Source: an uncultured Wenzhouxiangellaceae bacterium
GTDB taxonomy: Bacteria > Pseudomonadota > Gammaproteobacteria > Xanthomonadales > SZUA-36
NCBI GenBank assembly: GCA_964602895.1
Contig: CAZRTG010000001.1
Location: 494 to 64,493 of the forward strand
Direction of reading: 5' to 3'
Length of the DNA stretch: 64,000 bases
How positions within the stretch are numbered: position 1 is the first letter of the stretch; every line of letters starts with the position of its first letter. Below are positions 1-64,000 of the stretch, piece after piece. The notes beneath the pieces were generated by a model. The model was not told the DNA's origin. It made no database searches and was given only the letters and a program-made list of their open reading frames with translations. A program made the translations under genes and the position numbers.

Positions 1-144
1 AGCAATTCGGCCCGGCGCCTGGCCGGCGATCAGAATTCGAGACTTGCTGCTCGCCTGCAGAATGGGATTGGGGCCAAGCGGAAGACCCACACACAGCGTG
101 CAAGCTCTGACAGACTGCAGCAGCGTGGAGAAATCCGCTTCCAT
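1..144 (-). CDS. uracil-DNA glycosylase superfamily protein, N-terminal 48 codons only (gene runs off the left edge)
   Basis: Hand translation of the minus strand from the ATG at 144..142 gives MEADFSTLLQSVRACTLCVGLPLGPNPILQASSKSRILIAGQAPGRIA. The ILIAGQAPG block resembles the G-x-A-P-G motif of family-4/5-type UDGs. It is absent from the ORF track because it has no stop in the window. Confidence 0.45.
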   Translation of the reverse strand, partial: MEADFSTLLQSVRACTLCVGLPLGPNPILQASSKSRILIAGQAPGRIA

Positions 145-234
145 TTGTTCGGGGGTTCTGGCCATCCGGTCAACGGTATCACGATGCCCGGGGACTTTCT
201 GATTGCACAGTCAGGGCCATACGTTTTGAACCGA

Positions 235-1467
235 TCAAGTAACTGCCTGCCGGGTCTGGTACTCCGGCAACAGGAAAGACCGCGTGGTCAGGATCTCCCT
301 GAATACCTCCACCCCTTTTGCAATATCTTCAACGGACAGGAACATTGGCGAGATTCCAAAGCGCAAATAGTGGGGTGCACGAAAATCCCCAATCACGCCC
401 CGCGCTATCAAATTCTGCATGATGGCGTAACCGTGTTCATGCGTATAGGAAATATGTGCGCCGCGTTCCAGCACACTCGGCGGCGAAGCCAACTCAAGGC
501 CAAAGCCACCGCACTCCTGATCAACCTGTTGTTGGAAGACTTCGCTCAACTGCTGCGACTTCTGGAAATATTCCTGCAGATCTACTTCCAGAAACAGATC
601 AACCGCCGCTTCCAACGCGCTTGCCCCTATCACTCCGGGCGTCCCGGTCAACATACGGCGAATGCCTTCGGCAGCAACATAATCATCGGTAAACGCAAAA
701 GGATTGGCATGCCCAAACCAGCCACTCAATGGCTGTTGCATGGCGGCATGATGACGCTCCGCAGCAAAAATAAAGGCCGGCGCTCCGGGACCACCGTTGA
801 GGTGTTTGTAACCACACCCCACTGCAAAATCCACCTTGGCCTGGTTTAAATCCAACGGTACCGCACCGACCGAGTGACTCAAATCCCACACGATTAAAGC
901 GCCAACGTCATGCGTGCGGCGCGTAATTTCAGCCATTGGAAAGACGGCACCGCTGACGTAATGCACGTGTGTCAGGACCACTACTGCGGTTGCATCATCA
1001 ATCGCATCAACCAGGTTCTGCCGTTCTGCCAACTCGATGCGGTGATCCAATGCTGAGTTTTTTGTATAGCCATCGAGGATGTACAAATCGGAAGGAAAAT
1101 TCCGTGGCTCGCTGAGTATCTTGCTTCGATCAGGTCGCAGGTCCGCAGCGGCGGATACCGCTTTATACAGATTAACCGAGGTGCTGTCGCATACCGTGGT
1201 CTCGCCGGGTTTTGCTCCGATCAGCTGCCCGATCTTGTCACCCAGCCGACCGGGTAGCTCATACCAACCGGCAGAGTTCCAACCGCGAATCAGCTGCTCA
1301 CCCCATTCGCTCGCCACCACCGCATTCACCCGGTCACGCACATCACGACTCAAAGGTCCCAACGAGTTACCATTCATGTAAATGACACCTTCGGGCAGCA
1401 GAAACCGCTTCCGTATGGATGCCAGTTTGGTCTTCACATCGTCAGTCACGCTGCAATCACCATTCAA
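235..1467 (-). CDS. kynU: kynureninase
   Basis: 410 aa. The N-terminal block LPEGVIYMNGNSLGP...WGEQLIRGWNSAGW is characteristic of bacterial kynureninases, and the fold is PLP-dependent class V-like. TTG start overlaps the upstream stop (TTGA). Confidence 0.88.
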   Translation of the reverse strand: MNGDCSVTDDVKTKLASIRKRFLLPEGVIYMNGNSLGPLSRDVRDRVNAVVASEWGEQLIRGWNSAGWYELPGRLGDKIGQLIGAKPGETTVCDSTSVNLYKAVSAAADLRPDRSKILSEPRNFPSDLYILDGYTKNSALDHRIELAERQNLVDAIDDATAVVVLTHVHYVSGAVFPMAEITRRTHDVGALIVWDLSHSVGAVPLDLNQAKVDFAVGCGYKHLNGGPGAPAFIFAAERHHAAMQQPLSGWFGHANPFAFTDDYVAAEGIRRMLTGTPGVIGASALEAAVDLFLEVDLQEYFQKSQQLSEVFQQQVDQECGGFGLELASPPSVLERGAHISYTHEHGYAIMQNLIARGVIGDFRAPHYLRFGISPMFLSVEDIAKGVEVFREILTTRSFLLPEYQTRQAVT

Positions 1468-2228
1468 TCCACAATGCCGAACTTGTCTTTGAGTTCCGCG
1501 ATTTCTCTTAACCTTTCCTGGTGTTTTTGCGCTCGAATCTCCTGGTTGCGTATATTTTGATGTTTCAGTGACACGTTGATGAAATCGTGGATCCAGTCAC
1601 CCAATATGAAAGCTTTGGGTGAGTCTGATGAAATGGAATAGGTTTTTCCCGAGCCATCCACTCTCAATTTCATCGGGATATTCATGAGGCATCGATCTGA
1701 ATCGTCAAAAAGAAACAGATTGAATAATTTCATGTTGTCGGAAATTCCCTGTTTTTCTTCGTCGTCAACAAACTTGTACCTGGCTCCATTCAATTCAAAT
1801 TCAAATCGGTTCAAATCATTGATGCTGCTGGCCTTCAGGGTTTTCAGCTCGTACCACTTGCCATCCTGACTGTAAGAATTCAGTAATTGCGGGCTGATGC
1901 GCCGAAAATGACTTTTATAGAGATTCCACAGGTGATATGAAATATCGGTTTCCCAGGCAATTTTCTTTCGATCATTGATGATCTTTTGCAGCCTCTCCAG
2001 TTCGATCTTGCTACTTTCTTCAGTTGTCAAAACTTGAGATTCAGTCGCGAAACCGGACTGTTCTGGCCTGTTTGAATTGCTTTGTTCAACTTCGGGAATG
2101 ATGTGAGGTCGGCTCAAAGCCACACGATTGAGCCGATCGCCGCTTTTCCTTAGCTGTGCGATCGTAATCGCGATTACCACCCCCACAATGAGCACGATCA
2201 CAAGTATGAATACATGTTCACTCGTCAT
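1464..2228 (-). CDS. hypothetical membrane-anchored protein (one N-terminal TM helix, charged/coiled C-terminal part)
   Basis: 254-aa ORF. N-terminus VFILVIVLIVGVVIAITIA is a single TM helix. I recognise no family. The DNA is strongly AT-rich relative to its neighbours. The stop overlaps the kynU start. Confidence 0.6.
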   Translation of the reverse strand: MTSEHVFILVIVLIVGVVIAITIAQLRKSGDRLNRVALSRPHIIPEVEQSNSNRPEQSGFATESQVLTTEESSKIELERLQKIINDRKKIAWETDISYHLWNLYKSHFRRISPQLLNSYSQDGKWYELKTLKASSINDLNRFEFELNGARYKFVDDEEKQGISDNMKLFNLFLFDDSDRCLMNIPMKLRVDGSGKTYSISSDSPKAFILGDWIHDFINVSLKHQNIRNQEIRAQKHQERLREIAELKDKFGIVD

Positions 2229-2467
2229 ACCGGCCCCTTCTCTCAGCTTTCACCAAGATTCTGCCTTGACTGCCGCCCCAAGGCAACCAGCCCAACCGGT
2301 TTTCAATATAAGGTCGAACCCACGCTACTTATAGATTTGTTAGGCTGGACTTCCCAAGATATTGAAGACATTTCCAGCCTTTAAAAAATTACCAACAGTA
2401 TGGGTAACCTCGAATGACCTGCATTGGCTACTTGAGTGCTGGTCGCGCGCTCCCTGTTCCGCTTTGG

Positions 2468-3523
2468 CTAGCGACTCACTCGACCGGAAGCATCACCACC
2501 CATGAGCTTTTTCACTTCATCCACGGAAACACGATTGAAATCGCCCATAATGGAATGCTTCAGGCAACTGGCTGCTACCGCAAATTCCAAAGATTGCTGG
2601 CGGTCAGAGTAGGCATTCAGGCCATAAATCAGCCCGGATGCAAAGCTGTCACCGCCGCCAACCCGGTCAACGATATCGGTGATTTCATAGCGCTGTGACA
2701 GGTGAAAACCGTCAGCATCTCGCAAACAGGCTGACCAACCGTTCTGATCCGCGCTGTTTGATTCGCGTAAGGTTATAGCCATCACGGAAAGATTGGGATA
2801 CAGCTGTAACATCTGCTTACTGAGCTGTTCGTATTTCCCGATATTCAGCTCACCACTGGCTACATCCACATCCGCGCTGACACCCAAAGACTTCTGACAG
2901 TCCTCTTCATTGGCTATACCTACGTCGACGTATTTCACCAGTTCGGACATGACTTCCGGAGCGCTTTTACCGTACTTCCACAGCTTGCCACGGTAATTGA
3001 AATCGCAGGAGACCGTTACGCCACTGGCCCTGGCAGCCTGCACCGCCTCCAGACTCAACTCGGCAGCCGAAGCACTCAATGCCGGGGTAATGCCGGTGAT
3101 ATGAAACCAGCTGGCATCTTTGAAAATGGTCGGCCAGTCAAAGTCGCCTACGCGTGCCTGACACATGGATGAACCGGCGCGATCGTAAATCACTTTGGAG
3201 GCTCGCTGGTTTGCCCCAGCTTCCAGAAAATAGATGCCTACACGCTCGCCACTGCGACGAACATGGCGGGTATCAACCGCGAAACTGCGCAGCTCGCGAA
3301 GCGCCGCATCAGCAATATCGTTGTCAGGCAATGCCGAAACAAAACCTGAATCCAGGCCGTAGTTGGCCAGCGATACAGCAACATTGGCCTCTCCACCACC
3401 AAAACTGGCTTCGAAACCGGATGACTGAAAAAAGCGTTCATGGGCAGGCGACTTCAGTCGCAGCATGATTTCACCGAATGACAGAAATTTTGACACTGCT
3501 TTATCCTCTGACTTGCGCGGCAA
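2468..3523 (-). CDS. kdgK: 2-dehydro-3-deoxygluconokinase (PfkB-family sugar kinase)
   Basis: 351 aa. Contains [13 protein letters not shown] and the PfkB signature DRVGGGDSF. Adjacent to and overlapping eda. Confidence 0.82.
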
Positions 3524-4142
3524 TGACCAGCGCTTCCTTAGCGAGACCGGTTACTGCCTGGTAGTTTTTTGCCTGAATTTCAGCAGCCGGAGTCAACCAG
3601 CTGCCGCCGCAGGCGATGACTGACGGTACGGCCAGATATTCAGCAAGATTGCCCGCTGAAACCCCACCGGTTGGCATAAAACGCATGTTGCGAAATACGG
3701 CTGACAGCGCTTTGAGCATGGCAGTGCCACCCGATAAACCCGCCGGGAAGAATTTGACCACATCCAGGCCCAGGTTCCAGGCCTGCTGCAATTCTGACGC
3801 AGTCGCAATACCGGGAAAGACCGGTATGCCCGCTTGTTGTGCCACCTTGATCACCCCCTCGTCCAATCCTGGAGAAACAATAAAGGCGGCACCCGCAGCC
3901 ACAACCGACTTCGCCTGGTTTGCGGTCAAAACGGTGCCGGCGCCAACTATGGCCGTTGCGACACGGTGTGCAGCAGCCTCCAGGCAGCTGAGGGCTTTGT
4001 CGGTACGCAGAACCACCTCCACCACACTCAGGCCACCGGCAAGCAGTGCTTCTGTTGTTGCGATGGCTGTTGCCTGGTCATCTGCCTGCACCAACGGCAC
4101 AACAGGGGCTGTTTCCAGGCGCTGAGTCAACGAGTTATTCAT
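3501..4142 (-). CDS. eda: 2-dehydro-3-deoxyphosphogluconate (KDPG) aldolase
   Basis: 213 aa. Contains GAGTVL, VKFFPA (Schiff-base Lys context) and PTGGV, all typical of Eda. Confidence 0.88.
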
Positions 4143-4172
4143 GGTTCTGCAAAGCTCCGTATCTCCAGCACA

Positions 4173-4670
4173 TCATATGTAAATGATGATCGTACCCAGT
4201 ACACCATCACAATTGATCAAATTAACGCGTTTATGACGGATCTGATATCCATGCGGCCGCTTTACCAATTCGTGAACATAGGTACCGGCAAACAGGGTTT
4301 GTTTGTCCATGTAGTAGCTGACACACTGAAAATTTGAAGTAACCGTGCAATCACCTGTAGCTTCATCCATCTCCTTGATACGCACATTGGAGATGATATG
4401 GGATGCCCTCACTGTGTATTCTTTGGATGCGGCGCGCGGGTGAACAAAATTCCGCTTGCGGATTTCCATCATCACCCGATCGTCATACATCAAAGAGATG
4501 TGATTGAGCGCGTCCACCTGATCAACGATGGCGGGCATCCAGTAAACTCCGTCTTCAGTGTACAGCTCCAGCCAGGACTCCAGATCCGGATTGTCCAGAA
4601 ATGATGCTTCCTGATAGAGAAAGTCTTCAATGGCTCGCAAAGTTTCAAGATGTTTCATCTGATCCGTCAT
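4173..4670 (-). CDS. aromatic ring-hydroxylating dioxygenase, beta (small) subunit
   Basis: Starts MTDQMKHLETLRAIEDFLYQEASFLD (SnoaL/NTF2-like small-subunit pattern). ATG at 4670 is preceded by GGAGG and lies 1 nt after the alpha-subunit stop. The ORF-track start at 4736 is probably too far upstream. Confidence 0.85.
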   Translation of the reverse strand: MTDQMKHLETLRAIEDFLYQEASFLDNPDLESWLELYTEDGVYWMPAIVDQVDALNHISLMYDDRVMMEIRKRNFVHPRAASKEYTVRASHIISNVRIKEMDEATGDCTVTSNFQCVSYYMDKQTLFAGTYVHELVKRPHGYQIRHKRVNLINCDGVLGTIIIYI

Positions 4671-4671
4671 A

Positions 4672-5979
4672 TCAGGCCACCTCCGAGAGCATGTATTCAC
4701 GCCAGGCGGCGTATTCACTGCGCATATCCAGATCACTGGTGCCGGTATTCGTCAGCCGGTCACCCTGATCGACATCACTGCCGTAATTACGATGCATTTC
4801 CACCCATTCGTTGGCAGGCGAGAGCAAGCCTTGCTGCATACGGCGATAGGCGGTCAGGTCATCAGGCGCAACCATAGAGCCATTGGAATTGATCAGGCGT
4901 GAGTACAGCAGCGTTCGCTGCAACATGGAGTCCGGCGCGCCTTTGAGGCGAAAAGACCAGGTTTCTACAATACATTTATCCACCGCGATGGGGCGCACCA
5001 CCCGTATATTCTGTACCGCAGACTTGATGGTCAGGGAAGGATAATAAAGGGTGTTGTGGGTATTGAACGTCAAAATTTCCCGTGTCCGCTGCTCTCCATA
5101 AGCCTTGATCATCGCTGCTTCGTATTCGGGATCGACACTGTAGTCCGCATGAATACTGCTCTTCCCACCGTCATAGTGATGGCCATAGCGGAACCCGGTA
5201 ATACCCGTGGCTTCAAAATTTTTGTACGAGGCTCCGAATGGCGGAATGATTTCTGCCTCTGCCCGATGTGGTGAATCTTCAGGCAATGTGCTGATGTAAT
5301 CGTTGGCTGCATCGACAATCGATTTATGCACGATCATGGGATGCATGGTGTCGTTCAGGTTTTCGATGAACATTTTCCAGTTGCAATCATGCTCATAGCG
5401 CAACACACCACCGGCGACTTCAACCTCGCCTTCCGGCGAGCGGTCGCAGAGGTTGTCCAGCACGTCACCGGCACCGCCCAGCCAGGTTTTCAAGTCCGGT
5501 GCGTTCGGGTCCATGGTGGCAAAAACAAAACCCCGGTAACTGTCGTACTGGGCCAGCTTCTGCATGCTGTACTGCGGATCATTTTTATCAAAACCGGTAT
5601 TTTTGTAACCCGCCGGATGTGGGACACCTACCAATTTTCCATCCAGGCGATAGCTCCAGCCGTGGTAACAGCAGGTAAATCCAGCGCCGGTATTGCCACA
5701 GGCTGTGTCTACCAGCTTGGCACCTTTGTGACCGCAGCGATTGAACAACACATGTACTTTTTCGTCCCGGTCGCGGACCATGACCACGGGATATTTACCC
5801 AGCTGCAGGCTGATATAGCTGCCTGGTTCAGGCACCTGGCTTTCGTGGCCCACAAAAATCCAGGCCTTGCCCCAGATGCGCTGCATTTCCAGCTCAAAAA
5901 TAGCCGGGTCGGTATAAACCCTGCGGTGTATTTGCGTTGGCTTGACCAGATTCGCAATTTCGTCTTGCGTATAACTCAT
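4672..5979 (-). CDS. Rieske non-haem iron aromatic ring-hydroxylating oxygenase, alpha subunit
   Basis: Rieske motif CGHKG...CCYHGW. Mononuclear-iron motif NDTMHPMIVH. Start chosen at MSYTQDE (GGGAG 8 nt upstream). An alternative in-frame start is at 6042. Confidence 0.88.
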   Translation of the reverse strand: MSYTQDEIANLVKPTQIHRRVYTDPAIFELEMQRIWGKAWIFVGHESQVPEPGSYISLQLGKYPVVMVRDRDEKVHVLFNRCGHKGAKLVDTACGNTGAGFTCCYHGWSYRLDGKLVGVPHPAGYKNTGFDKNDPQYSMQKLAQYDSYRGFVFATMDPNAPDLKTWLGGAGDVLDNLCDRSPEGEVEVAGGVLRYEHDCNWKMFIENLNDTMHPMIVHKSIVDAANDYISTLPEDSPHRAEAEIIPPFGASYKNFEATGITGFRYGHHYDGGKSSIHADYSVDPEYEAAMIKAYGEQRTREILTFNTHNTLYYPSLTIKSAVQNIRVVRPIAVDKCIVETWSFRLKGAPDSMLQRTLLYSRLINSNGSMVAPDDLTAYRRMQQGLLSPANEWVEMHRNYGSDVDQGDRLTNTGTSDLDMRSEYAAWREYMLSEVA

Positions 5980-6055
5980 GCTTCTAACTCCCGAAAAATC
6001 ATCCTGCAGGTTCTGTTCAGCCGCAACCATGGCGGTAAACATTGCCTTCCGTCAT

Positions 6056-6799
6056 TCAAAGTGACAAAGCGCCGATACTCGCTCCGCCACAAACAAAAAG
6101 TGTTTGACCGGTCACAAAACCGTTGTCTTCGGCCGCCAGGAACATCACTGCCCTGGCCACATCATCAGCACGGCCCAAACGTTTCACGGGAATTGAGGCC
6201 GCGATCTGTGCTGCACGCCCACTGTCTTCCGGAATCACCTCCGTAAACATGTCGGTGACTATGGGGCCAGGTGCCACCGCATTCACCGTAATACCGTGCT
6301 CTCCCAGTTCCAGTGCCCAGGTGCGGACCAAGCCGATTTGTGCCGCTTTGCTGGCAGCATAGCCGGTACGGGTTTTAAGCCCCAGCATGCCTCGTGAACC
6401 AATCAATACCACGCGTCCGAAGCAGGCCTTTTTCATGGCGGGCAACACCGCTTGCAACAGCAGCACTGCAGCATGCACATGCAAGCGGTCCATATAGACC
6501 AGGTCATCCACTTTCACGTCTTCGATGAGGTCGGCCCGGATAACGCCTGCGTTATGCACCAACGTGGTCACATCATACTGTTCAGACAGGCCGGCCAGCA
6601 CTGCTTTGGTGGCATCCAGGTCAGACAGGTCCACCGGCACATCGATGAGCCTGTCGTGACTTTTTGCTGCGGGTCGACGGGACAGATTGAGCACCGTATG
6701 ACCCCCCGCCAGGAGATGCTGACAAATGCTTTCACCAATTCCGGCACTGCCGCCCGTGACCAGCGCGACCTTTTGTGCTGCCGATTGTGTGTGACTCAT
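6056..6799 (-). CDS. short-chain dehydrogenase/reductase (candidate cis-diol dehydrogenase of the cluster)
   Basis: 247 aa with VTGGSAGIG, HNAGV and YAASKAA (canonical SDR motifs). ATGA overlap with the upstream gene. Confidence 0.85.
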   Translation of the reverse strand: MSHTQSAAQKVALVTGGSAGIGESICQHLLAGGHTVLNLSRRPAAKSHDRLIDVPVDLSDLDATKAVLAGLSEQYDVTTLVHNAGVIRADLIEDVKVDDLVYMDRLHVHAAVLLLQAVLPAMKKACFGRVVLIGSRGMLGLKTRTGYAASKAAQIGLVRTWALELGEHGITVNAVAPGPIVTDMFTEVIPEDSGRAAQIAASIPVKRLGRADDVARAVMFLAAEDNGFVTGQTLFVCGGASIGALSL

Positions 6800-8055
6800 G
6801 ATGCATTCCTCTCTGCCAGTGCAAGTTCACGTTCCAGGACCATCGGATCCTCACGGTAACGTTTCACCAGGTCTTCGGCTACCGGACCCAAAGTGACATG
6901 TTCAATTCCCTGTTGCAATGCATGCACGACTGCACCCGCCAGGCGCCGGGGAGCGACTTTGGGCGGTGGCACCGATTGCCACCGGCCACCCTCCAGCGGG
7001 CCCGACAAAACAGTGACGAGCTTGATGCCGCTGCCTGCCAGCTCGGCTCGCAGGCACTGACTCAGCGAATAGGCGGCCGCCTGACTGGCTGATGTTGTGC
7101 CAAAATCCGGGCGGTTTGACAAGGCATAAACGGACAGCAGGTTCACCCAGGCACAGGCTCCGGTTTCGCTGTCCGTGCCCCGGGATTTCATGGGCGGGCC
7201 AAAGGCCTGAATCAATCGCAGCAAGCCAAAGTAGTTGATCTCCATTTCATCACGTGCCGTTTCGACTTCCTGCCGGTCCATGCCGCCACCCGGGTGAACA
7301 AACTCGGCGGTATTGATGAGTATGTCTACCTTGTCACCGATCTTTGCAGCCAGTTCGTTGACCGACCGGGTATTGGTCAGATCCAATGGCAGCCATTCCA
7401 CGCCAGGAACAGTGGACAATGCCGCGCTGCCGGAAAAAGGTTGCGAGTTCCCGGCGACACCGACAAAAATACCCAATGCGCCCGCTTTGGCCAGAGCCTG
7501 GGCCATGGCCTGACCGAGTTCGGTACGCCCGTCTGTAATCAAGACACGACGGGATTTGGGGTCACAGGTGAGGGTTCGAAGTTGTTGGTCATCCGCCATG
7601 TTCGGAGTCTCCTGATCGGGCAGGGCAAACAGTACACCCTGTCCGGATTTATCGGTTCTGGCTATCATTTTTACCCTTGCCAACTCGGCCACATCCCCAT
7701 GCACATGTGCCAGCACGGTCGGGCCAACATCCAGTTGCACCGTACCGATACGCCACGGCAAACGCTCACTGAAATAGGCATTGCTGCTGCTGCGCAAAGT
7801 GGTTTCACTGATCAATTGGCCGCCTTCGGGCATTGCTTCCCAACGCAAGTCCATTGACCAGCATTTAGGGCAGATTTCGCGGGCTGGGTAGCTTACATAG
7901 CCACAGGCTTCACAGCGCTGTAACTTGAACAGACCTTCGGCTGCGGCAGTGGTGAAAACCAGCGCCTGGCGACTGCGCCTGAATGGTGGCACGCTGGTCT
8001 GCCCGATGCGTTCTTGCGGACTTTTGCGGGGCGGTCGTTGCAGCGGCTCGGTCAT
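6796..8055 (-). CDS. fusion protein: DUF35-type Zn-ribbon/OB-fold domain plus degenerate SDR-like domain
   Basis: N-terminal CEACGYVSYPAREICPKCWS zinc ribbon followed by an OB-fold-like segment (DUF35 architecture). The C-terminal about 250 aa is SDR-like, but its motifs read TDGRTELG, NTAE and TSASQ instead of TGxxxGxG, NNAG and YxxxK. Confidence 0.72.
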   Translation of the reverse strand: MTEPLQRPPRKSPQERIGQTSVPPFRRSRQALVFTTAAAEGLFKLQRCEACGYVSYPAREICPKCWSMDLRWEAMPEGGQLISETTLRSSSNAYFSERLPWRIGTVQLDVGPTVLAHVHGDVAELARVKMIARTDKSGQGVLFALPDQETPNMADDQQLRTLTCDPKSRRVLITDGRTELGQAMAQALAKAGALGIFVGVAGNSQPFSGSAALSTVPGVEWLPLDLTNTRSVNELAAKIGDKVDILINTAEFVHPGGGMDRQEVETARDEMEINYFGLLRLIQAFGPPMKSRGTDSETGACAWVNLLSVYALSNRPDFGTTSASQAAAYSLSQCLRAELAGSGIKLVTVLSGPLEGGRWQSVPPPKVAPRRLAGAVVHALQQGIEHVTLGPVAEDLVKRYREDPMVLERELALAERNAS

Positions 8056-9179
8056 GTGTTTGCCCCTGCAAGTATGGCGGCTGCAGTACAGAGTCCGCGG
8101 TCAAAATTGATCATGCCAAAGCCGGAGACTGCTGCAATTCGGGCATCCGGCACCGCATTGTTGATGGCGGCCCCGGTGAGTTGCCGTATAGCCTCAACCA
8201 GGCCCAGGAATCCACCCGCTGCCCCAGCCTGGCCAACCGAAAGCTGCCCTCCGGAGGTGTTATGTGGAAAGCTGCCATCGAAGGTAAAACTGTTTTGCTG
8301 GATGAACTCGCTGGCACCGCCTTTTTCACAAAAACCCAGGTCTTCGAATTGCATCACACTGATAACCGGGTAATCATCGTAGGTCTGCAGCAGATCGACC
8401 TGTTCAGGCTGGATGTCGGCCATGCTCCAGAATTCGTCCCTGTCCAGTGCCCAGCCACCACGAAGCTGAATGGGGTCATCGGGGAATGCATTGTGGCGCT
8501 CAATCGTTGAAAGGATACGCACAAACGGCAGACCGCGGTCTTTGGCCACATCCTCGCGCATCACCAAAAAGCCTTCTGCTCCAGCGCAGGGCATGACACA
8601 GTCAAACAGGGTGATGGGGTCGGCAATACTGCGTGCGCCAAGGTACTGCTCTGTAGTCAGGCGCGACTTCATCAGGGCCGGCTCATAACACAGTGCATTT
8701 TCCCTCTGGGCCACACACAAACGCGCAAAATCTTCCCGTTGAGTGCCGTAAAGTCGCATATGCTCGCGTGTCATCAGGGCAAAACTGGCATTGGGGCCAC
8801 CAGCGCCATACGGGAAGGACGCATCCTGGGAAAATCGGCTGAAGCTCGCCAACATGGTCCGAAATGAATCCACATGGTTCGTATCTCCAGCCACACAGGC
8901 AACGATTTCAGCGTCACCGCTTTGCACCGCCCGTGCGGCGCGGCGCAGGGAAACAATACCGCTGGCTCCGCCCGTAGGAATATGATCCAACCAGCGTGTG
9001 GTCAGACCAAAATGCTGTGTAAGTCCGACTGCCGTGTCCGGAAACAGGGAAAACGAAGCTGCACAAAAACCATCAAAATCACCCGGAGTGAAGCCAGAAG
9101 CCTGAGCCAGGCCTGATAAAGCCCGTGCAATCCACCAGTGTGCCGGCTTTACCGAATAGCGCTCATAGGGAATACTCAC
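8052..9179 (-). CDS. thiolase-like protein, SCP-x / lipid-transfer type (usual partner of DUF35)
   Basis: 375 aa with thiolase-fold blocks (GGASGIVSLRRAARAVQSGDAEIVACVAGD, HNTSGGQLS). Start uncertain: the GTG is 17 nt from AAGGAG, and the in-frame upstream peptide GVVLTTP also looks thiolase-like. Confidence 0.75.
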   Translation of the reverse strand: MSIPYERYSVKPAHWWIARALSGLAQASGFTPGDFDGFCAASFSLFPDTAVGLTQHFGLTTRWLDHIPTGGASGIVSLRRAARAVQSGDAEIVACVAGDTNHVDSFRTMLASFSRFSQDASFPYGAGGPNASFALMTREHMRLYGTQREDFARLCVAQRENALCYEPALMKSRLTTEQYLGARSIADPITLFDCVMPCAGAEGFLVMREDVAKDRGLPFVRILSTIERHNAFPDDPIQLRGGWALDRDEFWSMADIQPEQVDLLQTYDDYPVISVMQFEDLGFCEKGGASEFIQQNSFTFDGSFPHNTSGGQLSVGQAGAAGGFLGLVEAIRQLTGAAINNAVPDARIAAVSGFGMINFDRGLCTAAAILAGANT

Positions 9180-9235
9180 GGGAGTGGTTAATACGACTCC
9201 TTCATAAGACTGGCGGCGATGGTGTGCAGGCTTGC

Positions 9236-10855
9236 TTATGATGGCGGTCTCTTTTTGAAACTTCTCAAATCCAGTACCTGCCCCAAATCCAGCTTTTCCC
9301 GTGCCAGTCGTTTTACTTCTGCACGGCTGACTTTCTGTGAGGCGGTCAAAGGCAAGTCGGCGACAAATTCGATATAGGCGGGAAGTTTAAAATAGCTCAA
9401 AAGCGCCATGGAGTGATCAAAAATCTCCCTGGCCAGCTTCGTATCCGGTTCAACATCGTCCGCCAGCACAACAAACGCAAACACCTCGTCACCGCGCATT
9501 TCATCGGGCACGGCGGTAACGGCACAGTTGCGCACAGCCGGGTGGCGCAGCAGTGCTGCTTCAACTTCGACAGCAGCAATGTTCTCACCGCTGCGCCGTA
9601 TCACATTTTTCTGCCGATCCACGAAAAACAAAGAGCCATCAGGCCCCTGCCGAACGATATCGCCGGTATGCCACCATCCACCGGCCCAACCCTGTTCGGT
9701 GGCTGAGCTGTCTTTGTAATACCCACTGAAAAAGCCCTTGCGTGGATGTGTGCCTTTGGCTCGCACCAACAACTCCCCATCAGCACCTTCCGGGACCTCA
9801 TTTCCATCGCTGTCGCTGATGCGCAACTGCATGGATGGAATCGGTTTGCCGATGCAGCGTTGCCCGACATGCCTGGGCTCCGAACGGGCAACTGTCATGG
9901 CTGCGCCGCCGGTTTCCGTCATGGCCCATGCTTCGATCAGGGGAAAGCCAAAGCGCTCTTCAAACACTTGCTGATGGCGGGGATCCGAGCCGGCGCCGAA
10001 GCCAAACTTCACCTGCTTGCTGAAATCATCGCTGTGCTGTGGCGGCAATGTTAGAAGAATGGCTGGCATGACTCCCAGATAGTGGATCACTGTGGCCCTC
10101 TCTTCACGAACGGTTTGCCACCAGGTTTTTGGATGAAAGCGATCCAGCTGAATCACACAGCCGCCACACATGAGCATCGCCATGAATGATGTAGCCAGTG
10201 CATTCATGTGATTCGGAGGCAGCGGTGTGAGCAAGCGATCACTGGAGTCGATAGCACATAAATCACCAAGCCGGTTGTATTCATGGCCCATGATGAGAAA
10301 GTATTCATTGGACAACATGCAGCCCTTGGGCTTGCCGGTGGTACCTGAGGTATACAGCAATGCAACTTCGGTGGAGTGGTCTCCCACGGGTTCAGCCAAT
10401 TCTCCATCACCCTGCAAATCGGCCGCTGAAATGAAGCGCAACGGTGCAGAACCAAAAGACGCATGTGCCAGTCGTGCAAGGTGCTCGTCGATACCGGTAA
10501 CCAGGCAACTGTCGCTGTGATCCAGAACGTAGTGCAGTTCCTGATCACTACCTCCCATATTCAACGGGACAATACTGACCCCCAGCGCGTTGAGGGCCAA
10601 TAAATGCAGATACACCTCAACCCGGCTGTCAAAAGCGAGCGCCACTCGCTGGCCACTACGAATTCCCTGAGCCTGGTAACCTTTCCGCAAATCATTCACT
10701 GCCGAAACCGCTGCCGCATAGGTATATTCAATCGCTTGCGGTGAATAGTTTTTTGTGGCCACAGCAGGCGCACGTAGAAAGGGCCTTTCACCGTGTGTTT
10801 CGGCCACTATCGAAAAGGCGGCAAATAGGGATGGTTGATGGATTAACTCAGTCAC
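9236..10855 (-). CDS. AMP-dependent acyl-CoA synthetase/ligase
   Basis: 539 aa. AMP-binding motif LLYTSGTTGKPKG, plus the GWWHTGD and RSGENI blocks. Confidence 0.9.
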   Translation of the reverse strand: MTELIHQPSLFAAFSIVAETHGERPFLRAPAVATKNYSPQAIEYTYAAAVSAVNDLRKGYQAQGIRSGQRVALAFDSRVEVYLHLLALNALGVSIVPLNMGGSDQELHYVLDHSDSCLVTGIDEHLARLAHASFGSAPLRFISAADLQGDGELAEPVGDHSTEVALLYTSGTTGKPKGCMLSNEYFLIMGHEYNRLGDLCAIDSSDRLLTPLPPNHMNALATSFMAMLMCGGCVIQLDRFHPKTWWQTVREERATVIHYLGVMPAILLTLPPQHSDDFSKQVKFGFGAGSDPRHQQVFEERFGFPLIEAWAMTETGGAAMTVARSEPRHVGQRCIGKPIPSMQLRISDSDGNEVPEGADGELLVRAKGTHPRKGFFSGYYKDSSATEQGWAGGWWHTGDIVRQGPDGSLFFVDRQKNVIRRSGENIAAVEVEAALLRHPAVRNCAVTAVPDEMRGDEVFAFVVLADDVEPDTKLAREIFDHSMALLSYFKLPAYIEFVADLPLTASQKVSRAEVKRLAREKLDLGQVLDLRSFKKRPPS

Positions 10856-11072
10856 AGTTGCATATCTCTAATAATCTTGATCAAGCAGTTCTCAGGTTGA
10901 GGCCCACTATTTTTATGTATATTTTTATGAATAATGTATACACAAACTATCATCCCGACCGGGTACTGACAAGCGACCCACAAAACACTTTTGATCGTCA
11001 GCCAAACTACCCTTGGACAGCGTTCTGATAATCAACAGCCTGATGTCTGGCTGGAACGTTTACCGGACCCAG

Positions 11073-11570
11073 TCAGGATTGAACTCCGGGGATGGCCTCC
11101 TCTACCTTCTGGAGTGTCTCCTCCAGGCTGCGGGTGAGCGACTTGATCTGCGATTCGGATGAACCTGAAAGCAAGTTGGAAATGATTCGATCGTAATCCT
11201 GATGCATTTTGTCCCATAACCGGCGCCCGGCGGCAGAAATGGTTACTGACTGTATGCGCCGATCCTTTTTGGACGTGACTTTCTTTACCAAACCATCCTG
11301 CTCCAGACGCCTGACAACGCCGGTAATATTACCTTTACTGACTCGCAACATAAGAGCAAGGTCACCCATGGTGACACCCGATTTGTTCATGGCAAGTGCT
11401 GTCAGCACATCGTAACGAGGCAGGCTGGAATTATATTCCTGGGCGATGTGCTGCATCAGGACCCTTTCAATACTGCTGAAGGATCTCAATAAGGCAAACC
11501 AGGCTCGCAGGTGATGCGCTTCTGTGGGTATCGAATCCAAAACTTTATCGAACAAGGCTGCTTGTGACAT
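11073..11570 (-). CDS. MarR-family transcriptional regulator
   Basis: 165 aa. Winged-helix block LPRYDVLTALAMN...MGDLALMLRVSKGNITGVVRRLEQDGLV. Confidence 0.88.
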   Translation of the reverse strand: MSQAALFDKVLDSIPTEAHHLRAWFALLRSFSSIERVLMQHIAQEYNSSLPRYDVLTALAMNKSGVTMGDLALMLRVSKGNITGVVRRLEQDGLVKKVTSKKDRRIQSVTISAAGRRLWDKMHQDYDRIISNLLSGSSESQIKSLTRSLEETLQKVEEAIPGVQS

Positions 11571-11600
11571 TGGTTTTTTCTCAGCTCATTGGAATTGAAA

Positions 11601-13088
11601 TTATAGTTTGCATACGACTGACTTTAACTCAGTAAAGGCCAATAAACCTTCATAACCGTTTTCCCGCCCCCAACCTGATTGTTTGTATCCCCCAAATGGC
11701 ACGGCCATATCGGGTATTCCATGACAGTTGATCCAGACCAACCCGGCCCGTACTCCAGCTGCCATGCGGTGCGCTTTTGACACGTTCTCAGTCCAGATAC
11801 TGGCCGCCAGACCAAAGCGGGTGTCGTTGCCCAAAGCAAGCCCTTCATGCATATCGGCGATTTTCGTGGCCGCCAGAACCGGACCAAAAATTTCCTCCCG
11901 GACCACAGACATGGTCTGATCCACATCCTGCAAAACAGTGGGCTCCATGAAATAACCCTGCCCGTTGTGCATCCTGTTGCCGCCCGTTGCCACTTTGCCA
12001 CCTTGCGCTTTGCCGGACTCCACTGCTTGTAAAACGCTTTGCAAATGCGTTTCTGAAATCAACGGCCCCATGGTTGAGCCGGGCTCATGCGCCGGCCCTA
12101 CCACCAGGTTCTGCGCATAACTGACAATACCATCAAGCACTTCCTGATAAACCGGAGCTTCGACATACAGCCTGGACCCGGCAACGCAAACCTGCCCTGA
12201 ATTCGAGAATATGGCTTCGGCTGCACCCGGGATGGCCTCATCCAGATTGGCATCTTTCAAAATAATAACCGGCGATTTACCACCCAACTCCAGAGTCAAT
12301 TTCTTGAGATCATCCAGCGCCACATTGCCGATGCTCTTTCCCGTATCGGTAGAACCGGTAAAAGAAATCTTGGCAATATCAGGATGACTGACCATCGCCG
12401 CTCCTACCTCTTTGCCAACCCCGGTAACCAAATTGACCACGCCATCAGGAATACCCGCTTCGGTCATCAGTTCAGCCAGTCGCAGCGTGCTTAAAGGTGT
12501 TTTCTCATCCGGCTTGATAACACAACAACAACCTGCTGCAAGCGCAGGTGCCAGTTTCCATGACGCCTGTACCAGGGGGCCATTGGACGGGACGATCAAA
12601 CCGACCACACCAATGGGTTCACGCAGGGTGTAAACATGAAACTCGCCCACCGGCGCCAACGACATCTGCTTGGTGCTGCCTTCCAGCTTGGTACACCAGC
12701 CTGCATGATAACGGAAGCACTCAGCCGCAAAGGGTACTTCACCGTTGCGTGCAGCCGCATGCAGCTTGCCGGCATTGAGCATTTCCAATTCAGCCAATTC
12801 ATCCACATGGGCTTCGATCAACTCGGCAATCCGCAACAGGATGCGGCTTTTCTCAGCCGGTGGCTTCAGTCGCCAGCGCCCATCGTCAAAAGCTGCCCGG
12901 GCTGACCGGCTCGCCCGATCCACATCCTGGCTGCTACAGGCCTGTAGTTCAGCCAGGGGCAGGCCGGTTGAGGGATTGATCAGCTTCAGAACCGCATCGG
13001 CCGTGCCTGGGCCAGCCTGGCCATCCAGATGCAAACCGTTACGTCGGGTCAAAAATTCCTGTACGGCTTTGCTGATTTCATAGTTCAT
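11601..13088 (-). CDS. NAD(P)-dependent aldehyde dehydrogenase (paralogue 1)
   Basis: Contains ELGGKSPVII, catalytic-Cys block GQVCVAGSRLYV, and EEIFGPV. Start set at MNYEISK (GGAGA upstream). The ORF-track start is 13109. Confidence 0.9.
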   Translation of the reverse strand: MNYEISKAVQEFLTRRNGLHLDGQAGPGTADAVLKLINPSTGLPLAELQACSSQDVDRASRSARAAFDDGRWRLKPPAEKSRILLRIAELIEAHVDELAELEMLNAGKLHAAARNGEVPFAAECFRYHAGWCTKLEGSTKQMSLAPVGEFHVYTLREPIGVVGLIVPSNGPLVQASWKLAPALAAGCCCVIKPDEKTPLSTLRLAELMTEAGIPDGVVNLVTGVGKEVGAAMVSHPDIAKISFTGSTDTGKSIGNVALDDLKKLTLELGGKSPVIILKDANLDEAIPGAAEAIFSNSGQVCVAGSRLYVEAPVYQEVLDGIVSYAQNLVVGPAHEPGSTMGPLISETHLQSVLQAVESGKAQGGKVATGGNRMHNGQGYFMEPTVLQDVDQTMSVVREEIFGPVLAATKIADMHEGLALGNDTRFGLAASIWTENVSKAHRMAAGVRAGLVWINCHGIPDMAVPFGGYKQSGWGRENGYEGLLAFTELKSVVCKL

Positions 13089-13175
13089 GGTTAACGGTCT
13101 CCGCCGCACGCAAATGTTTCATTTTGGGAGGCTCTGATTAATTCAGAGTTTCCTTGGCACATGGATGTGACAATA

Positions 13176-13202
13176 TTTTCAATGATTGTAAATCATTGAA
13201 AA
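13176..13202. promoter_or_regulatory. perfect 12-bp inverted repeat TTTTCAATGATT-gta-AATCATTGAAAA, candidate operator upstream of the ALDH-marR operon
   Basis: Read directly from the sequence. It lies about 90-115 nt upstream of the ALDH start in an AT-rich intergenic region. Confidence 0.4.
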
Positions 13203-13275
13203 TGAAGCCAAACAAAAACCCCGCTTTTTGTTTGGCGTGCTCCAAGAATTCATGGATGAATTATTCAGAGCCTCC

Positions 13276-14403
13276 TCAGGATTCAAGATAGCGTCTCAGC
13301 GCATCGATTACAGCCTCATTGTCGCTGTCTGTACCGACGGTGATGCGCAGAAGCCTTTCATTGTTACCGGGCCTTGGGATGATGCCATTGTCTTCCAGGA
13401 ATGCAGCCGCCGCCGTTGCCGTTTTGCCGGGCAAATCACCAAAATCCAACAGGTAGAAATTGGTCACGCTGGGAACAATCGTGATACCCAGCCTGGCAAA
13501 TTCCTGCTGGAATCTCACCTGCCATTTGGAATTGTGCCGCCGACTGAGCTCCACGTGCTCGCTGTCAGCAATGGCGGCGGTGGCCGCAGCCAGTGCAGGC
13601 ACACTGGCGTTGAAAGGTGTACGCAAACGATTAATGACCTCGATGATGGCTGCCGGGCCATAGGCCCACCCGATACGCAAGCCTGCCAGGCCGTGAATCT
13701 TGGAAAATGTACGGGTCATAACTACATTATCGTGCGACTCTACCCAGGCAATACCTTCTTCGTACTCGTCGTTTACAACATACTCCGCATAGGCGCCATC
13801 AACGATGATCAACACATCATTCGGTACATTGTTGATCAGGCGTTCCATTTCGGATCGAGGCAACCAGGTCCCGGTTGGGTTATTCGGGTTTGCCACCGAA
13901 ATCAAGCGGGTACGCTCCGTTATGCGCTCCAAAATGGCATCAACATCGACAGTAAAACGGGTTTCAGGTGCCAAAACGATGTCTGCACCTTGCCCCTTGC
14001 CGTAAATGGAGCACATGACGAAATGATTTTCCGACAGCAGAAGCTCGTCACCTTCACCCACATAGCAACGAATGAGCAGGCCTATGATTTCCTCCGAGCC
14101 ATTGCCACAAACAATCCGGCTGGGGTCGATTCCATATGCCTGGCCAATCGCTTCCCGTAACTCAGCCTGTGTACCATCAGGGTATCGATGAATGCTTTCT
14201 GCTGCCTGAAGATACGCATTGAGCGCGGCCTGTCCGGGACCAAAGCAACTTTCGTTGCTGGAGAGTTTGATCGTTTTACCTTTGCCCGGAATTTTGCTTT
14301 TGCCTTGCTTGTATTGGGCAAAGGTTTCCATTCGAGCCAGGGGACGTGGCGGACCCGGGTTTGGTCTGATGTCTGAAGTTTTTTCTGAGTGTATGCGTGT
14401 CAT
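13276..14403 (-). CDS. class-II (HisC-like) PLP aminotransferase (paralogue 1)
   Basis: Contains KLSSNESCFGP, the PLP-lysine block TRTFSKIHGLAGLRIGWAY, and RTPFN. It is not in a his operon. Confidence 0.82.
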   Translation of the reverse strand: MTRIHSEKTSDIRPNPGPPRPLARMETFAQYKQGKSKIPGKGKTIKLSSNESCFGPGQAALNAYLQAAESIHRYPDGTQAELREAIGQAYGIDPSRIVCGNGSEEIIGLLIRCYVGEGDELLLSENHFVMCSIYGKGQGADIVLAPETRFTVDVDAILERITERTRLISVANPNNPTGTWLPRSEMERLINNVPNDVLIIVDGAYAEYVVNDEYEEGIAWVESHDNVVMTRTFSKIHGLAGLRIGWAYGPAAIIEVINRLRTPFNASVPALAAATAAIADSEHVELSRRHNSKWQVRFQQEFARLGITIVPSVTNFYLLDFGDLPGKTATAAAAFLEDNGIIPRPGNNERLLRITVGTDSDNEAVIDALRRYLES

Positions 14404-14468
14404 GCTCTGACTCCCTGGTCGAATTCACATTCGGGATGTACAGCAGAGTATACAGCCTGAATAAATTG

Positions 14469-14482
14469 GTTTATGTATAAAC
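14469..14482. promoter_or_regulatory. palindromic operator-like motif GTTTATGTATAAAC (copy 1 of 4)
   Basis: Read directly. Located in the divergent aminotransferase / ManD intergenic region. Confidence 0.5.
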
Positions 14483-14582
14483 ATTATAACCTGAACCTGC
14501 TCGTGTTTGAAATGTGCAGGATGTTCGATATCCACCTGATGGGTTCGCACACAGACAGCGGCCCATAGTGGATTTTTTAAAA

Positions 14583-14596
14583 GTTTATATATAAAC
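14583..14596. promoter_or_regulatory. palindromic operator-like motif GTTTATATATAAAC (copy 2 of 4, perfect palindrome)
   Basis: Read directly. It lies 86 nt upstream of the ManD-type gene start and contains a TATAAA -10-like hexamer. Confidence 0.5.
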
Positions 14597-14681
14597 TGGT
14601 TTGCCGCGCATCGCGGGCGCAGTTGTCTGCAGATGCCGTGAGAATAGTGCAACCGGGATGGTGGAAAGGCGATACCCTGAA

Positions 14682-15890
14682 ATGAAAATTACCGAAGTGA
14701 AAGTCATAGTAACCTGCCCTGATCGCAACTTTGTGACGGTGAAAATCCTTACTGACGAAGGCGTCCATGGTATAGGTGATGCAACCCTGAACGGCCGGGA
14801 ACTGGCGGTTGCAAGCTATCTGCAGGATCATATTGCTCCCTGTCTGATCGGTCGTGACCCACAGCAGAGCGAAGACATCTGGCAATACCTCTATCGTGGT
14901 GCTTACTGGCGTCGTGGTCCGGTCACCATGACAGCGATTGCAGGCATCGATACCGCTTTGTGGGATATCAAAGCCAAGATTGCCGGGTTGCCTCTGTACC
15001 AGTTGCTGGGGGGGCGTTCCCGCAACGGTGTTATGGTTTACGGCCACGCGAATGGTGACGACATATCTGAAACCTGCGACGAAGTGGCGCGGTATCGGGA
15101 GCTGGGTTACAAAGCCGTTCGGGCACAATGCGGCATACCGGGTCTGGACAGCACTTACGGGGTTTCCGAGGACAAAATGTTCTATGAGCCTGCTGATGGT
15201 GACATGCCTACTGAAAATACCTGGTCTACGGAACGCTACATCGATCATGTACCCAAACTGTTCGACAGGCTGCGTGAACAGTTCGGCTTTGACCTGCATC
15301 TGTTGCACGATGTGCATCACAGGCTAACCCCCATCGAGGCGGCCCGGGTCGGCAAATCGCTGGAAGAATATCGTTTGTTCTGGCTGGAAGATGCGGTTCC
15401 GGCTGAGAATCAGGAAGGTTTTCGGCTGATTCGTCAGCACACCGTGACACCCCTGGCCGTGGGCGAAGTATTCAACACCATCTGGGACAGTAAAACCCTG
15501 ATCGAAGAACAGTTGATTGACTATATCCGCAGCACCGTAGTGCATGCCGGCGGTATTACCCATCTACGCCGGATTGCCGACTTCGCGGCCCTGTACCACA
15601 TCAAGACCGGCTGTCATGGCGCGACGGATCTGTCACCGGTGTGTATGGGTGCGGCGCTGCATTTTGATACCTGGGTGCCCAACTTTGGCATTCAGGAATA
15701 CATGCGGCACACCGAGGCTACAGACGAGGTGTTCCCACACGACTACCGATTCGAAGACGGTTATTTGCTGGCTGGCGAAACACCTGGCCACGGAGTGGAT
15801 ATCGATGAATCCCTCGCAGCCAAATACCCTTACAAACGTGCCTACCTGCCGGTAAACCGGCTGCAGGATGGCACCATGTGGCATTGGTAA
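14682..15890 (+). CDS. enolase-superfamily dehydratase, D-mannonate dehydratase (ManD) subgroup
   Basis: [40 protein letters not shown]... and [11 protein letters not shown] are typical of the ManD subgroup. Start set at ATG 14682; the ORF-track start at 14601 lies in the promoter region. Confidence 0.82.
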
Positions 15891-15917
15891 ACATTCAAAG
15901 TGGAGGTTCCGGAATTA

Positions 15918-17501
15918 ATGGCAGATTACGACGTAATTATTGCGGGTGGAGGTCACAACGGCCTGATTTGTGCAGCCGTACTGGTGGGTAGTGGCTTGAA
16001 TGTGCTGGTGCTTGAGCGTAATGACTGGGTGGGTGGCGGCGTACTGACCCGGGAACTGACCTTGCCGGGCTTCAAACATGACCCGTTCGGTTCTTCACAT
16101 GTCTGGATACATTTGAACCCCGCATTCAGGAAACTCAAACCAGAGTTGGAAAAGCATGGTTTGAAATATATCTGGTCTGACGACCACATCACCGGTCACC
16201 CCAACAAGTATGAAGGCCAGGGCATCATTGTCTACAAAGATGTCGATAAAACCTGCGACACCATAGCCGAGTATTCACGTGCAGATGCGCGTCGTTACCG
16301 CGAGATTTACGAAGAATTCGGCGATATCCAGGACGGTGTGGTGAAAGGCATGTTCGCACCACCCGCTCCGCCCAGCTACATGTACCAGGGTCTGGAACGC
16401 AACCCCGAAGGCCTCAGTCGTTTGCGTGATTACCAGCTCAGTTCACGGCAATTTACGCTGGAGAACTTCGAGAACGATCACGTACGCGCCTTCATCCTGG
16501 GTTGGGCCATGGCACCACAAACCTTGCCCGATCAACTGGGAACGGCAGCAGGGTTCTATGTGATGATCCCCAGCATTCACTATTTTGGCCAATCCATACC
16601 CGAAGGCGGCAGCGGCATGCTGGCAGTTGCCATGCAGCGCTACATCGAGGCCAATGGCGGTACCGTACGCACCGGAGCAACGGTCAGCAGCTTTATTGCT
16701 GAAGGCGGTGTTTGTAAGGGCGTCAGGCTGGAAACCGGTGAAGAAATTCTGGCCGGTAAAGCCGTGGTCAGTGGGTTGGACCCATACCAGACCTATTTGA
16801 AGGGTTTCAAGGATAATGAACTGCCAGCCGGTTTCAAGGATATGGTGCGCAAGTTCAAATTTGGCGATATCACCATTGCCCGGGTGCACTATGCACTGCA
16901 TGAAGCACCGGACTTCAAAGCCGGCGCTGACATGAACAAAACGGCATTTCAGCGGATTTTCGGTACCGTGGCGGATATCGACAAACAGTATCTGGAAATT
17001 GCAGCGCAACAGAAGCCGACCGATCCGTTCCTGTGGACCGCTGCCTGGACCACCATGGATCCGACCCGTGCGCCGGACGGCAAACATACACTCATCATGG
17101 ATACCTTTGTGCCGGTAGACCTGGCCAGTGGCGAAGACTGGGAAGCCATCGGACCCGCCTACTGCCGTGATGTGCTGCTGAAACAGTTACAGAATTACAC
17201 TACCAATATGACCGCCGATAACATCATGGCAGAGTATGTAGAAACCGGACCCAGTCTGGAACGTGCCAACAAATGCTTCCATCGTGGCGTCACCACGGGC
17301 GGCGAACGCACTTTGGCTCAGATGGGTGCCTTCCGACCGTTTCCGAATTATTCAGACTACCGCGGACCATTGAAGAAGCTGTACATGACCGGCCCTTCCT
17401 GCCACCCCGGTGGCGGCATTTGTGGCATGGGTACCATTACTGCAGATGAAATTCTGCTTGACCTCGGCGTTCGTGAAGAAGACGACGATTTTGATTTTTA
17501 G
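15918..17501 (+). CDS. FAD-dependent oxidoreductase, phytoene-desaturase/amine-oxidase (CrtI-like) family (paralogue 1 of 3)
   Basis: Dinucleotide fold DVIIAGGGHNGL. Blocks PGFKHD, DVDKTC, PPSY and GPSCHPGGGI are shared with the ORFs at 37756 and 44645. GGAGG lies 10 nt upstream of ATG 15918. Confidence 0.82.
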   Translation: MADYDVIIAGGGHNGLICAAVLVGSGLNVLVLERNDWVGGGVLTRELTLPGFKHDPFGSSHVWIHLNPAFRKLKPELEKHGLKYIWSDDHITGHPNKYEGQGIIVYKDVDKTCDTIAEYSRADARRYREIYEEFGDIQDGVVKGMFAPPAPPSYMYQGLERNPEGLSRLRDYQLSSRQFTLENFENDHVRAFILGWAMAPQTLPDQLGTAAGFYVMIPSIHYFGQSIPEGGSGMLAVAMQRYIEANGGTVRTGATVSSFIAEGGVCKGVRLETGEEILAGKAVVSGLDPYQTYLKGFKDNELPAGFKDMVRKFKFGDITIARVHYALHEAPDFKAGADMNKTAFQRIFGTVADIDKQYLEIAAQQKPTDPFLWTAAWTTMDPTRAPDGKHTLIMDTFVPVDLASGEDWEAIGPAYCRDVLLKQLQNYTTNMTADNIMAEYVETGPSLERANKCFHRGVTTGGERTLAQMGAFRPFPNYSDYRGPLKKLYMTGPSCHPGGGICGMGTITADEILLDLGVREEDDDFDF

Positions 17502-17563
17502 CCAATTGCAATTTCAGCATGAGTTGATTTGGCCGAACCACACCTATTGATCAGGAAAAAGAT

Positions 17564-18718
17564 ATGAAACAAGCACGCATAGACCCGTATACCGCACTGA
17601 TTGTGCAACCTGAAGTTACTGTCGTAAGCGATCGCGAAGGGATCCAGAAAAACCTCGATCGCATCAAAAACCTGATCCACTTTGGTGTGGGCTATTTCTG
17701 GGAAGTGCCTGTACGCCTGGTGGTGCTGCCGGAATATTTCATGCAGGGCGTGGGAACACCTGGCAAGGGTGAAACCGGCATTGCAGACGCCATGAAGAAA
17801 GCCGTGACCATCCCCGGCCCGGAAATCGACCAACTGGGTGAAATCGCCCAGCAGTACGGCATGTATATCTGTGGCGGTGGCGTCATGGAAAAAGTACCTG
17901 AATTCCCGGATCGCTGGTTCAATACCAACTTCATCGTTGGCCCATCCGGCGACGTGGTGTTGAAATACCACAAGTGGCACATCCCGGCTTCCGTCGGCCT
18001 GGGTACCAGCCCACACGATATTTTTGACGAGTATTGCGAGAAACTGGGCGGCGACATCAAGGATCTTTTCCCGGTGATTGATACCGAGATTGGCAAATTG
18101 GGTACCATGACCTGCCATGATGGCTGCACACCGGAAGTATCCCGCGCACTGGGCTACAACGGTGCGGAAATCATCTGCCACCCGGGCGCCATTCAGGAAG
18201 TCGAAGGTGTAAGCGAACCCTGGGACTTCTGGATGTTCACCCGTCGTACCCGTGCCCATGACAACATGGCCTATCTGCTGGGTTCCAACTGGGGATCGGT
18301 GAACTACGACTACTATCCAAAGGCTTTTTGCCCTGGTCGTTCCTTCGCCATCGATTACACCGGCATGGTGATGCGCGAAGCACCTTATCCAGCAGAACAG
18401 GTCCTGGCTTGCACTATCGATATTGAAGCACTGCGCCAGTACCGCACACGCACCAACCACAATTGCTGGGTAGACATGCGTACCGAAGGTTTCCGGCAGA
18501 TGTATGAAAAGCCCATCTATCCGCCCAACCGATTCCCAAGTGGCAGCCCGCCCCAATCACTGACTGAGAAAATTACGATTTGCAAAGAGGTATTTGACGA
18601 CCTTTATGCCCGTGGGCAGTTCACGCCACCGGCTGGCTTTGCGCCCGAGGATATTTCCAAACTGTTGCAAAAGCGTATTGACTACGCTCACTCAACCGGC
18701 CGTTTACGCAAAAGCTGA
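17564..18718 (+). CDS. carbon-nitrogen hydrolase (nitrilase superfamily, amidase-like branch) (paralogue 1 of 2)
   Basis: Candidate Glu-Lys-Cys triad in VLPEYF, KYHKWH and GTMTCHDG. 384 aa with a C-terminal extension. Confidence 0.82.
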   Translation: MKQARIDPYTALIVQPEVTVVSDREGIQKNLDRIKNLIHFGVGYFWEVPVRLVVLPEYFMQGVGTPGKGETGIADAMKKAVTIPGPEIDQLGEIAQQYGMYICGGGVMEKVPEFPDRWFNTNFIVGPSGDVVLKYHKWHIPASVGLGTSPHDIFDEYCEKLGGDIKDLFPVIDTEIGKLGTMTCHDGCTPEVSRALGYNGAEIICHPGAIQEVEGVSEPWDFWMFTRRTRAHDNMAYLLGSNWGSVNYDYYPKAFCPGRSFAIDYTGMVMREAPYPAEQVLACTIDIEALRQYRTRTNHNCWVDMRTEGFRQMYEKPIYPPNRFPSGSPPQSLTEKITICKEVFDDLYARGQFTPPAGFAPEDISKLLQKRIDYAHSTGRLRKS

Positions 18719-18735
18719 ATGAACAGGAAAACGCC

Positions 18736-18993
18736 ATGAAGGTCAGAAGCAAACTCGCCGATATTGATTTTGTATTTGGCAGATTCGAATACAAAAAAGA
18801 TCACTTGATTGTGCATTCAGATCCTGACCAGGCCATGCAAAGCAAAGTCTACGTCAGCCCGGATGATGTTCTATCCGGGCTGGCAAAGGCACTGGTGAAT
18901 CCCATGGTGTGGGTCTATTTTCTGGGCTTTCCGTTTTTCCTGATTCGTTATCGCCGCCGTCACCGTGCCAAACAAAAAAATACCGGCCGATAG
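18736..18993 (+). CDS. conserved 85-aa tail-anchored small protein (paralogue 1 of 2)
   Basis: AGGAAA SD 6 nt upstream. Soluble N-terminal about 50 aa, then a hydrophobic FLGFPFF helix and a polybasic tail RYRRRHRAKQK. A paralogue sits at 36214..36471 in the same position after the second C-N hydrolase. Confidence 0.7.
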   Translation: MKVRSKLADIDFVFGRFEYKKDHLIVHSDPDQAMQSKVYVSPDDVLSGLAKALVNPMVWVYFLGFPFFLIRYRRRHRAKQKNTGR

Positions 18994-19125
18994 CCCCATC
19001 TCCGGCGCTGAATCGGGCCGTTGCCCTTGCATTGGGATGTGGCATTTCACCAGTTCCGGAACGTGTACGGCACACATCAGTTTGCTGACCGGACTTTGAC
19101 AAGGTGCCCTGATTACAGATATTCT

Positions 19126-19139
19126 GTTTACATATAAAC
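19126..19139. promoter_or_regulatory. palindromic operator-like motif GTTTACATATAAAC (copy 3 of 4)
   Basis: Read directly. It lies 71 nt upstream of the TPP-enzyme start. Confidence 0.5.
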
Positions 19140-19209
19140 TATCCTGCCTGGCAAGCAAAACCAAACCAAGCTCGTCAGAATTTCAATCGACATTTTCTGG
19201 TAAAGCACT

Positions 19210-20853
19210 ATGAACAAAATAACCGGCGCCGATGCGATTGTTGAATCGCTAATCGCAAACGATGTAGAAACAGTATTCGGCCTGCCTGGCGGTCAACTGG
19301 ACCACTTATTCGATTCCATTTATCGTGCGGGTGACAAAATAAATTTGATCCACACTCGTCACGAGCAAGGCGCCGCATACATGGCCTTCGGCTATGCACA
19401 AAGCACGGGTAAACCGGGTGTTTATGCCGTGGTGCCCGGGCCTGGCTTGTTGAACTCAAGCGCTGCCCTGTGTACGGCCTGGGCCTGCAACTCGCCGGTC
19501 ATGGCACTGTGCGGCCAGGTGCACCTGGCAGGTATCGACAGCGGCTATGGCCACCTGCATGAAATTCCCGACCAACTCGGCATGATTCGCCATATCACCA
19601 AATGGGCAGAACGCATCAATCATCCTGCCGATACGCCAAAAATAATGCAGCAGGCGTTCAGCGAGCTTCAGTCCGGCCGGCCCAGACCGGTAGAAGTTGA
19701 AATGCCCATGGATGTCATGGGCGCAGAGGCCATGGTTGCAAGCACTGCAAAAGCTTCGCTTGATGCACCGCCGCCCATCGATCCGGATCAGATCAAAGCT
19801 GCAGTAGAAATTTTGCTTGCGGCCAAACGGCCCATGATTGTGATCGGCTCGGGCGCATTGGATGCAGGCAAAGAGTTACTCGCAATTGCCGAGCGTTTGC
19901 AAGCACCCGTAATGTCAAAGCGCAAAGGCAAAGGCGTTGTTTCTGACGAAAACTACCTCAGCCAAAACCTCGTGGCAGGCCACACTCTGTGGGGCCAGTG
20001 CGATGCCGTGCTGGCTGTAGGTACCCGCCTGAAGATGCCTTTGACCATGTGGGGCAAAGACGATGACCTGAAGCTGGTGAGAGTGGATATTGATCCGGTA
20101 GAACTCAATCGAATCTGCACAGCCGAAGTGGGCATAGTGGGAGACGCTGCTACGGTGCTGAACGCGTTGCTGAAAGAGCTGGAAAAAAGTGGCACAAAGC
20201 GAGCCAGCCGGGAGCAGGAACTGAGTGAGTTGAAAGCTACGACAGGTAAAACCATGCGCGAAAAGATCGGGCCGCAGATGGCCTATCTGGATGTTATTCG
20301 CACCGCCTTACCTCGGGATGGCTATTTTATTGATGAAGTTACTCAGGTAGGTTTTGCCTCATGGTCGGGCTTCCCGGTATATGAACCGCGGCATTTTATT
20401 TCGGCCTGTCAACAGGGCACTCTGGGTTACGGCTTCGCCACCGCATTGGGCGTGGCTGCAGCACATCCTGATAAAGCCGTCGTACAGGTCAGTGGCGATG
20501 GTGGTTTCATGTTTACCATGCAGGAGTTGTCAACCGCGGTTCACTATCAACTGAACCTGGTTACGATTATCTTCAATGACAACACCTTCACCAATGTGCA
20601 GCGCCAGCAGGATGAGTGGTTTGATGGACGTCGTATCTGCTCCGACCTGACCAATCCGGATTTTGTGAAAATGACAGAGAGTTTTGGTGCCAGCGCTTAT
20701 CGGGTCAATTCCCCCGCTGAACTGGCCAAAATTCTGCCTGCCGCATTCAACGAACAGGGGCCGACTATTATTGAAGTCAGTCTGACTGAAAGGATGCCAA
20801 CGCCATGGCAATTCATATTGATGGAGCAGAACCGGAAGTCGCTGTGTCCCTGA
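19210..20853 (+). CDS. thiamine-pyrophosphate-dependent enzyme (acetolactate-synthase/2-oxoacid-decarboxylase family) (paralogue 1)
   Basis: 547 aa. TPP-binding motif SGDGGFMF...IFNDNTF. N-terminal Pyr domain GADAIVESLIANDVETVFGLPGG. No ilvN/ilvH-type small subunit nearby. Confidence 0.88.
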   Translation: MNKITGADAIVESLIANDVETVFGLPGGQLDHLFDSIYRAGDKINLIHTRHEQGAAYMAFGYAQSTGKPGVYAVVPGPGLLNSSAALCTAWACNSPVMALCGQVHLAGIDSGYGHLHEIPDQLGMIRHITKWAERINHPADTPKIMQQAFSELQSGRPRPVEVEMPMDVMGAEAMVASTAKASLDAPPPIDPDQIKAAVEILLAAKRPMIVIGSGALDAGKELLAIAERLQAPVMSKRKGKGVVSDENYLSQNLVAGHTLWGQCDAVLAVGTRLKMPLTMWGKDDDLKLVRVDIDPVELNRICTAEVGIVGDAATVLNALLKELEKSGTKRASREQELSELKATTGKTMREKIGPQMAYLDVIRTALPRDGYFIDEVTQVGFASWSGFPVYEPRHFISACQQGTLGYGFATALGVAAAHPDKAVVQVSGDGGFMFTMQELSTAVHYQLNLVTIIFNDNTFTNVQRQQDEWFDGRRICSDLTNPDFVKMTESFGASAYRVNSPAELAKILPAAFNEQGPTIIEVSLTERMPTPWQFILMEQNRKSLCP

Positions 20854-20940
20854 CCTGAAGCAGGTAACGCGATACGACTCCGGCAACTCGTTGACGATCC
20901 GTTAAAAGCCGTCTGAACTACCATAAATCAGGAGTTCCCC

Positions 20941-22074
20941 ATGCCCTTGATCTCCGCCGATAATGTGTTCGCCATGGGTACCATCCTGTTCGGATTGGCG
21001 TACCTGGGTTTCTGGATCGACAAACATCCGATTGGGAAGAAAACCTCCGGGGTTGTTTGGGTACTGGTTGCCGGCATGATCCTGTCGAATTTCCAGATCA
21101 TCCCTTACCACTCCCCTGCCTACGACTTTGTTGGCAACTATATGGTTTCCCTGGCGATCCCGTTGTTATTGTTCAAGGCTGACCTGCGTAAAATCATCAA
21201 GGAAAGCGGCAAGGTCATGATCACGTTCCTGGTTGCCACTGCAGCTACAGTAATCGGTGCAGTGGCCGGGTTTTTCCTGATTGACCTCGGTGAAATAGGC
21301 GCTAAAGTTGCTGGCGTATATACCGGCGGCTATGTCGGTGGCGCAGTAAACTTCCTTGCTGTATCACAGGTTGTGGGCATGTCCGAAGCCGAGTTCACCA
21401 CAGCTATCAGTGCCAGCAGCTTCGTCAGCATTCTGGCCCTTATGATGCTGATTGCCATTCCATCCATTCGTTGGATAGTCAAATTCCTGCCGTTAGCCCG
21501 CACCGAATCTTTGACAGAACAAGAGAAACAGGCCCTGCAAGCAGAGAAGCGTCCAACGGTCCGCTTGCGTCATATTACCGGCGTTTTGACGCTCAGCTTC
21601 GGCATTTGTGCCATATCGGCTGCCATTGGTGATTTCACCGGACACCCGCAGTACAACATTCTTTACGTCACCATCCTCACCCTGGTGGTAGCCAATATGT
21701 TTCCGCAGGTCATGGCCAAACTCGAGGGTGAGTTCGAGCTGGGCATGATATTCATGTACCTGTTTTTTGCCATGGTGGGCTCCAGCACCAACTTCTCTGA
21801 TTTTGCGGGTGCCGCTTTTACTTTATTCCTCTACGGCATGTTGATCATTGTCATCCATATCACCATCGTACTTTTGGTGGCAAAACTGCTGAAAGTTGAC
21901 CTGGCAGAGGCGATCGTCGCATCGGGTGCCGCACTGGTGGGCCCTGCAGTTACCGCAGCCATCGCCATTTCCCAGGGCTGGAGGACACTGGTCACGCCAG
22001 CCATCATGGTGGGTATTTTTGGATATGTGATTGGTACGTTTATCGGTGTCGCAGTGACATCATTCCTGACCTGA
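20941..22074 (+). CDS. polytopic inner-membrane protein (DUF819-like)
   Basis: 377 aa with about 10-12 hydrophobic segments. The family assignment is from memory of the DUF819/YjcL pattern only. Confidence 0.55.
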   Translation: MPLISADNVFAMGTILFGLAYLGFWIDKHPIGKKTSGVVWVLVAGMILSNFQIIPYHSPAYDFVGNYMVSLAIPLLLFKADLRKIIKESGKVMITFLVATAATVIGAVAGFFLIDLGEIGAKVAGVYTGGYVGGAVNFLAVSQVVGMSEAEFTTAISASSFVSILALMMLIAIPSIRWIVKFLPLARTESLTEQEKQALQAEKRPTVRLRHITGVLTLSFGICAISAAIGDFTGHPQYNILYVTILTLVVANMFPQVMAKLEGEFELGMIFMYLFFAMVGSSTNFSDFAGAAFTLFLYGMLIIVIHITIVLLVAKLLKVDLAEAIVASGAALVGPAVTAAIAISQGWRTLVTPAIMVGIFGYVIGTFIGVAVTSFLT

Positions 22075-22126
22075 ATAGTCACTGTTTTCTTTATGCCTGT
22101 AATAATCTAACCGGGTGTTATCTTTT

Positions 22127-22900
22127 ATGAGTGAAACCAGGAAAGTTGCAATCGTTACCGGTGCCGGTTCTGGTATAGGTAAAGCCTGCGCAATCCGACT
22201 GTCTGAAGCGGGTATGCGCGTCGCCGTTACCGATATCAGATCAGCCTCAGCCGAAACCACTGCGCAGCAGATCATTCAGGCTGGCGGCCAGGCCCTGTAC
22301 TTCCGGCACGATGTAGCTGATGAGTCAGCCTCCCACAAACTGGTACAGGAGCTGATTGCCCAATGGGGCCGGGTCGACGTGCTGGTAGCCAATGCCGGAG
22401 TGCAAATAGCCGGCAGCCTGCTGGCCACGACCGAAAGTGACTGGGACAAAATCCTGGCGGTAAACCTGAAAGGCGTAGCCTATTGCTGCAAGGCGGTGAT
22501 TCCGGCGATGCAGCAACAGGGTTCCGGCTCTCTCGTCCTTGTTTCTTCCGTCAACGCGGTGGTTGGTTCCACCGGCATGGCCGTGTACGACATGAGCAAG
22601 GCAGGTGTGTTGGCGCTGATGCGCAACCTGGCCGTGGAGCACGGCTTGCAGGGTATTCGAGTCAATGCAGTCTCTCCGGGCAATACCCTGACCGAGTTCC
22701 ACCTGGACAAAATGATGGCGGAAGGCATCACGACGGAGCAGATAGAGGAAATGACCCAGGGCTATGGCTTGTTGGGCCGGGTTGCCCGTCCACAGGAAAT
22801 TGCCAATGCGGTGTGTTTTCTGGCGGGTGATCAGTCCTCTTTTATCACCGGACACAATTTAATCGTTGATGGCGGCTTTTCCATAACCGGCCGTAATTAG
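22127..22900 (+). CDS. short-chain dehydrogenase/reductase
   Basis: Contains VTGAGSGIGKA, ANAGV and YDMSKAG. ATG at 22127; the ORF-track GTG start is at 22115. Confidence 0.85.
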   Translation: MSETRKVAIVTGAGSGIGKACAIRLSEAGMRVAVTDIRSASAETTAQQIIQAGGQALYFRHDVADESASHKLVQELIAQWGRVDVLVANAGVQIAGSLLATTESDWDKILAVNLKGVAYCCKAVIPAMQQQGSGSLVLVSSVNAVVGSTGMAVYDMSKAGVLALMRNLAVEHGLQGIRVNAVSPGNTLTEFHLDKMMAEGITTEQIEEMTQGYGLLGRVARPQEIANAVCFLAGDQSSFITGHNLIVDGGFSITGRN

Positions 22901-22909
22901 GAATTCATA

Positions 22910-23911
22910 ATGGCTGAAAAGATCTGCTTGGGAATATTGGGTACCGGCAACATGGCGCGTGCTTTTGCCTTGGGTTTACAGCACGCGCCCGCGGTTGATC
23001 TGGTGGCTGTTGCGTCACGTACCAATGAATCCGCTGAAGCGTTTGCGGGCGAGTTCAATACAGTCCGATATTTTTCAGACTACCGGCAGCTGGCAGCGGA
23101 ACCGGATATCGATCTGATTTACATCGCAACACCGCATTCCTGCCATATGGAAAACAGCCTGATGTGCCTGGATGCCGGCAAGGCTGTGCTGTGTGAAAAG
23201 CCCTTTACGATCAATGCGGCGCAAGCCCGGGTCGTCATAGAAAGTGCCCGGGAGAAAGGCCTGTTTCTGATGGAGGCCATGTGGAGCCGCTACATTCCGG
23301 CCATGGTGAAGCTGCGTGAATTGTTGTCTCGGAAGGTCATCGGTGATGTACAAATCATGCTGGCTGGCGGTGCTTTCATGCCGCCTTTTGATCCGAATGC
23401 CTATTTGTTTCGACCGGACCTGGGTGGAGGTGTGCTGCTGGATGCAGGTGTGTATCTGGTTTCCATCGCGTCCATGGTGCTGGGAACACCCAACAGGATC
23501 CTCGCCACCGGTAGCCTGGGCCCGTCCGGTGTGGATGACCATGACGCCTTCATTCTGCAACATGACAACGGTGCCATTGCCTCCTGCTATGTGTCATTGC
23601 GAGCCAGTGCCTCCCCGGAAATCACCCTGTTGGGTGACCGCGGCAAGCTGCAGGTACATGCCCCCCTGTTCGCACCGCCCCGTTTGACGCTCAGTCTTTC
23701 TGGCAAAGCGGACGAGGTAATGGACTTTCCTTTTGCAGGTAATGGCTATCAGTTTGAGGCCCAGGAGGCCGCTGAATGCCTGCTGGCGGGTAGCCTTGAA
23801 AGCAGCATCATGCCGCTGGATGAGACCCTGACCGTCATGCAAACCATGGATGAAATTCGCCAACAATTTCATCTCAGATATCCCATGGAACTTCAGATGG
23901 GGAAAAATTGA
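22910..23911 (+). CDS. Gfo/Idh/MocA-family NAD(P)-dependent oxidoreductase
   Basis: N-terminal GILGTGNMARAF Rossmann motif and the EKP block (CEKPFT). Confidence 0.85.
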   Translation: MAEKICLGILGTGNMARAFALGLQHAPAVDLVAVASRTNESAEAFAGEFNTVRYFSDYRQLAAEPDIDLIYIATPHSCHMENSLMCLDAGKAVLCEKPFTINAAQARVVIESAREKGLFLMEAMWSRYIPAMVKLRELLSRKVIGDVQIMLAGGAFMPPFDPNAYLFRPDLGGGVLLDAGVYLVSIASMVLGTPNRILATGSLGPSGVDDHDAFILQHDNGAIASCYVSLRASASPEITLLGDRGKLQVHAPLFAPPRLTLSLSGKADEVMDFPFAGNGYQFEAQEAAECLLAGSLESSIMPLDETLTVMQTMDEIRQQFHLRYPMELQMGKN

Positions 23912-23924
23912 TGTGGAGAATTAA

Positions 23925-24800
23925 ATGGCTGTAGTAATCATCACCGGATCAAACAGCGGCTTTGGCTTTGAAGGAGCATTAGCATTTGCCCGCAACGGCG
24001 ACACGGTCTACGCCAGTATGCGCAATACCCATAAATCCGAGCCCCTGTTGACCGCGGCACAGGCTGAAGGCCTGACCCTTCACATCAAAACGCTGGATGT
24101 GACTCAACCGGACACTTTTCCGGCTTTTCTGCAGGAGATCGCAGATGAAGCAGGCCAAATCGATGTACTGGTCAACAATGCCGGCATGGTAATAGCCGGG
24201 GCGCTGGAAGATGTTCCTGAAGCCGATTTACGTACCGTAATGGAAACCAATTTTTTCGGCCCCCTGCTGTTGACCCGAGCGGTTTTGCCCATCATGCGCG
24301 AACAAGGCAAGGGCACGATCATCATGATGAGCTCACTTTCCGGAGTGGCGGGCTTGCCTGGCGATTTGCCTTATTCAGCCAGTAAATTTGCCCTCGAAGG
24401 TGCGACTGAATGCCTCCGCCATGAGGTGGATCGTTTTGGCATCAAAGTGGCTTTGGTTGAAGCCGGCATGTACTCCACCGGAATTTTTGACTCCGCCCTG
24501 GAAAACGATGCCGTACTGCCTGCTGATTATCCAAAGGATTCGCCCTATCGCCTGCTGGTCGAGAACAAATTGCAAAGCGTACGGCAAAGCCTTGGCAAAG
24601 CCTTCCACCCCCGCATTGTCGGTGACCTGTTTGTCGCCATCGCGCAGTCAGATGGCAGCCGGTTACGCTGGCAGGCTGATGAAGTGGCTACTCATGTGAT
24701 CGGGGCCATGTTGGGTCATGATGACAAAGGCCGTGATGAGTTCCTGCGCATGGCCTCCGGGACCGACTGGTGGAGCGAGGGCAAAGACCATGCGGAGTAG
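23925..24800 (+). CDS. short-chain dehydrogenase/reductase
   Basis: Contains ITGSNSGFG, NNAGM and YSASKFAL. Confidence 0.85.
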   Translation: MAVVIITGSNSGFGFEGALAFARNGDTVYASMRNTHKSEPLLTAAQAEGLTLHIKTLDVTQPDTFPAFLQEIADEAGQIDVLVNNAGMVIAGALEDVPEADLRTVMETNFFGPLLLTRAVLPIMREQGKGTIIMMSSLSGVAGLPGDLPYSASKFALEGATECLRHEVDRFGIKVALVEAGMYSTGIFDSALENDAVLPADYPKDSPYRLLVENKLQSVRQSLGKAFHPRIVGDLFVAIAQSDGSRLRWQADEVATHVIGAMLGHDDKGRDEFLRMASGTDWWSEGKDHAE

Positions 24801-25203
24801 ACTGGCTCACGTTTGCATCGAAACAGCCGATCTGGAAGCTACCGAAACATTTTATCGTGCCCTGGGCTTGCAGCGGCGTTTTGATTTCCACAATCAGCAC
24901 GGTGACCTGGTGGGCTTCTATCTGGCCTTCAGCAACAATACTTTTGTAGAGGTTATCAAAGTCAAAAAGCCCAGGCCGGAAGGAGCAGTCCGGCACTTTG
25001 CAATTGAAGTGGACAATGTTGACAGCTGGTTCGAACGGTTGAAGCAACAGGGTATCAATGCCACCGAAAAGGAATTTGCCGGTGATGACAACTGGATGAT
25101 TACCTGCACGGATCCGAACGGGATTTTTATCGAGCTGCAACAATACACTGACAAAAGCATGCAAAAGATCGGTGGCAGTTGCAAAGTCAACTACCTGCCC
25201 TGA
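24790..25203 (+). CDS. VOC/glyoxalase-family protein
   Basis: RLAHVCIETADLEATETFYRALGL is typical of glyoxalase/bleomycin-resistance folds. ATG 24790 overlaps the preceding stop. Confidence 0.78.
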   Translation: MRSRLAHVCIETADLEATETFYRALGLQRRFDFHNQHGDLVGFYLAFSNNTFVEVIKVKKPRPEGAVRHFAIEVDNVDSWFERLKQQGINATEKEFAGDDNWMITCTDPNGIFIELQQYTDKSMQKIGGSCKVNYLP

Positions 25204-26453
25204 AGCCCGGACCTCAACCATCCGGGCTGCCTGTGTCCAACACATTGGTCAACAAGAGTAGGCACAAGAGCAGCTTCAGATTGCTCGTGGTGCTTGCGGT
25301 AAGCAGTTCGCTGGCGCCTTTCTCCATGGACTTTTTCGCCCCTGCGATGCCAGACGCCACCCGCGACCTCGCAGCATCGGTGGACGCTGTCCAGTCCACC
25401 CTGTACGTGTTTCTCGTTGGCTATGCTCTTGCGCCATTCATCTGGGGCGCATTGGCAGATCGTATAGGCAGACGCAAAGTCATGCTGGCAGGGCTTGGCG
25501 TGTACATCATCGCCTCGCTGGGCTGCTTCCTGGCCACAGGCATAGCGGGGTTGGCTTTCATGCGGATGCTACAGGGCATAGGTGCAGCCTGCGGCGTTGT
25601 GCTCGCCCGTACAGTGCTCCGGGACATTCACGGCCCCGGCGGGGCAACCAAAGCCATCTCCAGTATGTACATGATCATGGTATGGATTCCCATTTCAGCA
25701 CCCGTTCTGGGAGGTTACCTGAGCTCACACCTTAACTGGAGAATCAGCTTTCTGATCATGGCCCTGCTGGCTCTGCTCACACTGATCGGCAGCCTGTTGT
25801 GGCAAACGGAAACCAAACCACTGCCCTCTGCAGCAAACTACTCACCATCAATGACAAAGAGCTGGATCTCCATACTTTCAAACAGCGTCTTTTTACGTCA
25901 TTCTCTGGCGAATACCTTTTGCCTTACCACCATGTTGTTGTTTCTGGCGAACTACAGTTTTCTGCTGGAAAAATATTACCAGCTTGGTGCCCGTGAAAGT
26001 GGCTACATACTGGCCACCTTCAACGCCAGCCTTTCCGCCGGTGTGTATCTTGCCCGGGTGGTGGTTACAGCTTTGGGTGTAGAAAAAAGCATTCAAACCG
26101 GGCTGGTTATGGCGTTCACCGGTTGGCTGGGTTTGGTCGGCGCCAATCTGGGGCCTCCATCGCCCGGTCTTTCTCTGATCGTGATTGCACTGGCTTGCCT
26201 GGGTACCGGTATGGTGATCAGCCTAACCATCGGACAGGCACTGGTACCGTTCAGCCACACCACGGGTACCGCATCAGCACTTTTTATCTGTCTGCAGTCG
26301 ATAGGTTCGGCACTTATCGCCTTCCTGGTCGGGCGCTATCTTGAGAGCACGTTGGTGTCCTTATCCATCATGTTGGCGTTTTGCTCGCTGTTGGCCTTGC
26401 TCAGCATATTATTGATTGGCAAGCCTCAAACCGTGTCACCAAAAATCCGCTAA
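25179..26453 (+). CDS. MFS transporter (Bcr/CflA-like drug:H+ antiporter type)
   Basis: 12-TM profile. GALADRIGRRKVM is MFS motif A. Start uncertain (ATG 25179 or GTG 25233). Confidence 0.82.
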   Translation: MQSQLPALKPGPQPSGLPVSNTLVNKSRHKSSFRLLVVLAVSSSLAPFSMDFFAPAMPDATRDLAASVDAVQSTLYVFLVGYALAPFIWGALADRIGRRKVMLAGLGVYIIASLGCFLATGIAGLAFMRMLQGIGAACGVVLARTVLRDIHGPGGATKAISSMYMIMVWIPISAPVLGGYLSSHLNWRISFLIMALLALLTLIGSLLWQTETKPLPSAANYSPSMTKSWISILSNSVFLRHSLANTFCLTTMLLFLANYSFLLEKYYQLGARESGYILATFNASLSAGVYLARVVVTALGVEKSIQTGLVMAFTGWLGLVGANLGPPSPGLSLIVIALACLGTGMVISLTIGQALVPFSHTTGTASALFICLQSIGSALIAFLVGRYLESTLVSLSIMLAFCSLLALLSILLIGKPQTVSPKIR

Positions 26454-26524
26454 TGTGAAGGATTAGAAAATATACATTGTGAACGCAATTCCGAGCAGGA
26501 AGACTGTTAAGCCATAAACCACTT

Positions 26525-26552
26525 TTGACATTGAAAATGGTTTAGGTATAAA
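26525..26552 (+). promoter_or_regulatory. sigma70-type promoter candidate for the TonB-dependent receptor (-35 TTGACA, 16-nt spacer, -10 TATAAA)
   Basis: The hexamers were read directly at 26525-26530 and 26547-26552. Confidence 0.55.
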
Positions 26553-26553
26553 C
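26540..26553. promoter_or_regulatory. palindromic operator-like motif GTTTAGGTATAAAC (copy 4 of 4), overlapping the -10 hexamer
   Basis: Read directly. Confidence 0.5.
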
Positions 26554-26679
26554 TTTAAATTGTGAAAGGTTGTGAATGACGGTGTTCAACCTGTTTTTGA
26601 ACAGCCTCTGAATCAACATTACAACAGACTCTGTTAAAGAGCCGCCAGTTCCAGTCAGCCCAACTCGGAGACCCACTCG

Positions 26680-28974
26680 ATGAACAAATTTTTTCCGTTG
26701 TCGAAGTTATCATCCCTCACGCTTGCCTCCTTTATTCTTATTCCACTCACCAGTGTTGCCCAAACTGCAGACGACGGTGCCCTGATGCTGGAAGAGGTAG
26801 TTGTAACCGCCCAGCGACGCGAAGAGTCATTGCAGGACGTTCCGATCAGTATCTCCGTATTTGGCAATGAGCAATTGGTCAAAACCAATATAACCACTGC
26901 TGCCCAATATTTGGTAATGACCCCCAATGTCGGCTACTCGGAAGACGGTGAAGGCGGCAGCCGCAGCATCAATATCGCTATTCGCGGCGTCAGCAACGTA
27001 ACCCTGGATGGTGTGGCCTCTGCCAACTCCATCGGTTACTACATTGATGAATTGTCTGTTGGCGCCATGGCGCAGGGCACGATTAACCCCCAATTGCAGG
27101 ATATAGAACAGATTGAGGTTCTGCGTGGCCCACAGGGCACCTACTACGGTCGTAACGCAGTCGGTGGTGCACTCAACATTACGACCGTCAAACCCAACGA
27201 CGAATTTTATTTTGAAGGTTCTCTGACGGGCGCAAATTTTGGTACCTTTGGCGCCGAAGCGATAATCAACGTTCCATTCAGTGACCGATTTATGGCACGC
27301 GGCGTATTTGCTTATGAAGAGTCTGATACCCCAATCAAAAATGTGAATGAACTGGGTAATGACCCTTTTTATGAATACACCACAGGTCGTGTCTCTTTCC
27401 GCGCTCTGCCGACAGACAATGTGACCATGGATCTGTCAGTCACCGTCACAAACGAAGATGAAGGTGGCGACATCGCCATTCCGTCGGGCATAGTCGATCT
27501 TGATACGCAATCCATTTTTGGCTTCGGCCCCTATGATGCCATCGATACCGGCCTGGGCTTCTATCCGACCAATGATGATCGAATCGACCGGGATACCATC
27601 GAAGCGAACAATAAAGACTTCACCATTATCAATGGTCGCATCAATTGGGATCTGGGCAATGTGCAGCTGACGTCGGTCACTGGCTATATCGACAGTACAT
27701 TCTTCCGCCAATCCGATCTGGATGGTATTTCTTTGACGATCGGACCATTGCCGTTACGACGTGAAAATGATTACGACGCAAAAACCTGGAGCCAGGAATT
27801 CCGTCTGATGTCCAGTGGTGACTCCAAGACAGACTGGACCATTGGTGCCATTTATATCGACGATGACATCAACCGCGCAAATCAGATTCAAATCATGCCG
27901 AAGGATGCACCGAGCGGTGAAGAAATTGGCTATATCAATAACGACGTGCAGAATTTCGGATTCAAGAGTACCGCTGTATTTGGTGAAGCGACCATTCCGG
28001 TAGTCGGTAATTTCGATTTGACTGTTGGTGCCCGTTTCTCACAGGATAAAGTTTCCGCCACTGCTTTCGACACAAGACAAACACAGCCCTTATCCGGTAG
28101 CGAAACGTTTAAAGACTTTTCACCCAGATTGGTATTGCGCCACTTGACCGATACTACAACCTGGTACGGCTCTGTTTCAAAGGGTTACAAATCCGGCGGC
28201 GTGGACGTTTCCGGTGCTTCCAGAACACAACCGGCCCCATTTGAATCGGAAGAATTGTGGAACTATGAAGTAGGTTTTAAAACACAGTTTGCGGGTGGTA
28301 GAACTACACTTTCCGGTGCCGTTTTCTACCTCGACTGGTCAGACTTCCAGGTTCAAACCATGCGCCTGGATGACCCGAACGATATCGGCTCATCAATCTC
28401 CACCACCCAGAACGCAGACTCTGCCAGTTCCAAAGGCGCGGAACTGGAGTTCAGCACTCTGCTGACACCTGGCCTTGTGTGGACCGCTAACGTCGGTTAT
28501 GTAGATGCTCAATTTGATGACTATAAAGACGCAGCCTTGCGTGGCGAAACCAACGGCATTCCTAACATGCTCGATGTTTCAGGTCAGCCGCTGCCCAGAA
28601 CGCCTGAGTGGACCTTCAGTACTGCTTTGCAGTATGACTGGGACATTGGCACCAATAGCGCTTATGTACGCGGTGAATATGCCTTTACTGACAACCAGTA
28701 CAGCGATATTGAAGCCATCGGCTCACTGGTCGGTGAAACCGTCAATGGTGATCCGTTCGTACTGCCTTCCTTCCCGTACCAGATACCGGACTACTCAGTA
28801 GTCAACCTGTTCGCAGGGCTTGAAGGTGACCGTTACCGCATCGTGGCCTTTATGAAAAATGCCCTGGACGAGCAGTACTACACCGGTACTGCAGACAACT
28901 TTGGTGCCGCGGGTATCCGCTTGAGACCGCACTTCCGTGAGTTTGGCATCAAGGTTACATTCAAGACAAACTAG
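26680..28974 (+). CDS. TonB-dependent outer-membrane receptor
   Basis: Signal peptide, TonB-box/plug start LEEVVVTAQRREESLQDVPISISV, a long beta-barrel with alternating pattern, 764 aa. Confidence 0.9.
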   Translation: MNKFFPLSKLSSLTLASFILIPLTSVAQTADDGALMLEEVVVTAQRREESLQDVPISISVFGNEQLVKTNITTAAQYLVMTPNVGYSEDGEGGSRSINIAIRGVSNVTLDGVASANSIGYYIDELSVGAMAQGTINPQLQDIEQIEVLRGPQGTYYGRNAVGGALNITTVKPNDEFYFEGSLTGANFGTFGAEAIINVPFSDRFMARGVFAYEESDTPIKNVNELGNDPFYEYTTGRVSFRALPTDNVTMDLSVTVTNEDEGGDIAIPSGIVDLDTQSIFGFGPYDAIDTGLGFYPTNDDRIDRDTIEANNKDFTIINGRINWDLGNVQLTSVTGYIDSTFFRQSDLDGISLTIGPLPLRRENDYDAKTWSQEFRLMSSGDSKTDWTIGAIYIDDDINRANQIQIMPKDAPSGEEIGYINNDVQNFGFKSTAVFGEATIPVVGNFDLTVGARFSQDKVSATAFDTRQTQPLSGSETFKDFSPRLVLRHLTDTTTWYGSVSKGYKSGGVDVSGASRTQPAPFESEELWNYEVGFKTQFAGGRTTLSGAVFYLDWSDFQVQTMRLDDPNDIGSSISTTQNADSASSKGAELEFSTLLTPGLVWTANVGYVDAQFDDYKDAALRGETNGIPNMLDVSGQPLPRTPEWTFSTALQYDWDIGTNSAYVRGEYAFTDNQYSDIEAIGSLVGETVNGDPFVLPSFPYQIPDYSVVNLFAGLEGDRYRIVAFMKNALDEQYYTGTADNFGAAGIRLRPHFREFGIKVTFKTN

Positions 28975-29013
28975 TATCAGGTAGTACCCCGAGCATAATG
29001 ATCTGTGCCTGTT

Positions 29014-29055
29014 ACCGGGTTGGTAAGTTTAAACACTTCCAACCCGGTTTTTTTT
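29014..29055 (+). terminator. rho-independent terminator after the TonB-dependent receptor
   Basis: 10-bp stem ACCGGGTTGG / CCAACCCGGT followed by seven T residues. Confidence 0.7.
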
Positions 29056-29190
29056 ACCTTCCGAAAATACCAAAGCTGTTTTCAGGCTGGCTTGAATTAT
29101 GTGCCCGGCAGGTACTTGGTGATGCGCACAACACTACACCATACGCTGTAAGCTGTAGTGTGCTGACATGCTGTTAAGTGGAACACGATC

Positions 29191-30261
29191 ATGAAGCAAT
29201 TGCAGATTAAATGGCTAGGCGGAGTCCTGTTGTTGTGCAGCACTGCAGTGATGGCCGCCAACAATCCCGTAGACGAGAACTGGTGGCCCGGCGAATTTGG
29301 CGCTGAAGATCAACGTGGCGCAGTAAATTACATTACTCCGAAGAAGCGCCTGGAAGCCGTTAAATTGGTTAAGCAAGGCAAAACCCTGACCTTGGGCATG
29401 CCCTATCACAACGGCATGCCGCTGGTCCCCGGCCGCACTTACAGCCTGATGATACCGGGTGCCGGCAAGCCCATGCACGGTCCCGCCCCCTGGCAGGGAG
29501 AGGAGTTCAAACACACCTTCAACGATGAGTTTCTTGTCTCAGAGCTTGGGCAGGTTGGCAGCCAGTTCGATGGCCCCGGACATCCCATGATCTGGGTGGC
29601 CGGGCAGGAAGGTTGGAAAGAGGGCAACTACCTCTATAACGGTCGCCGTTTTGAAGACTATGGCCACGGTCGGGGTTTACAGGTCAACGGCGTGGAACAT
29701 GTCGCAGAGGTGGGGTTTTTCACACGCGGCATCCTGATCGATATGCCCGTATTGAAAGGTGTAAAACGCTTACAGAAAGGTGAGGAGATCACCGTTACCG
29801 ATTTCAAGCAGGCCCTGAAGCAGCAGAATATCGATAACGCCAGCCAGGGGGATGTGGTACTGATTCGTACCGGCTGGATTCAACTGTGGAAGAGCTACCT
29901 GGATGAGACAGGGCACATCACCGGCTCGGCGGAAGAGGTGTACGCCGCCAATCAGGAATTCATGTCCGGAGAGCCTGGCGTGTCGGCCGAGCTTTGCGAA
30001 TACCTTGCTCAAAGAAAAATATCCATGCTGGTGACGGACCAGGGAGCTGTGGAGCCACTGGGTGGTGAAAATCAATCTCCTGACGCACCCTTCGGCTATT
30101 GCCACATGAACCTGCTGGTACGTCGGGGCATTTATCTGTTTGAGAGCCTGGATATGGAAGCTTTATCCCGTGAAAAAGCATATGAATTTCTTTTCACCTG
30201 GGCACCATTGAAACTGGTTGGCGCAACCGGTTCTCCTGGCAATCCCATTGTGGCTTGGTAA
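29191..30261 (+). CDS. secreted cyclase-family (arylformamidase-like) protein
   Basis: Signal peptide LLLCSTAVMAAN. Overall pattern of the putative-cyclase family, but the metal motif (FDGPGHPM) is divergent. Confidence 0.5.
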   Translation: MKQLQIKWLGGVLLLCSTAVMAANNPVDENWWPGEFGAEDQRGAVNYITPKKRLEAVKLVKQGKTLTLGMPYHNGMPLVPGRTYSLMIPGAGKPMHGPAPWQGEEFKHTFNDEFLVSELGQVGSQFDGPGHPMIWVAGQEGWKEGNYLYNGRRFEDYGHGRGLQVNGVEHVAEVGFFTRGILIDMPVLKGVKRLQKGEEITVTDFKQALKQQNIDNASQGDVVLIRTGWIQLWKSYLDETGHITGSAEEVYAANQEFMSGEPGVSAELCEYLAQRKISMLVTDQGAVEPLGGENQSPDAPFGYCHMNLLVRRGIYLFESLDMEALSREKAYEFLFTWAPLKLVGATGSPGNPIVAW

Positions 30262-30266
30262 AGATC

Positions 30267-31793
30267 ATGACTCATCCTGAAAAGCAACTGCTTCGTTTAC
30301 ACCCCGATGACAATGTGGCGCTGGCCAGACAGCAACTGCCAGCAGGAGAGGCTGGTCCAGGCTTCAAACCCGTCACGGAAATTCCGGCACTACACAAAGT
30401 TGCTTTGACCGATATCCCGGTTGGTGGTCGTATCATCAAATATCAACAAACCATCGGCATAGCCTCACAGCCTATCCGCGCCGGGGAGCACGTACATAGC
30501 CATAACTGTGTGGTTGCCAGCATCAACAAGAACTATGCTTTTGACACTTTGGTAAAACCAACCGACTACATACCGGTGGATCAACAGGCTGCATTCCAGG
30601 GGTACAGACGTGCGAACGGTAAGATCGGTACACGAAATTATCTGGGCATACTGACTTCAGTCAATTGCTCCGGTACGGTGGCGCATCAGGTTGCAAACGC
30701 CATCAATAACTCGGCTGAGTTACCCGCGCAAGCCAATATCGATGGTGCGGTGGCGCTGGTGCACGGCACCGGCTGCGGTATGCGCGGCAGCGGTGACGGT
30801 TTCGATAATCTCAAACGCATTCTTCGCGGCTATGCACTGCACCCGAATTTTGGTGGTGTTGTATTGATCGGACTGGGCTGTGAAGTCATGCAGATCAACG
30901 CGCTACTGGCCGAATTCCAGATGGAGGAGTCTGACACGTTACGCTATCTGACAATACAGGAAGCAGGTGGCACTCGGGCAGCCATAGCCAATGGTATGGC
31001 GTTGCTACAGGAAATGTTGCCTGTCGTTGGCAAAGCGCAACGAGAAAGCTGTCCGGCCAGCGAGCTGACGTTGGCATTGCAGTGCGGCGGCTCCGATGCC
31101 CTGTCAGGGGTTACGGCCAATCCCGCACTGGGCGCCGCCGTTGACCGGCTGGTCCGGGAAGGCGGGACCGCCATTCTGTCGGAAACACCGGAAATTTATG
31201 GTGCCGAACACCTTTTGATCAAACGTGCCCGTGATCGATCTGTCGCAGACGCGCTGATAGAGCGCATCGAGTGGTGGGAAAAATACACCCGTGCCACCGG
31301 TGATGAACTGGACAATAACCCGTCGCCGGGAAACAAGATGGGTGGCCTGACCACCATTCTCGAAAAATCCCTGGGTGCAGTGGCAAAGGGTGGCAGTACC
31401 GAACTCTGCGGGGTGTATCGATATGGCGAGATCGTTGATCGCAAGGGCCTGGTTTTTATGGACAGCCCCGGCTTTGACCCGGCCTCGGTTACCGGTCAGG
31501 TAGCTTCCGGGGCGAATGTGATTTGCTTTACCACAGGCCGCGGTTCTGCCTTCGGCTTCAAGCCCGTGCCTTCTTTAAAGCTCACCACCAACACTCCCAT
31601 TTTCCAACGCATGAATGAGGATATGGACATCAACTGCGGCGATATCGTCGATGGATTGATTGACGTGCAGGGCAAGGGTGAGGAGATTTTCCAGGCTGTT
31701 CTGAATGTGGCTTCAGGGCAAAAAACCAAAAGTGAATTGTTGGATTATGGCAGTAATGAATTCACCCCCTGGCAAATCGGGGCGGTCGTTTAA
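30267..31793 (+). CDS. UxaA-family sugar-acid dehydratase (altronate/galactarate dehydratase-like) with N-terminal SAF domain
   Basis: The HPDDNVALA SAF start and the Cys-containing blocks NCSGTVA, GTGCG, GLGCE are as in UxaA/GarD. Confidence 0.78.
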   Translation: MTHPEKQLLRLHPDDNVALARQQLPAGEAGPGFKPVTEIPALHKVALTDIPVGGRIIKYQQTIGIASQPIRAGEHVHSHNCVVASINKNYAFDTLVKPTDYIPVDQQAAFQGYRRANGKIGTRNYLGILTSVNCSGTVAHQVANAINNSAELPAQANIDGAVALVHGTGCGMRGSGDGFDNLKRILRGYALHPNFGGVVLIGLGCEVMQINALLAEFQMEESDTLRYLTIQEAGGTRAAIANGMALLQEMLPVVGKAQRESCPASELTLALQCGGSDALSGVTANPALGAAVDRLVREGGTAILSETPEIYGAEHLLIKRARDRSVADALIERIEWWEKYTRATGDELDNNPSPGNKMGGLTTILEKSLGAVAKGGSTELCGVYRYGEIVDRKGLVFMDSPGFDPASVTGQVASGANVICFTTGRGSAFGFKPVPSLKLTTNTPIFQRMNEDMDINCGDIVDGLIDVQGKGEEIFQAVLNVASGQKTKSELLDYGSNEFTPWQIGAVV

Positions 31794-31865
31794 AGCGCGA
31801 AGAGCACTCCGGCCTGGTGAAATGCTTTCGATTTAATTCTTACTGAACTCCAAGGAAACTCTGAA

Positions 31866-33056
31866 TTATTCAGAATTTTCCTGATTCAGCAATCCCCGCC
31901 TGGCCAGATTGGTCATCAATGCCGTAAGGCCAAACTGCCACTTCGGCGCTTCGTCTGACCAGGTGACTTTATTGACCAGGCTACCCAACTGCGCGGATGC
32001 AACCGTTACCACATCACCGGGCTTATGGGTAAAGCCCTGTCCTGCTTCGCCTCTGTCCTGTGTGGGCGCAATCAGCGAACCCAGATACAGGGCAAAACCA
32101 TCCGGATACTGGTGATTGCTGCCCATGGTTTGTGCCACCAGATCCAAAGGATCACGGGTCATCAGTTCCATGCTGCTTGCCTCGGTAAACCGGAACCCGT
32201 CTTCACCACTGACCTGCAGGGAAACCCGGGCCTGACGCACCGAAGACATATCGAAACCGTCGTCAAAAACCCGTACAAAAGGGCCGATACTGGCTGAGGC
32301 ATTGTTGTCCTTGCCCTTGCCCAGCAACAGCGCACTGCGGCCTTCAAAATCTCGCAGATTGACATCATTACCCAGGCTGGCACCCACCACTTGCTGCTGA
32401 CTGTTACACACCAGCACGACCTCCGGCTCCGGATTGTTCCACGCCGAATCACGACGGATGCCGACCCAATCACCCCAACCTATGGCCGACAGCGTGGCGG
32501 CCTTGGTGAACACCTCGGCATCGGGACCTATGGCGACTTCCAGGTATTGAGACCACATGCCTTTCGCGATCAGTTGCTGCTTGAGTTCGGCAGCCTGTTC
32601 GCTACCTGGCTGCACTTCCGCCAGTAAATTCCCAAAGGAGGCCTGCAGACTGGCGCGTATGCGTTCAGCAGCGTGCAGGTCACCCGCCGCCTGTTCTTCA
32701 ACCACCCGTTCCATCACCGATACCGCAAAGGTCACACCACAGGCCTTGATGCATTGCAGATCGATAGGCGTTAACAGCTTCAAGCCCCGCCTGGCTGCTT
32801 CCCAGCTCAGGCCATCGAGAACCTCTGTTGCCTTGCCCAGCTTCGTGCCTTTGAAAGTGCGCAGCTGGCTGGCCACATCGGGTAATTCAAACAATTGGGA
32901 TACGGTAGCGGCTAAACCACTGATGTCGTACATCACCGAATCGATCACCACTACAGGCACAGGGCCTGATGCCGCATTGCTCCAGACGCGCCCTACCAGC
33001 AAGGCATCAGCGACGTCTTCAGGCAAGAGGCGAGACAGGGGGTTTGAACGGCTCAT
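31866..33056 (-). CDS. fumarylacetoacetate hydrolase (FAH)-family protein
   Basis: C-terminal catalytic-domain pattern GNDVNLRDFEGRSALLLGKGKD...IGPF. 396 aa. Confidence 0.65.
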   Translation of the reverse strand: MSRSNPLSRLLPEDVADALLVGRVWSNAASGPVPVVVIDSVMYDISGLAATVSQLFELPDVASQLRTFKGTKLGKATEVLDGLSWEAARRGLKLLTPIDLQCIKACGVTFAVSVMERVVEEQAAGDLHAAERIRASLQASFGNLLAEVQPGSEQAAELKQQLIAKGMWSQYLEVAIGPDAEVFTKAATLSAIGWGDWVGIRRDSAWNNPEPEVVLVCNSQQQVVGASLGNDVNLRDFEGRSALLLGKGKDNNASASIGPFVRVFDDGFDMSSVRQARVSLQVSGEDGFRFTEASSMELMTRDPLDLVAQTMGSNHQYPDGFALYLGSLIAPTQDRGEAGQGFTHKPGDVVTVASAQLGSLVNKVTWSDEAPKWQFGLTALMTNLARRGLLNQENSE

Positions 33057-33069
33057 AACGGCACCTTGC

Positions 33070-33873
33070 TCAATGCTCCAACACCTGTGAAAGAAAACGC
33101 TTCACCCGGTCGTTCGCGGGTGCATCAAAAAACTGATCCGGTGCACAATCTTCAACGATGCAGCCTTCATCCATAAACAACACACGATTGGCAACCCGTC
33201 GTGCAAAGGTCATTTCATGGGTGACGCAGACCATGGTCATGCCGGATTGTGCCAGCGCAATCATGGTTTCCAACACCTCGCCAATGGTCTCCGGGTCCAG
33301 AGCCGACGTAGGCTCGTCAAACAGCATCATGCCGGGCTCCATGCACAGGGCACGGGCTATGGCAACACGTTGCTGTTGGCCACCCGACATCTGTGCCGGA
33401 TACTTGGCGCCAAAGCCCGTCAGCTTGACCTTGTCCAGATAATAGTTGGCCCGATCGATCGCAACCGCGTTGGGGCACTTGTGTACCACCCGCGGTGCCA
33501 ATGTGAGGTTTTCCAGTACGGTCAGATGCGGGAACAAATTGAATTGCTGAAATACCATGCCGACGTTCTGCCGCATCAAGCGAATTTCTTTTGCCGTCCG
33601 GGCTTCCTTGCCCTGTACTTTCAGACTGCCGGATTGGTGTTTTTCCAGTGCGTTGATGCAACGTATCAGAGTGGATTTACCGGAACCGGACGGCCCGCAA
33701 ATCACCACCTTTTCACCGGTATGAATCTGCAGGTTGATGTCTTTCAATACATGCAGGTCACCGTACCACTTGTTCAAACCGGTGATCTGTACCTGCGGTA
33801 CGTTCCCTGCTGCATCAGGTTGCTGGTCTTGCATCTGCATGTTCAAAACTCCACTCTGGACCTTGAGGCTCAT
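33070..33873 (-). CDS. polar amino-acid ABC transporter ATP-binding protein (AapP/GlnQ-like)
   Basis: Walker A GPSGSGKST, signature MSGGQQQR, Walker B MLFDEPTSALD. ATGA overlap with the upstream SDR gene. Confidence 0.9.
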   Translation of the reverse strand: MSLKVQSGVLNMQMQDQQPDAAGNVPQVQITGLNKWYGDLHVLKDINLQIHTGEKVVICGPSGSGKSTLIRCINALEKHQSGSLKVQGKEARTAKEIRLMRQNVGMVFQQFNLFPHLTVLENLTLAPRVVHKCPNAVAIDRANYYLDKVKLTGFGAKYPAQMSGGQQQRVAIARALCMEPGMMLFDEPTSALDPETIGEVLETMIALAQSGMTMVCVTHEMTFARRVANRVLFMDEGCIVEDCAPDQFFDAPANDRVKRFLSQVLEH

Positions 33874-34733
33874 TCTACCGACGACTTGTCTCCCGCTACC
33901 CACCACGCAATATCGGCCAGGCGTGTAATCAGTGTCTGACGCTCGATGTCGTCCAGGCCAGTCAATACTTCCTGCATCAACAAAGCCTTTTCGCCAACAA
34001 TGTAACGAAACTCCGGTGCATCATCTGTGGCGATCTGCCGAATCAATGCAGCCACTTCCTTTGGGTCCCCGCCTTCGGCCACCGACTCACGAACCTTGTC
34101 GAAACGAAAAGCCAGCAGTGCATGATAGGGTGAATCAACCGCAATCCCGGCAGGCATGGTCATCTTGTGCCCGATATCGGTTCTAAAGGCGCTGGGGCAA
34201 ACCACGGATACCTGGATACCGAAACGATGAACTTCATATTTCATGGCTTCAAATGCGATTTCCAGTGCCGCCTTGCTGGCGCAATAGGCCCCGTCAATAA
34301 CGCGCCCCACCATGGAACCGATGGATGAAACGGTGATGATACGGCCCCATTGGCGCTCACGCATGGCGGGCAATACCGCTCTGGCCATGTTGATGGCACC
34401 AAAAAAATTGGTTTCAAACACCTGTCTGAAATCACCATCGGGCATATCTTCCATGGCGCCCAGCAAATGGATCCCGGCATTGTTGACCAGCACATCGATC
34501 CGCCCATGGTCGGTCAGCACCGCGGCCACACACTGCCGGATGGATTTCTGATGGGTGACATCCAGCGCGCGAACATCCAGGTTTTCATCTGCAGTAAAAT
34601 TGCTTTTGGTCGGGTCCCGCATGGTGGCAATCACCTGATCACCCGCCTGCAGGAATTCACGCACGCACAACTCACCAAAGCCGGAACTGCAACCCGTAAT
34701 CAGAACCACTCTCCGGTCTGGCCCAAGGCTCAT
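33870..34733 (-). CDS. short-chain dehydrogenase/reductase
   Basis: Contains ITGCSSGFG, NNAGI and YCASKAAL. The start at MSLGPDRR overlaps the ALDH stop (ATGA). Confidence 0.85.
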   Translation of the reverse strand: MSLGPDRRVVLITGCSSGFGELCVREFLQAGDQVIATMRDPTKSNFTADENLDVRALDVTHQKSIRQCVAAVLTDHGRIDVLVNNAGIHLLGAMEDMPDGDFRQVFETNFFGAINMARAVLPAMRERQWGRIITVSSIGSMVGRVIDGAYCASKAALEIAFEAMKYEVHRFGIQVSVVCPSAFRTDIGHKMTMPAGIAVDSPYHALLAFRFDKVRESVAEGGDPKEVAALIRQIATDDAPEFRYIVGEKALLMQEVLTGLDDIERQTLITRLADIAWWVAGDKSSVE

Positions 34734-36217
34734 TGCAAACTCACAACCACAGACTTCAATTCCATGTACTGCTCCATGCCTTCCCAACCATTCTCACGCC
34801 CCCAACCGGAAAGCTTGTAGCCCCCAAACGGGATGGCCGGGTCAGCAACCGCATGGCAGTTGATCCACACCAGGCCCGCCTGTACCTGGGCGGCAAGGCG
34901 GTGTCCGCGCGCCAGGTTCCGGGTCCAGATACTGGCTGCCAGGCCGTACTCGGTGTCGTTGGCGCGCTCCATCACTTCGCTGGTATCATTGAATTTCATG
35001 GCGCAAACCACCGGGCCAAAAATCTCCTCACGTACCACGGTCATGCTGTGGTCCACATCAGCCAGAACCGTTGGTCGCATGAAATAACCGTTCTGATCCA
35101 GGCGCTTGCCACCTGCAACGACCCGTGCGCCCTGGCCATGACCGTGCTCGACCATGGACAAGACTCGATTCAACTGCTTTTTTGATACCAGCGGACCCAT
35201 TTGGGTCTGCTCATTCAGCCCGGGCCCCACGCGCATGTCGTTGGCTATTTTGGCTATGCCAGCCAACACCTCATCGTAAACCGCCGCTTCGATATACAAG
35301 CGCGAACCGGCAATGCACACCTGCCCGGCATTGAAGAAAATCGCATTGGCCGCAGCCGGAATCGCCCGCTCCAGATCGGCATCGGCACAAATAATCACCG
35401 GGGATTTACCACCCAGTTCGAGTGATATTTTTTTCAGGTTACCACCGGAGTTCCGCACAATTTGCTGGCCAACTTCGGTAGAGCCGGTAAAGGCGATTTT
35501 GCGAATCCCATGGTGAGCACACATGGCTGCGCCAGCGGTATGGCCATAGCCGGGAATGATGTTCGCCACGCCTGCCGGAACGCCCGCTTCCAGCAACAGC
35601 TGGCCCATATACAAAGCGGTCAGTGGTGTTTCCTCAGCCGGTTTGAAAACCGTTGTGCAGCCTGCAGCCAGTGCCGGTGCCAGCTTCCAGGAAGCAGACA
35701 CAATTGGCCCGTTCCACGGTACGATTTGCCCCACCACACCGATGGGTTCGCGCCGGGTGTATGCATGAAAATCAGACGGGGAAGAGGATACCTGCGGGGT
35801 TTTGCCTTCAATCTTGGTACACAGGCCGGCATAGTGGCGGAAAGTCTTTGCTGCGGCCGGAACATCTCCGGCAATTGAGGCACTCAAGGGCTTGCCATTT
35901 TCCAACGTATTCAACCGCGCCAGGTCGCCAACATGCTCTTCCAGCAATTCGGCAACGCGCCAGAGTATTTTACTGCGTTCATAAGGCGTGATCCCGGTCC
36001 AGGCACCGTTCTGGAAGGCATCCGATGCCGCTGTTACAGCCGCATCCACCTCAGCCTGACCGGCTGCCGCCACCGATGCAATAACCGTTTCAGTGGCGGG
36101 ATCAATCACCTCAATCTGTTCACCCGACTCCGCCTGCACCCATTCGCCACCAATCAGCATGGGGCGGCTGGCAGCGAGAAACTTATCAAGCGACTGCGCC
36201 TTGGACGACTGGCTCAC
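34730..36217 (-). CDS. NAD(P)-dependent aldehyde dehydrogenase (paralogue 2)
   Basis: Contains ELGGKSPVII, GQVCIAGSRLYI and EEIFGPV. Confidence 0.9.
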   Translation of the reverse strand: MSQSSKAQSLDKFLAASRPMLIGGEWVQAESGEQIEVIDPATETVIASVAAAGQAEVDAAVTAASDAFQNGAWTGITPYERSKILWRVAELLEEHVGDLARLNTLENGKPLSASIAGDVPAAAKTFRHYAGLCTKIEGKTPQVSSSPSDFHAYTRREPIGVVGQIVPWNGPIVSASWKLAPALAAGCTTVFKPAEETPLTALYMGQLLLEAGVPAGVANIIPGYGHTAGAAMCAHHGIRKIAFTGSTEVGQQIVRNSGGNLKKISLELGGKSPVIICADADLERAIPAAANAIFFNAGQVCIAGSRLYIEAAVYDEVLAGIAKIANDMRVGPGLNEQTQMGPLVSKKQLNRVLSMVEHGHGQGARVVAGGKRLDQNGYFMRPTVLADVDHSMTVVREEIFGPVVCAMKFNDTSEVMERANDTEYGLAASIWTRNLARGHRLAAQVQAGLVWINCHAVADPAIPFGGYKLSGWGRENGWEGMEQYMELKSVVVSLQ

Positions 36218-36471
36218 GGGCGGCCACCTTTTTTCTGCGGCTTGCCTTTGAACTTGCCGAACCAGTAAACAAAGGGAAAACTCAAAACAAAGCGAAACGC
36301 AGCGCCGCTACTGAAAATTGCCTTGGCAATCGTCATGGCGTCTTCAGGTGTGATGTGCACCTTGGTAGCCATGGATTTGGTTGGGTCGTTCAGTACCACG
36401 ATGCCATGCTTTGTTTTCTCAATGCGATGCACCTCAAAATCCAGTTCTACCAGTTTGCTGACCACCTTCAC
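36214..36471 (-). CDS. conserved 85-aa tail-anchored small protein (paralogue 2 of 2)
   Basis: Same length and architecture as 18736..18993. Shared residues: MKV-SKL, DF, DP, M--KV, P-D, AKA, L-FPF, and a basic tail KFKGKPQKKGGRP. Confidence 0.7.
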   Translation of the reverse strand: MKVVSKLVELDFEVHRIEKTKHGIVVLNDPTKSMATKVHITPEDAMTIAKAIFSSGAAFRFVLSFPFVYWFGKFKGKPQKKGGRP

Positions 36472-36539
36472 TGCATTTTGCTCCTTTATTGCCCGTTACG
36501 TTCAGACCATTGCCTGAACGCAATACCTGTCTGACCCTA

Positions 36540-37697
36540 TCAGTCCTTACGCAAAGTACCCATTTTGTGCGCATGGGCTACCCGCTGTTCAAGCTCACCC
36601 GACATCTGTTCCGGGGTCATGCCGGCAGGCGGCGTGAAGGTGCCCTGCGCATACAACCGGTCCAGCGCCAACTTGGCACCTTCGATTTTATCGGTCAGAT
36701 TGCGTGGCGGCTTGCCAACCGGGAACGTATTGGGCGGGTAAATGGGCTTTTCATACATTTCCGCAAATATTTCCGTACGCATATCCACCCAGGTGTTATG
36801 CGCAATACGTGAACGGTGCTCCCGCAAGGCCTCGATATCAATGGGTGCCGCCAGTACCTGCTCGGCAGGATAGGGGGCAATCCGGTTGACCACGCCAATG
36901 TAATCGATAATCAACGAGTGGCCGGGGCAGAATGCTTTCGGATAATAATCATAGTCACAGGTGCCCCAGTTGGAACCCAACAGGTAACACATGTTGTCAT
37001 GGGCACGGGCACGCCGGGTGAAGGTCCAGAAATCCCAGGGATCGGAAATGCCTTCAAACGACTGGTTCGCAGTGGGATGGCAAATTACTTCAGCGCCGTT
37101 ATAAGCCAGTGCACGGGAAATTTCCGGTGTGGCGCCATCGTGACAGGTCATGGTGCCCAACTTGCCAATTTCGGTGTCCACTACCGGGAAGCGGCTTTTC
37201 AGATCGGCGCCGTATACCGGACCGTATTCGGCAATCATGTCATGCGGGCTGGTGCCCAGACCAATATAGGCCGGCACATGCCACTTGTGGTATTTGAGAA
37301 TGACATCGCCATCGGGGCCTATGATAAAAGCGGTATTGAACCAGCGATCCGGGAATTCAGGCAGCTTCTCAATTACACCACCACCGGCAATGTACATGCC
37401 ATACTGTTTGGCTTTCTGGCCCAGAATTTCGGTCTCGGGTCCGGGAATGGTAATGGCCTTTTTCATAAAGCCTTCCAGACCGTCCTCACCTTTACCTGGA
37501 GTGGTCACACCCTGCAGGAAATATTCAGGCAACACCGCCAACCGGGCCGGTAATTCCCAGTAATAGCCCACACCAAAGTCGATCATATTGCACACCCGGT
37601 TCAGGTTGACCATGATGTCATCCCGGTTCTGGGCAATTTTCACTGCGGGCTGGATTACAAGTCCTGTATAGGTTTTGATTCTGCTAGCCATAATCAT
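36540..37697 (-). CDS. carbon-nitrogen hydrolase (nitrilase superfamily) (paralogue 2 of 2)
   Basis: Shares long identical runs with 17564..18718: FPDRWFNT, LKYHKWH, DTEIGKLGTMTCHDG, YYPKAFCPG, EKPIYPPN, FTPPAG. Start set at MIMASR (AAGGA upstream). The ORF-track start is 37784. Confidence 0.82.
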   Translation of the reverse strand: MIMASRIKTYTGLVIQPAVKIAQNRDDIMVNLNRVCNMIDFGVGYYWELPARLAVLPEYFLQGVTTPGKGEDGLEGFMKKAITIPGPETEILGQKAKQYGMYIAGGGVIEKLPEFPDRWFNTAFIIGPDGDVILKYHKWHVPAYIGLGTSPHDMIAEYGPVYGADLKSRFPVVDTEIGKLGTMTCHDGATPEISRALAYNGAEVICHPTANQSFEGISDPWDFWTFTRRARAHDNMCYLLGSNWGTCDYDYYPKAFCPGHSLIIDYIGVVNRIAPYPAEQVLAAPIDIEALREHRSRIAHNTWVDMRTEIFAEMYEKPIYPPNTFPVGKPPRNLTDKIEGAKLALDRLYAQGTFTPPAGMTPEQMSGELEQRVAHAHKMGTLRKD

Positions 37698-37755
37698 TCT
37701 ATTCCTTAATAAATTGAGCGTTTGGGTATTCAGTTCCTGAGTATTAAAAAACCGG

Positions 37756-39315
37756 TCACATTGCCATGTCTTCCAGCATTTCATTGGCCGTCACCATGCC
37801 CATGGCAGATATACCGCCACCGGGGTGACAGGAGGCTCCGGTCAGATAGAAGTTTTTCAAAGGACCGCGATACTGTGAATAGCCGGGCATGGGGCGAAAG
37901 TAGCCTGACTGCGACAAAGTCCGTTCGCCACCGGTAGTAGAACCACCAATCAGACAGGCATTGGCCCGTTCAATACTGATGGGCGTATCAATATACTCGC
38001 CAAGGATGTTTTCGGGACCCATATTGCTGGTGTACTCGCGCAATTTGCTCAACACCAGAGCGGCATATTCGTCTTTGATATCGTCCCAGCTCTCACCACT
38101 CTCCAGCCGGTTCGGCACAAAGGTGTCGATGATCAGCGTGTGTTTGCCCTCGGGAGCACGGCTGGGATCCTGCAAGGTCCAGCAAGCCGTCCAGATAAAA
38201 GGATTGCGCGGCGGTACGCCCAGTGTGATATCGGCAAAATGTTCACGGGTGGCATCCACCGAATAGAAAATCCGCTGGAAACTGGTCTGGCTCATCTCTT
38301 CGCCATTGAGAAACTTGGGCGCCTCATTGAGTGCATAGTGCGCGCGAAACACGCCGATATCGCCGAATGAAAAGGCTTTGGCCATACGCGGTATCGATTC
38401 GTCCAGGTGTTCCTCGTCTATCAGCTTGAGGAAATTCTGTTTCGGATCCAGTGAGCTGACTACCGCTTTGCCTGCATACAGCTCACGGCCATCTTCCAGA
38501 CGCACGCCGCGGGCCTTTCCGTCTTCAACCAGGATTTTTTCCACACCACTGCCGGTCAGCACCTGACCCTTGCGATCGCGTACATAGGCGGCCAGGGCTT
38601 CTGCCAACATCTGGCTGCCGCCTTTGGGTATGGCCTGGCCGTAAACGTGTATGCCCGGGATCATGATGTAGAACGTCTGGCCCACAGCCTCCTGATCCGG
38701 TCCGATTTGCGGTGCCAGCGCCCAACCCAGGATGACGTTTTTAACTTCGGGATGCCGGAAATTTTCCTCGACAAAAGCACGAGCACTGAGATTGTAGTCA
38801 CGCAGCATCTTCAGGCCTTCGGTACTTTTCTCCATCACCATGGGCAGATAGCTGGGCGGTACCGGCGTAGAAAACATGCCTTTGATAAAGCCGTCTTTGA
38901 TTTCAATAAAGCCATCAAAAATTTCCCGATAGCGTTTGGCATCTGCTTCGGAGTACCGGGCAATGCTGGCACAGGTTTTGTCGACATCCCTGTAAATAAT
39001 GATGCCGGGGCCTTGCCTGGTTGGGTGACCGGTAATCTTGTCATCGGCCCAGATGTACTCCAGACCATAAGCCTCGAGATCGGGCATGATTTCCTTGAAG
39101 TAGGGGTTGGCATGCAGCCAAACGTGGCTGGAACCGTACAGGTCATGCTTGAAGCCCGGTAGCGTGACTTCACGGGTACCGGTGGCGCCACCCAACCAGG
39201 TATTTTTTTCGACGACGATGGTGGTCAATCCGGCCTTGGCCAGGCTGGCACTGCAGGCCAGACCATTGTGCCCACCACCAATGATAATGACGTCAGCGTC
39301 TGCGACGTTGCTCAT
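37756..39315 (-). CDS. FAD-dependent oxidoreductase, CrtI/amine-oxidase-like (paralogue 2 of 3)
   Basis: Contains DVIIIGGGHNGL, PGFKHD, DVDKTC, PPSY and GASCHPGGGI. Start at MSNVADAD (GGAGA upstream). Confidence 0.82.
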   Translation of the reverse strand: MSNVADADVIIIGGGHNGLACSASLAKAGLTTIVVEKNTWLGGATGTREVTLPGFKHDLYGSSHVWLHANPYFKEIMPDLEAYGLEYIWADDKITGHPTRQGPGIIIYRDVDKTCASIARYSEADAKRYREIFDGFIEIKDGFIKGMFSTPVPPSYLPMVMEKSTEGLKMLRDYNLSARAFVEENFRHPEVKNVILGWALAPQIGPDQEAVGQTFYIMIPGIHVYGQAIPKGGSQMLAEALAAYVRDRKGQVLTGSGVEKILVEDGKARGVRLEDGRELYAGKAVVSSLDPKQNFLKLIDEEHLDESIPRMAKAFSFGDIGVFRAHYALNEAPKFLNGEEMSQTSFQRIFYSVDATREHFADITLGVPPRNPFIWTACWTLQDPSRAPEGKHTLIIDTFVPNRLESGESWDDIKDEYAALVLSKLREYTSNMGPENILGEYIDTPISIERANACLIGGSTTGGERTLSQSGYFRPMPGYSQYRGPLKNFYLTGASCHPGGGISAMGMVTANEMLEDMAM

Positions 39316-39522
39316 GTATGAGTCTCCACTGCGATCAGGTTGCCAATTAAAGCGCGGTATGCAGGCGGGGATGTAACGGGTTGCCACTTGCGACACGCCT
39401 CATTGTGCTGATCCATCGTGCCGTCTGGCGTGCAGAATCGTCAAACCAAACTTTCTCATACAAAGCATGAAATATGACGGCCGCACCGGGCACTGCCAGG
39501 CAATCAGTCCTGCGGGCTGTAC

Positions 39523-40614
39523 TCAGCGCACACCCGGAGAACGATTGTTGTGTTCCAGGAAGGCGCTGTAACGTGACATGCCAAAGCAGAATGTCCAATA
39601 AATCAGGGCGACAAACAGATAGCCGGTCGCTCGCGCAGAAGATGAGTGCCACTCGGGGTCGCCCGATACGGCCTGCACCATACCCAGCAGGTCAAACAAC
39701 CCGATAATGACCAGCAAGGACGTTTCCTTGAACAGGCCAATGATGATATTGGTAATTTGTGGCGTTGAGATATTCAGGGCCTGCGGCAGGATCACGTGCA
39801 GATAACCCGAACTCCGCTTCAAACCCAAGGCGCGGGTCGCATCAAACTGACCGGCCGGCAAGGCACGCAAGGCCCCCCGCACGGCTTCGGCAATATGACA
39901 ACTCATCAGGATGGACAAAGCCACCAGTGCACGAAGCAGCTTGTCGATTTCATATTCCTTGGGCAAAAACAGCGGCAGCATGATAACCGCCACAAACAAC
40001 ACCACCAGGGTGGGCACGCTGCGCCAGACCTCAACCCAGGTACCGGCCAGCATGCGAATAACCGGAATACGCGATTCCCTTCCAAGCGCCAACAGGATGC
40101 CTGTGGGCAGTGCAAACACAAAGGCGAATACACCAATTACCAGGGTCAGGAACAAACCGCCCCAACTGCCTGTTTCCACCTTGCTCAAACCCAGCACACC
40201 ACCCGAGAACAATGCCACCGCTACAAAGGGATAAACCGCAATGAACAGCGTGATCCAGATGGCTTTGCCTTTAACGCGCGGAATCATGATGGGTACCATC
40301 AGGGCGAGGCCGATAGCCAACCCCACATTGACCCGCCAGCGTTCTGCTTCCGGATAACCGCCGTACATCAACTGGTCAAAACGCTGGGCAATAAACGGCC
40401 AACAGGCTCCTGCTTTGTCCGGACAGGCACTGCCACCCGTCCCGCTCCAATAGGCATCAATGACGGTCCACTGCAGCACAGGCCACAGCAGTACCGCAGC
40501 CACCATCAGCCCCAGCAAACTGATGGCAGGCCGCCAGAAGCGCGTTATTAAAACCCCGAAATCCACAGGGCGGGCTCTGACCTTTGGTAAATTCCTGTTG
40601 CTGGCTTCAGACAT
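39523..40614 (-). CDS. amino-acid ABC transporter permease (AapM-like)
   Basis: 363 aa, multi-TM, with an EAA-loop-like block AEAVRGALRALPAGQFDATRALG. Confidence 0.85.
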   Translation of the reverse strand: MSEASNRNLPKVRARPVDFGVLITRFWRPAISLLGLMVAAVLLWPVLQWTVIDAYWSGTGGSACPDKAGACWPFIAQRFDQLMYGGYPEAERWRVNVGLAIGLALMVPIMIPRVKGKAIWITLFIAVYPFVAVALFSGGVLGLSKVETGSWGGLFLTLVIGVFAFVFALPTGILLALGRESRIPVIRMLAGTWVEVWRSVPTLVVLFVAVIMLPLFLPKEYEIDKLLRALVALSILMSCHIAEAVRGALRALPAGQFDATRALGLKRSSGYLHVILPQALNISTPQITNIIIGLFKETSLLVIIGLFDLLGMVQAVSGDPEWHSSSARATGYLFVALIYWTFCFGMSRYSAFLEHNNRSPGVR

Positions 40615-40623
40615 GATCGCGTT

Positions 40624-41784
40624 TCAAACCAGGTCGAAGCGGTTGTAATGGCGATTGACCAGGCCCATCAGCCAGATCCCCACCAATGACACCAGGGAAT
40701 AAACCGAGAAAGTCAGAAACATGATTTCAACCGGCCGGCCGACAATGTTATTGGTCGTACCCACCATCACCGACACAATCTCCGGATAACCCACCGCAGC
40801 GCCCAAAGAAGTTGACTTGAAGATGTTCAGGTACACCGTGGTCATGGGCGGTATGATGACGCGCATGGCCTGCGGTGCAACCACGGTGCGCATGATGGTT
40901 GTTGCCGAAAGGCCCAAAGAACGTGCCGCCTCCCATTGGCCTTTGGGCACCGCGTTAAAGCCGGCACGAAATACTTCTGCTACCGAGCTGGCGTTATACA
41001 TCGAAAGGCCCAGTATCAGTGCGCCCAGCTCCGGTGTAATCACCCAGCCGGACACATAGCCGAACTTCTGCAGTTCCGGTTGTGACCATAAAGTAGCGTT
41101 GCTGAACCAGATCACCACTGCAATCAGCCAGGCCAGAGCTGCCAGACGCCTGAGCCAGGCTGACCGGGGCAAGACCTGCGCCTGCCGGCGTCGATACCAC
41201 TTCAGCAACAGGCTTGCAATCGCAAGCGTTGCCAACGCCATGCCAAAAATCAGTTCTGCCGTACTGACCGACCAGCTCATACGCGGCAAAAACAGGCCGC
41301 GGTTATTGAGAAAAACCTGTTCTCCGAATTGCCAGCTTTGAGCCGAGGCAGGCAGGGATCGCAGCACCACGTAATACCAGAAGAAAACCTGCAGTAATGC
41401 CGGGATATTACGGAATGTCTCGACAAAGACCAGGCCCAAAGCCCTGAAGAACCAGTCGCCACTGATGCGGCACAGGGCCACCAGCAAACCGATCACCGTA
41501 GACAAGGCAATAGACAGAACCGCCAGCAATATGGTGTTACAAATGGCGATCGCAAACGCCATGTAAACGGGCGAATCCGATGAATACGCGAACAGGGTCT
41601 GGTTGATATCAAATCCCGCCCGTTTCTGCAGAAAATCAAAGCCGGACTGAACACCCAGGCGGTCCAGGTTTTCCAGTGTGGTCTGAGCAATACCTGTCAA
41701 TAGCCAGAAAATGCCGAACAACACGAGAGCCTGAATGGCCCAGGTGCGGACCAGACTCCAGGACGGTTGGTAGCGCGGTTTCAT
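40624..41784 (-). CDS. amino-acid ABC transporter permease (AapQ-like)
   Basis: 386 aa, multi-TM, with an EAA-loop-like block AEVFRAGFNAVPKGQWEAARSLG. Confidence 0.85.
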   Translation of the reverse strand: MKPRYQPSWSLVRTWAIQALVLFGIFWLLTGIAQTTLENLDRLGVQSGFDFLQKRAGFDINQTLFAYSSDSPVYMAFAIAICNTILLAVLSIALSTVIGLLVALCRISGDWFFRALGLVFVETFRNIPALLQVFFWYYVVLRSLPASAQSWQFGEQVFLNNRGLFLPRMSWSVSTAELIFGMALATLAIASLLLKWYRRRQAQVLPRSAWLRRLAALAWLIAVVIWFSNATLWSQPELQKFGYVSGWVITPELGALILGLSMYNASSVAEVFRAGFNAVPKGQWEAARSLGLSATTIMRTVVAPQAMRVIIPPMTTVYLNIFKSTSLGAAVGYPEIVSVMVGTTNNIVGRPVEIMFLTFSVYSLVSLVGIWLMGLVNRHYNRFDLV

Positions 41785-41800
41785 GAGCGGACGAAACCCA

Positions 41801-42448
41801 TCAGACCGGCTTCAAAGCCTTGTTCAGCGCCTGGTTCAGCCCGGCAATCACTGCAGTAACAGAGCTGTTTGGGAGTATCATTTGCCACCAGTCCTTCAAT
41901 ACCGGATGTTGCAATCTGAAGTCGGCTTGTCCCTGGCGGGCAAGAAAAAGATCCAGATAAAAGCAGGCCGGAATCAGGGCGCAATCCGCCAGATTCAGAT
42001 CATCACCGCACACATAGGAGCCCTGTCCGGACAAGCTTTCCAGACCGGAAAGTGTCTGGTGCAACTCAGCCAACAGGCCAGGCAAGGCAGCATCACCCGC
42101 TTGCAAAGCACGCAGGCGAAACATCAGGGGATACAGGTACAGATCAACTGCTCGAATGAACGCCCGTATGCGGGCTGTTGCAAGTGCGTCTTTCCCACGC
42201 ATGCCGGGCTCCGGATAACAGTCTTCAAGGTATTCAGCAATGGCACCGGATTCGACAATGCTATCCGTTCCAACCAGTAGAATTGGCGTTTTGGAAAAGG
42301 GATTCAGGGCTCCATGTTCGGCCGGAGTGGTGCCGGCATCCGGGAACTGCGTATCGATTTTCAGCCCTTTGTGCCAAATCTGGATATGCAAACGCGCTGC
42401 AAAAGGTGACGTAGGCAAGGCAATCAGCTGCAGCTTTTCCATGGTCAT
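41801..42448 (-). CDS. glutathione S-transferase family protein
   Basis: Thioredoxin-like N-domain (LIALPTSPFAARL ... PILLVGTDSIVESGAIAEYLED) plus a helical C-domain. Confidence 0.78.
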   Translation of the reverse strand: MTMEKLQLIALPTSPFAARLHIQIWHKGLKIDTQFPDAGTTPAEHGALNPFSKTPILLVGTDSIVESGAIAEYLEDCYPEPGMRGKDALATARIRAFIRAVDLYLYPLMFRLRALQAGDAALPGLLAELHQTLSGLESLSGQGSYVCGDDLNLADCALIPACFYLDLFLARQGQADFRLQHPVLKDWWQMILPNSSVTAVIAGLNQALNKALKPV

Positions 42449-43542
42449 GCTTCGGCCTGCATATACTCGGTAATTTTGGCCAGAAAGACTTCATTTTCAT
42501 GCGCTGCCCCCACCGTTACCCGCAGGCAATCGCCGGGTCCGGAGACGCCGGTAGGCCGTAATAATATCCCGTTCTCAGTCAGAAACTTTGCAGCACCCAG
42601 AGCGGTGTGGCCCCGGGTTTCCGGTATTTGCATCAGCAGGAAATTGGTTACGCTGGGCGGTACCTGAATACCGAGGTCCATCAAATGCGCACGCATGCGC
42701 TCACGCCAACTGATGGTGTGATCACGTACCATATCGGCAAATTCATCATCCTGCATGGCCGCTGCCGCAGCCACCTGTGCCGGCCAATTGGTATTAAAAG
42801 GTGTTCTGATGCGCTGGATGGCGTTGACCACGCCAGCAGGTGCATACGCCCAGCCGATACGGGTTCCCGCCAGGCCATATAATTTGGAAAATGTACGGGT
42901 CATGATCACGTTTTGTGAACCACGAACCAACTCAAGGCCACTGTCGAAATCAGCTTCCACCACATAATCCGCGTAGGCACCGTCCAACAGCAACAATACC
43001 GTGGCAGGCAAGCCGGCATGCAAACGCCGGATCTCGTTTGCCGTGAGGTAAGTCCCGGTTGGATTGTTCGGATTCGCTACCGCAACGATACGGGTCTTGT
43101 CGGTTACCGCAGCAAGAATATTGTCAACACTCTGGTCCCAGCCTTGCTCGGCAGCGACAACCACTTTTGCACCCTGGGCAAGAGCATGTATTCGCGTCAT
43201 TACAAAACCGTTTTCGCTTACCAACACCTCATCGCCAGGATCAACAAAGGTGCGGATCGCCAACAGAATCAATTCTTCACTGCCATTGCCGCAAACGATG
43301 CGCTCTTCCTCAATACCGAATTTTTCTGCAATGACCTTGCGTAAAGCAGATTGCGTACCATCGGGATAACGGTGCAAGCTTTCCACTGCTTGCCTGAACG
43401 ATTCCCGGGCACGCGGGCTGGGCCCGAAGGGTGACTCGTTGGAAGAAAGCTTGATGGGGTCGGCAACACCGACTATGGCGCTTTTACCCTGAACATAGGC
43501 CGGACAACTGTCCAGCGCCTTGCGGGGAATCGGATGGCTCAA
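42445..43542 (-). CDS. class-II (HisC-like) PLP aminotransferase (paralogue 2)
   Basis: Contains KLSSNESPFGP, TRTFSKLYGLAGTRIGWAY and RTPFN. Confidence 0.82.
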   Translation of the reverse strand: MSHPIPRKALDSCPAYVQGKSAIVGVADPIKLSSNESPFGPSPRARESFRQAVESLHRYPDGTQSALRKVIAEKFGIEEERIVCGNGSEELILLAIRTFVDPGDEVLVSENGFVMTRIHALAQGAKVVVAAEQGWDQSVDNILAAVTDKTRIVAVANPNNPTGTYLTANEIRRLHAGLPATVLLLLDGAYADYVVEADFDSGLELVRGSQNVIMTRTFSKLYGLAGTRIGWAYAPAGVVNAIQRIRTPFNTNWPAQVAAAAAMQDDEFADMVRDHTISWRERMRAHLMDLGIQVPPSVTNFLLMQIPETRGHTALGAAKFLTENGILLRPTGVSGPGDCLRVTVGAAHENEVFLAKITEYMQAEA

Positions 43543-43595
43543 AACGAGTACTCCTTAACAAAACCTGTAAAACTGAGTCAGTCTGCGGCGAAGAA

Positions 43596-44618
43596 TTAAC
43601 GGAACGGCAGGGCAAACATCAAGCCCCCGTCTTTCCACAAGCGGTTGGGACCTCGTTTCAGCCCAATCGGGGCAAGATTCCGCTCCCACATATCTTCATA
43701 ATTTCCCACCAGACGAATGATGTCGTAGGCCCAGTCGTTGGATAAACCCAGAACTGCGCCAAAGTCACCGTATACGCCCAACAAGCGCTGCACTTCCCGG
43801 TTACCGGACTCTTTGCGCTGTTGTTCAACATTGGCCTGGTTTATGCCGTGCTGTTCGGCCAGTAAACGGATATTGAATGACCATAAAACAATGTCGTGCC
43901 AGCGCGAGTCGTTCTGCCGTACCAACGGCCCCTGAGGCTCATTGGAGATGGTTTCTTCAAGTATCATGTGTGAATCGGGGTCGTACATGCCGGCCATGCG
44001 TGTGGATAAAGCGGCACGCTGCATGGTTAAAGCATCGCAGCGATCGGCTTCGTAAGCTTCCATCGCCTTGTCTGTATCGTTAAAAGTGATCAGCTGATAA
44101 TCGAGGCCTATACTTTCAAAAAGATCGGCCAGGTTTTGTTCCAGCGTTGTGCCCTGGGCCACACAGATCGTGGCTCCGGCCAGATCTGCAACTTTGCTGA
44201 CGTCTTTGTCCTTTCGCACCATGAAGCCCTGGCCGTCATAAAAATAGATACCGGCATAATCCAGGCCCAGTGAGGTATCGCGCAAATAGGACCAGGTCGC
44301 GCCTGCAGGAAACAGGTCGATGGCACCGGATTGCAATAGGGTAAACCCGGTTTGAGGTGTAGCCAGCACATATTCGACTTTGAGTTCGCCAAACACTGCA
44401 GCGGCGATTGTTTTACAGTGATCCACTTCAAATCCGGCCCGCTCACCCCGGGCGTTCAGATAGCTGAAACCCACACCCGACTCGGTAATACCGCATTTCA
44501 GAAAACCGCGTGCCCGGACCTCATCCAGCGTGTCCGCACCAACCCAGGGTGTCGCCAACGTTGTGACAACAGCCAACAACCAACCTAACTGCTTCGCTCT
44601 TGCGACAGGTGTAGCCAT
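43596..44618 (-). CDS. amino-acid ABC transporter periplasmic substrate-binding protein (AapJ-like)
   Basis: Signal peptide plus a type-3 SBP pattern. 340 aa, matching the AapJ size class. Confidence 0.82.
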   Translation of the reverse strand: MATPVARAKQLGWLLAVVTTLATPWVGADTLDEVRARGFLKCGITESGVGFSYLNARGERAGFEVDHCKTIAAAVFGELKVEYVLATPQTGFTLLQSGAIDLFPAGATWSYLRDTSLGLDYAGIYFYDGQGFMVRKDKDVSKVADLAGATICVAQGTTLEQNLADLFESIGLDYQLITFNDTDKAMEAYEADRCDALTMQRAALSTRMAGMYDPDSHMILEETISNEPQGPLVRQNDSRWHDIVLWSFNIRLLAEQHGINQANVEQQRKESGNREVQRLLGVYGDFGAVLGLSNDWAYDIIRLVGNYEDMWERNLAPIGLKRGPNRLWKDGGLMFALPFR

Positions 44619-44644
44619 ATTTCTATGTCCTTGGCAAAGGTCGA

Positions 44645-46207
44645 TTAAAATTCATCCTCCAACATCCCGAAATCTTTCAGCATTTCATGAGCTGTAATCA
44701 CGCCCATGCCACTGATACCGCCTCCCGGGTGACAGGACGGGCCTGCCAGATACATTTTCTCCAGCGGACCACGGTACTGCGAATAGCCGGGAAACGGCCG
44801 GAAATAGCCTAACTGGGCCAGGGTACGTTCGCCACCCGATGGCACACCACCCACAAAACAGGGATTGTGCGCTTCCATGTCTTCGGGCGAATGCGAGAAG
44901 GTTGCAATGATATTGTCATCCGACATATTGGTGGTGTAATTGCGCAGCGTTTTGACCAGTTCTTTGGAGTACTCGTCCTTGATGTCGGACCAACTGCCGC
45001 TGGCCAGTTTGCTGGGCACAAAAGTATCAATCATGAACGTGTGCTTGCCTTCGGGTGCCCGCGATGGGTCACGCAAGCTCCAGCAGTGGCCGTGCACCGG
45101 CGGTGTTGCCGAAGGCTTACCCACACTGAGCTCGGCAAAATGCCGGTCGATATCTTTCATGCTGGTGATGGTGCGCTGGAACGGCGCTTTGCTGATGTTC
45201 TCGCTACCAATATAGTGCGGTGCTTCATGCAGGGCGAAATGCACGCGGAATGAGGCAACATCACCAAAAGTGAAGTTCTCTACCTGTTTGCGGAAACCCG
45301 GATCGAGTTGCTCCTGATCCATCAACTTGAGGAAAGTCTGTTGTGGCTCCAGTGCACTGACCACACCCCTGCTGGCGGTGATCTCGGTACCGTCTTCGAG
45401 GCGGATACCTTTGGCCACACCTCCATCCGTCAGTATTTTGGCCACCGGACTGTTGGTCAGGACCTTACCGCCATTGGCATTGACGTATTTGGCAAGCGCA
45501 TTGGGCAGCGCGATGCTGCCACCTTTCGGTATGGCCTGCCCGTACACGTGGATGGCCGGAATCATGATATAGAAAATATTTCCGGCACCCTGCTGGGTGG
45601 GTTTGATATTGGGTCCCAGAGCCCATGAGGTCAGAAAGGCCTGTATGTGCGGGTTCTCGAAATTCTCCAACACAAAGGCACGTGCACTGAGGCTGTAATT
45701 GCGCAGCATCTTCAGGCCTTCAGTACTGTTTTCCATTGCCGCCGGCAAATAGCTGGGCGGCGATGGCGGGGTGAACATGTTCCTGGTAAAGCCATCCTTG
45801 ATTTCTACAAAGCCATCGTAGATCTCACGATAGCGGGCGGCATCTTTTCTGGAATACTCTGCGATGCTGTCACAGGTTTTGTCCAGGTCACGATAGACAA
45901 TAACCCCGGGACCTTCCTCCATGGGATGACCCATGACCTCATCTTCACCCCATAGGTATTCAAGGCCGTACTTTTCCAACTCGGGCATCAGGTCCTGAAT
46001 GTAGGGATTGGCATGAATCCAGACATGGTTTGAACCGAATAGATCGTGTTTGAAGCCCGGTACGGTCAGTTCCCGGGTGACGGCGCCGCCCCCGACCCAG
46101 TCGTTGCGTTCAGCCACCAGCGTGCGCAAACCGGCACGACACAATACCGCGGCACAGGCCAGGGCGTTATGACCGCCACCGGCAATGACTACATCATAAT
46201 CAGACAT
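44645..46207 (-). CDS. FAD-dependent oxidoreductase, CrtI/amine-oxidase-like (paralogue 3 of 3)
   Basis: Contains DVVIAGGGHNAL, PGFKHD, DLDKTC, PPSY and GPSCHPGGGI. Confidence 0.82.
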   Translation of the reverse strand: MSDYDVVIAGGGHNALACAAVLCRAGLRTLVAERNDWVGGGAVTRELTVPGFKHDLFGSNHVWIHANPYIQDLMPELEKYGLEYLWGEDEVMGHPMEEGPGVIVYRDLDKTCDSIAEYSRKDAARYREIYDGFVEIKDGFTRNMFTPPSPPSYLPAAMENSTEGLKMLRNYSLSARAFVLENFENPHIQAFLTSWALGPNIKPTQQGAGNIFYIMIPAIHVYGQAIPKGGSIALPNALAKYVNANGGKVLTNSPVAKILTDGGVAKGIRLEDGTEITASRGVVSALEPQQTFLKLMDQEQLDPGFRKQVENFTFGDVASFRVHFALHEAPHYIGSENISKAPFQRTITSMKDIDRHFAELSVGKPSATPPVHGHCWSLRDPSRAPEGKHTFMIDTFVPSKLASGSWSDIKDEYSKELVKTLRNYTTNMSDDNIIATFSHSPEDMEAHNPCFVGGVPSGGERTLAQLGYFRPFPGYSQYRGPLEKMYLAGPSCHPGGGISGMGVITAHEMLKDFGMLEDEF

Positions 46208-46218
46208 ACGAAGACTAC

Positions 46219-47880
46219 CTATTCAGCGTTTTGTGACTGGAGCATGCGATTGGAGCGGTTTTCGCCCAACAACAGGAACTTCCAGGGAAAGTCGGTTTTT
46301 CCGAGCGGCATTTCGATCACCACCGGGCCATCCTGCTCAAAGCCAAGACGGATTTTTTCTTCCAGTTCTTCAACTGAGTTTGCGGTATAGCCGGTGGCGC
46401 CAAAACTCTCGGCCATGGCAGCAAAATCCGGGTTGGTCAGATCGGTGCCAATTACGCGGCCACCAAAGCGCTTGGTCTGTGCGCGGGCCACATTGGTGTA
46501 AGCACCATCATTGAAAACGATAATGACCATATTGAGCTTGTAGCGGACTGCGGTAGCCAATTCACCACAATGGAACAGGAATCCGCCGTCACCGCTCAGC
46601 GCTATGACCTTTTTCTCGGGGTTGGCTACTTTCACCCCGATGGCCGTGGGCAAGCCATAACCCAGGTTACCGGCATAACCGCTGGTGATCAGCGTACGCG
46701 GTGCATATACGGGATAACCGTACCAGGAGGCATAGCCCACCTGGGTGATTTCATCCACCAGAATGCCATCATCGGACAAAGCTTCCCGAATCACGCCCAG
46801 TATCGATAACTGGGGCTGCACGTGATCGGAGAACTCCTGGCGCATTTCCTGCTGGAATGCCTTCAGTTCCTGTTCACGGGACGGTCTTGGTGGCAGCTGT
46901 CTGGAAACCAGAGTGGCCAGCAAAGCGGCAACCGAAGGAGCCGCATCGCCGACGATGCCCACATCGGGTTTGGATATCCGGCCAATTTCGGTGGGGTCGA
47001 TATCAATGTGTATGGTTTTCAGATTGACGTCCGTGCCCCAGTGCATACGCGGGTACTTGAAGCGCGTGCCAATGGCGATCGCCACATCAACTTCCGGCCA
47101 CATGCGATGCCCCGCCGGGAAGCTGTGTGCCAGATAATGCTTATCGCTGAGCACACCACGCCCGCCTCGCTGGGACACGACGGGCGCCTGCAGCAGTTCG
47201 GCCAGTTGACGAATTTCTTCACAGGCATGGATCGCCCCGGTTCCCACCAGAATCATGGGCTTTTTGGCACCGGCCAGTAATTTGGCCGCCTGTTCGATCA
47301 ATTCCGGATTGGCCACCACGGTTTCGGGATGATCAACGGGTTCCAGCATCTCGACTTCAGCCTCTTCCGACATGATGTCCAGCGCCATTTCCAACGAAAC
47401 CGGGCGCCTGCGGCCGGTGGTGAGTTGCCTGAAGGCTTCCTTCACTGCTTCAGGCGCATGGGATGGGTGCTCCACTCTTGTGGCCCATTTGGTCATGCGT
47501 TGCAATATACCCAGTTGATCAGGAACATCATGCAGGTAGCCCACACCTCTGCCGATGCCATTGGAGGGCACCTGGCCCGTCAAACAGAGCACCGGCTCAT
47601 TGCAGGCGTAGGCAGTGCTCAATGCGGCAGCAGAATTCAACACACCCGGTCCAGGCACTACGGTATAAACGCCTACTTTGCCAGTAGAGCGGGCATAGCC
47701 AAAGGCCATATAGGCGGCGCCCTGCTCGCTGCGGGTGGTGATCAGGTTGATGTCTTCACCTTTGGCGTACAGGGCGTCAAACAGCTCATAGGTCTGTCCA
47801 CCGGGAATGCCGAAGATCGTGTCAACTCCGTGATTCAACACGGAATCCATCAAGGCCTTTCCGCCCTTCAATTTGGCCAT
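46219..47880 (-). CDS. thiamine-pyrophosphate-dependent enzyme (paralogue 2)
   Basis: Contains SGDGGFLF...VFNDGAY. Start at MAKLKGGK preceded by GAGGAG. The ORF-track start at 47991 is probably too long. Confidence 0.88.
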   Translation of the reverse strand: MAKLKGGKALMDSVLNHGVDTIFGIPGGQTYELFDALYAKGEDINLITTRSEQGAAYMAFGYARSTGKVGVYTVVPGPGVLNSAAALSTAYACNEPVLCLTGQVPSNGIGRGVGYLHDVPDQLGILQRMTKWATRVEHPSHAPEAVKEAFRQLTTGRRRPVSLEMALDIMSEEAEVEMLEPVDHPETVVANPELIEQAAKLLAGAKKPMILVGTGAIHACEEIRQLAELLQAPVVSQRGGRGVLSDKHYLAHSFPAGHRMWPEVDVAIAIGTRFKYPRMHWGTDVNLKTIHIDIDPTEIGRISKPDVGIVGDAAPSVAALLATLVSRQLPPRPSREQELKAFQQEMRQEFSDHVQPQLSILGVIREALSDDGILVDEITQVGYASWYGYPVYAPRTLITSGYAGNLGYGLPTAIGVKVANPEKKVIALSGDGGFLFHCGELATAVRYKLNMVIIVFNDGAYTNVARAQTKRFGGRVIGTDLTNPDFAAMAESFGATGYTANSVEELEEKIRLGFEQDGPVVIEMPLGKTDFPWKFLLLGENRSNRMLQSQNAE

Positions 47881-48171
47881 AGGGGAATTCTCCTCAATGC
47901 GGTACGCTGACTGCCGGACTGCGGTACGCAAATTGTCTAACTGCGGGGCGCAGATGATAAACTTACAGGGACAGAACTTAGTGAAGTTCATTGAACACTA
48001 CAAACGAAAGATATTGATGATTGCCATTAGGCCCCTGATGTCAGACCCGGACTCTGACCTTTGATTTTCATTACCCACTGCTTTAGCCAGCAGGTTGTGG
48101 TTTGTGTCGTATCTCTCCAGGGGCCGAGGTGGAATGTCACTTTGAAAGGTATTCGCTAACAGGACTCATTC

Positions 48172-49107
48172 GTGCAAAACCCATCATCACCACGTCGATT
48201 ACCCCCTTTGAACGCCGTACGGGCTTTTGAAGCAGCTGCACGGTATTGCAGTTTCACACGTGCAGCCGATGAACTTTTTGTAACCCAGGGTGCGGTCAGC
48301 CACCAGGTGAAGCTGCTGGAAGAGTGGTTTGGATTTCTGCTTTTTGATCGCCACAAGCGTGATCTGCAGCTGACCCGAAAAGGCGAGGAATATCTGCCGG
48401 CGGTGCGCATCATGTTGAATGATCTGCACAATGCCACGCGCACTTTGCTGGATGAGGACAATGAGCGACTGTTGTGTGTCTCGGTCGCCGAATCATTTGC
48501 CGTGAACTGGTTGATCAATCGATTGGGAAGCTTTGCGAAACAGCATCCCGACCTCGATATACGTTTGGCTTCGCAGAACCAGATTGACGACCTCGGCAAC
48601 GTCATCGGTGAAGAAGGCCCGAATTGGGTTGACCTCAGAATCCGCTATGGTCGGGGCAAATGGCCTGGTCTGCACATCACCAAACTCTTCGATGAAGAGG
48701 TGTTTCCAGTCTGCAGCCCGGACCTGATCCAGCCGGACAAACCCATTTCCAGCCTGGATGATCTGGCCAACTACACACTGATCCACGACGACATGCAGAT
48801 GTCATGGGAGTCCTGGGTACGGTCGGTGGGTTATTCCCAGGCAATCAGTTCCAGAGGTCCCAAATTCAGCCACTCTCACATGGCAATACAGGCCGCTCTC
48901 AATGGTGAGGGCATCGTATTGGGACGCAGTGTTTTGACTCTGGATTTCCTGAAAACCGGGCAGTTGGTCCGTCCTTTGCCAATATCCGTTCCTGCCGAAC
49001 ACTCCTATTTTCTCCTTTGTCAGGAACGCATGATTGGCGATGCCAAAGTCAAAGCGTTTACTGCCTGGTTGCAGAAAGAAGCGAAAGAATTCACCGCTAG
49101 CCAGTAG
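48172..49107 (+). CDS. LysR-family transcriptional regulator (GcvA-like)
   Basis: HTH block LPPLNAVRAFEAAARYCSFTRAADELFVTQGAVSHQVKLLE. GTG start with AGGA 7 nt upstream. Divergent from the 47880-33070 operon. Confidence 0.9.
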   Translation: MQNPSSPRRLPPLNAVRAFEAAARYCSFTRAADELFVTQGAVSHQVKLLEEWFGFLLFDRHKRDLQLTRKGEEYLPAVRIMLNDLHNATRTLLDEDNERLLCVSVAESFAVNWLINRLGSFAKQHPDLDIRLASQNQIDDLGNVIGEEGPNWVDLRIRYGRGKWPGLHITKLFDEEVFPVCSPDLIQPDKPISSLDDLANYTLIHDDMQMSWESWVRSVGYSQAISSRGPKFSHSHMAIQAALNGEGIVLGRSVLTLDFLKTGQLVRPLPISVPAEHSYFLLCQERMIGDAKVKAFTAWLQKEAKEFTASQ

Positions 49108-50371
49108 CGGGAGTCTGCTTTGCAGGGCTGACCACGTCCCGCAACAGGCGCATGTCTGCACTGCCGGGCGACTGGTGAATGCGCAGATCAAAATCACCAA
49201 CGATTGCGTAAATGTGATCAAAAATATCGCTTTGGATCTGCTCGTATTCTGCCCAGGCCGTGGTGTTGGTAAAGGCGTAGATTTCCATAGGAACACCTTT
49301 ATCTTCAGCTGCCAGCTGCCGCACCATCAAAGTCATGTCCTGATGAATACCCGGGTGCACCTTCAGGTAACTGACCAGATAAGCCCGTAAAGTACCGAGA
49401 TTGGTTAATCGCCGGCCATTGATCTTCAGCTCCATATTGAAATTTCCGGACTGATTGTACGATTCCAGCTCCTGTTCTTTTTCAGTCAGATAAGGCGCCA
49501 GCAGACTGGCCTTGTTGAGCCGGTCGATCAATTCCTGATCCATGAATTTCACACTGGTCACATCAATATAAACGGCGCGCTTGATCCGGCGGCCACCCGA
49601 CCGGGTCATGCCCTGCCAGTTCTTGAAGGAGCCAGAAATCAATGCATAGGTGGGAATGGTGGTAATGGTTTTGTCCCAGTTCTGTACCTTGACCGTGGTC
49701 AGTCCGATTTCAATCACATCTCCGTCTGCCCCGTAGGTGGGCATCTCCAGCCAATCACCTACCCTGAGCATGTTGTTGGATGAGAGCTGGATCCCCGCCA
49801 CGAAACCCAGGATGGGGTCCTTGAAAACCAGCATGACGACCGCCGTCATTGCACCCAACCCGCTGATGATCAGCAACGGCGAGCGATCCACAATGATGGA
49901 CACCATCAACACGATTGCGATGACGGCAAAAAGCAGTTTCAATGCCTGGATGAAACCCTGCACGGGTAAATTCTGTGAACGCCGGCTTCGGGTCGTGATG
50001 TAGGCAAAAGCGTCCAACAGCGCAAACACGGTCAGCAACAGGAACAGAACGATGCTCAACAGGGCCGTTGTTTGCAGAAAGATCCGCAGCAAAGAATCCG
50101 GATTCAACCAGAGCACCGCCTGCAGATAGACAATAAAGCTCTGAACCGTGAAGGCCAGCCGGCTGAACAGCTTTTCCTTGAACAACACCACTCGCCAGGT
50201 CTTCTGACGGCGATGCGTCATCTTCCTGACCAGGCCGCTTAAAACACGGTGCAACAACCAGTGAACCACCAGGGCAGTAAGAACAATAACCGCCAGCACC
50301 CCCAGGGCTATTTGAACCTGGGTAAGCTCAACTCCCCACTGGGAGAGTAAATTCTTGATGAAATTTCTCAT
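49097..50371 (-). CDS. MscS-family mechanosensitive channel
   Basis: N-terminal TM helices, then the conserved MscS beta-domain block VGDWLEMPTYGADGDVIEIGLTTVKVQNWDKT. Confidence 0.85.
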   Translation of the reverse strand: MRNFIKNLLSQWGVELTQVQIALGVLAVIVLTALVVHWLLHRVLSGLVRKMTHRRQKTWRVVLFKEKLFSRLAFTVQSFIVYLQAVLWLNPDSLLRIFLQTTALLSIVLFLLLTVFALLDAFAYITTRSRRSQNLPVQGFIQALKLLFAVIAIVLMVSIIVDRSPLLIISGLGAMTAVVMLVFKDPILGFVAGIQLSSNNMLRVGDWLEMPTYGADGDVIEIGLTTVKVQNWDKTITTIPTYALISGSFKNWQGMTRSGGRRIKRAVYIDVTSVKFMDQELIDRLNKASLLAPYLTEKEQELESYNQSGNFNMELKINGRRLTNLGTLRAYLVSYLKVHPGIHQDMTLMVRQLAAEDKGVPMEIYAFTNTTAWAEYEQIQSDIFDHIYAIVGDFDLRIHQSPGSADMRLLRDVVSPAKQTPATG

Positions 50372-50542
50372 GGCGACATTATCCTACAAACAAGCGACTT
50401 GGGCTTGGGCAAGACACTCCTGCCTATTTTCTAGGAATTTGTACCCGTACCTGCAATTGGCGCACAGGGATATGTGCAGTCGCACTCTCCAACACTCTAT
50501 ATTTTTCGTAAAACACTCAGTAGCGAATGGCTATCAACATTG

Positions 50543-52582
50543 TTACGGCCATAAAACTGCCGAGCTATTCCCTGTGGAATCCTTGGCCATGGCGATTATG
50601 CCCATTTGAGAGAGGTGGGATTCTGACCCTGCCAACCCGGAGTTTGACCAACGCGCGGTCCAGTTCATGTTAGACCTGATTACCGGAACCCGTTGCCCGT
50701 TCACATACACACGGAGGTCGATCGCTGACGCCGTTGATACATTGTTATCCGCAATTCCCGGAGCAAGTGTTCCGGTTATGATCAGTTCGGATGAGTTCAT
50801 TTCCTGGCTGACGCTCTCGATTGTGACATGGGGTGGTTTCTTTTGGTTGCGTATCTCAGGCCGTTGAAAAGTGCCTGTCAGAGAAATCGTTTCGTCAGGT
50901 AACGCAGGGGTTGAAACGGGAAGGACTCGCGCTTGCAGGACGGATTCGATGGCCGCGCCAAGTCGTAGCAATTTCTGTTCATCGAAGCGTTTGCCGACGA
51001 TGGTCAGACCCACAGGATAAACAACATCGGGTGACCCAGCGGCCTTATCAACATAGCCCATGGGAATGAAAAGTCCGGGGACACCGAGTTCGTTCAGGTA
51101 GTTAAACCCGTATAGCGGATCAGCATCGACATCACTGCTGGCGGGAAACAAAAGAGCATCAATTTTATGTTGATCCATCCAGCCTCCGAACAACGGACCA
51201 TCGGCCAGTGCCGCAGCATTGCGCAAGGCGTCACTCGCGGGAGAACTGGTGATTTCTAGACCCCTACCGTCGCGGAGAGCCTCGAAACGTTCCCTGAATC
51301 CCTGACCGTTTATCAGTGCCAGAACATCAAGCATGCGATCGGCCGGATCGCCGCACCAACCGCGGCAGAATTTTTCGAAAGCCCAGGCGAAGACGCGAAT
51401 ATTGGCAAGGGCGACACGAGCCGCATAAATGTCCTCGGCCTCAGGCCCAGCGTCGGAAACATCTCGATCTTCGTACCAGGTGTCGTCCAGAACCTGATCG
51501 ACCGGAACGTCGATTTCAATAACTCTGGCCCCGGCACTAATGAGTTTCTCCCGGGTCACGGCAAAGACATCCAGTATCGGTTGCCCAGGTGAGAGATAGG
51601 CCGGCGGAGCAGATTTTTGTGCTGCCAGACGCTCTGGGAATGCAAAGGTTACGCCATGCAGGATGTCAGATGTATCATCTATGGGCGGTGGCATATAGCT
51701 TGCCGGTCTACGTTCCATCATAGGCGGAAGAAACGGTTCCAAAAAGTTTTCCGGATCCTGAGCAACCACCACATCGAGCACCAGGGCTAGATCCCGTACT
51801 GTTCGCGCCATCGGACCAACAACGTCGAATAATGGGTCAGCCGGGCAGATTCCGGCTGTTGAAATCAGTCCCAACGTAGGTCGAATCGAGACAATATTGT
51901 TTCGCGAAGCGGGCATTCTCAAGGAGCCCGCAGTGTCGGTGCCAAAAGATAGCCCGGTCAGACTTGCAGTCACGGCCACCGCAGAGCCGCCGCTGCTGCC
52001 GCTTACGATCTCGGAGCCATAGGGATTGGTGATCGCTCCGAAAGCTTCGGAAACACCGGTCATATCACCGGCAAAACTGTCCAGATTGGCTTTGCCCATG
52101 ACGATGGCGCCCGCCTGACGCATTTTGGCAACGAGGAAAGCATCCTCAACCGGCATCATGTTTTTCCACGCTTTCATTCCCACCGATGTTGGCAGGCCGA
52201 ACACATTAATTGAATCCTTGAACAGGACGGGAATGCCATGCAGTGGACCGAGCAGGATGCCGTCAGCGCGTAATTTGTCCGCGCGTGCTGCCTCCTGCAG
52301 CAGGCCGGGATTGAGAACCGGAACGGCATTCAGCTCTGGTCCATTATGGTCGTAGGCAAAGATGCGATTGAGGTAAAGGGCCGTGAGTTCGACGCTGCTG
52401 AGAGCGCCGGAAGCCATGGCGGTCTGAAGCTGTTCCAGCGAAGCTGTGCTGAGGGTTATGGTTGTGTTTTCTGTTTGCTTTTGAACTGTCTGATCGGGGA
52501 CAGTTTGTGATATGGCTGTAGTCGCCATGATGGCGAAGGCCACGCCAGCCAATAATTGAATTCCAAATGTCGTGACCTTCAT
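50543..52582 (-). CDS. secreted amidase-signature (AS) family amidase with a long C-terminal extension
   Basis: Signal peptide. AS motif GSSGGSAVAV with upstream GLPTSVG. 679 aa, compared with about 480-500 aa for typical AS amidases. Confidence 0.82.
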   Translation of the reverse strand: MKVTTFGIQLLAGVAFAIMATTAISQTVPDQTVQKQTENTTITLSTASLEQLQTAMASGALSSVELTALYLNRIFAYDHNGPELNAVPVLNPGLLQEAARADKLRADGILLGPLHGIPVLFKDSINVFGLPTSVGMKAWKNMMPVEDAFLVAKMRQAGAIVMGKANLDSFAGDMTGVSEAFGAITNPYGSEIVSGSSGGSAVAVTASLTGLSFGTDTAGSLRMPASRNNIVSIRPTLGLISTAGICPADPLFDVVGPMARTVRDLALVLDVVVAQDPENFLEPFLPPMMERRPASYMPPPIDDTSDILHGVTFAFPERLAAQKSAPPAYLSPGQPILDVFAVTREKLISAGARVIEIDVPVDQVLDDTWYEDRDVSDAGPEAEDIYAARVALANIRVFAWAFEKFCRGWCGDPADRMLDVLALINGQGFRERFEALRDGRGLEITSSPASDALRNAAALADGPLFGGWMDQHKIDALLFPASSDVDADPLYGFNYLNELGVPGLFIPMGYVDKAAGSPDVVYPVGLTIVGKRFDEQKLLRLGAAIESVLQARVLPVSTPALPDETISLTGTFQRPEIRNQKKPPHVTIESVSQEMNSSELIITGTLAPGIADNNVSTASAIDLRVYVNGQRVPVIRSNMNWTARWSNSGLAGSESHLSQMGIIAMAKDSTGNSSAVLWP

Positions 52583-52703
52583 TTCGCGGAGACTCCTTTT
52601 TCAAACTTGTGATGATGTTAGGGGAAAGCAGCCGCTATATACAGTGAGGCTATTAGTTCCAACGTAATTTAGCGCATAAGGGTGCATAAAGGGGGCGGTG
52701 CAT

Positions 52704-52754
52704 AAAGGGGACGGGGCAAATTAATTCGTATTAATTTGCCCCGTCCCCTTTTTT
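52704..52754. repeat. hairpin element copy 1: perfect 19-bp stem GGGGACGGGGCAAATTAAT, 4-nt loop, A-tract/T-tract flanks
   Basis: Read directly. It is preceded at 52672-52703 by degenerate tandem copies of GCATAA(A)GGGG. It sits in a divergent promoter region, so it terminates neither flanking gene. Confidence 0.9.
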
Positions 52755-52796
52755 CCTTGGATAATGAAGTTTTAGTGATGTGAAGCAGGAATACCG

Positions 52797-54242
52797 TTGA
52801 GTCTGTCGTTTGCCACCCTCGTTCAATTACGCAAGAGCCATCCTGGCTGGCGCTTGTTGTTGGCTGACCACGCTGCCCTGATTGCCAGCTTCCTGCAGCA
52901 CACCTTCATCGAGTCGAATGTTCGGGTCATGTCTCAGCCGGAGCTGGAATTGCGTCTGGAGGACTTGCTGTTCCAGCTACGGGAGACCGAGGGCGAGGGC
53001 ACTTTTCCCCGCAGTGCTCGTGACTACCTTGACGACTGGGCACAAACGGATCGCGGCTGGTTGCGCAAATTCTATCCACCCGGATCGGATGAGGCTCACT
53101 TTGACCTCACACCCGCCACTGAGAAGGCCATTGCCTGGCTCGAATCGCTGGCACAGCGGGCTTTTGTAGGCACCGAATCACGTTTGATGACGGTATTTGA
53201 GCTGCTGCGTCAGATGGTTGCCGGCAGTGAAACCGATGCCGCCAGTCGAATTGAAGAACTGGAGCAGCGACGGGATGAAATTGACCGCGAAATTGAACGT
53301 GTCCGAGCGGGCGAAATCAGCGTGCTGGACGATACCGCGCTGCGGGATCGCTTCCAGCAGGCCAGCAGCACGGCCAGAGAACTGCTCAGTGACTTCCGCG
53401 AGGTCGAACACAACTTCCGCCAGCTGGATTTACAGGTGCGCGAGCAGATCGCCCGTTGGGAAGGCCGCAAGGGTGAACTGTTGGGGAAAATCCTGGGCGA
53501 GCGGGATAATATTGCTGACTCGGACCAGGGCCGCAGTTTCCGGGCCTTCTGGGATTTTCTGATGGCACCGGCGAGTCAGGATGAATTGACCGAGCTGTTG
53601 CAAAAGGTGTTCGAGCTCGAAGCCGTGAGCAGCCTCAATATTGATGGCCGTTTCAAGCGCATCCACTTTGACTGGCTCGAAGCCGGCGAGCATACCCAGC
53701 GCACCGTGGCGCGGTTGTCACAACAGTTGCGCCGTTACCTGGACGATCAAGCCTACCTTGAGAACAAACGCATCATGCAACTGCTTGACGGGATCTCAGC
53801 CCGGGCGCTGGCCATTCGCGAGCAGTTGCCTGGCGGTGTTTTTTTTACCCTGGCCGCCTCGTCCCCGACGATACAACTGCCAATGGAGCGTCCGCTCTAC
53901 AACCCGCCGCTGAAACCCGTGCTGGATACCATGATCGCCATGGCTGATATCAGTGATATTGATACCGAAGCCCTATATGATCAGGTCGCTATCGACAAGC
54001 CCCTGCTAAAAGCGCAAATCCGCCAACTGTTGCAACAACGCTCCCAGGTTACGCTCGCAGAAGTGGTGGGCAAACACCCCTTGCAGCACGGACTGGCGGA
54101 ACTGGTTGCGTATCTGACCCTTGCAAGCGAGGAGAAGCATGCTTTGTTTGATGATGACCACCCGGAACAGATTGGCTGGCATGACCCTGATGGCCTGCTG
54201 CGCCAGGCCAGGCTGCCCCGTGTGATATTTTCCAGGCCATGA
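52797..54242 (+). CDS. jetA: Wadjet JetA (MksF-like kleisin, DUF3375-type)
   Basis: 481 aa and the first gene of the four-gene operon. TTG start with AGGA 7 nt upstream. The N-terminal pattern LRKSHPGWRLLLADHAALIASFLQHTF and the helical/charged middle are typical of DUF3375 proteins as I recall them. Confidence 0.8.
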   Translation: MSLSFATLVQLRKSHPGWRLLLADHAALIASFLQHTFIESNVRVMSQPELELRLEDLLFQLRETEGEGTFPRSARDYLDDWAQTDRGWLRKFYPPGSDEAHFDLTPATEKAIAWLESLAQRAFVGTESRLMTVFELLRQMVAGSETDAASRIEELEQRRDEIDREIERVRAGEISVLDDTALRDRFQQASSTARELLSDFREVEHNFRQLDLQVREQIARWEGRKGELLGKILGERDNIADSDQGRSFRAFWDFLMAPASQDELTELLQKVFELEAVSSLNIDGRFKRIHFDWLEAGEHTQRTVARLSQQLRRYLDDQAYLENKRIMQLLDGISARALAIREQLPGGVFFTLAASSPTIQLPMERPLYNPPLKPVLDTMIAMADISDIDTEALYDQVAIDKPLLKAQIRQLLQQRSQVTLAEVVGKHPLQHGLAELVAYLTLASEEKHALFDDDHPEQIGWHDPDGLLRQARLPRVIFSRP

Positions 54243-54841
54243 ATTCAAACCCCAACACCCAGGACAACCGCTTGTCACTGCTGCTGATTGCGCTTATGAA
54301 AGGTGTGTTATATCAGGAGCAGGACGCCAAACTCTGGCAACATCTGCTTGAACTCCAGGCAAGGGTGCGCGACTACGTTGCTGTGCTGGGGCTTGAACTG
54401 ATGCTTGACGAAGCCGAAGGCTATGCCTGGCTGCGCAGTCGCCCTGTCGAAGAGAATGAGACCGAGCTTCCGCGACTGGTGGGCCGGCGTCAGCTGTCCT
54501 ATCCGGTGAGTCTGCTGATCGCGCTGCTGCGGCGTAAATTGGCGGAGTTCGACGCGGGTGGTGGTGACACAAGGCTGATTTTGTCGCGGGATGATATCGT
54601 CGAACTGATGCGAACCTTTCTGCCGCCAGGTTCGACTGAGGCGCGTTTGGTTGATCAGATCGAGGCGCATATCAACAAGGTGGTTGAGCTTGGCTTTGTC
54701 CGACGATTGCGTGGTCAGGAACAGATGGTCGAAGTGCGACGTATACTCAAGGCCTTTGTCGACGCCCAGTGGCTCAATGAATTTGACGCCCGGCTGGCGA
54801 CCTATCAGACACAACTGTCCAACGATGAGGAAACGGACTGA
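54239..54841 (+). CDS. jetB: Wadjet JetB (MksE-like KITE subunit, DUF4194-type)
   Basis: 200 aa. LLLIALMKGVLYQEQDAKLWQHLL...VRDYVAVLGLELMLDEAEGYAWLR matches the DUF4194 pattern. ATGA overlap with jetA. Confidence 0.82.
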   Translation: MNSNPNTQDNRLSLLLIALMKGVLYQEQDAKLWQHLLELQARVRDYVAVLGLELMLDEAEGYAWLRSRPVEENETELPRLVGRRQLSYPVSLLIALLRRKLAEFDAGGGDTRLILSRDDIVELMRTFLPPGSTEARLVDQIEAHINKVVELGFVRRLRGQEQMVEVRRILKAFVDAQWLNEFDARLATYQTQLSNDEETD

Positions 54842-57800
54842 TGCAGGAAGGCTTACTGGATTTCGCTTCCAGCGATGAGCTGGCCGGATTCCGTCTGCAT
54901 CGGCTTGAAGTCTACAACTGGGGCACCTTCGATCAGCGGGTATGGACACTGGACCCCAAAGGTGAAAACAGCTTGCTGACTGGCGACATTGGCTCCGGCA
55001 AGTCGACTCTGGTGGATGCCATCACCACCCTGCTGGTTCCGGCGCAGCGCGTCGCCTATAACAAGGCTGCCGGTGCCGAGTCACGCGAGCGCACTTTGCG
55101 CTCTTATGTGCTTGGCTACTTCAAGTCCGAGCGCAGCGAAAGCGGCCATGCAGCCAAACCCGTTGCCCTGCGCGACCAAAACAATTTCTCCATCATTCTG
55201 GGGGTTTTTCGCAACACCGGTTACGACCAGGACGTGACCCTCGCTCAGGTCTTCTGGAGCAGGGACAGCAGTGGCCAGCCATCGCGATTTTATATCGTTG
55301 CGGATCAGATACTGAGCATTGCCACCGATTTTGCCGATTTTGGCAACGACATCAAACAGCTGCGCAAACGGCTGCGTGAGCGGGCCGGTATTGAAGGGCC
55401 TTTCGACAGTTTTCCACCCTATGAAGCCGCCTTTCGCAGGCGCTTTGGTATCGACAATGCCCAAGCCCTGGAGTTGTTCCATCAGACCGTATCAATGAAG
55501 TCAGTCGGCAACCTCACCGACTTTGTGCGCGAGCACATGCTTGAGGTGTTCGAAGTCGAGCCACGAATTGAGGCCCTGATCAGTCACTTTGAGGATCTCA
55601 ACCGCGCTCACGAAGCGGTACTCAAAGCACGTGACCAGGTCGAACGCCTGACACCCCTGGTACAGGATTGTGAGCGCCACCGCAAAGTCGCCGAACAGAG
55701 TCGCTATTGGCGCGATTGTCGCGACGGTTTGCGGTTCTACTTCGCCGGACTGAAAGCCGGTTTGCTCGACAAGCGCCAGATCAGGCTGAAAGATGAAGCC
55801 GAGCGATTGCGTACCCGCGCCGCGCAACAGGCCGAACTACGGCGGCGTCAGTTGGGTGATCGGGACCAGCTCAAGAGCGCCATTGCTGCCAATGGGGGTG
55901 ACCGCCTGGAACGGCTCAAGACCGAAATCGGCGCACGCCATTCAGAATTACAAAAACGCCGCACACGCGCTGACCGATACGCCGAGTTGGCCGACCGCCT
56001 TGAACTGCCCCGCGTCACATCGCTCGATCAATTTCTCAACAATCGCAGTAGCGTGCAACAACGCCTGGCCACGACCGATGAGCGCGAAACGGAACTGCAG
56101 AACAGCAGCGTTGACCAGGCTGTTGAACTGCGGCGCCTGAAAGCCGACCACAGCGCTCTCGACACCGAACTGACCTCGTTGCGTCAGCGCCGCAGTAATA
56201 TCGAAGCACGTCAGATCCAGATTCGCCGCCTGTTGTGTGATGCACTCGGGCTGGACGAGGCCGAAATGCCATTTGTCGGCGAACTGCTGCAGGTGCGTGA
56301 GTCTGAATCCGCCTGGGAAGGTGTGGCTGAAAGGCTGTTACACAATTTCAGTCTGTCACTGTTGGTGCCCGATCCGCATTACGCAGCCGTTGCCGAATGG
56401 GTTGATCGCACGCAGCTCCAGGGCCGCTTGGTGTACTACCGTGTACGCTCCGATCACAGGGCCGCACCGGCAGCAGATACCCAACCCGACTCGCTGGTAC
56501 ACAAGCTTGATATCAAGCCGGACAGCGAATTCTACTCCTGGCTGGAGCAGGAGTTGGTCAGGCGCTTTGACTATGTTTGCTGCGACTCGCTGGAGCGTTT
56601 CCGTCGGGAACATCGTGCGGTGACTCTGGCCGGCCAGGTCAAAACCGGCGGGCAGCGCCACGAAAAGGATGATCGGCACCGGCTTGATGATCGCAGCCGT
56701 TATGTATTGGGCTGGAGCAATGAGGCCAAAATCGCCGCATTGCAAAATCGATCGCAAGGACTGGAGCAGGAGATCCAGGCTGCAGCCGATCGCCTGGCTA
56801 TCGCGCAGCGCCACATTCGTGAGCTCAGCGAAGAGAAATCCAGTCTCGTGCAAATTGAAATGTTTATCGATTTTGATGAACTTGACTGGCAGCAGTTGGC
56901 CCGCAGCATTGCCGACCTGGAAGCGGACCGGGCTGCTCTGGAAGCCAGCTCGGATACACTGAAAACCCTCAACGCCCAGTTGCTTGCGCTGGAAGATGAC
57001 ATGGCCAAGGCCGAACAGCATCTTATGGCGCTGAATAACGATCTGGCACGCAACGATGAAAAGCAGGCCCAGGTCAGTGCCCAGCTTGAAGACTGCCACG
57101 AACAACTCGCTGCCTGTACTGAAGAAGTCCGTGCCGGTCTCGATGCCGAACTGGAACCACTGCGTGCCCGGGCGCTGGGCGAGCATCTGTTGACGGTGGA
57201 ATCCTGCGACAACCGGGAACGCGAAATGCGCGAGTGGTTGCAAGCCAGGATCGACACTTCAGATAAACGTATGCAACGACTGGAGCAGAGCATAGTCGCC
57301 GCCATGCAGGATTACCGTCACGCGTACCCACTGGACACCCAGGAGGTCGACGCCCGTCTCGAAGCTGCTGACGAGTACGGTCAGATGCTGGAGCAACTAA
57401 AGGCGGACGATCTGCCGCGTTTTGCCAAGCGCTTCAAGGCATTACTGAACGAGAATACGATTCGTGAGGTAGCCGGATTTCAGTCCAAGCTCAAAAGTGA
57501 GCGCCAGATCATCCAGGAGCGTATCGACCGCATCAACCAGTCGCTGGCTGATATCGAATACAACCCCGGACGCTATATCGTGCTTGAAGCCCAGGCCAAC
57601 CAGGACGCCGAAATTCGTGACTTCCAACAGCAACTGCGCGCCTGCACTGAAGGCACTTTCACCGGTACGGAAGAAGAAAATTATGCCGAAACCAAGTTCC
57701 TGCAAGTCAAGGAGATCATTGATCGCTTGCGCGGCCGTGAAGGCACCACGGAGCTGGACCGGCGCTGGACCCGCAAGGTTACTGATGTGCGCAACTGGTA

Positions 57801-58215
57801 TCAGTTTGCAGCCTCGGAACGATGGCAACACGACGGCAGTGAATACGAACACTACACGGATTCCGGTGGCAAGTCGGGTGGCCAAAAGGAGAAGCTGGCC
57901 TACACCGTGCTCGCTGCCAGCCTGGCTTACCAGTTCGGTCTTGAATGGGGCGCTGTGCGCTCACGCAGCTTCCGTTTTGTAGTGATCGACGAAGCTTTTG
58001 GCCGCGGTTCCGATGAATCGGCACGTTACGGCCTGGAACTGTTCAAACGTTTGCATCTGCAACTGTTGATTGTCACACCGCTACAGAAAATCCATATCAT
58101 CGAACCGTTTGTTGCCAACGTCGGCTTTGTGCACAACCCTGATGGCCGCGACTCACAACTGCGCAACCTCAGCATTCAGGAATACCGCGCCGAACGAGAA
58201 GCACGTTCGGCATGA
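54841..58215 (+). CDS. jetC: Wadjet JetC (MksB/MukB-like SMC ATPase)
   Basis: 1124 aa. N-terminal Walker A GDIGSGKST. About 700 aa of Glu/Arg/Leu-rich coiled coil. C-terminal signature-like SGGQKE and Walker B FVVIDEAF. The start overlaps the jetB stop. Confidence 0.88.
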   Translation: MQEGLLDFASSDELAGFRLHRLEVYNWGTFDQRVWTLDPKGENSLLTGDIGSGKSTLVDAITTLLVPAQRVAYNKAAGAESRERTLRSYVLGYFKSERSESGHAAKPVALRDQNNFSIILGVFRNTGYDQDVTLAQVFWSRDSSGQPSRFYIVADQILSIATDFADFGNDIKQLRKRLRERAGIEGPFDSFPPYEAAFRRRFGIDNAQALELFHQTVSMKSVGNLTDFVREHMLEVFEVEPRIEALISHFEDLNRAHEAVLKARDQVERLTPLVQDCERHRKVAEQSRYWRDCRDGLRFYFAGLKAGLLDKRQIRLKDEAERLRTRAAQQAELRRRQLGDRDQLKSAIAANGGDRLERLKTEIGARHSELQKRRTRADRYAELADRLELPRVTSLDQFLNNRSSVQQRLATTDERETELQNSSVDQAVELRRLKADHSALDTELTSLRQRRSNIEARQIQIRRLLCDALGLDEAEMPFVGELLQVRESESAWEGVAERLLHNFSLSLLVPDPHYAAVAEWVDRTQLQGRLVYYRVRSDHRAAPAADTQPDSLVHKLDIKPDSEFYSWLEQELVRRFDYVCCDSLERFRREHRAVTLAGQVKTGGQRHEKDDRHRLDDRSRYVLGWSNEAKIAALQNRSQGLEQEIQAAADRLAIAQRHIRELSEEKSSLVQIEMFIDFDELDWQQLARSIADLEADRAALEASSDTLKTLNAQLLALEDDMAKAEQHLMALNNDLARNDEKQAQVSAQLEDCHEQLAACTEEVRAGLDAELEPLRARALGEHLLTVESCDNREREMREWLQARIDTSDKRMQRLEQSIVAAMQDYRHAYPLDTQEVDARLEAADEYGQMLEQLKADDLPRFAKRFKALLNENTIREVAGFQSKLKSERQIIQERIDRINQSLADIEYNPGRYIVLEAQANQDAEIRDFQQQLRACTEGTFTGTEEENYAETKFLQVKEIIDRLRGREGTTELDRRWTRKVTDVRNWYQFAASERWQHDGSEYEHYTDSGGKSGGQKEKLAYTVLAASLAYQFGLEWGAVRSRSFRFVVIDEAFGRGSDESARYGLELFKRLHLQLLIVTPLQKIHIIEPFVANVGFVHNPDGRDSQLRNLSIQEYRAEREARSA

Positions 58216-59384
58216 ATCGCTGGACCACCGCCGATGACCTGCGTGGTCAATTGCTTAAATTGTGGAACCGGGGACGCTTGCTGGCCGATCCTGAAATTCT
58301 TCCGTTGCGTTTGCCACTGCGAGGCCCACAGGCAGGCGAGCTCGGTGCCCGTTTCGCCGCCGTCCGCGACTGGGTGCAATTGTGGGCACAACAGGAAGAG
58401 CAAAAGGGTTTGACTGTCGAGTGGCGCGAAGTCAACTACCGCGAGATCGGCCGCAATCGGCTACCTGCAGCGGTATTGTTTCAACAGCGTGATCAGGCCT
58501 TGGCTTATATCGGCAAACGCCAGTCGGGACGTGATTTTGATCGTTTGCAAGAGCAGATATTGCCATTGTTTCCCGAATTGCGGGATTGGTTGGTGCGTAA
58601 ACCGTTGCAAGCATTGGAACTGAAAGAACAGTGGCCGCGCCTGCTGATGGTATTGGATTGGCTTCGTGCACACCCACGACCTGGCCTGTACATCCGCCAG
58701 ATCGAACTACCCGGTGTTGATACCAAATTTATCGAAGGTCACCGAAAGGTGTTGGCCGAGTTGTTGGATGGTGTGCTCGAACCGGCGCACATCGACTTTG
58801 CAGCGCGAGGCATTTCCAGTTTCGAACAGCGCTACGGTTTTCGCGCCAAGCCGGCGCAGATTCGTTTCCGATTGCTTGATAGCAGGCTGTATGTGCAAAG
58901 CTTGAGTGACTTGCAAATTCCTCTGGAAGACTTTGCCCGGCTTGAGTTTCCGGTCGAGCGGGTATTTATTACCGAGAACGATATCAATGGCCTGGCTTTC
59001 CCCGACTTTCCAAATTCATTGGTGGTCTTTGGCCTGGGTTATGGGCTTGACAGCCTGAAGGGCGCGAACTGGCTGGCGAGCACTGATATTCACTATTGGG
59101 GTGATATTGACAGTCATGGATTCGCCATGCTCGATCAATTGCGCAGTTATTTCCCGCACGCCAGCTCACTGTTGATGGATCGACCCACTCTGCTGGCCCA
59201 CGAAGCCCTTTGGGGTTCTGAATCCATCCCAACGCGCAAGCCCTTGCTGCGACTAAAGCCTGAAGAACAGGCGCTGTATCAGGATCTTAGCCTGGACCGA
59301 ATTGCTCCATCGCTGCGTCTCGAACAGGAACGGATTGGAATCGCCTATTTGCAACAAGCCCTCCACGTACTTAATGGTACTTAA
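58212..59384 (+). CDS. jetD: Wadjet JetD (MksG-like, DUF3322 + Toprim-like DUF2220 nuclease subunit)
   Basis: 390 aa. Toprim-like acidic motifs ITENDING and HYWGDIDSHGFAML. ATGA overlap with jetC. Confidence 0.85.
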   Translation: MNRWTTADDLRGQLLKLWNRGRLLADPEILPLRLPLRGPQAGELGARFAAVRDWVQLWAQQEEQKGLTVEWREVNYREIGRNRLPAAVLFQQRDQALAYIGKRQSGRDFDRLQEQILPLFPELRDWLVRKPLQALELKEQWPRLLMVLDWLRAHPRPGLYIRQIELPGVDTKFIEGHRKVLAELLDGVLEPAHIDFAARGISSFEQRYGFRAKPAQIRFRLLDSRLYVQSLSDLQIPLEDFARLEFPVERVFITENDINGLAFPDFPNSLVVFGLGYGLDSLKGANWLASTDIHYWGDIDSHGFAMLDQLRSYFPHASSLLMDRPTLLAHEALWGSESIPTRKPLLRLKPEEQALYQDLSLDRIAPSLRLEQERIGIAYLQQALHVLNGT

Positions 59385-59428
59385 AGGGGACGGGGCAAAT
59401 TAATTCAAATTAATTTGCCCCGTCCCCT
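59383..59428. repeat. hairpin element copy 2 (perfect 20-bp stem); also a plausible bidirectional terminator between jetD and parE
   Basis: Read directly. The stem sequence is identical to copy 1. The element begins inside the jetD TAA stop codon. Confidence 0.9.
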
Positions 59429-59434
59429 ATTTCC

Positions 59435-59486
59435 TCGCAGTTGATGGGTGTCCGAGCTTTTCGCAGTTGATGGGTGTCCGGACTTT
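59435..59486. repeat. tandem direct repeat, 2 x 26 bp (TCGCAGTTGATGGGTGTCCG-AGCTTT / -GACTTT)
   Basis: Read directly; 24 of 26 positions are identical. It lies between hairpin copy 2 and the parE stop. Confidence 0.85.
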
Positions 59487-59492
59487 TCGTTT

Positions 59493-59819
59493 TTAACGAA
59501 TCAGGCGACGTTCAAGCAATGAAGGTATATCCCTGCGGCCATCCAGGATGCAATGAACGAAAACGTCCTGTCGGGTTATCTCGTAGATGACACGATAGGG
59601 TTTGAAGTGAACCTCTCTGTAGCTTGATACGCCGATTCGTTCCAGTTCGGGTGGAATATGTCCTCGCTCGGGCAGATTGGTTAACCGTGAGCACAAAGAC
59701 TCCAACTGATTCAACACATGATCTGCATTCTCTATGCAGTCATTGAGAACAATGTAGCGGTAGATATCAACCAGATCCTGTTCTGCGTCCTCGACAATTC
59801 GGACACGATAGTTTTTCAC
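59493..59819 (-). CDS. parE: type II toxin, RelE/ParE family
   Basis: 108 aa. The pattern A--DL--I--YI ... PERG ... YR-V-FKPYRVIY-I----V-V--IL-GRRD is typical of ParE-type toxins. GTG start abuts the antitoxin stop. Confidence 0.82.
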   Translation of the reverse strand: MKNYRVRIVEDAEQDLVDIYRYIVLNDCIENADHVLNQLESLCSRLTNLPERGHIPPELERIGVSSYREVHFKPYRVIYEITRQDVFVHCILDGRRDIPSLLERRLIR

Positions 59820-60101
59820 TCAGCCAGTTACCTGCCGTGTTTGCTTACGAACATCAGAAAAGGCCTTTTTAAGGGGTTTGCTGCGACCTTCCTGGATACT
59901 TTTCGAGCTTTGGGCCAACATCTTGAGCAGCGCCAAAGATTCCTGGGTTTGCTCATAGCTGACAATATCCTGGAGCACAGCCCTGACTTCGCCATTTTGT
60001 GTTATCACCATGGCCTGCCGTCCTTCACTGACATCCCGTAGAGCTTCGGCAGTGTGACTTTTCAAGTAGCTGATGGGCCTGACCGATTTGCTCAGCTTCA
60101 T
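59820..60101 (-). CDS. type II antitoxin, Phd/YefM family
   Basis: 93 aa. N-terminal ISYLKSHTAEALRDVSEGRQAMVITQNGEVRAVLQDIVSYEQ is the Phd/YefM fold pattern. Confidence 0.82.
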   Translation of the reverse strand: MKLSKSVRPISYLKSHTAEALRDVSEGRQAMVITQNGEVRAVLQDIVSYEQTQESLALLKMLAQSSKSIQEGRSKPLKKAFSDVRKQTRQVTG

Positions 60102-60122
60102 GATCTGTATTCCTTCGTTGGG

Positions 60123-60135
60123 TTAGTAGTACTAA
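60123..60135. promoter_or_regulatory. palindrome TTAGTA-G-TACTAA, candidate autoregulatory operator of the phd-parE promoter
   Basis: Read directly. It lies 22-34 nt upstream of the antitoxin start. An adjacent TATATT (minus strand) is -10-like. Confidence 0.4.
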
Positions 60136-60192
60136 ATATAGTCCTTATTTGGGTCTGTTGCCATGCGCAACGAGAAATGGCTGAAGTACAAC

Positions 60193-60218
60193 AGGCCGCC
60201 CCGGCAGGGAGGCGGCCT
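60193..60218 (-). terminator. possible terminator hairpin after the DUF1254/DUF1214 gene
   Basis: 8-bp GC-rich stem AGGCCGCC / GGCGGCCT. The downstream U-tract is weak. Confidence 0.35.
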
Positions 60219-60277
60219 GAGTGCATGTGAGGTAGTCAAGTAGCCTATTTCGCCACGACGGAGCCCGGTGATTCGGC

Positions 60278-61804
60278 TCAGTTAACCGGCTCGACTTCAC
60301 CCGGCCGCCAGGTCTTGTTGAACCAGGCCTCCTCTGGCCCGTAAAGCCGCAGAGCTACACTCCAGCCCTTGCCCGGCACCGTCTGTGCCCAGTTGGACTC
60401 ATGGCCCTTGGGCGCAGTCGGCCCGAACCAGACATCCACCGATCCGTCCGAGTTAACCACAACTCCCTTCTTTTGGCTGCCGATGCTCGGGAATTGCTGG
60501 TCGGTTTGTAGCATGGAGCGGGTCTGGTTGTCGTAGACCACGAACGACCAGAAATCTTTGGCCGGGATGTTCGGCGGCAGATGCACCTTGTAGGTTTTGT
60601 TGCCATCGAGCGGCGCGCCACTGGAATCGGTTGCTGCGATCGCGTATTGCGAACCCTTGCCCACCAGCTTCAAGGACATCGCCGGGGTGATCCCGGTGGC
60701 ATAGTAAAGGAAGTGGACCATGGCATCGGTGTTGTCCACGCCCGGCTGCGACTGGAACTTGTAGTTGCCGCCGATAAAACCCTGGAACCAGGCACTGCCC
60801 GGATAATAGGCAACGTCCTTGTCGGGGTACTTGAATACCAGTGCGCGCGCGGTGGCATCGCCGACTGCTGCCGCTTCAGTGAGGATCTGCTTCATCCGTG
60901 CATCGGGATTGAAGGTTTTGCCTTTCTCGATGCCCAAAGCGGCCAGTTGGCCCAGGATCTCCGGGCTGAAAGCGTCGTTGGGCTCGTACTGGACGATCTC
61001 ATTGATGTCCTCATAGAACTTGTAGGTGCTGGCACCGATGGTGTTGAAGTGCTTGCCGGAGGCATTGATGAATTTCATTGGCGGCGGGTTGCCGGCATCT
61101 TTCAGTCTATAAATCCTGGCGTACTTCTTGGTCGCTGCCACCGCCGGAGCGGTGCTGCCGTTCTCGAGGAAACCGCGCCAGAACACCAGATTGCCGTAGG
61201 TTTGGGTGTGGTAGACAAAATAGCCTTCCGGTACATCGCCCTCGTAGCCAGGCGGGAGCAGCAGGTATTTGCCGCCCTGGCCCTTGTCGGGACCCACCCG
61301 GCCGAAATCCGCCACGTAATGGAACCAGTGGTCGTCGATGACGCCAAGCACGTCCGGTGGCGTCTCCAACACGACCGGACCATCCTTCACATCCACCCAC
61401 ATCACGCTGTAGATGCTTTCGGTATTGGGCGTGAGGAAAAGCGACTTGGAATCCATCAGGCTTTCGAACAGCGCCACCGACTGGTTATCGTTCACGCCAA
61501 TGCTGGCCAGACCCTGACGCAGACCTTCGGTCGAGCCGCCAGGCATCGCTGCGAGAAAGACGTTTACGCCACGCTGGAAGGCCAGGTTGTCGTAGACCTT
61601 CTGCACCGTTTCGTCGGTCGGGAAACCGTCGTGGAACTTCAAGGTACCGATGCGTGTTTCCACGGTATCCGGCGTGGTGATCTCCGCCGGTATCGGGGTG
61701 GTCATCTTCATCTTTGGCGCGTCCTGCGCTGTTGCGATACCTGCCGTCAACGCACAGGCAAACACAGTGGCCAGAACAGCCATGGTTTTCATGGGGGTTT
61801 GCAT
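60278..61804 (-). CDS. secreted DUF1254/DUF1214 domain protein
   Basis: Signal peptide MKTMAVLATVFACALTAGIATAQ. The two-domain pattern is recalled from DUF1254-DUF1214 proteins. Start at MQTPMK (GGAGAA upstream). Confidence 0.65.
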   Translation of the reverse strand: MQTPMKTMAVLATVFACALTAGIATAQDAPKMKMTTPIPAEITTPDTVETRIGTLKFHDGFPTDETVQKVYDNLAFQRGVNVFLAAMPGGSTEGLRQGLASIGVNDNQSVALFESLMDSKSLFLTPNTESIYSVMWVDVKDGPVVLETPPDVLGVIDDHWFHYVADFGRVGPDKGQGGKYLLLPPGYEGDVPEGYFVYHTQTYGNLVFWRGFLENGSTAPAVAATKKYARIYRLKDAGNPPPMKFINASGKHFNTIGASTYKFYEDINEIVQYEPNDAFSPEILGQLAALGIEKGKTFNPDARMKQILTEAAAVGDATARALVFKYPDKDVAYYPGSAWFQGFIGGNYKFQSQPGVDNTDAMVHFLYYATGITPAMSLKLVGKGSQYAIAATDSSGAPLDGNKTYKVHLPPNIPAKDFWSFVVYDNQTRSMLQTDQQFPSIGSQKKGVVVNSDGSVDVWFGPTAPKGHESNWAQTVPGKGWSVALRLYGPEEAWFNKTWRPGEVEPVN

Positions 61805-62024
61805 AGTGTCTTCTCCGATTAATCTACGATATCGCTGGTGATGCATTCAATGTCGGTTGCCAACCCACAGGTTGTTGTATCCCGATCTTCTTGTCCCATC
61901 CACACTGCCGCCAGCAACAGCAATTATACAGAGCAGGTAATTGAGCCCACTTGTTTATTTGTGACACACTGTGCCGACTGGTACTGCTTGGCTGCAGTTC
62001 TGGCTGGCAATACAGACGCATCGG

Positions 62025-63107
62025 ATGTCAATGATTCAGACCAGACTATCATCACCCATTACGCGCGCGACCGGCGTCGTTCCGGGCGGCTATGACCGTG
62101 TTGCATCGACGATGGCGTTGGTGCCGTTGCTGGAGCAATTCGGGGTGGGCCTGGACAGTTTGCTGGCCGAATCCGGATTGCCAATTGGCCTGTTCGATCA
62201 TCCCGACAACCTGATTCCCTTCAGGGAAGGCACCCGCCTGCTTGGGCTTTGTGCAGACCGTACCGGATGCCCGCACTTTGGCCTGCTGATAGGTGATGGG
62301 ACGCCGTTGGAGGCCTACGGCATCGTGAGCGAATTGATGAAGTGCGCGGCGGACGTACGGTCCGCACTGCAACTGATGTGCCGATTCATGACGCTCGCCG
62401 ACGGAGGCGGGTTGCTGATGCTGTCCGAAACCCGGCAGTTCGCCCGTTTCAGTTATTCGGTCTACGAACCGGGTGTCGAGCGTACCGAGGTGCTCGGCGA
62501 CATCGTCCTGGGCGTGTCGTGCAACGTGCTACGCGCACTTTGTGGCAGCAAGTGGCAGCCGCACGAAATTCTCTTTTCGCGTAGCCGACCGATCGACATC
62601 CGACCCTACGCCGAGACCCTTAAAGCACCCTTGCGCTTCGATGTCGAACAATCTGCAGTGGTGTTCGAGCGCTCGTGGCTGGATGCTCCGCTAGCCACAG
62701 CCAATCCTGCTCGATTGCACAGCCTTGAGGCCAAAGCCCGTGCGTTGGAAGCCAGTGAAACGGGTGATCTGGTTGCGCAAGTGCGTCGTGTCGTGCGCCG
62801 ACAACTACTGACTGGAACCTGTTCGATGCAATCCATTGCCAACGAGTTGGGTATGCACCGACGCACCCTGGACAGGAAACTGCATCCCTTTGAAGTCACA
62901 TTCAAAACGCTGAGTGACGAGATCCGCTATGAAGTATCGCGTCAACTCCTGGCCGATACCGCGATGCCGGTGACCGCGATCTCACAAAGCCTCCACTACG
63001 CCGACCCCAGTGCGTTCACGCACGCATTCCGTCGGTGGTCAGGCACCACACCCACACAATGGCGCGAATCCGTAAAGGGGACGGGAAAAGGGGACGGGAT
63101 AAATTAA
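62025..63107 (+). CDS. AraC-family transcriptional regulator (N-terminal AraC-type ligand-binding domain, C-terminal double HTH)
   Basis: C-terminal block IANELGMHRRTLDRKL ... ISQSLHYADPSAFTHAFRRWSGTTPTQWR. The start is uncertain (62025/62031/62118). The last 11 codons and the stop are encoded by hairpin element copy 3. Confidence 0.85.
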   Translation: MSMIQTRLSSPITRATGVVPGGYDRVASTMALVPLLEQFGVGLDSLLAESGLPIGLFDHPDNLIPFREGTRLLGLCADRTGCPHFGLLIGDGTPLEAYGIVSELMKCAADVRSALQLMCRFMTLADGGGLLMLSETRQFARFSYSVYEPGVERTEVLGDIVLGVSCNVLRALCGSKWQPHEILFSRSRPIDIRPYAETLKAPLRFDVEQSAVVFERSWLDAPLATANPARLHSLEAKARALEASETGDLVAQVRRVVRRQLLTGTCSMQSIANELGMHRRTLDRKLHPFEVTFKTLSDEIRYEVSRQLLADTAMPVTAISQSLHYADPSAFTHAFRRWSGTTPTQWRESVKGTGKGDGIN

Positions 63108-63136
63108 TCCGGATTAATTTGCCCCGTCCCCTCTTT
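63074..63136. repeat. hairpin element copy 3 (21-bp arms, 19/21 paired, left half-arm AAAGGGGACGGG duplicated)
   Basis: Read directly. GGGGACGGGATAAATTAATCC / GGATTAATTTGCCCCGTCCCC. Confidence 0.88.
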
Positions 63137-63154
63137 CCATGAATCTTAAGTTTA

Positions 63155-63203
63155 TGGCGCGCCCGACAAGATTCGAACTTGTGACCCCTGCCTTCGGAGG
63201 GCA
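63155..63203 (-). tRNA. truncated tRNA-Arg(CCG): 3' 49 nt only (anticodon arm to CCA); att-site-like remnant
   Basis: The reverse complement reads TGCC-CTCCGAA-GGCAG-GGGTC-ACAAG-TTCGAAT-CTTGT-CGGGCGC-G-CCA. This gives an anticodon loop with CCG, a perfect T-arm, the acceptor 3' strand and CCA. No D-arm or 5' acceptor strand follows on the 5' side. Confidence 0.7.
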
Positions 63204-63330
63204 TTTTTTCCTGTTTTCTATTCAAGAACATAGATAGCTATCTATATGTTTTTATTCTGTATAAATCTGACAATATCGGCTATTATCTACCCAAGGTGGC
63301 TAAACTTTCACTTGGGTTGCACTTGCAAAC

Positions 63331-64000
63331 ATGCCGAAGCGATCAAAAACAAGAATCTCTGACAAAACTGTAAAGCGTAAACCAACCGACCGGCCACAAG
63401 AGTTCCGGGACTGTGACCTTCGTGGTTTCATTCTCAGAATCGAACCAACGGGAACCAAGACTTTTTACTGCGAGTGGGCAAGGGGTAAGAGGAGCCGGAT
63501 CGGTGATGCCAGCCTAATGACCCTGGAATTTGCCAGGGATACTGCGCGAACTCGAATTAATGAAGCAAAGAATGGCGAAGTTCCGGAACCTCAAATTCGA
63601 TCCCGCATTCCAACACTGAAAAGATTGATGGACGATCACTATCGTGATTGGGCAGAGACTCACCAAAAATCAGGCAAAGCCAATTGCAAACGCACAAACG
63701 CTGCTTTCAGTGAGTTCCTCTCTACCAGGATTGACAAAATTTCTCCTTGGCAGATCGACAAGTGGAAATCTGAACGAAAGAAGTCGGGCACAACTCCAGC
63801 AACAATAAATAGGGATCTACGTGGGCTTCGGGCAGCTTTAAACAAGGCTGTAGAGTGGAATTTGGTTAAAAGCAACCCGATCCGTTCCGTCAAGCTACTT
63901 AAAGGTGCGGATATTCCACGGGTGCGCTACTTATCAACGGAAGAGGAAAAGCGGCTAATGAAGGCGTTGGACGCAAGAGAGGTCAGAAAAAGGACAAAGC
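63331..64000 (+). CDS. int: tyrosine recombinase/integrase (P4-type, N-terminal arm-binding plus core-binding domains), 5' part only
   Basis: Hand translation gives MPKRSKTRISDKTVKRKPTDRPQEFRDCDLRGFILRIEPTGTKTFYCEW...TINRDLRGLRAALNKAVEWNLVKSNPIRSVK...RYLSTEEEKRL. The frame stays open to the window edge, so it is missing from the ORF track. Confidence 0.82.
   Translation, partial: MPKRSKTRISDKTVKRKPTDRPQEFRDCDLRGFILRIEPTGTKTFYCEWARGKRSRIGDASLMTLEFARDTARTRINEAKNGEVPEPQIRSRIPTLKRLMDDHYRDWAETHQKSGKANCKRTNAAFSEFLSTRIDKISPWQIDKWKSERKKSGTTPATINRDLRGLRAALNKAVEWNLVKSNPIRSVKLLKGADIPRVRYLSTEEEKRLMKALDAREVRKRTK

Follow-up and report, generated by a model that had tools for sequence, protein, structure and literature searches.

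Flavoproteins of the broad amine-oxidase/GR2 fold paired with an ammonia-releasing amidase are known from DavB and DavA and from IaaM and IaaH. DavA is a nitrilase-superfamily amidase, and in the Dav pathway an aminotransferase and an aldehyde dehydrogenase come after the pair. In the arginine transaminase pathway of Pseudomonas aeruginosa (AruH, AruI, KauB and GbuA), an aminotransferase is followed by an ALS-like ThDP 2-oxo-acid decarboxylase, an aldehyde dehydrogenase and a C-N hydrolase, the last being a ureohydrolase. The lower hexuronate/mannonate pathway comprises ManD or UxuA, KdgK and Eda, which are accompanied by UxaC and UxuB in known hexuronate operons. Enzymes of the CrtI family carry out C-C desaturation, isomerisation and ketolation on hydrophobic substrates. 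CrtO, CrtI/CrtD and CtmAB (COG1233) act on isoprenoids, and the limonene dehydrogenase CtmAB demonstrates that the family includes catabolic, water-dependent and O2-independent dehydrogenases that oxidise C-H bonds (PMC4109377).

The window, which is the whole 64,000-nucleotide stretch of DNA analysed here, contains twice a triad of genes encoding an FAD oxidoreductase (FLAV), a nitrilase-superfamily amidase (HYD) and a small protein (SM), at 15918-18993 (+) and 39315-36214 (-). The open reading frames occupy both sites in the single order given by the first-pass annotation. FLAV1 (15918-17501, +; 527 aa), HYD1 (17564-18718, +; 384 aa) and SM1 (18736-18993, +; 85 aa) follow a D-mannonate dehydratase gene, ManD (14682-15890, +), with successive gaps of 27, 62 and 17 nt. 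BLASTP alignment of the second copy yields 55% identity over 518 aa for FLAV2 (39315-37756, -), 67% over 380 aa for HYD2 (37697-36540, -; 385 aa in the gene calls of public assemblies) and 36% over 87 aa for SM2 (36471-36214, -; E 3e-15; 99 bits with the SM profile). All the shared runs listed previously are present in these alignments, namely FPDRWFNT, LKYHKWH, DTEIGKLGTMTCHDG, YYPKAFCPG, EKPIYPPN and FTPPAG in HYD and GGGHN, PGFKHD, DVDKTC, PPSY and SCHPGGGI in FLAV, and such sharing far exceeds chance. The duplication is old, as the DNA identity between the copies is 67-72%. A third paralogue, FLAV3 (46207-44645, -; 55-58% identity to FLAV1 and FLAV2), is located in copy 2 without an adjoining HYD or SM.

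The triad had been described as the duplicated unit; it is indeed doubled, but the unit is larger. In either copy it further comprises an aminotransferase of the HisC type, a ThDP decarboxylase resembling AruI and an aldehyde dehydrogenase; together with an SDR, these form paralogous pairs with 38-53% identity. AT1 (13276-14403, -) belongs to the HisC family (TIGR01141, 284 bits, cutoff 277), its top PDB match is the putative phenylalanine aminotransferase 4r2n, and its paralogue AT2 (42445-43542, -) is 48% identical. TPP1 (19210-20853, +) is 50% identical to TPP2 (46219-47991, -), whose coding sequence may begin farther downstream than the ORF. The aldehyde dehydrogenase ALDH1 (11601-13109, -), with a StyD-like score under the cutoff, is 53% identical to ALDH2 (34730-36217, -). 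Downstream of the first triad lie genes for a DUF819 transporter (20941-22074, +), a glucose-1-dehydrogenase-like SDR (22115-22900, +), a GFO/IDH/MocA oxidoreductase (22910-23911, +) and a second SDR (23925-24800, +), families that reappear in related loci, and just beyond the module are an MFS transporter and a TonB-dependent receptor (25179-28974). Copy 2 is a tight array of 14 genes running from 47991 to 31866 with short gaps or 4-nt overlaps, one of which joins the SM2 stop to the ALDH2 start. It includes a polar-amino-acid-type ABC binding protein of the Lys/Arg/Orn family (44618-43596, -), a GST (42448-41801, -), two permeases (41784-40624 and 40614-39523, -) and, distally, an SDR (34733-33870, -), an ABC ATPase (33840-33070, -) and a 2-keto-3-deoxy-pentonate dehydratase-like FAH-family protein (33056-31866, -; PDB 9kkt, E 6e-123; KdaD 2q18, E 1e-15). 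A LysR/GcvA-type regulator gene (48172-49107, +) diverges from this operon. The surrounding transporters and regulators bear out the catabolic context proposed earlier. The window thus holds two complete, anciently diverged modules, each with its own uptake system (DUF819 in copy 1, an amino-acid-type ABC transporter in copy 2), which fits two related substrates, as had been suggested.

The FLAV, HYD and SM genes travel jointly over many lineages. Among related loci with adequate flanks the FLAV-HYD-SM order is kept in 83 of 92, so that the three genes do occur together outside this genome, in hosts that include marine, sponge-associated, soil and groundwater bacteria. Rearranged loci retain pairs, SM-HYD in L119, L120, L122 and L123 and HYD-FLAV in L121. 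The first-pass annotation had not recognised the combination as a characterised pathway, and a literature search likewise found no paper describing the triad. We interpret the triad, tentatively and with a probability of roughly 0.4, as the unvarying core of a catabolic operon, widespread and uncharacterised, in which a membrane-associated dehydrogenase and an amidase work back to back and feed two branches; the target of breakdown is probably a nitrogen-containing sugar-acid or amino-acid derivative. In the loci L056-L077 from MAGs, several of them labelled sponge or coral, the triad is found alone amid housekeeping genes and behaves as a self-sufficient unit, in keeping with its role as a core. 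The absence from these loci of both the aminotransferase/ThDP/aldehyde dehydrogenase branch and the mannonate branch counts against the interpretation.

FLAV1 matches Pfam PF01593 (Amino_oxidase, 47.9 bits), in agreement with the family assigned to it previously. In NCBIfam, the FLAV proteins score highest against the beta-carotene ketolase CrtO (243-281 bits; 243 for FLAV1), and the top PDB fold match of the FLAV1 AF2 model (pLDDT 84) is the carotenoid desaturase 4rep with TM 0.76/0.82. These matches favour a carotenoid or isoprenoid ketolase or desaturase that is adjacent to HYD without sharing its function. However, the CrtO score reaches a quarter of its cutoff (1000), the crtI_fam score is also under its cutoff, crtB, crtY and crtE are absent from the window, and the strict synteny with amidase, transporter and catabolic genes in the 83 loci speaks against it. 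In contrast, a Deinococcus deserti homologue with a true carotenoid context is surrounded by crt genes and has neither HYD nor SM beside it. A carotenoid function for FLAV is therefore highly improbable. FLAV shares its fold and full-length homology with CrtO, CrtI/CrtD and CtmAB; it differs from them in a hydrophilic context of nitrogen and sugar-acid catabolism, in a small partner protein and in an acidic C-terminal tail (EDDDFDF in FLAV1) kept in ~70 of 72 orthologues. We know of no CrtI-family enzyme that acts on hydrophilic nitrogen compounds, and this too weighs against our interpretation.

The analogy to DavB/DavA or IaaM/IaaH drawn in the first-pass annotation would make FLAV a decarboxylating amino-acid 2-monooxygenase that produces an amide, which HYD would cleave to an acid and ammonia. 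The Amino_oxidase match, the nitrilase-superfamily membership of DavA, the amino-acid-type ABC importer in copy 2 and the like continuation of the Dav pathway with an aldehyde dehydrogenase and an aminotransferase are all in its favour. Nonetheless, the closest relatives of FLAV by sequence and fold are CrtI and CrtD, whereas amine oxidases such as putrescine oxidase and NicA2 form a second structural tier with TM 0.55-0.60, and neither an amino-acid 2-monooxygenase nor an L-amino-acid oxidase occurs among the PDB sequence matches (E<=1e-3) or the top 50 fold matches. FLAV is a cytoplasmic FAD protein of the CrtI/CrtD fold, in the COG1233 branch rather than the L-amino-acid-oxidase branch, and by these matches not an amino-acid 2-monooxygenase. 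Oxidative decarboxylation would also be redundant, because the aminotransferase, ThDP decarboxylase and aldehyde dehydrogenase of the operon already yield the acid shortened by one carbon. The small membrane protein, the ThDP decarboxylase and the mannonate branch have no counterpart in the Dav and Iaa systems, and the linkage to ManD/UxuA, KdgK and Eda is left unexplained. Such a route is quite unlikely; the general idea of an ammonia-releasing catabolic conversion is supported, while the DavB/DavA-type chemistry finds no support at the family level.

The small protein SM1 consists of an N-terminal β-hairpin region, a hydrophobic helix (residues 52-70; KD(19) hydropathy 1.79) and a polybasic tail, with a long helix predicted for residues 56-83. 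SM2 is only weakly hydrophobic (1.36), a point against the interpretation. SM has no family match in Pfam or NCBIfam, its homologues form 403 clusters with lengths of ~80-95 aa throughout, and in remote relatives the module constitutes the N-terminus of polytopic membrane proteins. By these features SM is a predicted membrane-associated protein of a new small membrane-protein family; of the earlier description as an 85-aa tail-anchored protein, the length and the membrane association stand and the tail anchoring is not established. SM is missing from L004 (Elongatibacter), L098 and L121, and is thus not strictly essential, which again counts against the interpretation. A membrane anchor suggests a dehydrogenase over an O2-dependent monooxygenase. 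In the proposed scheme, FLAV would dehydrogenate a C-H group of the substrate beside nitrogen or beside a carbonyl and pass the electrons to a membrane acceptor, probably quinone, with SM tethering one or both enzymes to the membrane. HYD would next cleave the amide C-N bond thus created or exposed, giving ammonia or an amine and a carboxylate. We infer this order from chemistry alone, and the two steps might follow the opposite order.

HYD1 matches Pfam PF00795 (CN_hydrolase) with 109 bits, in line with the previous family call. Its E57, K137 and C184 align with the catalytic residues of formamidase 5g3o, and the catalytic motifs are kept in 67-71 of 71 orthologues, so that the Glu-Lys-Cys triad is preserved. 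The best PDB and NCBIfam relatives are AmiF and AmiE (nitrilase superfamily branch 2), with which HYD shares a C-terminal extension typical of oligomeric amidases. Unlike AmiF and AmiE, HYD contains a ~20-residue insertion past the catalytic Lys, and the second catalytic Glu of amidases (E-P-W in AmiF) appears to be swapped for an invariant S/T-P-H-D motif, for which reason the chemistry may depart from that of textbook amidases. The insertion, the extension and formamidase as nearest relative also set HYD apart from the Dav and Iaa hydrolases. No named amidase family was matched, the AmiF/AmiE scores being 73-77 bits against cutoffs >400, and HYD is best described as a putative amidase with a Cys-Lys-Glu triad that represents a new branch of the nitrilase superfamily.

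The first product branch would lead from the HisC-like aminotransferase through the ThDP 2-oxo-acid decarboxylase to the aldehyde dehydrogenase. In the 48 loci with >=8 kb on each side, the ThDP enzyme occurs in 33, the aminotransferase in 30 and the aldehyde dehydrogenase in 23, and the gene order FLAV-HYD-SM-TPP-AT-ALDH is common. This enzyme series resembles the arginine transaminase pathway, a variant of which might degrade an omega-N-acyl or ureido amino acid such as citrulline, homocitrulline, N-acetyl-ornithine or N-acetyl-lysine. The aminotransferase, decarboxylase and aldehyde dehydrogenase would produce an omega-(acylamino) acid, HYD would strip its acyl or carbamoyl group, and FLAV would turn the freed amine into an aldehyde. 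Among named families, TPP1 and TPP2 come closest to AruI (5-guanidino-2-oxopentanoate decarboxylase; second best in NCBIfam, 381-387 bits), the aldehyde dehydrogenase is akin to KauB and to aminobutyraldehyde and betaine-aldehyde dehydrogenases, and HYD matches N-carbamoylputrescine amidase, beta-ureidopropionase and D-carbamoylase (E 1e-9 to 1e-17). Putrescine oxidase and NicA2 in the second structural tier of FLAV and the Lys/Arg/Orn-family binding protein in copy 2 are also compatible with such a variant. However, the AruI scores are under the cutoff, whereas that of the unnamed PRK08266 subfamily is passed, and the triad of L056-L077 lacks all three enzymes. The inseparability of FLAV and HYD, which would both act last, is left unexplained, as are the mannonate dehydratase, KDG kinase and sugar dehydrogenases of the operons. 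The operons further differ from the arginine pathway in the nitrilase-superfamily nature of the C-N hydrolase, the HisC-type aminotransferase, the CrtI-like flavoprotein and the sugar-acid branch. We consider the variant unlikely.

The second product branch would proceed from D-mannonate dehydratase (ManD or UxuA) to KDG kinase and KDPG aldolase. The window ManD passes the NCBIfam equivalog cutoff (758 bits, cutoff 550) and is near-identical in profile to 2qjj (E 2.6e-215), and KdgK and Eda (2468-4142 in the window) recur in related loci. ManD occurs in 22 loci, in 17 of them immediately upstream of FLAV, and UxuA in 9, never together. Of the 35 large loci of free-living type, 23 have one or the other, and genes for KDG kinase and KDPG aldolase often accompany it. 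The soil locus L113 combines TPP-AT-ALDH-ManD-FLAV-HYD-SM-SDR-GFO on one strand, and Sphingopyxis has a single operon FLAV-HYD-SM-PfkB. Known hexuronate operons differ in that they have no flavoprotein-amidase pair and no aminotransferase/ThDP decarboxylase set alongside. This strong link to the mannonate-KDG enzymes disfavours a plain amino acid, and the two branches together make an amide- or amine-linked sugar-acid derivative or a polyhydroxylated amino compound more likely than a standard amino acid. The sugar-acid link may be restricted to some substrates, because about one third of the free-living-type loci (within 10 kb) and copy 2 lack a mannonate dehydratase.

The enolase-superfamily gene immediately upstream of FLAV at many loci, and the LarA-like 2-hydroxy-acid racemase right behind FLAV in L121, could alternatively point to a convergence on a 2-oxo acid like that of the mandelate pathway (MdlY/MdlB/MdlC/MdlD), supplemented by an enolase- or LarA-type racemase/dehydratase. 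HYD would hydrolyse a 2-hydroxy or 2-amino carboxamide and FLAV oxidise the resulting acid to the 2-oxo acid, with the aminotransferase as the entry from an L-amino acid and the ThDP decarboxylase and aldehyde dehydrogenase as final steps. The ThDP decarboxylase requires a 2-oxo acid that only FLAV or the aminotransferase could make, the frequent FLAV-HYD-SM-TPP-AT-ALDH order suits this route, and the closest named relatives of the aldehyde dehydrogenase are phenylacetaldehyde dehydrogenases. Yet the enolase-superfamily protein is a genuine ManD dehydratase and no racemase, KdgK and Eda indicate sugar acids over aryl acids, and to our knowledge there is no CrtI-family 2-hydroxy-acid dehydrogenase. 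We consider this convergence improbable.

Some FLAV orthologues are named 'PYROXD2-like' in source databases. A putative PYROXD2 sequence aligned with FLAV over the full length with 26% identity and serves as a lead only. The relationship is distant, and animals have no known HYD or SM partner. Human PYROXD2 is an orphan mitochondrial flavoprotein with no known reaction, and its genetic links are with dimethylamine, trimethylamine and N-methylated derivatives of lysine (PMC8777681, PMC13352909).

The triad of genes encoding a CrtI/CrtD-fold flavoprotein (FLAV), a nitrilase-superfamily amidase (HYD) and an 85-residue small protein (SM) is present twice in the window. The open reading frames of copy 1 lie on the plus strand (FLAV1, 15918–17501; HYD1, 17564–18718; SM1, 18736–18993) and those of copy 2 follow the same order on the minus strand (FLAV2, 39315–37756; HYD2, 37697–36540; SM2, 36471–36214), as the first-pass annotation had described, and all the peptide strings that it quoted are found in the paralogue alignments. 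Pairwise alignment of the two copies resulted in protein identities of 55% for FLAV, 67% for HYD and 36% for SM. The DNA of the two triads is only 67–72% identical, counting the alignable parts only, thus the duplication is old and represents neither a recent repeat nor an assembly artefact. By exact-sequence comparison, the nearest named relatives of the contig are metagenome-assembled genomes of Woeseia and of "Xanthomonadales/Lysobacterales". However, the repeated unit is bigger than the three genes originally reported. All-against-all BLAST identified further paralogous pairs of a HisC-family aminotransferase (AT, 48% identity), a ThDP enzyme (TPP, 50%), an aldehyde dehydrogenase (ALDH, 53%) and an SDR (38%).

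Copy 1 forms the run ManD-FLAV1-HYD1-SM1-TPP1-DUF819-SDR-GFO-SDR, with ALDH1 and AT1 divergent from it. On the minus strand, copy 2 runs from 47991 to 31866 as 14 genes that overlap or lie tightly packed, in the order TPP2, FLAV3, ABC binding protein, AT2, GST, two permeases, FLAV2, HYD2, SM2, ALDH2, SDR, ABC ATPase and FAH-family protein, and a LysR/GcvA-type regulator is located upstream and divergent. FLAV3 (44645–46207, minus strand) is a third, CrtO-like flavoprotein paralogue, 55–58% identical to FLAV1 and FLAV2, which adjoins TPP2 and has neither HYD nor SM of its own. FLAV3 might pair with FLAV2, in the way that limonene dehydrogenase is built from two COG1233 subunits. An Rfam scan of the whole window revealed no riboswitch or other RNA that would name a ligand, promoter and terminator scans yielded counts not above those of shuffled sequence, and no substrate of DUF819 was found in the literature.

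Conservation of the gene order was assessed in the best 80 of 172 relatives in a species-representative genome set, and in 38 further clade loci (54–93% identity) retrieved from metagenomes with HYD2 as seed. FLAV is directly upstream of HYD, and SM directly downstream, in 83 of the 92 loci with adequate flanks, so the co-occurrence, whose absence elsewhere would have refuted the first-pass reading, extends well beyond this genome. The exceptions are SM-HYD pairs without FLAV (L119, L120 and L122), HYD-FLAV without SM and ahead of a LarA-like 2-hydroxy-acid racemase (L121), ManD-HYD ahead of a PLP decarboxylase (L100), loci without SM (L098 and L004, the latter from cultured Elongatibacter sediminis), HYD accompanied by another type of flavoprotein and a TctABC transporter (L125), and a FLAV not directly beside HYD (L066). 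The loci derive from Gammaproteobacteria of marine sediment and water column, from Alphaproteobacteria, and from soil and groundwater metagenomes; named carriers include Halieaceae, Woeseiaceae, Microbulbifer, Pseudoteredinibacter, Parahaliea, Sphingopyxis and Hyphococcus/Amphiplicatus. In the metagenome-assembled genomes of L056–L077, several of which are labelled sponge or coral, the triad stands alone among housekeeping genes and is followed by a PhyH-family dioxygenase, which argues that the three genes constitute a self-sufficient functional core. The regulators at triad loci are of the GntR/FCD (34 loci) or LysR type, and the uptake genes vary between TonB-dependent receptor, DUF819, MFS, NSS and amino-acid-type ABC systems.

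Several side observations were made at these loci. Near-identical triads occur in metagenome-assembled genomes labelled Nitrosopumilus, Klebsiella pneumoniae, Enterobacteriaceae and Planctomycetota (L011, L048, L059 and L079), and a FLAV-like protein annotated "PYROXD2-like" (P0399), 76% identical to FLAV1, is labelled as fish; all of these labels are probably binning or contamination errors. In some marine lineages, a 334-residue reductive-dehalogenase-like 4Fe-4S protein (TIGR02486, 114 bits, below the cutoff; L045 15881–16885 and 11 other Halieaceae-type loci) and an NSS-family sodium symporter (L078 4511–5881) recur near the triad.

FLAV1, FLAV2 and FLAV3 match the Pfam family Amino_oxidase (PF01593) with 47.9, 51.4 and 59.5 bits, above the cutoff of 19.8, and carry the FAD dinucleotide-binding motif GGGHNGL near the N-terminus (residues 10–16). 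Against the NCBIfam CrtO, CrtI and CrtD models, all three align over the full length but score far under the cutoffs, with 243–281 bits versus 1000 for the CrtO ketolase (NF045689) and 76.6–105.3 bits versus 238.1 for the phytoene desaturase family crtI_fam (TIGR02734). The AF2 model of FLAV1 (pLDDT 84, pTM 0.87) was compared with known structures using Foldseek. Its predicted fold is closest to CrtI/CrtD, the top match being the carotenoid desaturase 4rep (E 6.5e-28, TM 0.76/0.82), followed by CrtI 4dgk, and a second tier comprises flavoproteins that oxidise amines (NicA2, putrescine oxidase and MAO), with TM values of 0.55–0.60. Solved structures of amino-acid 2-monooxygenases are present in the PDB. 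None of these enzymes (DavB and IaaM, of the L-amino-acid-oxidase type) appears among the PDB sequence matches to FLAV at E ≤ 1e-3 or among the top 50 Foldseek matches to the FLAV1 model. These comparisons bear on the oxidative decarboxylation of the DavB/DavA or IaaM/IaaH kind that the first-pass annotation had put forward. Its co-occurrence and amidase components were upheld and such a route explains part of the gene set, but it conflicts with the family and fold of FLAV, and leaves AT, the ThDP enzyme and ALDH redundant.

The full-text literature on COG1233 provided a sole useful precedent, the catabolic limonene dehydrogenase (PMC4109377). The source databases name FLAV orthologues "phytoene dehydrogenase-like" and some "PYROXD2-like". 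The sequence that we take to be PYROXD2 is 26% identical to FLAV, a distant relationship that provides a lead and not evidence; PYROXD2 is an orphan enzyme (PMC8777681; PMC13352909). On a Rhizobium sp. SL42 plasmid (L156 6001–10645), two tandem FLAV-like oxidoreductases precede a GcvT-like aminomethyltransferase-family protein. This arrangement is a typical context of N-demethylating amine oxidation, and hints that some members of the flavoprotein clade oxidise C–N bonds.

Both HYD proteins belong to the CN_hydrolase family (PF00795; 109.4 bits for HYD1 and 108.3 bits for HYD2, cutoff 23.2). The best NCBIfam equivalog is formamidase AmiF, at 73–77 bits versus a cutoff of 406; N-carbamoylputrescine amidase AguB scores 63 bits versus 410, and aliphatic amidase AmiE 29.7–45 bits versus 427. 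The nearest PDB sequences are likewise formamidases (5g3o and 2dyu, E 1e-19 to 1e-15). Residues Glu57 (PEYF), Lys137 (KYHKW) and Cys184 (TCHDG) of HYD1 align with the catalytic Glu, Lys and Cys of formamidase, and these motifs are present in 71/71, 67/71 and 71/71 orthologues, respectively, and in diverged clade members too. The catalytic triad, whose absence would have spoken against the proposed hydrolase, is therefore in place. An invariant S/T-P-H-D motif (HYD1 residues 146–152; 17999–18019, plus strand), located within a longer loop, appears to take the place, throughout the HYD family, of the AmiF E-P-W that contains the second catalytic Glu. The HMMER alignment places Ser149-Pro150-His151 opposite E-P-W, an assignment made uncertain by the insertion in the loop. 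Apart from the FLAV names, the source databases call the triad proteins "predicted amidohydrolase" or "hypothetical". HYD homologues at 30–36% identity, found on plasmids of Tsukamurella, Paracoccus aminophilus, Streptomyces, haloarchaea and Flammeovirga, are accompanied by neither FLAV nor SM, and in several of those at 30–35% (Tsukamurella, haloarchaea, Flammeovirga) the catalytic Cys has been lost. They were rejected as a guide to function.

SM has no match in Pfam or NCBIfam. Its homologues fall into 403 clusters at 90% identity, each of ~ 80–95 residues and without annotation, and only ~ 90 clusters at 50% identity among 1.84 billion representative proteins. The family consensus is MKVxSKLADIDFxFGxFEYKKDHLIxHS...KVYVSPDD...NPMVWxYxLGFPFFLxRYRRR. 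The AF2 model comprises a low-confidence β-hairpin and two helices (residues 42–54 and 56–83), and the N-terminal half (pLDDT 64) is too weak for a fold search. The membrane-type segment of SM has a 19-residue hydropathy, KD(19), of 1.79 at residues 52–70 in SM1 but of 1.36 in SM2. In two remote relatives the SM module forms the N-terminus of large polytopic membrane proteins, which supports a real membrane segment. The 15–25 residues that follow the hydrophobic segment carry a net charge of +6 to +8 (mean +6.6; the polybasic tail of SM1 is encoded at 18946–18993). Combined with the positive-inside rule, this charge points to a cytoplasmic tail, so that the tail-anchored topology assigned in the first-pass annotation is doubtful, and the likelihood of an N-out/C-in or in-plane arrangement is no lower. 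The C-terminus of FLAV1-type proteins is an acidic-aromatic tail, EDDDFDF, kept in ~ 70/72 sequences (17481–17501 in FLAV1), with a mean net charge of −5.2 over the last 12 residues; FLAV2 lacks this tail. The acidic FLAV1-type tail and the basic SM tail could possibly form an electrostatic docking pair.

Similar pairs occur at greater evolutionary distance. Plasmids of R. rhizogenes K84, N. aromaticivorans (pNL2) and B. anthina encode FLAV homologues of ~ 33% identity. The next gene, which overlaps by 4 nt or begins after 13 nt, encodes in each case a 73–85-residue protein of SM-like architecture (L153 8001–9855, L154 8001–9820 and L155 7983–9784). The clusters in K84 and N. aromaticivorans resemble aromatic ring-cleavage pathways. 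Profile–profile comparison (hhalign) of the SM family with these proteins gave 67% probability and an E value of 5e-5; profile–sequence comparison gave 5–12 bits, within the random-ORF range. The similarity is suggestive, and the SM-like proteins may be ancestral partners of the FLAV clade.

The triad is strictly linked with two downstream modules. Among the 48 loci whose flanks extend at least 8 kb to either side, a ThDP enzyme is present in 33, an aminotransferase in 30 and an aldehyde dehydrogenase in 23, and the usual place of this module is directly after SM. TPP1 and TPP2 belong to the unnamed NCBIfam subfamily PRK08266 (758 and 734 bits, cutoff 571), with AruI (NF005712) the next-best family at 380.8 and 386.7 bits versus a cutoff of 500. 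An arginine-transaminase-like route, acting on omega-N-acyl or ureido amino acids, and a mandelate-like convergence on a 2-oxo acid were both considered as alternatives; each explains some of the genes, but only a part of the set.

The second module concerns sugar acids. The ManD of the window scores 758.2 bits against the NCBIfam ManD model (NF043051, cutoff 550) and aligns over residues 1–402 with PDB entry 2qjj (E 2.6e-215). Judged by these matches, this enolase-superfamily gene encodes a genuine D-mannonate dehydratase. In the best 80 of the 172 genome loci, ManD is present in 22, directly upstream of FLAV in 17 of these, whereas UxuA, a mannonate dehydratase not homologous to ManD, is present in 9 others, and the two never occur in one locus. 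ManD or UxuA is found in 23 of 35 large free-living-type loci. Because the dehydratase is swapped by non-orthologous displacement, the gene content provides strong evidence that D-mannonate dehydration is part of the predicted triad pathway. A KDG kinase and a KDPG aldolase are frequent at triad loci, and the PfkB kinase and KDPG/KHG aldolase at 2468–4142 (minus strand) in the window fit the KDG link. The modules come together in Sphingopyxis, where a FLAV-HYD-SM-PfkB operon is divergent from ManD and an MFS transporter with ALDH-AT-TPP nearby, and in a soil contig with TPP-AT-ALDH-ManD-FLAV-HYD-SM-SDR-GFO on one strand. The terminal FAH-family gene of copy 2 (PDB 9kkt, E 6e-123; KdaD 2q18, E 1e-15) is 2-keto-3-deoxy-pentonate dehydratase-like, which again points to 2-keto-3-deoxy sugar-acid chemistry. 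The presence of TonB receptor, KdgK and Eda led us to consider the oxidative chitin (GlcNAc1A, Ong) pathway; it was rejected as the identity of the triad since OngB is reported to be a deacetylase of the amidohydrolase superfamily and not of the nitrilase superfamily.

The reading that we favor, at a probability of about 40%, is that an oxidoreductase and an amidase act on one nitrogen-containing substrate whose products are channeled into two downstream branches. FLAV would be a dehydrogenase that passes electrons to a membrane acceptor, a proposal that fits its CrtI-family relatives and the limonene dehydrogenase precedent (PMC4109377), and HYD would cut an amide C–N bond in the same molecule. 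Part of the carbon would then reach a 2-oxo acid, to be processed by the ThDP enzyme as decarboxylase and by the aldehyde dehydrogenase, with the aminotransferase as a parallel or subsequent entry to this route; another part would proceed through D-mannonate to KDG in most free-living lineages. As substrate, all parts would be best accommodated by an N-linked derivative of a sugar acid or of a polyhydroxylated amino compound, candidates being aldonamides, uronamides, amino-sugar acids, sugar-amino-acid conjugates and cyclic iminosugars oxidised to lactams. Speculative ideas that were considered for the substrate, each accounting for only some of the genes, are bromotyrosine-derived arylacetamides, hydroxyproline/5-oxoproline, aminouronic acids, mannityl opines and iminosugars. 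A more detailed version, which we regard as unlikely, has the triad tethered to the membrane, with FLAV performing a water-dependent oxidation beside the nitrogen to yield a lactam or aldonamide that HYD opens, the sugar part continuing to D-mannonate/KDG and the amino part to AT/ThDP/ALDH. Candidate substrates would include iminosugars and other cyclic amines, glycosylamines, and conjugates of the sugar-amine or opine-like kind. Such an oxidise-then-hydrolyse strategy for stable C–N linkages would be analogous to oxidative C-glycoside cleavage.

The full-text literature yielded no description of the triad or operon, consistent with the first-pass annotation, which did not recognise it as a characterised pathway. 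The enzyme superfamilies involved are all long established, and the novelty lies in the conserved combination, in the amidase sub-branch, in the occurrence of a CrtI-fold flavoprotein in a hydrophilic catabolic setting, and in SM as a family. The whole is a catabolic oxidoreductase and amidase operon of familiar enzyme types, with nothing yet that shows unprecedented chemistry. The triad is widespread (172 stretches with relatives in the genome set and 403 SM clusters), yet its three proteins have no assigned reaction. Solving it would reveal a substrate from which abundant heterotrophs draw nitrogen and carbon, and would mark out a new functional branch within the nitrilase superfamily. It would also give the new family of small membrane proteins a role, and a CrtI-fold flavoprotein clade its first function on a hydrophilic, non-isoprenoid substrate; as a lead only, this clade is distantly related to PYROXD2, an orphan human gene known from disease and mQTL studies. 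If the triad turns out to serve a conventional amidase route for a compound already known, hundreds of genomes would gain better annotation. Should oxidation followed by hydrolysis be correct, it would represent a new catabolic strategy for stable C–N linkages and the first reaction type for the PYROXD2-like COG1233 branch, with SM-like proteins as dedicated membrane partners. The system has clear limits and lends itself to experiment, with cultured carriers in Parahaliea mediterranea TN14-10, Microbulbifer sp. TYP-18, Pseudoteredinibacter isoporae LMG 25246, Sphingopyxis and Elongatibacter sediminis CH-27, the last being the one that naturally lacks SM.

Other loci of the window flank the two copies. 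In addition to the kinase and aldolase, the minus-strand region 235–10855 contains a kynureninase-like gene (235–1467), a Rieske ring-hydroxylating oxygenase alpha subunit (4672–6042), SDRs, a ChsH2-like protein, a thiolase-like protein and an acyl-CoA ligase (9236–10855), and these remaining genes resemble a CoA-dependent catabolic cluster of their own. A "cyclase" family protein of unusual length (356 residues) overlaps the start of a galactarate/altronate-dehydratase-family gene, and this pair (29191–31793, plus strand) is convergent with the copy-2 operon; an amidase-signature protein of 679 residues lies further downstream (50543–52582, minus strand). The region 52797–59384 (plus strand) resembles a locus for anti-plasmid defence of the Wadjet (JetABCD) type, with genes for a JetA-like DUF3375 protein, a 200-residue ORF, an SbcC/SMC-like ATPase of 1124 residues and a protein combining DUF3322 and JetD_C.

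What the first reader, a model, noticed from the sequence alone, without database searches (positions are those of the whole stretch)
33070..47880. A 13-gene operon and a second locus carry paralogous transaminase / TPP-enzyme / aldehyde-dehydrogenase sets around the triad
**Seen in the sequence**
- Locus B (47880 to 33070, all minus, mostly overlapping or closely spaced genes) encodes, in order:
  1. TPP enzyme
  2. CrtI-like flavoprotein 3
  3. AapJ-like binding protein
  4. HisC-like aminotransferase
  5. GST
  6. two permeases
  7. CrtI-like flavoprotein 2
  8. C-N hydrolase
  9. small protein
  10. ALDH
  11. SDR
  12. ABC ATPase
- Locus A (11601-20853) has the paralogous ALDH, HisC-like aminotransferase, CrtI-like flavoprotein 1, C-N hydrolase, small protein and TPP enzyme.
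- Each enzyme class is therefore present at least twice. Shared motifs include RTFSK--GLAG-RIGWAY, SGDGGF, ELGGKSPVII and GQVC-AGSRLY.

**Established analogy**
- Aminotransferase, then TPP-dependent 2-oxoacid decarboxylase, then aldehyde dehydrogenase is the logic of the arginine transaminase route (AruH, AruI, KauB).

**Inference**
- These are two dedicated catabolic systems for imported amino-acid-like compounds. They combine a transaminase route with the flavoprotein/amidase step.
- The divergent LysR gene (48172) is the obvious regulator candidate for locus B.
- The labels acetolactate synthase, histidinol-phosphate aminotransferase and phytoene desaturase that automatic annotation would give are probably all misleading here.
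Basis: partly seen in the sequence, partly recalled or inferred. Interest (0 to 1): 0.62.

Follow-up and report, generated by a model that had tools for sequence, protein, structure and literature searches.

The report
Two paralogous nitrogen-compound catabolic gene clusters
The window carries two old, diverged copies of a conserved but uncharacterised bacterial enzyme set (flavoprotein, amidase, small membrane protein, thiamine enzyme, aminotransferase, aldehyde dehydrogenase) that most likely breaks down imported nitrogen-containing compounds; the substrates are unknown, and one copy is tied to sugar-acid genes in many bacteria.

Summary

Corrections:
- Locus B has a 14th co-directional gene, an FAH-family dehydratase-like gene at 31866-33056.
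- A 207-nt gap splits locus B into two blocks, the same two blocks that are permuted in Sphingomonas flavalba.

The copies are not a recent duplication. In neighbour-joining trees, A and B fall in separate old clades for flavoprotein, amidase, TPP enzyme and ALDH, less cleanly for the aminotransferase. Both types coexist in five assemblies.

The A form is widespread in Gamma- and Alphaproteobacteria and repeatedly sits among mannonate dehydratase (ManD or UxuA), KDG kinase and KDPG aldolase genes.

Locus B instead carries an AapJ/BztA-type amino-acid ABC importer, a GST and a GcvA-type LysR gene with a conserved spacer box.

Best reading: two substrate-specific catabolic clusters built from two sub-modules.
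- Flavoprotein + small protein + amidase.
- Aminotransferase -> TPP decarboxylase -> ALDH.

The substrates are unknown. The AruH/AruI/KauB analogy holds as logic, not as membership. No paper in the library describes this cluster.

The parts
46219..47880 (-). Locus B TPP-dependent enzyme (553 aa), PRK08266 subfamily; likely 2-oxoacid decarboxylase
   Evidence: Pfam TPP_enzyme_N/M/C. NCBIfam PRK08266 734 > 571; AruI model 387 < 500; ALS model 358 < 538. ATG at 47880 with a GAGGAG 9 nt upstream. GDG...ND TPP motif.
44645..46207 (-). Flavoprotein Fl3, CrtO/PYROXD2-like FAD dehydrogenase; extra copy specific to the B lineage
   Evidence: Pfam Amino_oxidase / NAD_binding_8. CrtO model 265 bits, below cut-off. 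Sister clade to Fl2 in the NJ tree.
43596..44618 (-). Periplasmic binding protein, AapJ/BztA/YhdW family
   Evidence: Pfam SBP_bac_3. PDB 4z9n 1e-87. The family is described as carrying Glu/Gln/Asp/Asn or having broad specificity (bioRxiv 10.64898/2026.05.04.722672).
42445..43542 (-). HisC-like class I/II aminotransferase (TTG start, AAGGAG upstream)
   Evidence: Pfam Aminotran_1_2. TIGR01141 299 > 276.6. PLP-lysine motif RTFSK.
41801..42448 (-). Glutathione S-transferase family protein
   Evidence: Pfam GST_N/GST_C. Best NCBIfam hit maiA, only 44 bits. 4-nt overlap with the aminotransferase stop.
39523..41784 (-). Two ABC permeases (40624-41784 and 39523-40614)
   Evidence: Pfam BPD_transp_1 in both; gaps 16 and 9 nt.
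37756..39315 (-). Flavoprotein Fl2, first gene of the second block; preceded by a 207-nt gap
   Evidence: Pfam. Start corrected by alignment to Fl1 and Fl3. GGGHNGL FAD motif.
36540..37691 (-). C-N hydrolase (nitrilase superfamily amidase), 383 aa
   Evidence: Pfam CN_hydrolase. Glu/Lys/Cys positions align with formamidase AmiF. 67% identical to the locus A copy.
36214..36471 (-). 85-aa protein with hydrophobic C-terminal segment and basic tail; partner of the flavoprotein
   Evidence: No Pfam or NCBIfam hit. 64-93% conserved in related loci. Hydropathy. ORFs of the same architecture follow distant Fl homologues.
34730..36217 (-). Aldehyde dehydrogenase
   Evidence: Pfam Aldedh 1e-178. Best NCBIfam hit StyD 609 < 850. 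Motifs ELGGKSPVII and GQVCIAGSRLY.
33870..34733 (-). Short-chain dehydrogenase (ATGA overlap with the ALDH stop)
   Evidence: Pfam adh_short; start corrected.
33070..33873 (-). ABC transporter ATPase (ATGA overlap with the SDR stop)
   Evidence: Pfam ABC_tran; start corrected.
31866..33056 (-). 14th gene: FAH-family protein, KdaD-like 2-keto-3-deoxy-acid dehydratase candidate
   Evidence: Pfam FAA_hydrolase. PDB 9kkt 6e-123 and KdaD 2q18 1e-15. Lies 13 nt after the ATPase. Conserved downstream of the ATPase gene in L084, L088, L112, L090 and L091.
48172..49107 (+). Divergent LysR-family regulator, GcvA subfamily
   Evidence: Pfam HTH_1 + LysR_substrate. PRK11139 354 > 288. A LysR homologue lies divergently beside the cluster in L084, L088 and L090/91.
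48000..48034 (.). Conserved box in the TPP-LysR spacer; candidate LysR operator overlapping a promoter-like site
   Evidence: Alignment with Elongatibacter, a Gammaproteobacteria MAG and S. flavalba. Promoter-like hexamers at 48044..48017 on the minus strand.
11601..14403 (-). Locus A aldehyde dehydrogenase (11601-13088/13109) and HisC-like aminotransferase (13276-14403); MarR gene at 11073-11570 downstream
   Evidence: ALDH: best NCBIfam hit StyD 542 bits, below its 850 cut-off. AT: TIGR01141 284 > 276.6. PDB: ALDH to 4o5h 2e-146, AT to 4r2n 1e-49. MarR: Pfam MarR.
14682..15890 (+). D-mannonate dehydratase ManD, first gene of the plus-strand half of locus A
   Evidence: NF043051 ManD 758 > 550; PDB 2qjj 3e-215.
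15918..18993 (+). Locus A triad: flavoprotein Fl1 (15918-17501), C-N hydrolase (17564-18718), small protein (18736-18993)
   Evidence: Pfam; gaps 62 and 17 nt. 80-95% (CN) and 71-90% (Fl) identity in 80 loci.
19210..24800 (+). Locus A TPP enzyme (19210-20853), DUF819 transporter (20941-22074), SDR (22115-22900), Gfo/Idh/MocA (22910-23911), SDR (23925-24800)
   Evidence: Pfam. PRK08266 758 > 571. Gaps 9-87 nt. Homologues recur near the triad.
2468..4142 (-). KDG kinase (2468-3523) and KDPG/KHG aldolase (3501-4142), the sugar-acid end steps linked to the A-type module in other genomes
   Evidence: Pfam PfkB and Aldolase; NCBIfam KDG-kinase-type hits. They lie next to MarR-ALDH-AT in L085.
29191..31793 (+). 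Cyclase-family hydrolase-like gene (29191-30261) and GarD/UxaA-type sugar-acid dehydratase-like gene (30255-31793), convergent on locus B
   Evidence: Pfam Cyclase, GD_AH_second and GD_AH_C. Galactarate dehydratase model 385 < 731. Homologues lie next to the FAH gene in L084 and L112 and near Fl in L095, L115 and L116.

Best explanation
Locus B is a catabolic gene cluster of about 14 genes, probably controlled by the divergent GcvA-type LysR regulator. It serves an imported, amino-acid-like nitrogen compound. Locus A is an old paralogue that serves a different but chemically related substrate.

Both loci are built around one conserved enzyme module made of two sub-modules:
1. A CrtO/PYROXD2-like FAD dehydrogenase with its ~85-aa partner, which has a hydrophobic tail, plus an amidase of the nitrilase superfamily. 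Inferred role: the flavoprotein oxidises a C-N bond (or the carbon beside it) to give an amide. The amidase then hydrolyses the amide and releases nitrogen.
2. A HisC-like aminotransferase, a PRK08266-type TPP-dependent 2-oxoacid decarboxylase and an aldehyde dehydrogenase. Inferred role: amino acid -> 2-oxo acid -> aldehyde -> acid shorter by one carbon.

Locus B adds:
- an AapJ/BztA-type ABC importer
- a second flavoprotein
- a GST
- an SDR
- an FAH-family dehydratase-like enzyme

Locus A adds:
- ManD
- a DUF819 transporter
- SDR and Gfo/Idh/MocA dehydrogenases
- in relatives, KDG kinase and KDPG aldolase

The carbon skeleton of the locus A substrate therefore probably ends as D-mannonate -> KDG -> pyruvate + glyceraldehyde-3-phosphate.

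Shown: gene content, paralogy, conservation, catalytic motifs and context. Inferred: every reaction, the pairing of enzymes and the substrates.
For: - Domains and family scores.
- Paralogy.
- Packing of locus B: gaps -4 to 68 nt, one gap of 207 nt.
- Conservation of Fl-CN-small-TPP-AT-ALDH order in about 100 loci from many genera.
- In some Alphaproteobacteria the two sub-modules lie in separate divergent units, e.g. TBDR-TPP-AT-ALDH | LysR | Fl-CN in L102 (L104-L106 map alike).
- In 72 loci of at least 15 kb: 54 hold TPP, AT or ALDH; 32 hold ManD, UxuA, KDG kinase or Eda; 40 hold a TonB receptor; 36 hold DUF819.
- ManD and UxuA replace each other in the same operon position. Mannonate dehydration is therefore tied to the module.
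- The amidase Glu/Lys/Cys positions align with AmiF.
- NJ trees put A and B copies in separate clades for all five enzymes (the AT split is the least clean), with Fl2 and Fl3 as sisters.
- A and B coexist in five assemblies.
- A divergent LysR gene beside the cluster in four related loci and a spacer box shared across genera.
- The binding protein belongs to the AapJ/BztA family.
- No ALS small-subunit gene lies beside either TPP gene.
- Base composition of both loci matches the rest of the window.
Against: - No member of the flavoprotein, amidase or TPP subfamilies has a tested function, so no reaction is shown.
- The aminotransferases pass the HisC model cut-off.
- Distant flavoprotein homologues (33% identity) with the same small partner lie in aromatic ring-cleavage clusters without an amidase. 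The flavoprotein could therefore be a C-C desaturase rather than a C-N oxidase.
- The pairing AT + amidase (as in the glutamine transaminase / omega-amidase route) is not excluded.
- Co-transcription is untested.
- The sugar-acid link could partly reflect clustering of catabolic genes rather than one pathway.
Confidence: 0.55

Rival explanations
1. Sugar-derived amine reading, a refinement of the best explanation. The substrates are glycated or polyhydroxylated amines or amino acids, for example N-alditolyl or Amadori-type amino acids, glycosylamines, hexosaminates or iminosugars. The flavoprotein oxidises the C-N carbon of the sugar part to an aldonamide or lactam. The amidase opens it to an aldonate (D-mannonate in locus A) plus an amine or ammonia. 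The AT/TPP/ALDH genes handle the amino-acid or keto-acid part. Locus B would send its carbon through a GarD-like dehydratase, the FAH-family dehydratase and the ALDH, as in the Weimberg route.
For: - Recurrent linkage to ManD or UxuA, KDG kinase, Eda, SDR, Zn-ADH, Gfo/Idh/MocA and sulfatase genes in Gamma- and Alphaproteobacteria, in different arrangements.
- In Halieaceae the order is Fl-CN-small-TPP-AT-ALDH-KDGK-UxuA-Eda on one strand.
- In locus B, an FAH gene similar to KdaD and a GarD/UxaA-like dehydratase next to it, also in L084, L112, L115 and L116.
- From established knowledge: the natural HisC substrate carries its amine on a carbon next to a CH2-O group, like an amino-alditol carbon.
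Against: - No enzyme of this kind is known in the CrtI/CrtO family.
- Known Amadori and opine oxidases belong to other flavoprotein families.
- No abundant natural substrate of this type is established for marine Gammaproteobacteria.
- The roles of TPP and ALDH stay vague.
- 40 of the 72 long loci show no sugar-acid gene within 10 kb. This count is a lower bound on linkage, because the ORF calling was crude.
Confidence: 0.2
2. Aromatic amino acid reading. AT -> arylpyruvate decarboxylase -> arylacetaldehyde dehydrogenase forms an Ehrlich-type route. In parallel, an amino-acid 2-monooxygenase-like flavoprotein plus amidase (the logic of IaaM/IaaH or DavB/DavA) gives the same arylacetate.
For: - Best solved relatives: ALDH to phenylacetaldehyde dehydrogenase 4o5h (2e-146) and the StyD models; AT to the M. 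tuberculosis putative phenylalanine aminotransferase 4r2n (1e-49).
- A MarR gene with its best (weak) hit to HpaR.
- An AMP-ligase / thiolase-like / Rieske dioxygenase block next to locus A in the window, Elongatibacter and two MAGs.
- A kynureninase gene at 235-1467.
- An NSS-family symporter-like ORF in some Halieaceae loci, assigned from its sequence alone and not scanned against any family library.
Against: - All scores are below family cut-offs.
- The two routes would be redundant within one operon.
- The flavoprotein is CrtO-like, not of the LAAO/MAO type to which the known 2-monooxygenases belong.
- This reading does not explain the mannonate/KDG linkage.
- The locus B importer family is described for acidic amino acids and their amides, or for broad specificity.
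Confidence: 0.12
3. Omega-amide reading. The aminotransferase and the amidase work together as in the glutamine transaminase / omega-amidase route: gamma-glutamyl or asparaginyl-type amide -> 2-oxo-amide -> 2-oxoglutarate or oxaloacetate plus an amine. The TPP enzyme + ALDH then act like the cyanobacterial 2-oxoglutarate decarboxylase / succinic semialdehyde dehydrogenase pair. The flavoprotein oxidises the released amine.
For: - The amidase hits Nit2 (omega-amidase) and yeast Nit3 about as well as it hits formamidase (6.9e-16 and 4.7e-16 against 1.3e-18).
- It gives weak hits to deaminated-glutathione amidase models.
- The binding-protein family is known for Glu/Gln/Asp/Asn.
- A GST gene lies in the operon.
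- From established knowledge: an ALS-like 2-oxoglutarate decarboxylase paired with an ALDH is known in Synechococcus.
Against: - Conserved gene order couples the amidase to the flavoprotein, not to the aminotransferase.
- Proteobacteria have 2-oxoglutarate dehydrogenase and would not need this bypass.
- All similarities are weak.
Confidence: 0.1
4. True arginine transaminase pathway (AruH-AruI-KauB), or a guanidino/ureido-compound version of it.
For: The AruI model (PRK07524) is the second-best NCBIfam hit for both TPP enzymes (381-387 bits). The order transaminase, decarboxylase, ALDH fits.
Against: - The scores are below the 500-bit cut-off, and the proteins belong to another subfamily, PRK08266.
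- No arginase-fold guanidinobutyrase and no agmatine or arginine enzyme appears among the Pfam results for the window.
- The sugar-acid linkage is unexplained.
Confidence: 0.05
5. Ordinary biosynthetic genes: HisC, acetolactate synthase and a carotenoid desaturase that happen to be clustered.
For: Both aminotransferases pass the TIGR01141 HisC cut-off narrowly (284 and 299 against 276.6).
Against: - The ALS and CrtI models fail their cut-offs.
- There is no ALS small subunit, no his or ilv genes and no other crt genes nearby.
- The genes are duplicated and embedded among transporters, amidases and catabolic regulators.
- The whole set travels together across phyla.
Confidence: 0.03

Closest known systems
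Arginine transaminase pathway of Pseudomonas aeruginosa (AruH, AruI, KauB)
   Same: The same three-step logic: aminotransferase, ALS-like TPP 2-oxoacid decarboxylase, aldehyde dehydrogenase. AruI is the nearest named relative of the TPP enzymes.
   Different: - The TPP enzymes fall below the AruI cut-off and belong to PRK08266.
- The aminotransferase is HisC-like.
- No guanidinobutyrase is present.
- The module always travels with a flavoprotein/amidase/small-protein triad and often with sugar-acid genes.
Lysine 2-monooxygenase / 5-aminopentanamidase (DavB/DavA) and tryptophan 2-monooxygenase / indoleacetamide hydrolase (IaaM/IaaH)
   Same: A flavoprotein of the amine-oxidase superfamily sits next to an amidase. 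DavA is also a nitrilase-superfamily enzyme. The logic is amino acid -> amide -> acid + ammonia.
   Different: - The flavoprotein here is CrtO/PYROXD2-like, not of LAAO/MAO type. PDB matches to MAO cover only the FAD-binding N-terminus.
- It has a dedicated small hydrophobic-tailed partner.
- The amidase is 383-384 aa with a C-terminal extension and is closest to formamidase and Nit2.
CrtO beta-carotene ketolase and vertebrate PYROXD2
   Same: CrtO is the best NCBIfam model for all three flavoproteins (265-280 bits over the full length). UniRef names a homologue PYROXD2. PYROXD2 shares ~35% identity with CrtO and shows no carotenoid activity (PMC12010460).
   Different: - Scores are far below the CrtO cut-off of 1000.
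- There are no carotenoid genes nearby.
- The biochemical function of PYROXD2 is itself unknown (PMC8777681). The only hint at amine substrates is a genetic association with urinary and plasma methylamines (PMC3169529).
Formamidase AmiF / aliphatic amidase and omega-amidase Nit2 (nitrilase superfamily)
   Same: CN_hydrolase fold. The Glu-Lys-Cys positions and the CHDG..PE motif align with AmiF.
   Different: Similarity is weak throughout: E 1e-18 to 1e-16, and NCBIfam scores of 73 and below against cut-offs above 350. The protein also has a ~90-aa C-terminal extension and is very highly conserved (80-95%) across families.
Glucuronate/mannonate branch (UxuA or ManD, KdgK, Eda) and the Weimberg-type route (KdaD/XylX-like FAH dehydratase + ALDH)
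   Same: Locus A has a bona fide ManD, with KDG kinase and aldolase nearby. Locus B has a KdaD-like FAH gene and a GarD/UxaA-like dehydratase beside it.
   Different: No uronate isomerase was seen next to the module. The nitrogen-handling genes have no place in the known sugar-acid pathways.
AapJQMP / BztABCD / YhdWXYZ amino-acid ABC transporters
   Same: One SBP_bac_3 binding protein, two large permeases and one ATPase. The binding protein hits B. ovis BztA (4z9n) at 1e-87.
   Different: The genes are interleaved with enzymes, and the ATPase is six genes away from the permeases. The ligand is unknown.

Membership tests
AruI (5-guanidino-2-oxopentanoate decarboxylase) | Score above the NCBIfam PRK07524 cut-off (500 bits) | tested here: not met
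   387 bits (locus B) and 381 bits (locus A). Both pass PRK08266 instead, at 734 and 758 against 571.
Arginine transaminase pathway | Guanidinobutyrase or another arginine-specific enzyme in the locus | tested here: not met
   No arginase-fold or agmatine/arginine enzyme appears among the Pfam results for the window genes scanned.
Biosynthetic acetolactate synthase | TIGR00118 cut-off (538 bits) and an adjacent ACT-domain small subunit | tested here: not met
   358 bits for both copies. The neighbours of the TPP genes are Fl3 and LysR in locus B, and the small protein and DUF819 in locus A.
Histidinol-phosphate aminotransferase HisC | TIGR01141 cut-off (276.55 bits) | tested here: met
   299 bits (locus B) and 284 bits (locus A), both just above the cut-off. 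The best solved relative is an M. tuberculosis putative Phe aminotransferase.
Histidinol-phosphate aminotransferase HisC | Physiological role in histidine synthesis (his-operon context, auxotrophy of mutants) | not testable with these tools
   No his genes lie in the window. Only 64 kb of the genome is available.
Phytoene desaturase family (CrtI) / CrtO ketolase | TIGR02734 cut-off (238 bits) or NF045689 cut-off (1000 bits), plus carotenoid genes nearby | tested here: not met
   95-105 bits and 265-280 bits. PDB CrtI-type matches reach only 1e-11 to 1e-12. No crt genes were seen.
Nitrilase superfamily (C-N hydrolase) | CN_hydrolase domain with a Glu-Lys-Cys catalytic triad | tested here: met
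   Pfam PF00795 at 108-109 bits against 23.2. LPEYF, KYHKWH and TCHDG align with the AmiF Glu/Lys/Cys positions; the residue numbers 60/133/166 are from memory.
Formamidase / aliphatic amidase / omega-amidase as specific enzymes | Score above the equivalog cut-off | tested here: not met
   Formamidase 73 < 406; aliphatic amidase 45 < 427; deaminated-glutathione amidase 52 < 355.
D-mannonate dehydratase ManD | NF043051 cut-off (550 bits) | tested here: met
   758 bits. PDB 2qjj, N. aromaticivorans ManD, 3e-215.
GcvA-type LysR regulators | PRK11139 cut-off (288 bits) and divergent position | tested here: met
   354 bits. A 291-bp spacer to the TPP gene. A divergent LysR gene beside the cluster in L084, L088 and L090/91.
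   Gaps are -4 to 68 nt, apart from one of 207 nt. The only promoter-like site in an intergenic spacer lies upstream of the TPP gene, and terminator-like hits are no more frequent than in shuffles. RNA data are too thin.

The most novel reading that the evidence does not exclude
The flavoprotein + small-partner + amidase triad is a new membrane-associated deamination device. A CrtO/PYROXD2-type flavoprotein carries out a dehydrogenation (two- or four-electron) of a C-N carbon to give an amide, N-formyl group or lactam. The dedicated nitrilase-superfamily amidase then cleaves it.

In the widespread A-type loci this would turn sugar-derived amines (glycated amino acids, glycosylamines, iminosugars or amino-alditols) into D-mannonate for the KDG pathway.

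If true, this would give the first biochemical function for the CrtO/PYROXD2 subfamily outside carotenoids. It would also suggest what vertebrate PYROXD2 does with N-alkyl amines.
Probability: 0.12. Interest if true: 0.85.

Novelty: new variant of a known kind. Interest (0 to 1): 0.55.

Why it matters
- The module of six genes (flavoprotein, amidase, small protein, TPP enzyme, aminotransferase, ALDH) is conserved at up to 80-95% identity in many marine, sediment and sludge Proteobacteria. It also occurs in an actinobacterium. Automatic names such as phytoene desaturase, histidinol-phosphate aminotransferase and thiamine-binding protein say nothing useful about it. No paper in the searched library describes it.
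- Its repeated fusion to mannonate/KDG genes points to an unrecognised route for a nitrogen-containing, probably sugar-related, compound. Such a compound would be common enough to keep the route in many lineages.
- Finding the substrate would add a pathway to marine and wastewater carbon and nitrogen cycling.
- It would also give a function to a flavoprotein subfamily whose human member (PYROXD2) is linked to disease and to methylamine levels but has no known reaction.

Tried and rejected
- Literature: six full-text searches (PYROXD2 with bacterial substrate; combinations of phytoene desaturase/dehydrogenase, nitrilase/C-N hydrolase, TPP and aminotransferase terms; DUF819) found nothing on this cluster. 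The DUF819 papers were uninformative. The code 9KKT is in no held paper.
- Plasmid collection: amidase homologues reach only 29-36% identity, and the two regions inspected (H7, H8) show no flavoprotein next to them. Flavoprotein homologues reach only 28-34%. No opine-catabolic context was found, so the opine idea gained no support there.
- RNA evidence: two run searches and one read-laying gave only a few 150-270-nt contigs at 95-99% identity. This is not enough to test co-transcription.
- Recent horizontal transfer of locus B: rejected on composition, since GC 0.53-0.56 matches the rest of the window.
- Recent in-genome duplication: rejected by the trees.
- Terminator and promoter scans: terminator-like hits are no more frequent than in shuffles, so they say nothing about transcript ends.
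- Active-site reading of the aminotransferase to separate HisC from aromatic specificity: given up, because both C-terminal arginines appear present in both copies (read by eye from the translations, not aligned to a reference).
- Structure prediction and fold search: not run. Sequence searches already showed that no close solved relative exists, and a fold match would not name the substrate.

Full report
**1. Observation**

- TPP enzyme
- CrtI/CrtO-like flavoprotein Fl3
- SBP_bac_3 binding protein
- class I/II aminotransferase
- GST
- two permeases
- flavoprotein Fl2
- CN_hydrolase
- an 85-aa ORF with no family hit
- ALDH
- SDR
- ABC ATPase

A divergent LysR gene lies at 48172.

Locus A holds the paralogues. 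BLASTP identities are ALDH 53%, aminotransferase 48%, flavoproteins 55-58%, C-N hydrolase 67%, small protein 34% and TPP enzyme 50%, with E-values from 2e-12 to 0. The four quoted motifs occur in both copies.

**2. Anatomy of locus B**

Several longest ORFs overshoot the real start. Fl2 starts at 39315, the amidase at 37691, the SDR at 34733 and the ATPase at 33873.
- Four junctions are 4-nt ATGA-type overlaps.
- The other gaps are 9-68 nt, except a 207-nt gap between permease 2 and Fl2.
- That gap is also the breakpoint at which Sphingomonas flavalba has the two blocks in the other order: LysR | Fl2-CN-small-ALDH-SDR-ATPase-FAH ... TPP-Fl3.

A 14th gene (31866-33056, FAH family) follows the ATPase after 13 nt. 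It holds that place in five related loci. Its solved relatives are an unnamed FAH-family protein (9kkt, 6e-123) and 2-keto-3-deoxy-D-arabinonate dehydratase (2q18, 1e-15).

A ~35-bp box in the TPP-LysR spacer (about 48000-48034) is shared with Elongatibacter, a Gammaproteobacteria MAG and partly S. flavalba. It overlaps the only promoter-like site that lies in an intergenic spacer of the locus. The LysR protein passes the GcvA-subfamily cut-off.

RNA data are too sparse to test co-transcription. One metatranscriptome-labelled contig spans the ATPase/FAH junction.

**3. Distribution**

The locus A amidase has relatives of 80-95% identity in 80 loci. These include Elongatibacter sediminis, Lysobacterales MAGs, Halieaceae, Woeseiaceae, Microbulbifer and Pseudoteredinibacter.

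Mapping the window proteins on these loci shows a conserved order Fl-CN-small-TPP-AT-ALDH, with DUF819 and an SDR nearby. The triad is far better conserved (CN 80-95%, Fl 71-90%) than TPP (51-83%), AT (47-84%) and ALDH (52-90%), most of whose values lie near 60%, 50% and 55%.

The locus B amidase has close relatives only in Elongatibacter, a few MAGs and S. flavalba. More distant Fl-CN pairs occur in Hyphomonadaceae, Parvularculaceae, Sphingomonadales, Steroidobacteraceae and Pseudarthrobacter.

Neighbour-joining trees of five enzyme families place the window's A and B copies in separate clades (the aminotransferase split is the least clean) that each contain other genera. Fl2 and Fl3 are sisters inside the B clade. 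A and B coexist in five assemblies (L001/L083, L002/L086, L004/L088, L009/L114, L079/L089), 45 kb apart in Elongatibacter. Base composition shows no recent transfer.

So the sets are old paralogues or xenologues kept side by side. This argues for different substrates.

**4.

Clustering of about 1,950 ORFs from 127 loci shows that the A-type module sits among sugar-acid genes in both Gamma- and Alphaproteobacteria:
- ManD (NF043051 758 > 550; PDB 2qjj 3e-215)
- where ManD is absent, UxuA (TIGR00695 482 > 199.6)
- KDG kinase and KDPG aldolase
- a GntR/FadR regulator divergent from Fl
- a TonB receptor, DUF819, SDR, Zn-ADH, a VOC protein, Gfo/Idh/MocA and sometimes a sulfatase

In Halieaceae the order is Fl-CN-small-TPP-AT-ALDH-KDGK-UxuA-Eda on one strand. 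In L085, KDGK-Eda abut MarR-ALDH-AT.

Of 72 loci of at least 15 kb, 54 hold TPP, AT or ALDH and 32 hold a mannonate/KDG gene. These are lower bounds, because the ORF calling was crude.

Replacement of ManD by the unrelated UxuA in the same setting is the strongest sign that mannonate dehydration belongs to the same pathway.

The window has ManD directly upstream of Fl1. It has DUF819, SDR, Gfo/Idh/MocA and SDR downstream of the TPP gene, and KDG kinase and aldolase at 2468-4142.

Locus B lacks these genes. Instead it has the KdaD-like FAH gene and, converging on it, a GarD/UxaA-like dehydratase and a cyclase-family hydrolase. Homologues of both recur near B-type or related loci.

**5. What the parts are**

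*TPP enzymes.* They belong to the PRK08266 subfamily, which NCBI leaves unnamed. AruI is the next-best model but falls below its cut-off, and ALS models fail clearly. No ALS small subunit is adjacent.

*Aminotransferases.* They are HisC family and just above the HisC cut-off. The best solved relative is a putative phenylalanine aminotransferase.

*ALDHs.* They are closest to phenylacetaldehyde and betaine-aldehyde dehydrogenases, below all cut-offs.

*Amidase.* It is a nitrilase-superfamily enzyme with an aligned Glu/Lys/Cys triad. It is closest to formamidase AmiF and to Nit2/Nit3, but only weakly.

*Flavoproteins.*
- They have a single N-terminal FAD motif and the amine-oxidase/CrtI fold.
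- The best model is CrtO, at 265-280 bits against a cut-off of 1000.
- A UniRef name calls a homologue PYROXD2.
- PYROXD2 shares ~35% identity with CrtO, showed no carotenoid activity (PMC12010460) and has no known reaction (PMC8777681).
- Its locus associates with urinary trimethylamine and plasma dimethylamine (PMC3169529).

*Small protein.* It has a ~50-aa N-terminal part, a hydrophobic stretch and a basic tail. Distant Fl homologues (33% identity) on pAtK84c and pNL2 are also followed by an ~80-aa ORF of the same build, but by no amidase. The small protein is therefore a partner of the flavoprotein.

*Binding protein.* It belongs to the AapJ/BztA/YhdW family (4z9n, 1e-87). Members of this family carry Glu/Gln/Asp/Asn or have broad specificity.

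**6. Mechanism**

Conserved gene order gives two sub-modules, Fl-small-CN and TPP-AT-ALDH. In some Alphaproteobacteria they lie in separate divergent units.

The simplest reading of TPP-AT-ALDH is amino acid -> 2-oxo acid -> aldehyde -> acid, the logic of AruH/AruI/KauB.

The simplest reading of the triad is oxidation at a C-N carbon, followed by hydrolysis of the resulting amide. This is the logic of DavB/DavA, with a flavoprotein of a different subfamily that is probably tethered to the membrane.

All reactions are inferred. Nothing here identifies the substrates.

The sugar-acid linkage suggests that the locus A substrate contains, or yields, a hexonate skeleton. The importer type suggests that the locus B substrate resembles an acidic amino acid or its amide.

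Rival pairings are listed with their evidence:
- AT + amidase, as in the omega-amidase route
- an aromatic Ehrlich-type route
- the flavoprotein acting as a C-C desaturase

**7. Comparison and novelty**

Each enzyme family is known. The combination, its wide conservation, its dedicated small partner protein and its coupling to mannonate/KDG genes are not described in the library searched.

I rate the finding as a new variant of a known kind: a catabolic cluster of familiar families in a new, conserved arrangement. It is of moderate to good interest because the substrate is open and the flavoprotein subfamily includes the unexplained human PYROXD2.

The window strain occurs in activated-sludge, leachate, bioreactor and soil metagenomes.

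Noticed in passing
L130:8001-9855 (pAtK84c) and L131:8001-9820 (pNL2): Distant homologues of the flavoprotein (about 33% identity) on two alphaproteobacterial plasmids are each followed by an ~80-aa ORF. It has the same build as the window's small protein: a ~50-aa head, a hydrophobic stretch and a basic end. One is mis-annotated as PEP carboxykinase. No C-N hydrolase is present, and the neighbours are extradiol dioxygenases, monooxygenases, SDRs, HisD-like and FAH genes. The flavoprotein + small-protein pair looks like a unit of its own.
   Followed up: partly
window 14682-15890; loci L018, L019, L025, L031, L032, L046: ManD (enolase superfamily) and UxuA replace each other in the same gene neighbourhood around the module. 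This is a case of non-orthologous displacement that ties mannonate dehydration to the cluster.
   Followed up: yes
L085:8514-11300 and L087:6013-10800: Two relatives carry an A-type and a B-type C-N hydrolase gene one after the other on the same strand (adjacent in L085, about 2.3 kb apart in L087), behind a single flavoprotein gene and before one small-protein gene. This is a hybrid arrangement.
   Followed up: no
window 4173-10855: A six-gene block lies between the KDPG aldolase and the MarR gene of locus A: Rieske dioxygenase alpha and beta, an SDR, a DUF35-SDR fusion, a thiolase-like protein and an AMP-forming ligase. Parts of it occur next to MarR in Elongatibacter and two MAGs. It is absent in L085, where KDG kinase and aldolase abut MarR.
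   Followed up: partly
L056-L077 (Gammaproteobacteria MAGs): In one group of MAGs the triad stands alone among housekeeping-looking genes, which were identified by eye only. It is followed by a gene with a weak ectoine-hydroxylase-like (ThpD) hit and often a TonB receptor. No TPP, AT or ALDH lies within 10 kb.
   Followed up: no
L099:3715-8258 and L101:3570-8202 (Henriciella, Marinicaulis): Here Fl-CN-small is preceded by a ~1070-aa protein that looks by eye like a tricorn-type protease and by a Xaa-Pro-dipeptidase-like amidohydrolase. It is followed by a sulfatase, KDPG aldolase and KDG kinase (L101) or by KDG kinase (L099).
   Followed up: no
window 50543-52582: A 679-aa amidase-signature protein lies two genes beyond the LysR gene, with an MscS-type channel gene between them. 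It was not seen in the related loci examined.
   Followed up: no
window 235-2228: A kynureninase gene is followed by a 254-aa ORF with no Pfam or NCBIfam hit at the thresholds used, at the left edge of the window.
   Followed up: no
window 32995-33148: A contig from a run labelled metatranscriptomic (X28, sludge) spans the junction between the ABC ATPase and the FAH-family gene. This is weak support for read-through. The library type is uncertain and DNA carry-over is possible.
   Followed up: partly
window 36000-45999: Near-identical sequence occurs in activated-sludge, sludge, bioreactor, leachate, wastewater and soil metagenomes. The closest named relatives are marine or sediment Lysobacterales-like bacteria (Elongatibacter).
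   Followed up: no

Follow-up and report, generated by a model that had tools for sequence, protein, structure and literature searches.

Three near-identical hairpins stand beside and between the genes of a type I Wadjet operon and an adjacent toxin-antitoxin, DUF1254 and AraC block, within a stretch of DNA 64,000 nucleotides long that was analyzed as a whole (the window). The question raised by this arrangement is whether the hairpins are transcription terminators, the ends of acquired cassettes or members of a repeat family which happen to lie there. We consider it highly probable that they are REPIN or "TIR-repeat" elements with a cognate RAYT/TIRYT transposase, a known kind of element. On this reading each hairpin is a REPIN-type non-autonomous repeat made of two inverted arms of about 21 nt (AAAGGGGACGGGGCAAATTAA) with about 4-6 variable bases between them, and it should be annotated as such and not as a Wadjet-specific signal, a cassette end or a promoter.

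The hairpins and their neighbours

The features of the region are listed below with positions counted from the first letter of the window.

50394-52702, minus strand: strain-variable segment with the amidase gene; other strains have CCC instead; on the right it ends at the left foot of copy 1
50543-52582, minus strand: amidase gene, inside the strain-variable segment 50394-52702
52672-52703, no strand: tandem "foot" repeats left of copy 1; each unit joins local flank (T/G)GCATAA(A) to the outermost 3-7 nt of the arm
52704-52751, no strand: hairpin copy 1, AAA-GGGGACGGGGCAAATTAAT-TCGT-ATTAATTTGCCCCGTCCCC-TTT, between the divergent amidase and jetA starts
52797-59384, plus strand: type I Wadjet operon jetA-jetB-jetC-jetD (Pfam; PADLOC JetA1-JetD1), between copies 1 and 2
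59383-59430, no strand: hairpin copy 2, between the convergent jetD and parE
59493-60101, minus strand: ParE toxin/Phd antitoxin pair (Pfam), right of copy 2
60278-63107, both strands: DUF1254/DUF1214 gene (minus) and AraC-family regulator gene (plus) (Pfam)
63074-63086, no strand: extra partial left arm AAAGGGGACGGGA before copy 3, translated as codons by the araC open reading frame (ORF)
63087-63134, no strand: hairpin copy 3, between the araC 3' end and the CCA end of the tRNA-Arg fragment
63155-63203, minus strand: last 49 nt (3' part) of a tRNA-Arg(CCG) gene, anticodon stem to CCA, 20 nt from copy 3
63331-64000, plus strand: N-terminal part of a tyrosine integrase (Pfam Arm-DNA-bind_3, Int_N, Phage_int_SAM_5), running off the window

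A search of the window with GGGGACGGGGCAAATTAAT returned six matches, the two arms at each of three sites, where 0.02 were expected by chance, and no match was found elsewhere in the window. Half-sites in the rest of the window, sought as 12-mers with up to two mismatches, did not rise above chance. The arms of copy 1 (52704-52725 and 52730-52751) are 22 nt long and 100% complementary around a loop of 4 nt, and those of copy 2 (59385-59405 and 59408-59428) are 21 nt long and also 100% complementary, while the left arm of copy 3 carries two mismatches, with GGGATAAAT replacing GGGGCAAAT. The description in the earlier note, of three copies absent from the rest of the window with perfect stems in copies 1 and 2 and two mispaired positions in copy 3, was thus confirmed. 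When folded as RNA, either strand of every copy gave -35.6 to -40.3 kcal/mol; the z-score lay between -7 and -8.5 in copies 1 and 2, and copy 3 reached about -4. The jetD stop codon TAA (59382-59384) overlaps the A-tract of copy 2.

The gene calls made earlier for the amidase, the type I Wadjet jetABCD, ParE/Phd, DUF1254/DUF1214 and AraC also held, and the Wadjet operon is the context of the repeat and not a part of it. Exact-protein look-ups gave one 2.4-kb contig for the amidase and no match for JetD or the DUF1254 protein. Elsewhere in the window, an ORF at 19210-20853 was dropped as a GroEL candidate since its N-terminus is unlike GroEL. At the right-hand end, the araC ORF (end at 63107) continues across the extra partial arm and on through copy 3's left arm, and its final 11 codons are repeat-encoded. 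The tRNA-Arg fragment is an attachment-site remnant; no full tRNA was called at 63155-63203, where the Rfam tRNA match stayed below threshold, and other contigs run on from the fragment into the D-arm. An island inserted in the tRNA gene begins with this integrase. Both the jet region and a core region of the window are present in 20 sequencing runs (X1-X20), and in X5, X6 and X11 the depth over the integrase region is 0.

A dispersed family and its transposase gene

The 18-nt arm GGGGACGGGGCAAATTAA is nearly invariant in about 90 hairpins, found in metagenome contigs and in three Lysobacterales/gammaproteobacterial metagenome-assembled genomes (MAGs). An exact scan of 185,579 species representatives gave six stretches, three of them the real MAG hairpins and three chance or coding matches, and the arm was exact or near-exact in 95 metagenome stretches. 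The resulting catalogue comprises 91 hairpins, of which 70-77 have flanks of their own; their stems are perfect and 21-26 bp long, identity in stem columns 4-21 is at least 95%, and variation is confined to the three central pairs. The hairpins are therefore not private to the Wadjet locus. Many follow housekeeping genes, for example folE, and a position within 150 nt of a gene's 3' end was found for 51 of 74 hairpins (69%), with 22 of the 74 near 5' ends only and 11 of these between divergent genes. About 15-30% of the family lie 5' of genes or between divergent genes, like copy 1.

Multiple copies are also indicated by contig depth. In samples with the window's organism, the depth of contig words over the hairpin core was 8-34x the local depth (for copy 2, 5-15x as the mean of a 147-nt bin and up to about 34x at the core), and in each run 8-12 or more contigs leave the hairpin into different flanks. 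The copy number looks like tens per genome, an estimate in which the depth may include other species in the same samples. Copies are patchy: contig L034 has five sites in 11.5 kb, and contigs of 0.24-1 Mb have one exact-match stretch each. The arm had no match in the plasmid collection and occurred in viral contigs as one solo arm. At gathering score no Rfam family was returned, the hairpins matching only generic miRNA-hairpin models below threshold. A full-text literature search for the arm found no paper; the arm sequence is new and absent from the searched literature.

Single arms of the same sequence are the terminal inverted repeats of a Y1/HUH transposase gene of 230-240 aa at six independent loci (L034, L101, L025, L042, L103 and L105-107). 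The product of L034:7927-8655 matches Pfam Y1_Tnp and scores 64.9 bits on the NCBIfam model REP_Tyr_transpos vs 18.8 on the IS200 model. Homologues in L101, L025 and L042 have single flanking arms with their outer ends facing away from the gene, and homologues retrieved by protein alone, P0002 (L103) and P0025 (L105-107), have these arms too. REP_Tyr_transpos is matched by all 40 aligned homologues at 65-70 bits, below the curated cut-off of 80. Residues H60, H62 and Y120 never vary among them and, aligned with ISDra2 TnpA, fall on its HUH motif and tyrosine. The sequence of a single RAYT protein found no match in the PDB, and a profile and a predicted fold were needed: the AlphaFold model (pLDDT 75.8) found as its best PDB structural match by Foldseek the E. 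coli REP-associated transposase 4ER8 (E 2.3e-7, TM 0.69, all 165 residues).

In these units the left arm is 115-130 nt upstream of the ATG and the right arm about 20-65 nt past the stop, overlapping it in L034. The RAYT units, and only these, have a GTAGG on the opposite strand some 30 nt inside the left arm; the repeat itself has no GTAG tetranucleotide head, its ends being AAAGGGG and CCCCTTT. The window contains no RAYT gene. The L105 RAYT locus is present in 14 of the 20 runs with the window's organism, and from this co-occurrence we infer that the organism's genome probably carries the gene.

The same arms thus border a usually single-copy RAYT/"TIRYT" gene in the same lineage, a group of uncultured Lysobacterales-like gammaproteobacteria living in sludge, leachate and sediments. 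The earlier preference for a REP/MITE-like repeated element over independently evolved terminators is well founded, given the roughly 90 invariant-arm hairpins, the multi-copy depth and the RAYT-flanking arms. Established here are the family and its invariant arm, the patchy multi-copy distribution, the arm-RAYT-arm units, the RAYT co-occurrence, and an enzyme with HUH motif, tyrosine motif and RAYT-like fold. They make a clean RAYT/TIRYT example in an uncultured lineage, with an invariant 18-nt arm, stems of 21-26 bp and arm-gene-arm units, and could suit the biochemistry of RAYT/TIRYT-type enzymes, whose mechanism is still poorly known.

From this we would propose that the transposase binds arms folded as single strands, makes and reseals its cuts close to the foot, and may have spread the short hairpins into intergenic sites. 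No pair of filled and empty sites was found for a hairpin alone. Once transcribed, a hairpin would form a stem of -36 to -40 kcal/mol between an A-run and a U-run, and could then terminate transcripts from both sides, or stabilise their 3' ends, at jetD/parE and araC/tRNA-Arg. As DNA, the long perfect palindrome would be a fragile or recombinogenic point, and strain-level indels and synteny breaks at hairpin feet may arise because of it.

Cassette ends, terminators and other readings

The earlier note had also suggested that the hairpins might be a recombination scar delimiting inserted cassettes, and hairpin edges do meet strain differences. On this account jetABCD and the ParE/Phd-DUF1254-AraC block would be horizontally acquired cassettes bounded by recombination sites or scars, brought in or exchanged at the palindromes. 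The left foot of copy 1 is the exact end of the amidase indel: the joint 50393->52703 is at full depth in X5 and X11, and the amidase-less allele occurs in four contigs from four samples (L108, L109, L111, L112), where copy 1 directly abuts an MscS gene. To the right of copy 2, ParE/Phd depth in leachate strains is 2-4x vs about 22x, and their araC allele is about 11% diverged. Further away, L034 has a 2.6-kb two-gene segment between two hairpins where L002 has one hairpin, the other flank differs in 10 of 30 flank-matched comparisons, and relatives have AbiE or Fic genes at the same spot.

Against this, every strain seen has jetABCD together with the three hairpins, no empty site lacking jetABCD was found among them, and no cassette gene recurs beside hairpins in another context. 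No dedicated recombinase is adjacent, the nearby integrase belonging to the tRNA-inserted island; housekeeping genes such as folE precede many family members; and fragility alone predicts breakpoints at long palindromes. A "cassette delimiter" role of the hairpins is not shown by these comparisons, and we regard cassette-bounding sites as an unlikely account of them.

A stronger form would have the RAYT, or recombination between palindromes, move or swap gene blocks, with the repeats as working boundaries of a defence/TA island. Since each hairpin holds both arm orientations, the DNA between two hairpins, for example the 6.6-kb jetABCD, has the same ends as an arm-RAYT-arm unit. We think it quite improbable that blocks are moved in this way. 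Repeat clusters occur in L034 and L002 as well as in the window, and the clustering most likely reflects that insertions and recombination are tolerated in a variable region beside a tRNA integration site, with no functional connection to Wadjet indicated. The REPIN-type reading leaves two leads, the indels and synteny breaks at hairpin feet and the tandem flank duplications with a preferred break, neither of which alters the current understanding of Wadjet.

That the hairpins are ordinary, immobile intrinsic terminators, alike by common descent or convergence, is very unlikely. The G+C-rich stem base with A- and T-runs and the frequent position just past gene 3' ends fit this account, but it does not explain an 18-nt invariant sequence at about 90 sites with unrelated flanks in different MAGs, copies in divergent promoter regions, solo arms, or arms as inverted repeats around a transposase gene, and the same block has an unrelated ordinary terminator at 60192-60219. 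The RAYT association brings this account close to refuted. Terminator function as such is a separate matter: judged from structure, copies 2 and 3 are plausible bidirectional terminators, and the REPIN-type hairpin may plausibly double as one in general. Copies 2 and 3 have U-tracts that are short or broken up (UAUUU/UUUAAG and UCUUU/UUUU), and in a simple terminator scan only copy 1 passed, on the plus strand (UUUUUU). The RNA data consist of one metatranscriptome with 5% of the words, in contigs which carry no strand or end information and break at the repeat. In Neisseria and Haemophilus, inverted pairs of uptake sequences act as bidirectional intrinsic terminators. The hairpins here are alike in being an inverted pair of a repeated sequence, with a stem between an A-run and a T-run after convergent genes, but differ in that there are no abundant single copies and no competence link, and a transposase gene is associated. 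The jetA promoter proposed earlier in the right arm of copy 1 (TTGCCC-18-GATAAT) was rejected, as its 9/12 match is no better than shuffled sequence (7 such found vs 6.7 expected).

A classical MITE moved by a DDE transposase recognising terminal inverted repeats of 18-22 bp would share the layout of inverted repeat, short centre and inverted repeat, with a longer unit of the same ends enclosing a transposase gene. The enclosed gene encodes a Y1/HUH enzyme and not a DDE one, however, and no target-site duplications were found, direct repeats in the flanks of 71 elements being about as frequent as chance predicts (two cases of 3 nt, one of 4 nt, none of 5 nt). Bacterial MITEs such as NEMIS/Correia, ERIC and RUP measure 70-300 bp (PMC3733652); they too are non-coding, with terminal inverted repeats, form RNA hairpins and adjoin genes, but the element here is only about 48 bp. 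The DDE-type MITE was rejected for want of a target-site duplication, and we give it hardly any credence. A protein-binding palindrome of local role (defence or TA operator, Xer or integron-type site, uptake-sequence pair), suggested by a perfect palindrome near the jetA start and the TA module, can practically be dismissed: the same sequence stands beside unrelated genes in many genomes, the 64 kb hold no single uptake-type copies, and sequence inspection found no GTTRRRY core, no dif-like 11-6-11 layout, no extrahelical bases and no intI integron integrase, the only integrase being the tRNA-island enzyme.

Known relatives and the repeats at the hairpin feet

The nearest published counterparts are the TIRtrons, TIRYT tyrosine transposases with dispersed TIR repeats, most numerous in Stenotrophomonas maltophilia K279a (Di Nocera, De Gregorio & Rocco 2013; PMC3733652). 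RAYT-like genes with long inverted repeats starting GGGGWSAS and moderately abundant dispersed repeats are described there as most numerous in S. maltophilia, which, like the hosts of our family, belongs to the Lysobacterales. The systems are alike in having a RAYT-like Y1 gene with long inverted repeats at fixed distance, unrelated to GTAG REPs, and an arm which is also a moderately abundant repeat family with dimers and clusters. The arm here starts GGGGACGG, an incomplete match to the published GGGGWSAS at 7 of 8 positions (PMC3733652). The systems differ in that the dimers here are head-to-head, with 4-6 nt between arms and perfect 21-26-bp stems with A/T runs, and in the recurrent foot-stutter duplications, which are not among the features given in the consulted passages (PMC3733652).

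As in the REPIN concept of Bertels & Rainey 2011 (PMC3116915), the hairpins are extragenic elements formed from two inverted repeat units. Further likenesses to REPIN-RAYT systems are a single-copy cognate gene with the same units inverted on both sides, solo arms as decayed copies, and an enzyme whose best structural match is the E. coli REP/TnpA-REP structure 4ER8 (PMC3479197). In contrast to classical REPs the element lacks the typical GTAG head, its single arm is not itself palindromic, a much shorter spacer separates its arms than in Pseudomonas REPINs, and the copy number looks like tens. Flanking 16-mers occur on average 57-140 times per replicon with RAYT groups 2 and 3, compared with about 12 times with group 1 (PMC5581495).

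The partial duplications of the left arm reported earlier before copies 1 and 3 were found as described. At copy 1 the flank repeats run GCGCATAAGGG/TGCATAAAGGGGGCGG/TGCATAAAGGGGACGG... at 52672-52714, and at copy 3 AAAGGGGACGGGA is present twice at 63074-63099. The amidase-less allele is without the foot stubs of copy 1. Family-wide, foot stubs were found in 54 of 144 flanks vs 3.4% of control windows, and whole additional solo arms in 13 flanks. Short tandem foot repeats are thus a trait of the whole family, and the duplications, in more than a third of family flanks, have a favoured break after GGGGACG. Were gene blocks indeed moved by the RAYT or by exchange between palindromes, the place where the enzyme cleaves within the stem would be marked by this foot stutter of 5-7 nt, a tandem repeat of flank plus GGGGACG found on either side.

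Hairpin copies around the Wadjet operon

A search of the window with the 19-mer GGGGACGGGGCAAATTAAT returned six matches, against 0.02 expected by chance; they form three sites, each with a pair of inverted arms. Each arm is the ~21-nt half of a hairpin, and the three hairpins were located as follows.

52704-52751: hairpin copy 1, perfect arms of 22 nt, loop of 4 nt
59385-59428: hairpin copy 2, perfect arms of 21 nt, loop of 2 nt
63087-63134: hairpin copy 3, left arm with two mismatches

No other copy or half-copy of the hairpin was found in the remaining 53 kb of the window, confirming the three copies reported in the earlier note. Its partial repeats at the left foot (the outer end of the stem) of copies 1 and 3 were also as described, and its gene calls stand: amidase (-), type I Wadjet jetABCD (+), ParE/Phd (-), a DUF1254/DUF1214 gene (-) and an AraC-family gene (+).

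RNA folding of the hairpins gave -35.6 to -40.3 kcal/mol per copy on either strand, and on these folding models the hairpins could plausibly terminate transcripts in both directions, or stabilise their 3' ends, at jetD/parE and araC/tRNA-Arg. The A-run of copy 2 is overlapped by the jetD stop codon. Copy 1 lies 46 nt upstream of the jetA start, and the jetA promoter that had been read into it was not upheld, as its 9 of 12 matching positions are no better than chance. The araC ORF ends inside copy 3, after crossing the additional partial arm in front of that copy and then its left arm (63074-63107), so that its last 11 codons (VKGTGKGDGIN) are encoded by the repeat. The ORF of a REP-associated Y1/HUH tyrosine transposase (RAYT) on metagenome contig L034 has the same kind of ending (KGDGAN), indicating that the repeat provides C-terminal codons and a stop.

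Two other repeated structures were observed nearby. Just past copy 2, beyond the parE stop (~59433-59486), there is a tandem repeat of 26/27 nt, CGCAGTTGATGGGTGTCCG(A/G)(G/A)CTTTT, present twice, one unit of which is missing from minor contigs of X5 and X6, two of the sequencing runs that contain the window's organism (X1-X20). Downstream of the DUF1254/DUF1214 gene is an ordinary G+C-rich terminator-like hairpin of unrelated sequence (60192-60219, minus strand), indicating that the repeat is not used at every gene end of the block.

Dispersed repeat family and associated RAYT-type gene

When one genome per species was scanned for exact matches, the hairpin turned up in three MAGs (an uncultured gammaproteobacterium and two Lysobacterales), where it stands after housekeeping-type genes such as folE. 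The metagenome scan gave 95 stretches, from which 91 hairpins were catalogued, 70-77 of them with unique flanks. They read as a variable flank and an A-run, then the invariant GGGGACGGGGCAAATTAA, and, past a centre that varies, the arm in inverted orientation and a T-run. The centre, 4 nt long in the window, measures ~6 nt in most copies and is frequently palindromic itself; perfect stems mainly span 21-26 bp, and in 15 of 70 copies the palindrome has no loop. Over 43 distinct sequences, 18 stem pairs showed at least 95% identity and variation was confined to three central pairs, indicating that the sequence itself is conserved, beyond structure alone.

In four metagenomes that contain the window's organism the contig word depth over the hairpin core was 8-34 times the local depth, and at least 8-12 contigs per run left the hairpin into differing flanks. 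The spread is patchy, with five sites in 11.5 kb on L034 and three in 8 kb on contig L002, while contigs of 0.24-1 Mb had one exact-match stretch only. Crude ORF calls place 51 of 74 hairpins no more than 150 nt from a gene 3' end and 22 near 5' ends only, 11 of these between divergent genes like copy 1. The REP/MITE-like reading put forward in the earlier note was therefore right, given a dispersed family with an invariant arm, multi-copy depth and arms beside a transposase gene.

That gene was recognized on L034 as a 242-aa ORF with a solo arm on one side and a full hairpin on the other. It matched Pfam Y1_Tnp and scored 64.9 bits against the NCBIfam "REP-associated tyrosine transposase" model vs 18.8 bits against IS200. 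Homologues with 66-72% identity on L101, L025 and L042 have single arms on either side, the outer ends facing away from the gene, and L101 is a clean arm-gene-arm unit of ~900 bp. Two relatives retrieved by protein alone, P0002 and P0025, have the same arms alongside, the left one 115-130 nt upstream of the ATG and the right one ~20 nt past the stop. The HUH histidines and one tyrosine are invariant in 40 homologues and correspond in alignment to the active site of ISDra2. For the structure predicted for P0025 (pLDDT 75.8), the best PDB match was 4ER8, a complex of the E. coli REP-associated transposase with a REP hairpin, followed by the IS608 and ISDra2 transposases. A protein search returned more than 7,600 relatives, most on just one or two contigs; those named (57-68% identity) are from the Lysobacterales genera Mizugakiibacter, Dyella, Xanthomonas and Luteimonas. 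The motif TT(T/A)CCTAC was conserved ~30 nt inside the left arm of RAYT units only (L101:270-290, L034:7825-7845, and upstream of the RAYT start in L103 and L105); on the opposite strand it reads GTAGG, reminiscent of the classical REP GTAG head.

There is no RAYT gene within the 64-kb window. The P0025 locus was present in 14 of the 20 runs that contain the window's jet region together with a core region, and all but one of its top twelve runs fall within this set. Because of this co-occurrence across runs, the cognate RAYT gene is very likely in the same organism as the window, whose nearest relative by the MscS gene (left of the amidase) is Marinicella (67% identity; Lysobacterales).

The hairpins fit the REPIN concept, a pair of inverted repeat units that a single-copy RAYT mobilises in trans (PMC3116915). 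Closer still is the fit to the TIRtron/TIRYT type of Di Nocera et al., whose paper (PMC3733652) describes RAYT-like genes between long inverted repeats sharing GGGGWSAS, accompanied by moderately abundant dispersed repeat families as dimers and clusters, and most numerous in Stenotrophomonas maltophilia, likewise a member of the Lysobacterales; the arm here begins GGGGACGG. By analogy with the family, a RAYT acting on folded single-stranded DNA would spread the hairpins.

Partial arms beside the hairpins

Of 144 hairpin flanks, 54 had partial arms (stubs) no more than 60 nt away, vs 3.4% of control windows. Their length peaks at 7 nt (GGGGACG; 28 cases), with a second class of whole extra arms (13 cases), and they are tandem duplications of the local flank and outer stem on one or both sides. 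Stubs arise quickly. L019 has them on both sides and its relative L060 has none; in the window they are present in the amidase allele and absent from the amidase-less allele. The stubs could come from a defined cut by an enzyme within the stem, from stalling of the polymerase with template switching, or from staggered cuts at an extruded cruciform.

Strain variation at the hairpin feet

Two features lie at the right end of the window.

63155-63203, minus strand: 3' 49 nt of tRNA-Arg(CCG), anticodon stem to CCA
63331-64000, plus strand: N-terminus of a tyrosine integrase, running off the window

The tRNA fragment and adjoining integrase mark where an island inserted in the tRNA gene ends. For three related metagenome strains the depth on the integrase side was 0; the intact tRNA was found on other contigs.

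The hairpins had also been proposed as recombination scars delimiting acquired cassettes, which is unproven, although differences between close relatives do coincide with hairpin feet. In the main strains from two metagenomes (runs X5 and X11), and in contigs from four samples (L108, L109, L111 and L112), CCC stands in place of the amidase segment 50394-52702 (2,309 bp). This indel has its right junction at the left foot of copy 1, and in the amidase-less allele MscS, hairpin and jetA lie within ~120 nt. Relatedness to strains of the organism in leachate metagenomes is mosaic: ParE/Phd, right of copy 2, had a depth of 2-4x vs ~22x, ~1/10 of local depth (59441-60300), and araC is 11% diverged (61884-63085), while jetC/D are nearly identical (2 of 2957 positions differ). 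L034 has two hairpins with a two-gene 2.6-kb segment between them at a place occupied by one hairpin in L002, which also lacks the RAYT gene of L034. The opposite flank differed in 10 of 30 flank-matched comparisons. However, jetABCD and all three hairpins were present in every strain seen, and none of the cassette genes was found again beside a hairpin elsewhere. Relatives with 77% MscS identity have no hairpin at all; upstream of their MscS gene an AbiEii pair or a Fic-domain gene (L116:671-2279; L115:8898-9956) stands in for amidase, hairpin and Wadjet, indicating a variable defence/TA spot. The region is a variable spot beside a tRNA-Arg(CCG) gene invaded by an integrase-bearing island. 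Long palindromes are expected sites of breakage and recombination, and such a spot with palindromes as break points sufficiently explains the clustering of the hairpins.

Among the ~90% identical genomes of L034, L002 and L004, peptidase C1, CMD-family, MBL-fold and folB/folE genes are gained, lost and reordered around hairpins, the order of CMD and MBL being reversed in L004.
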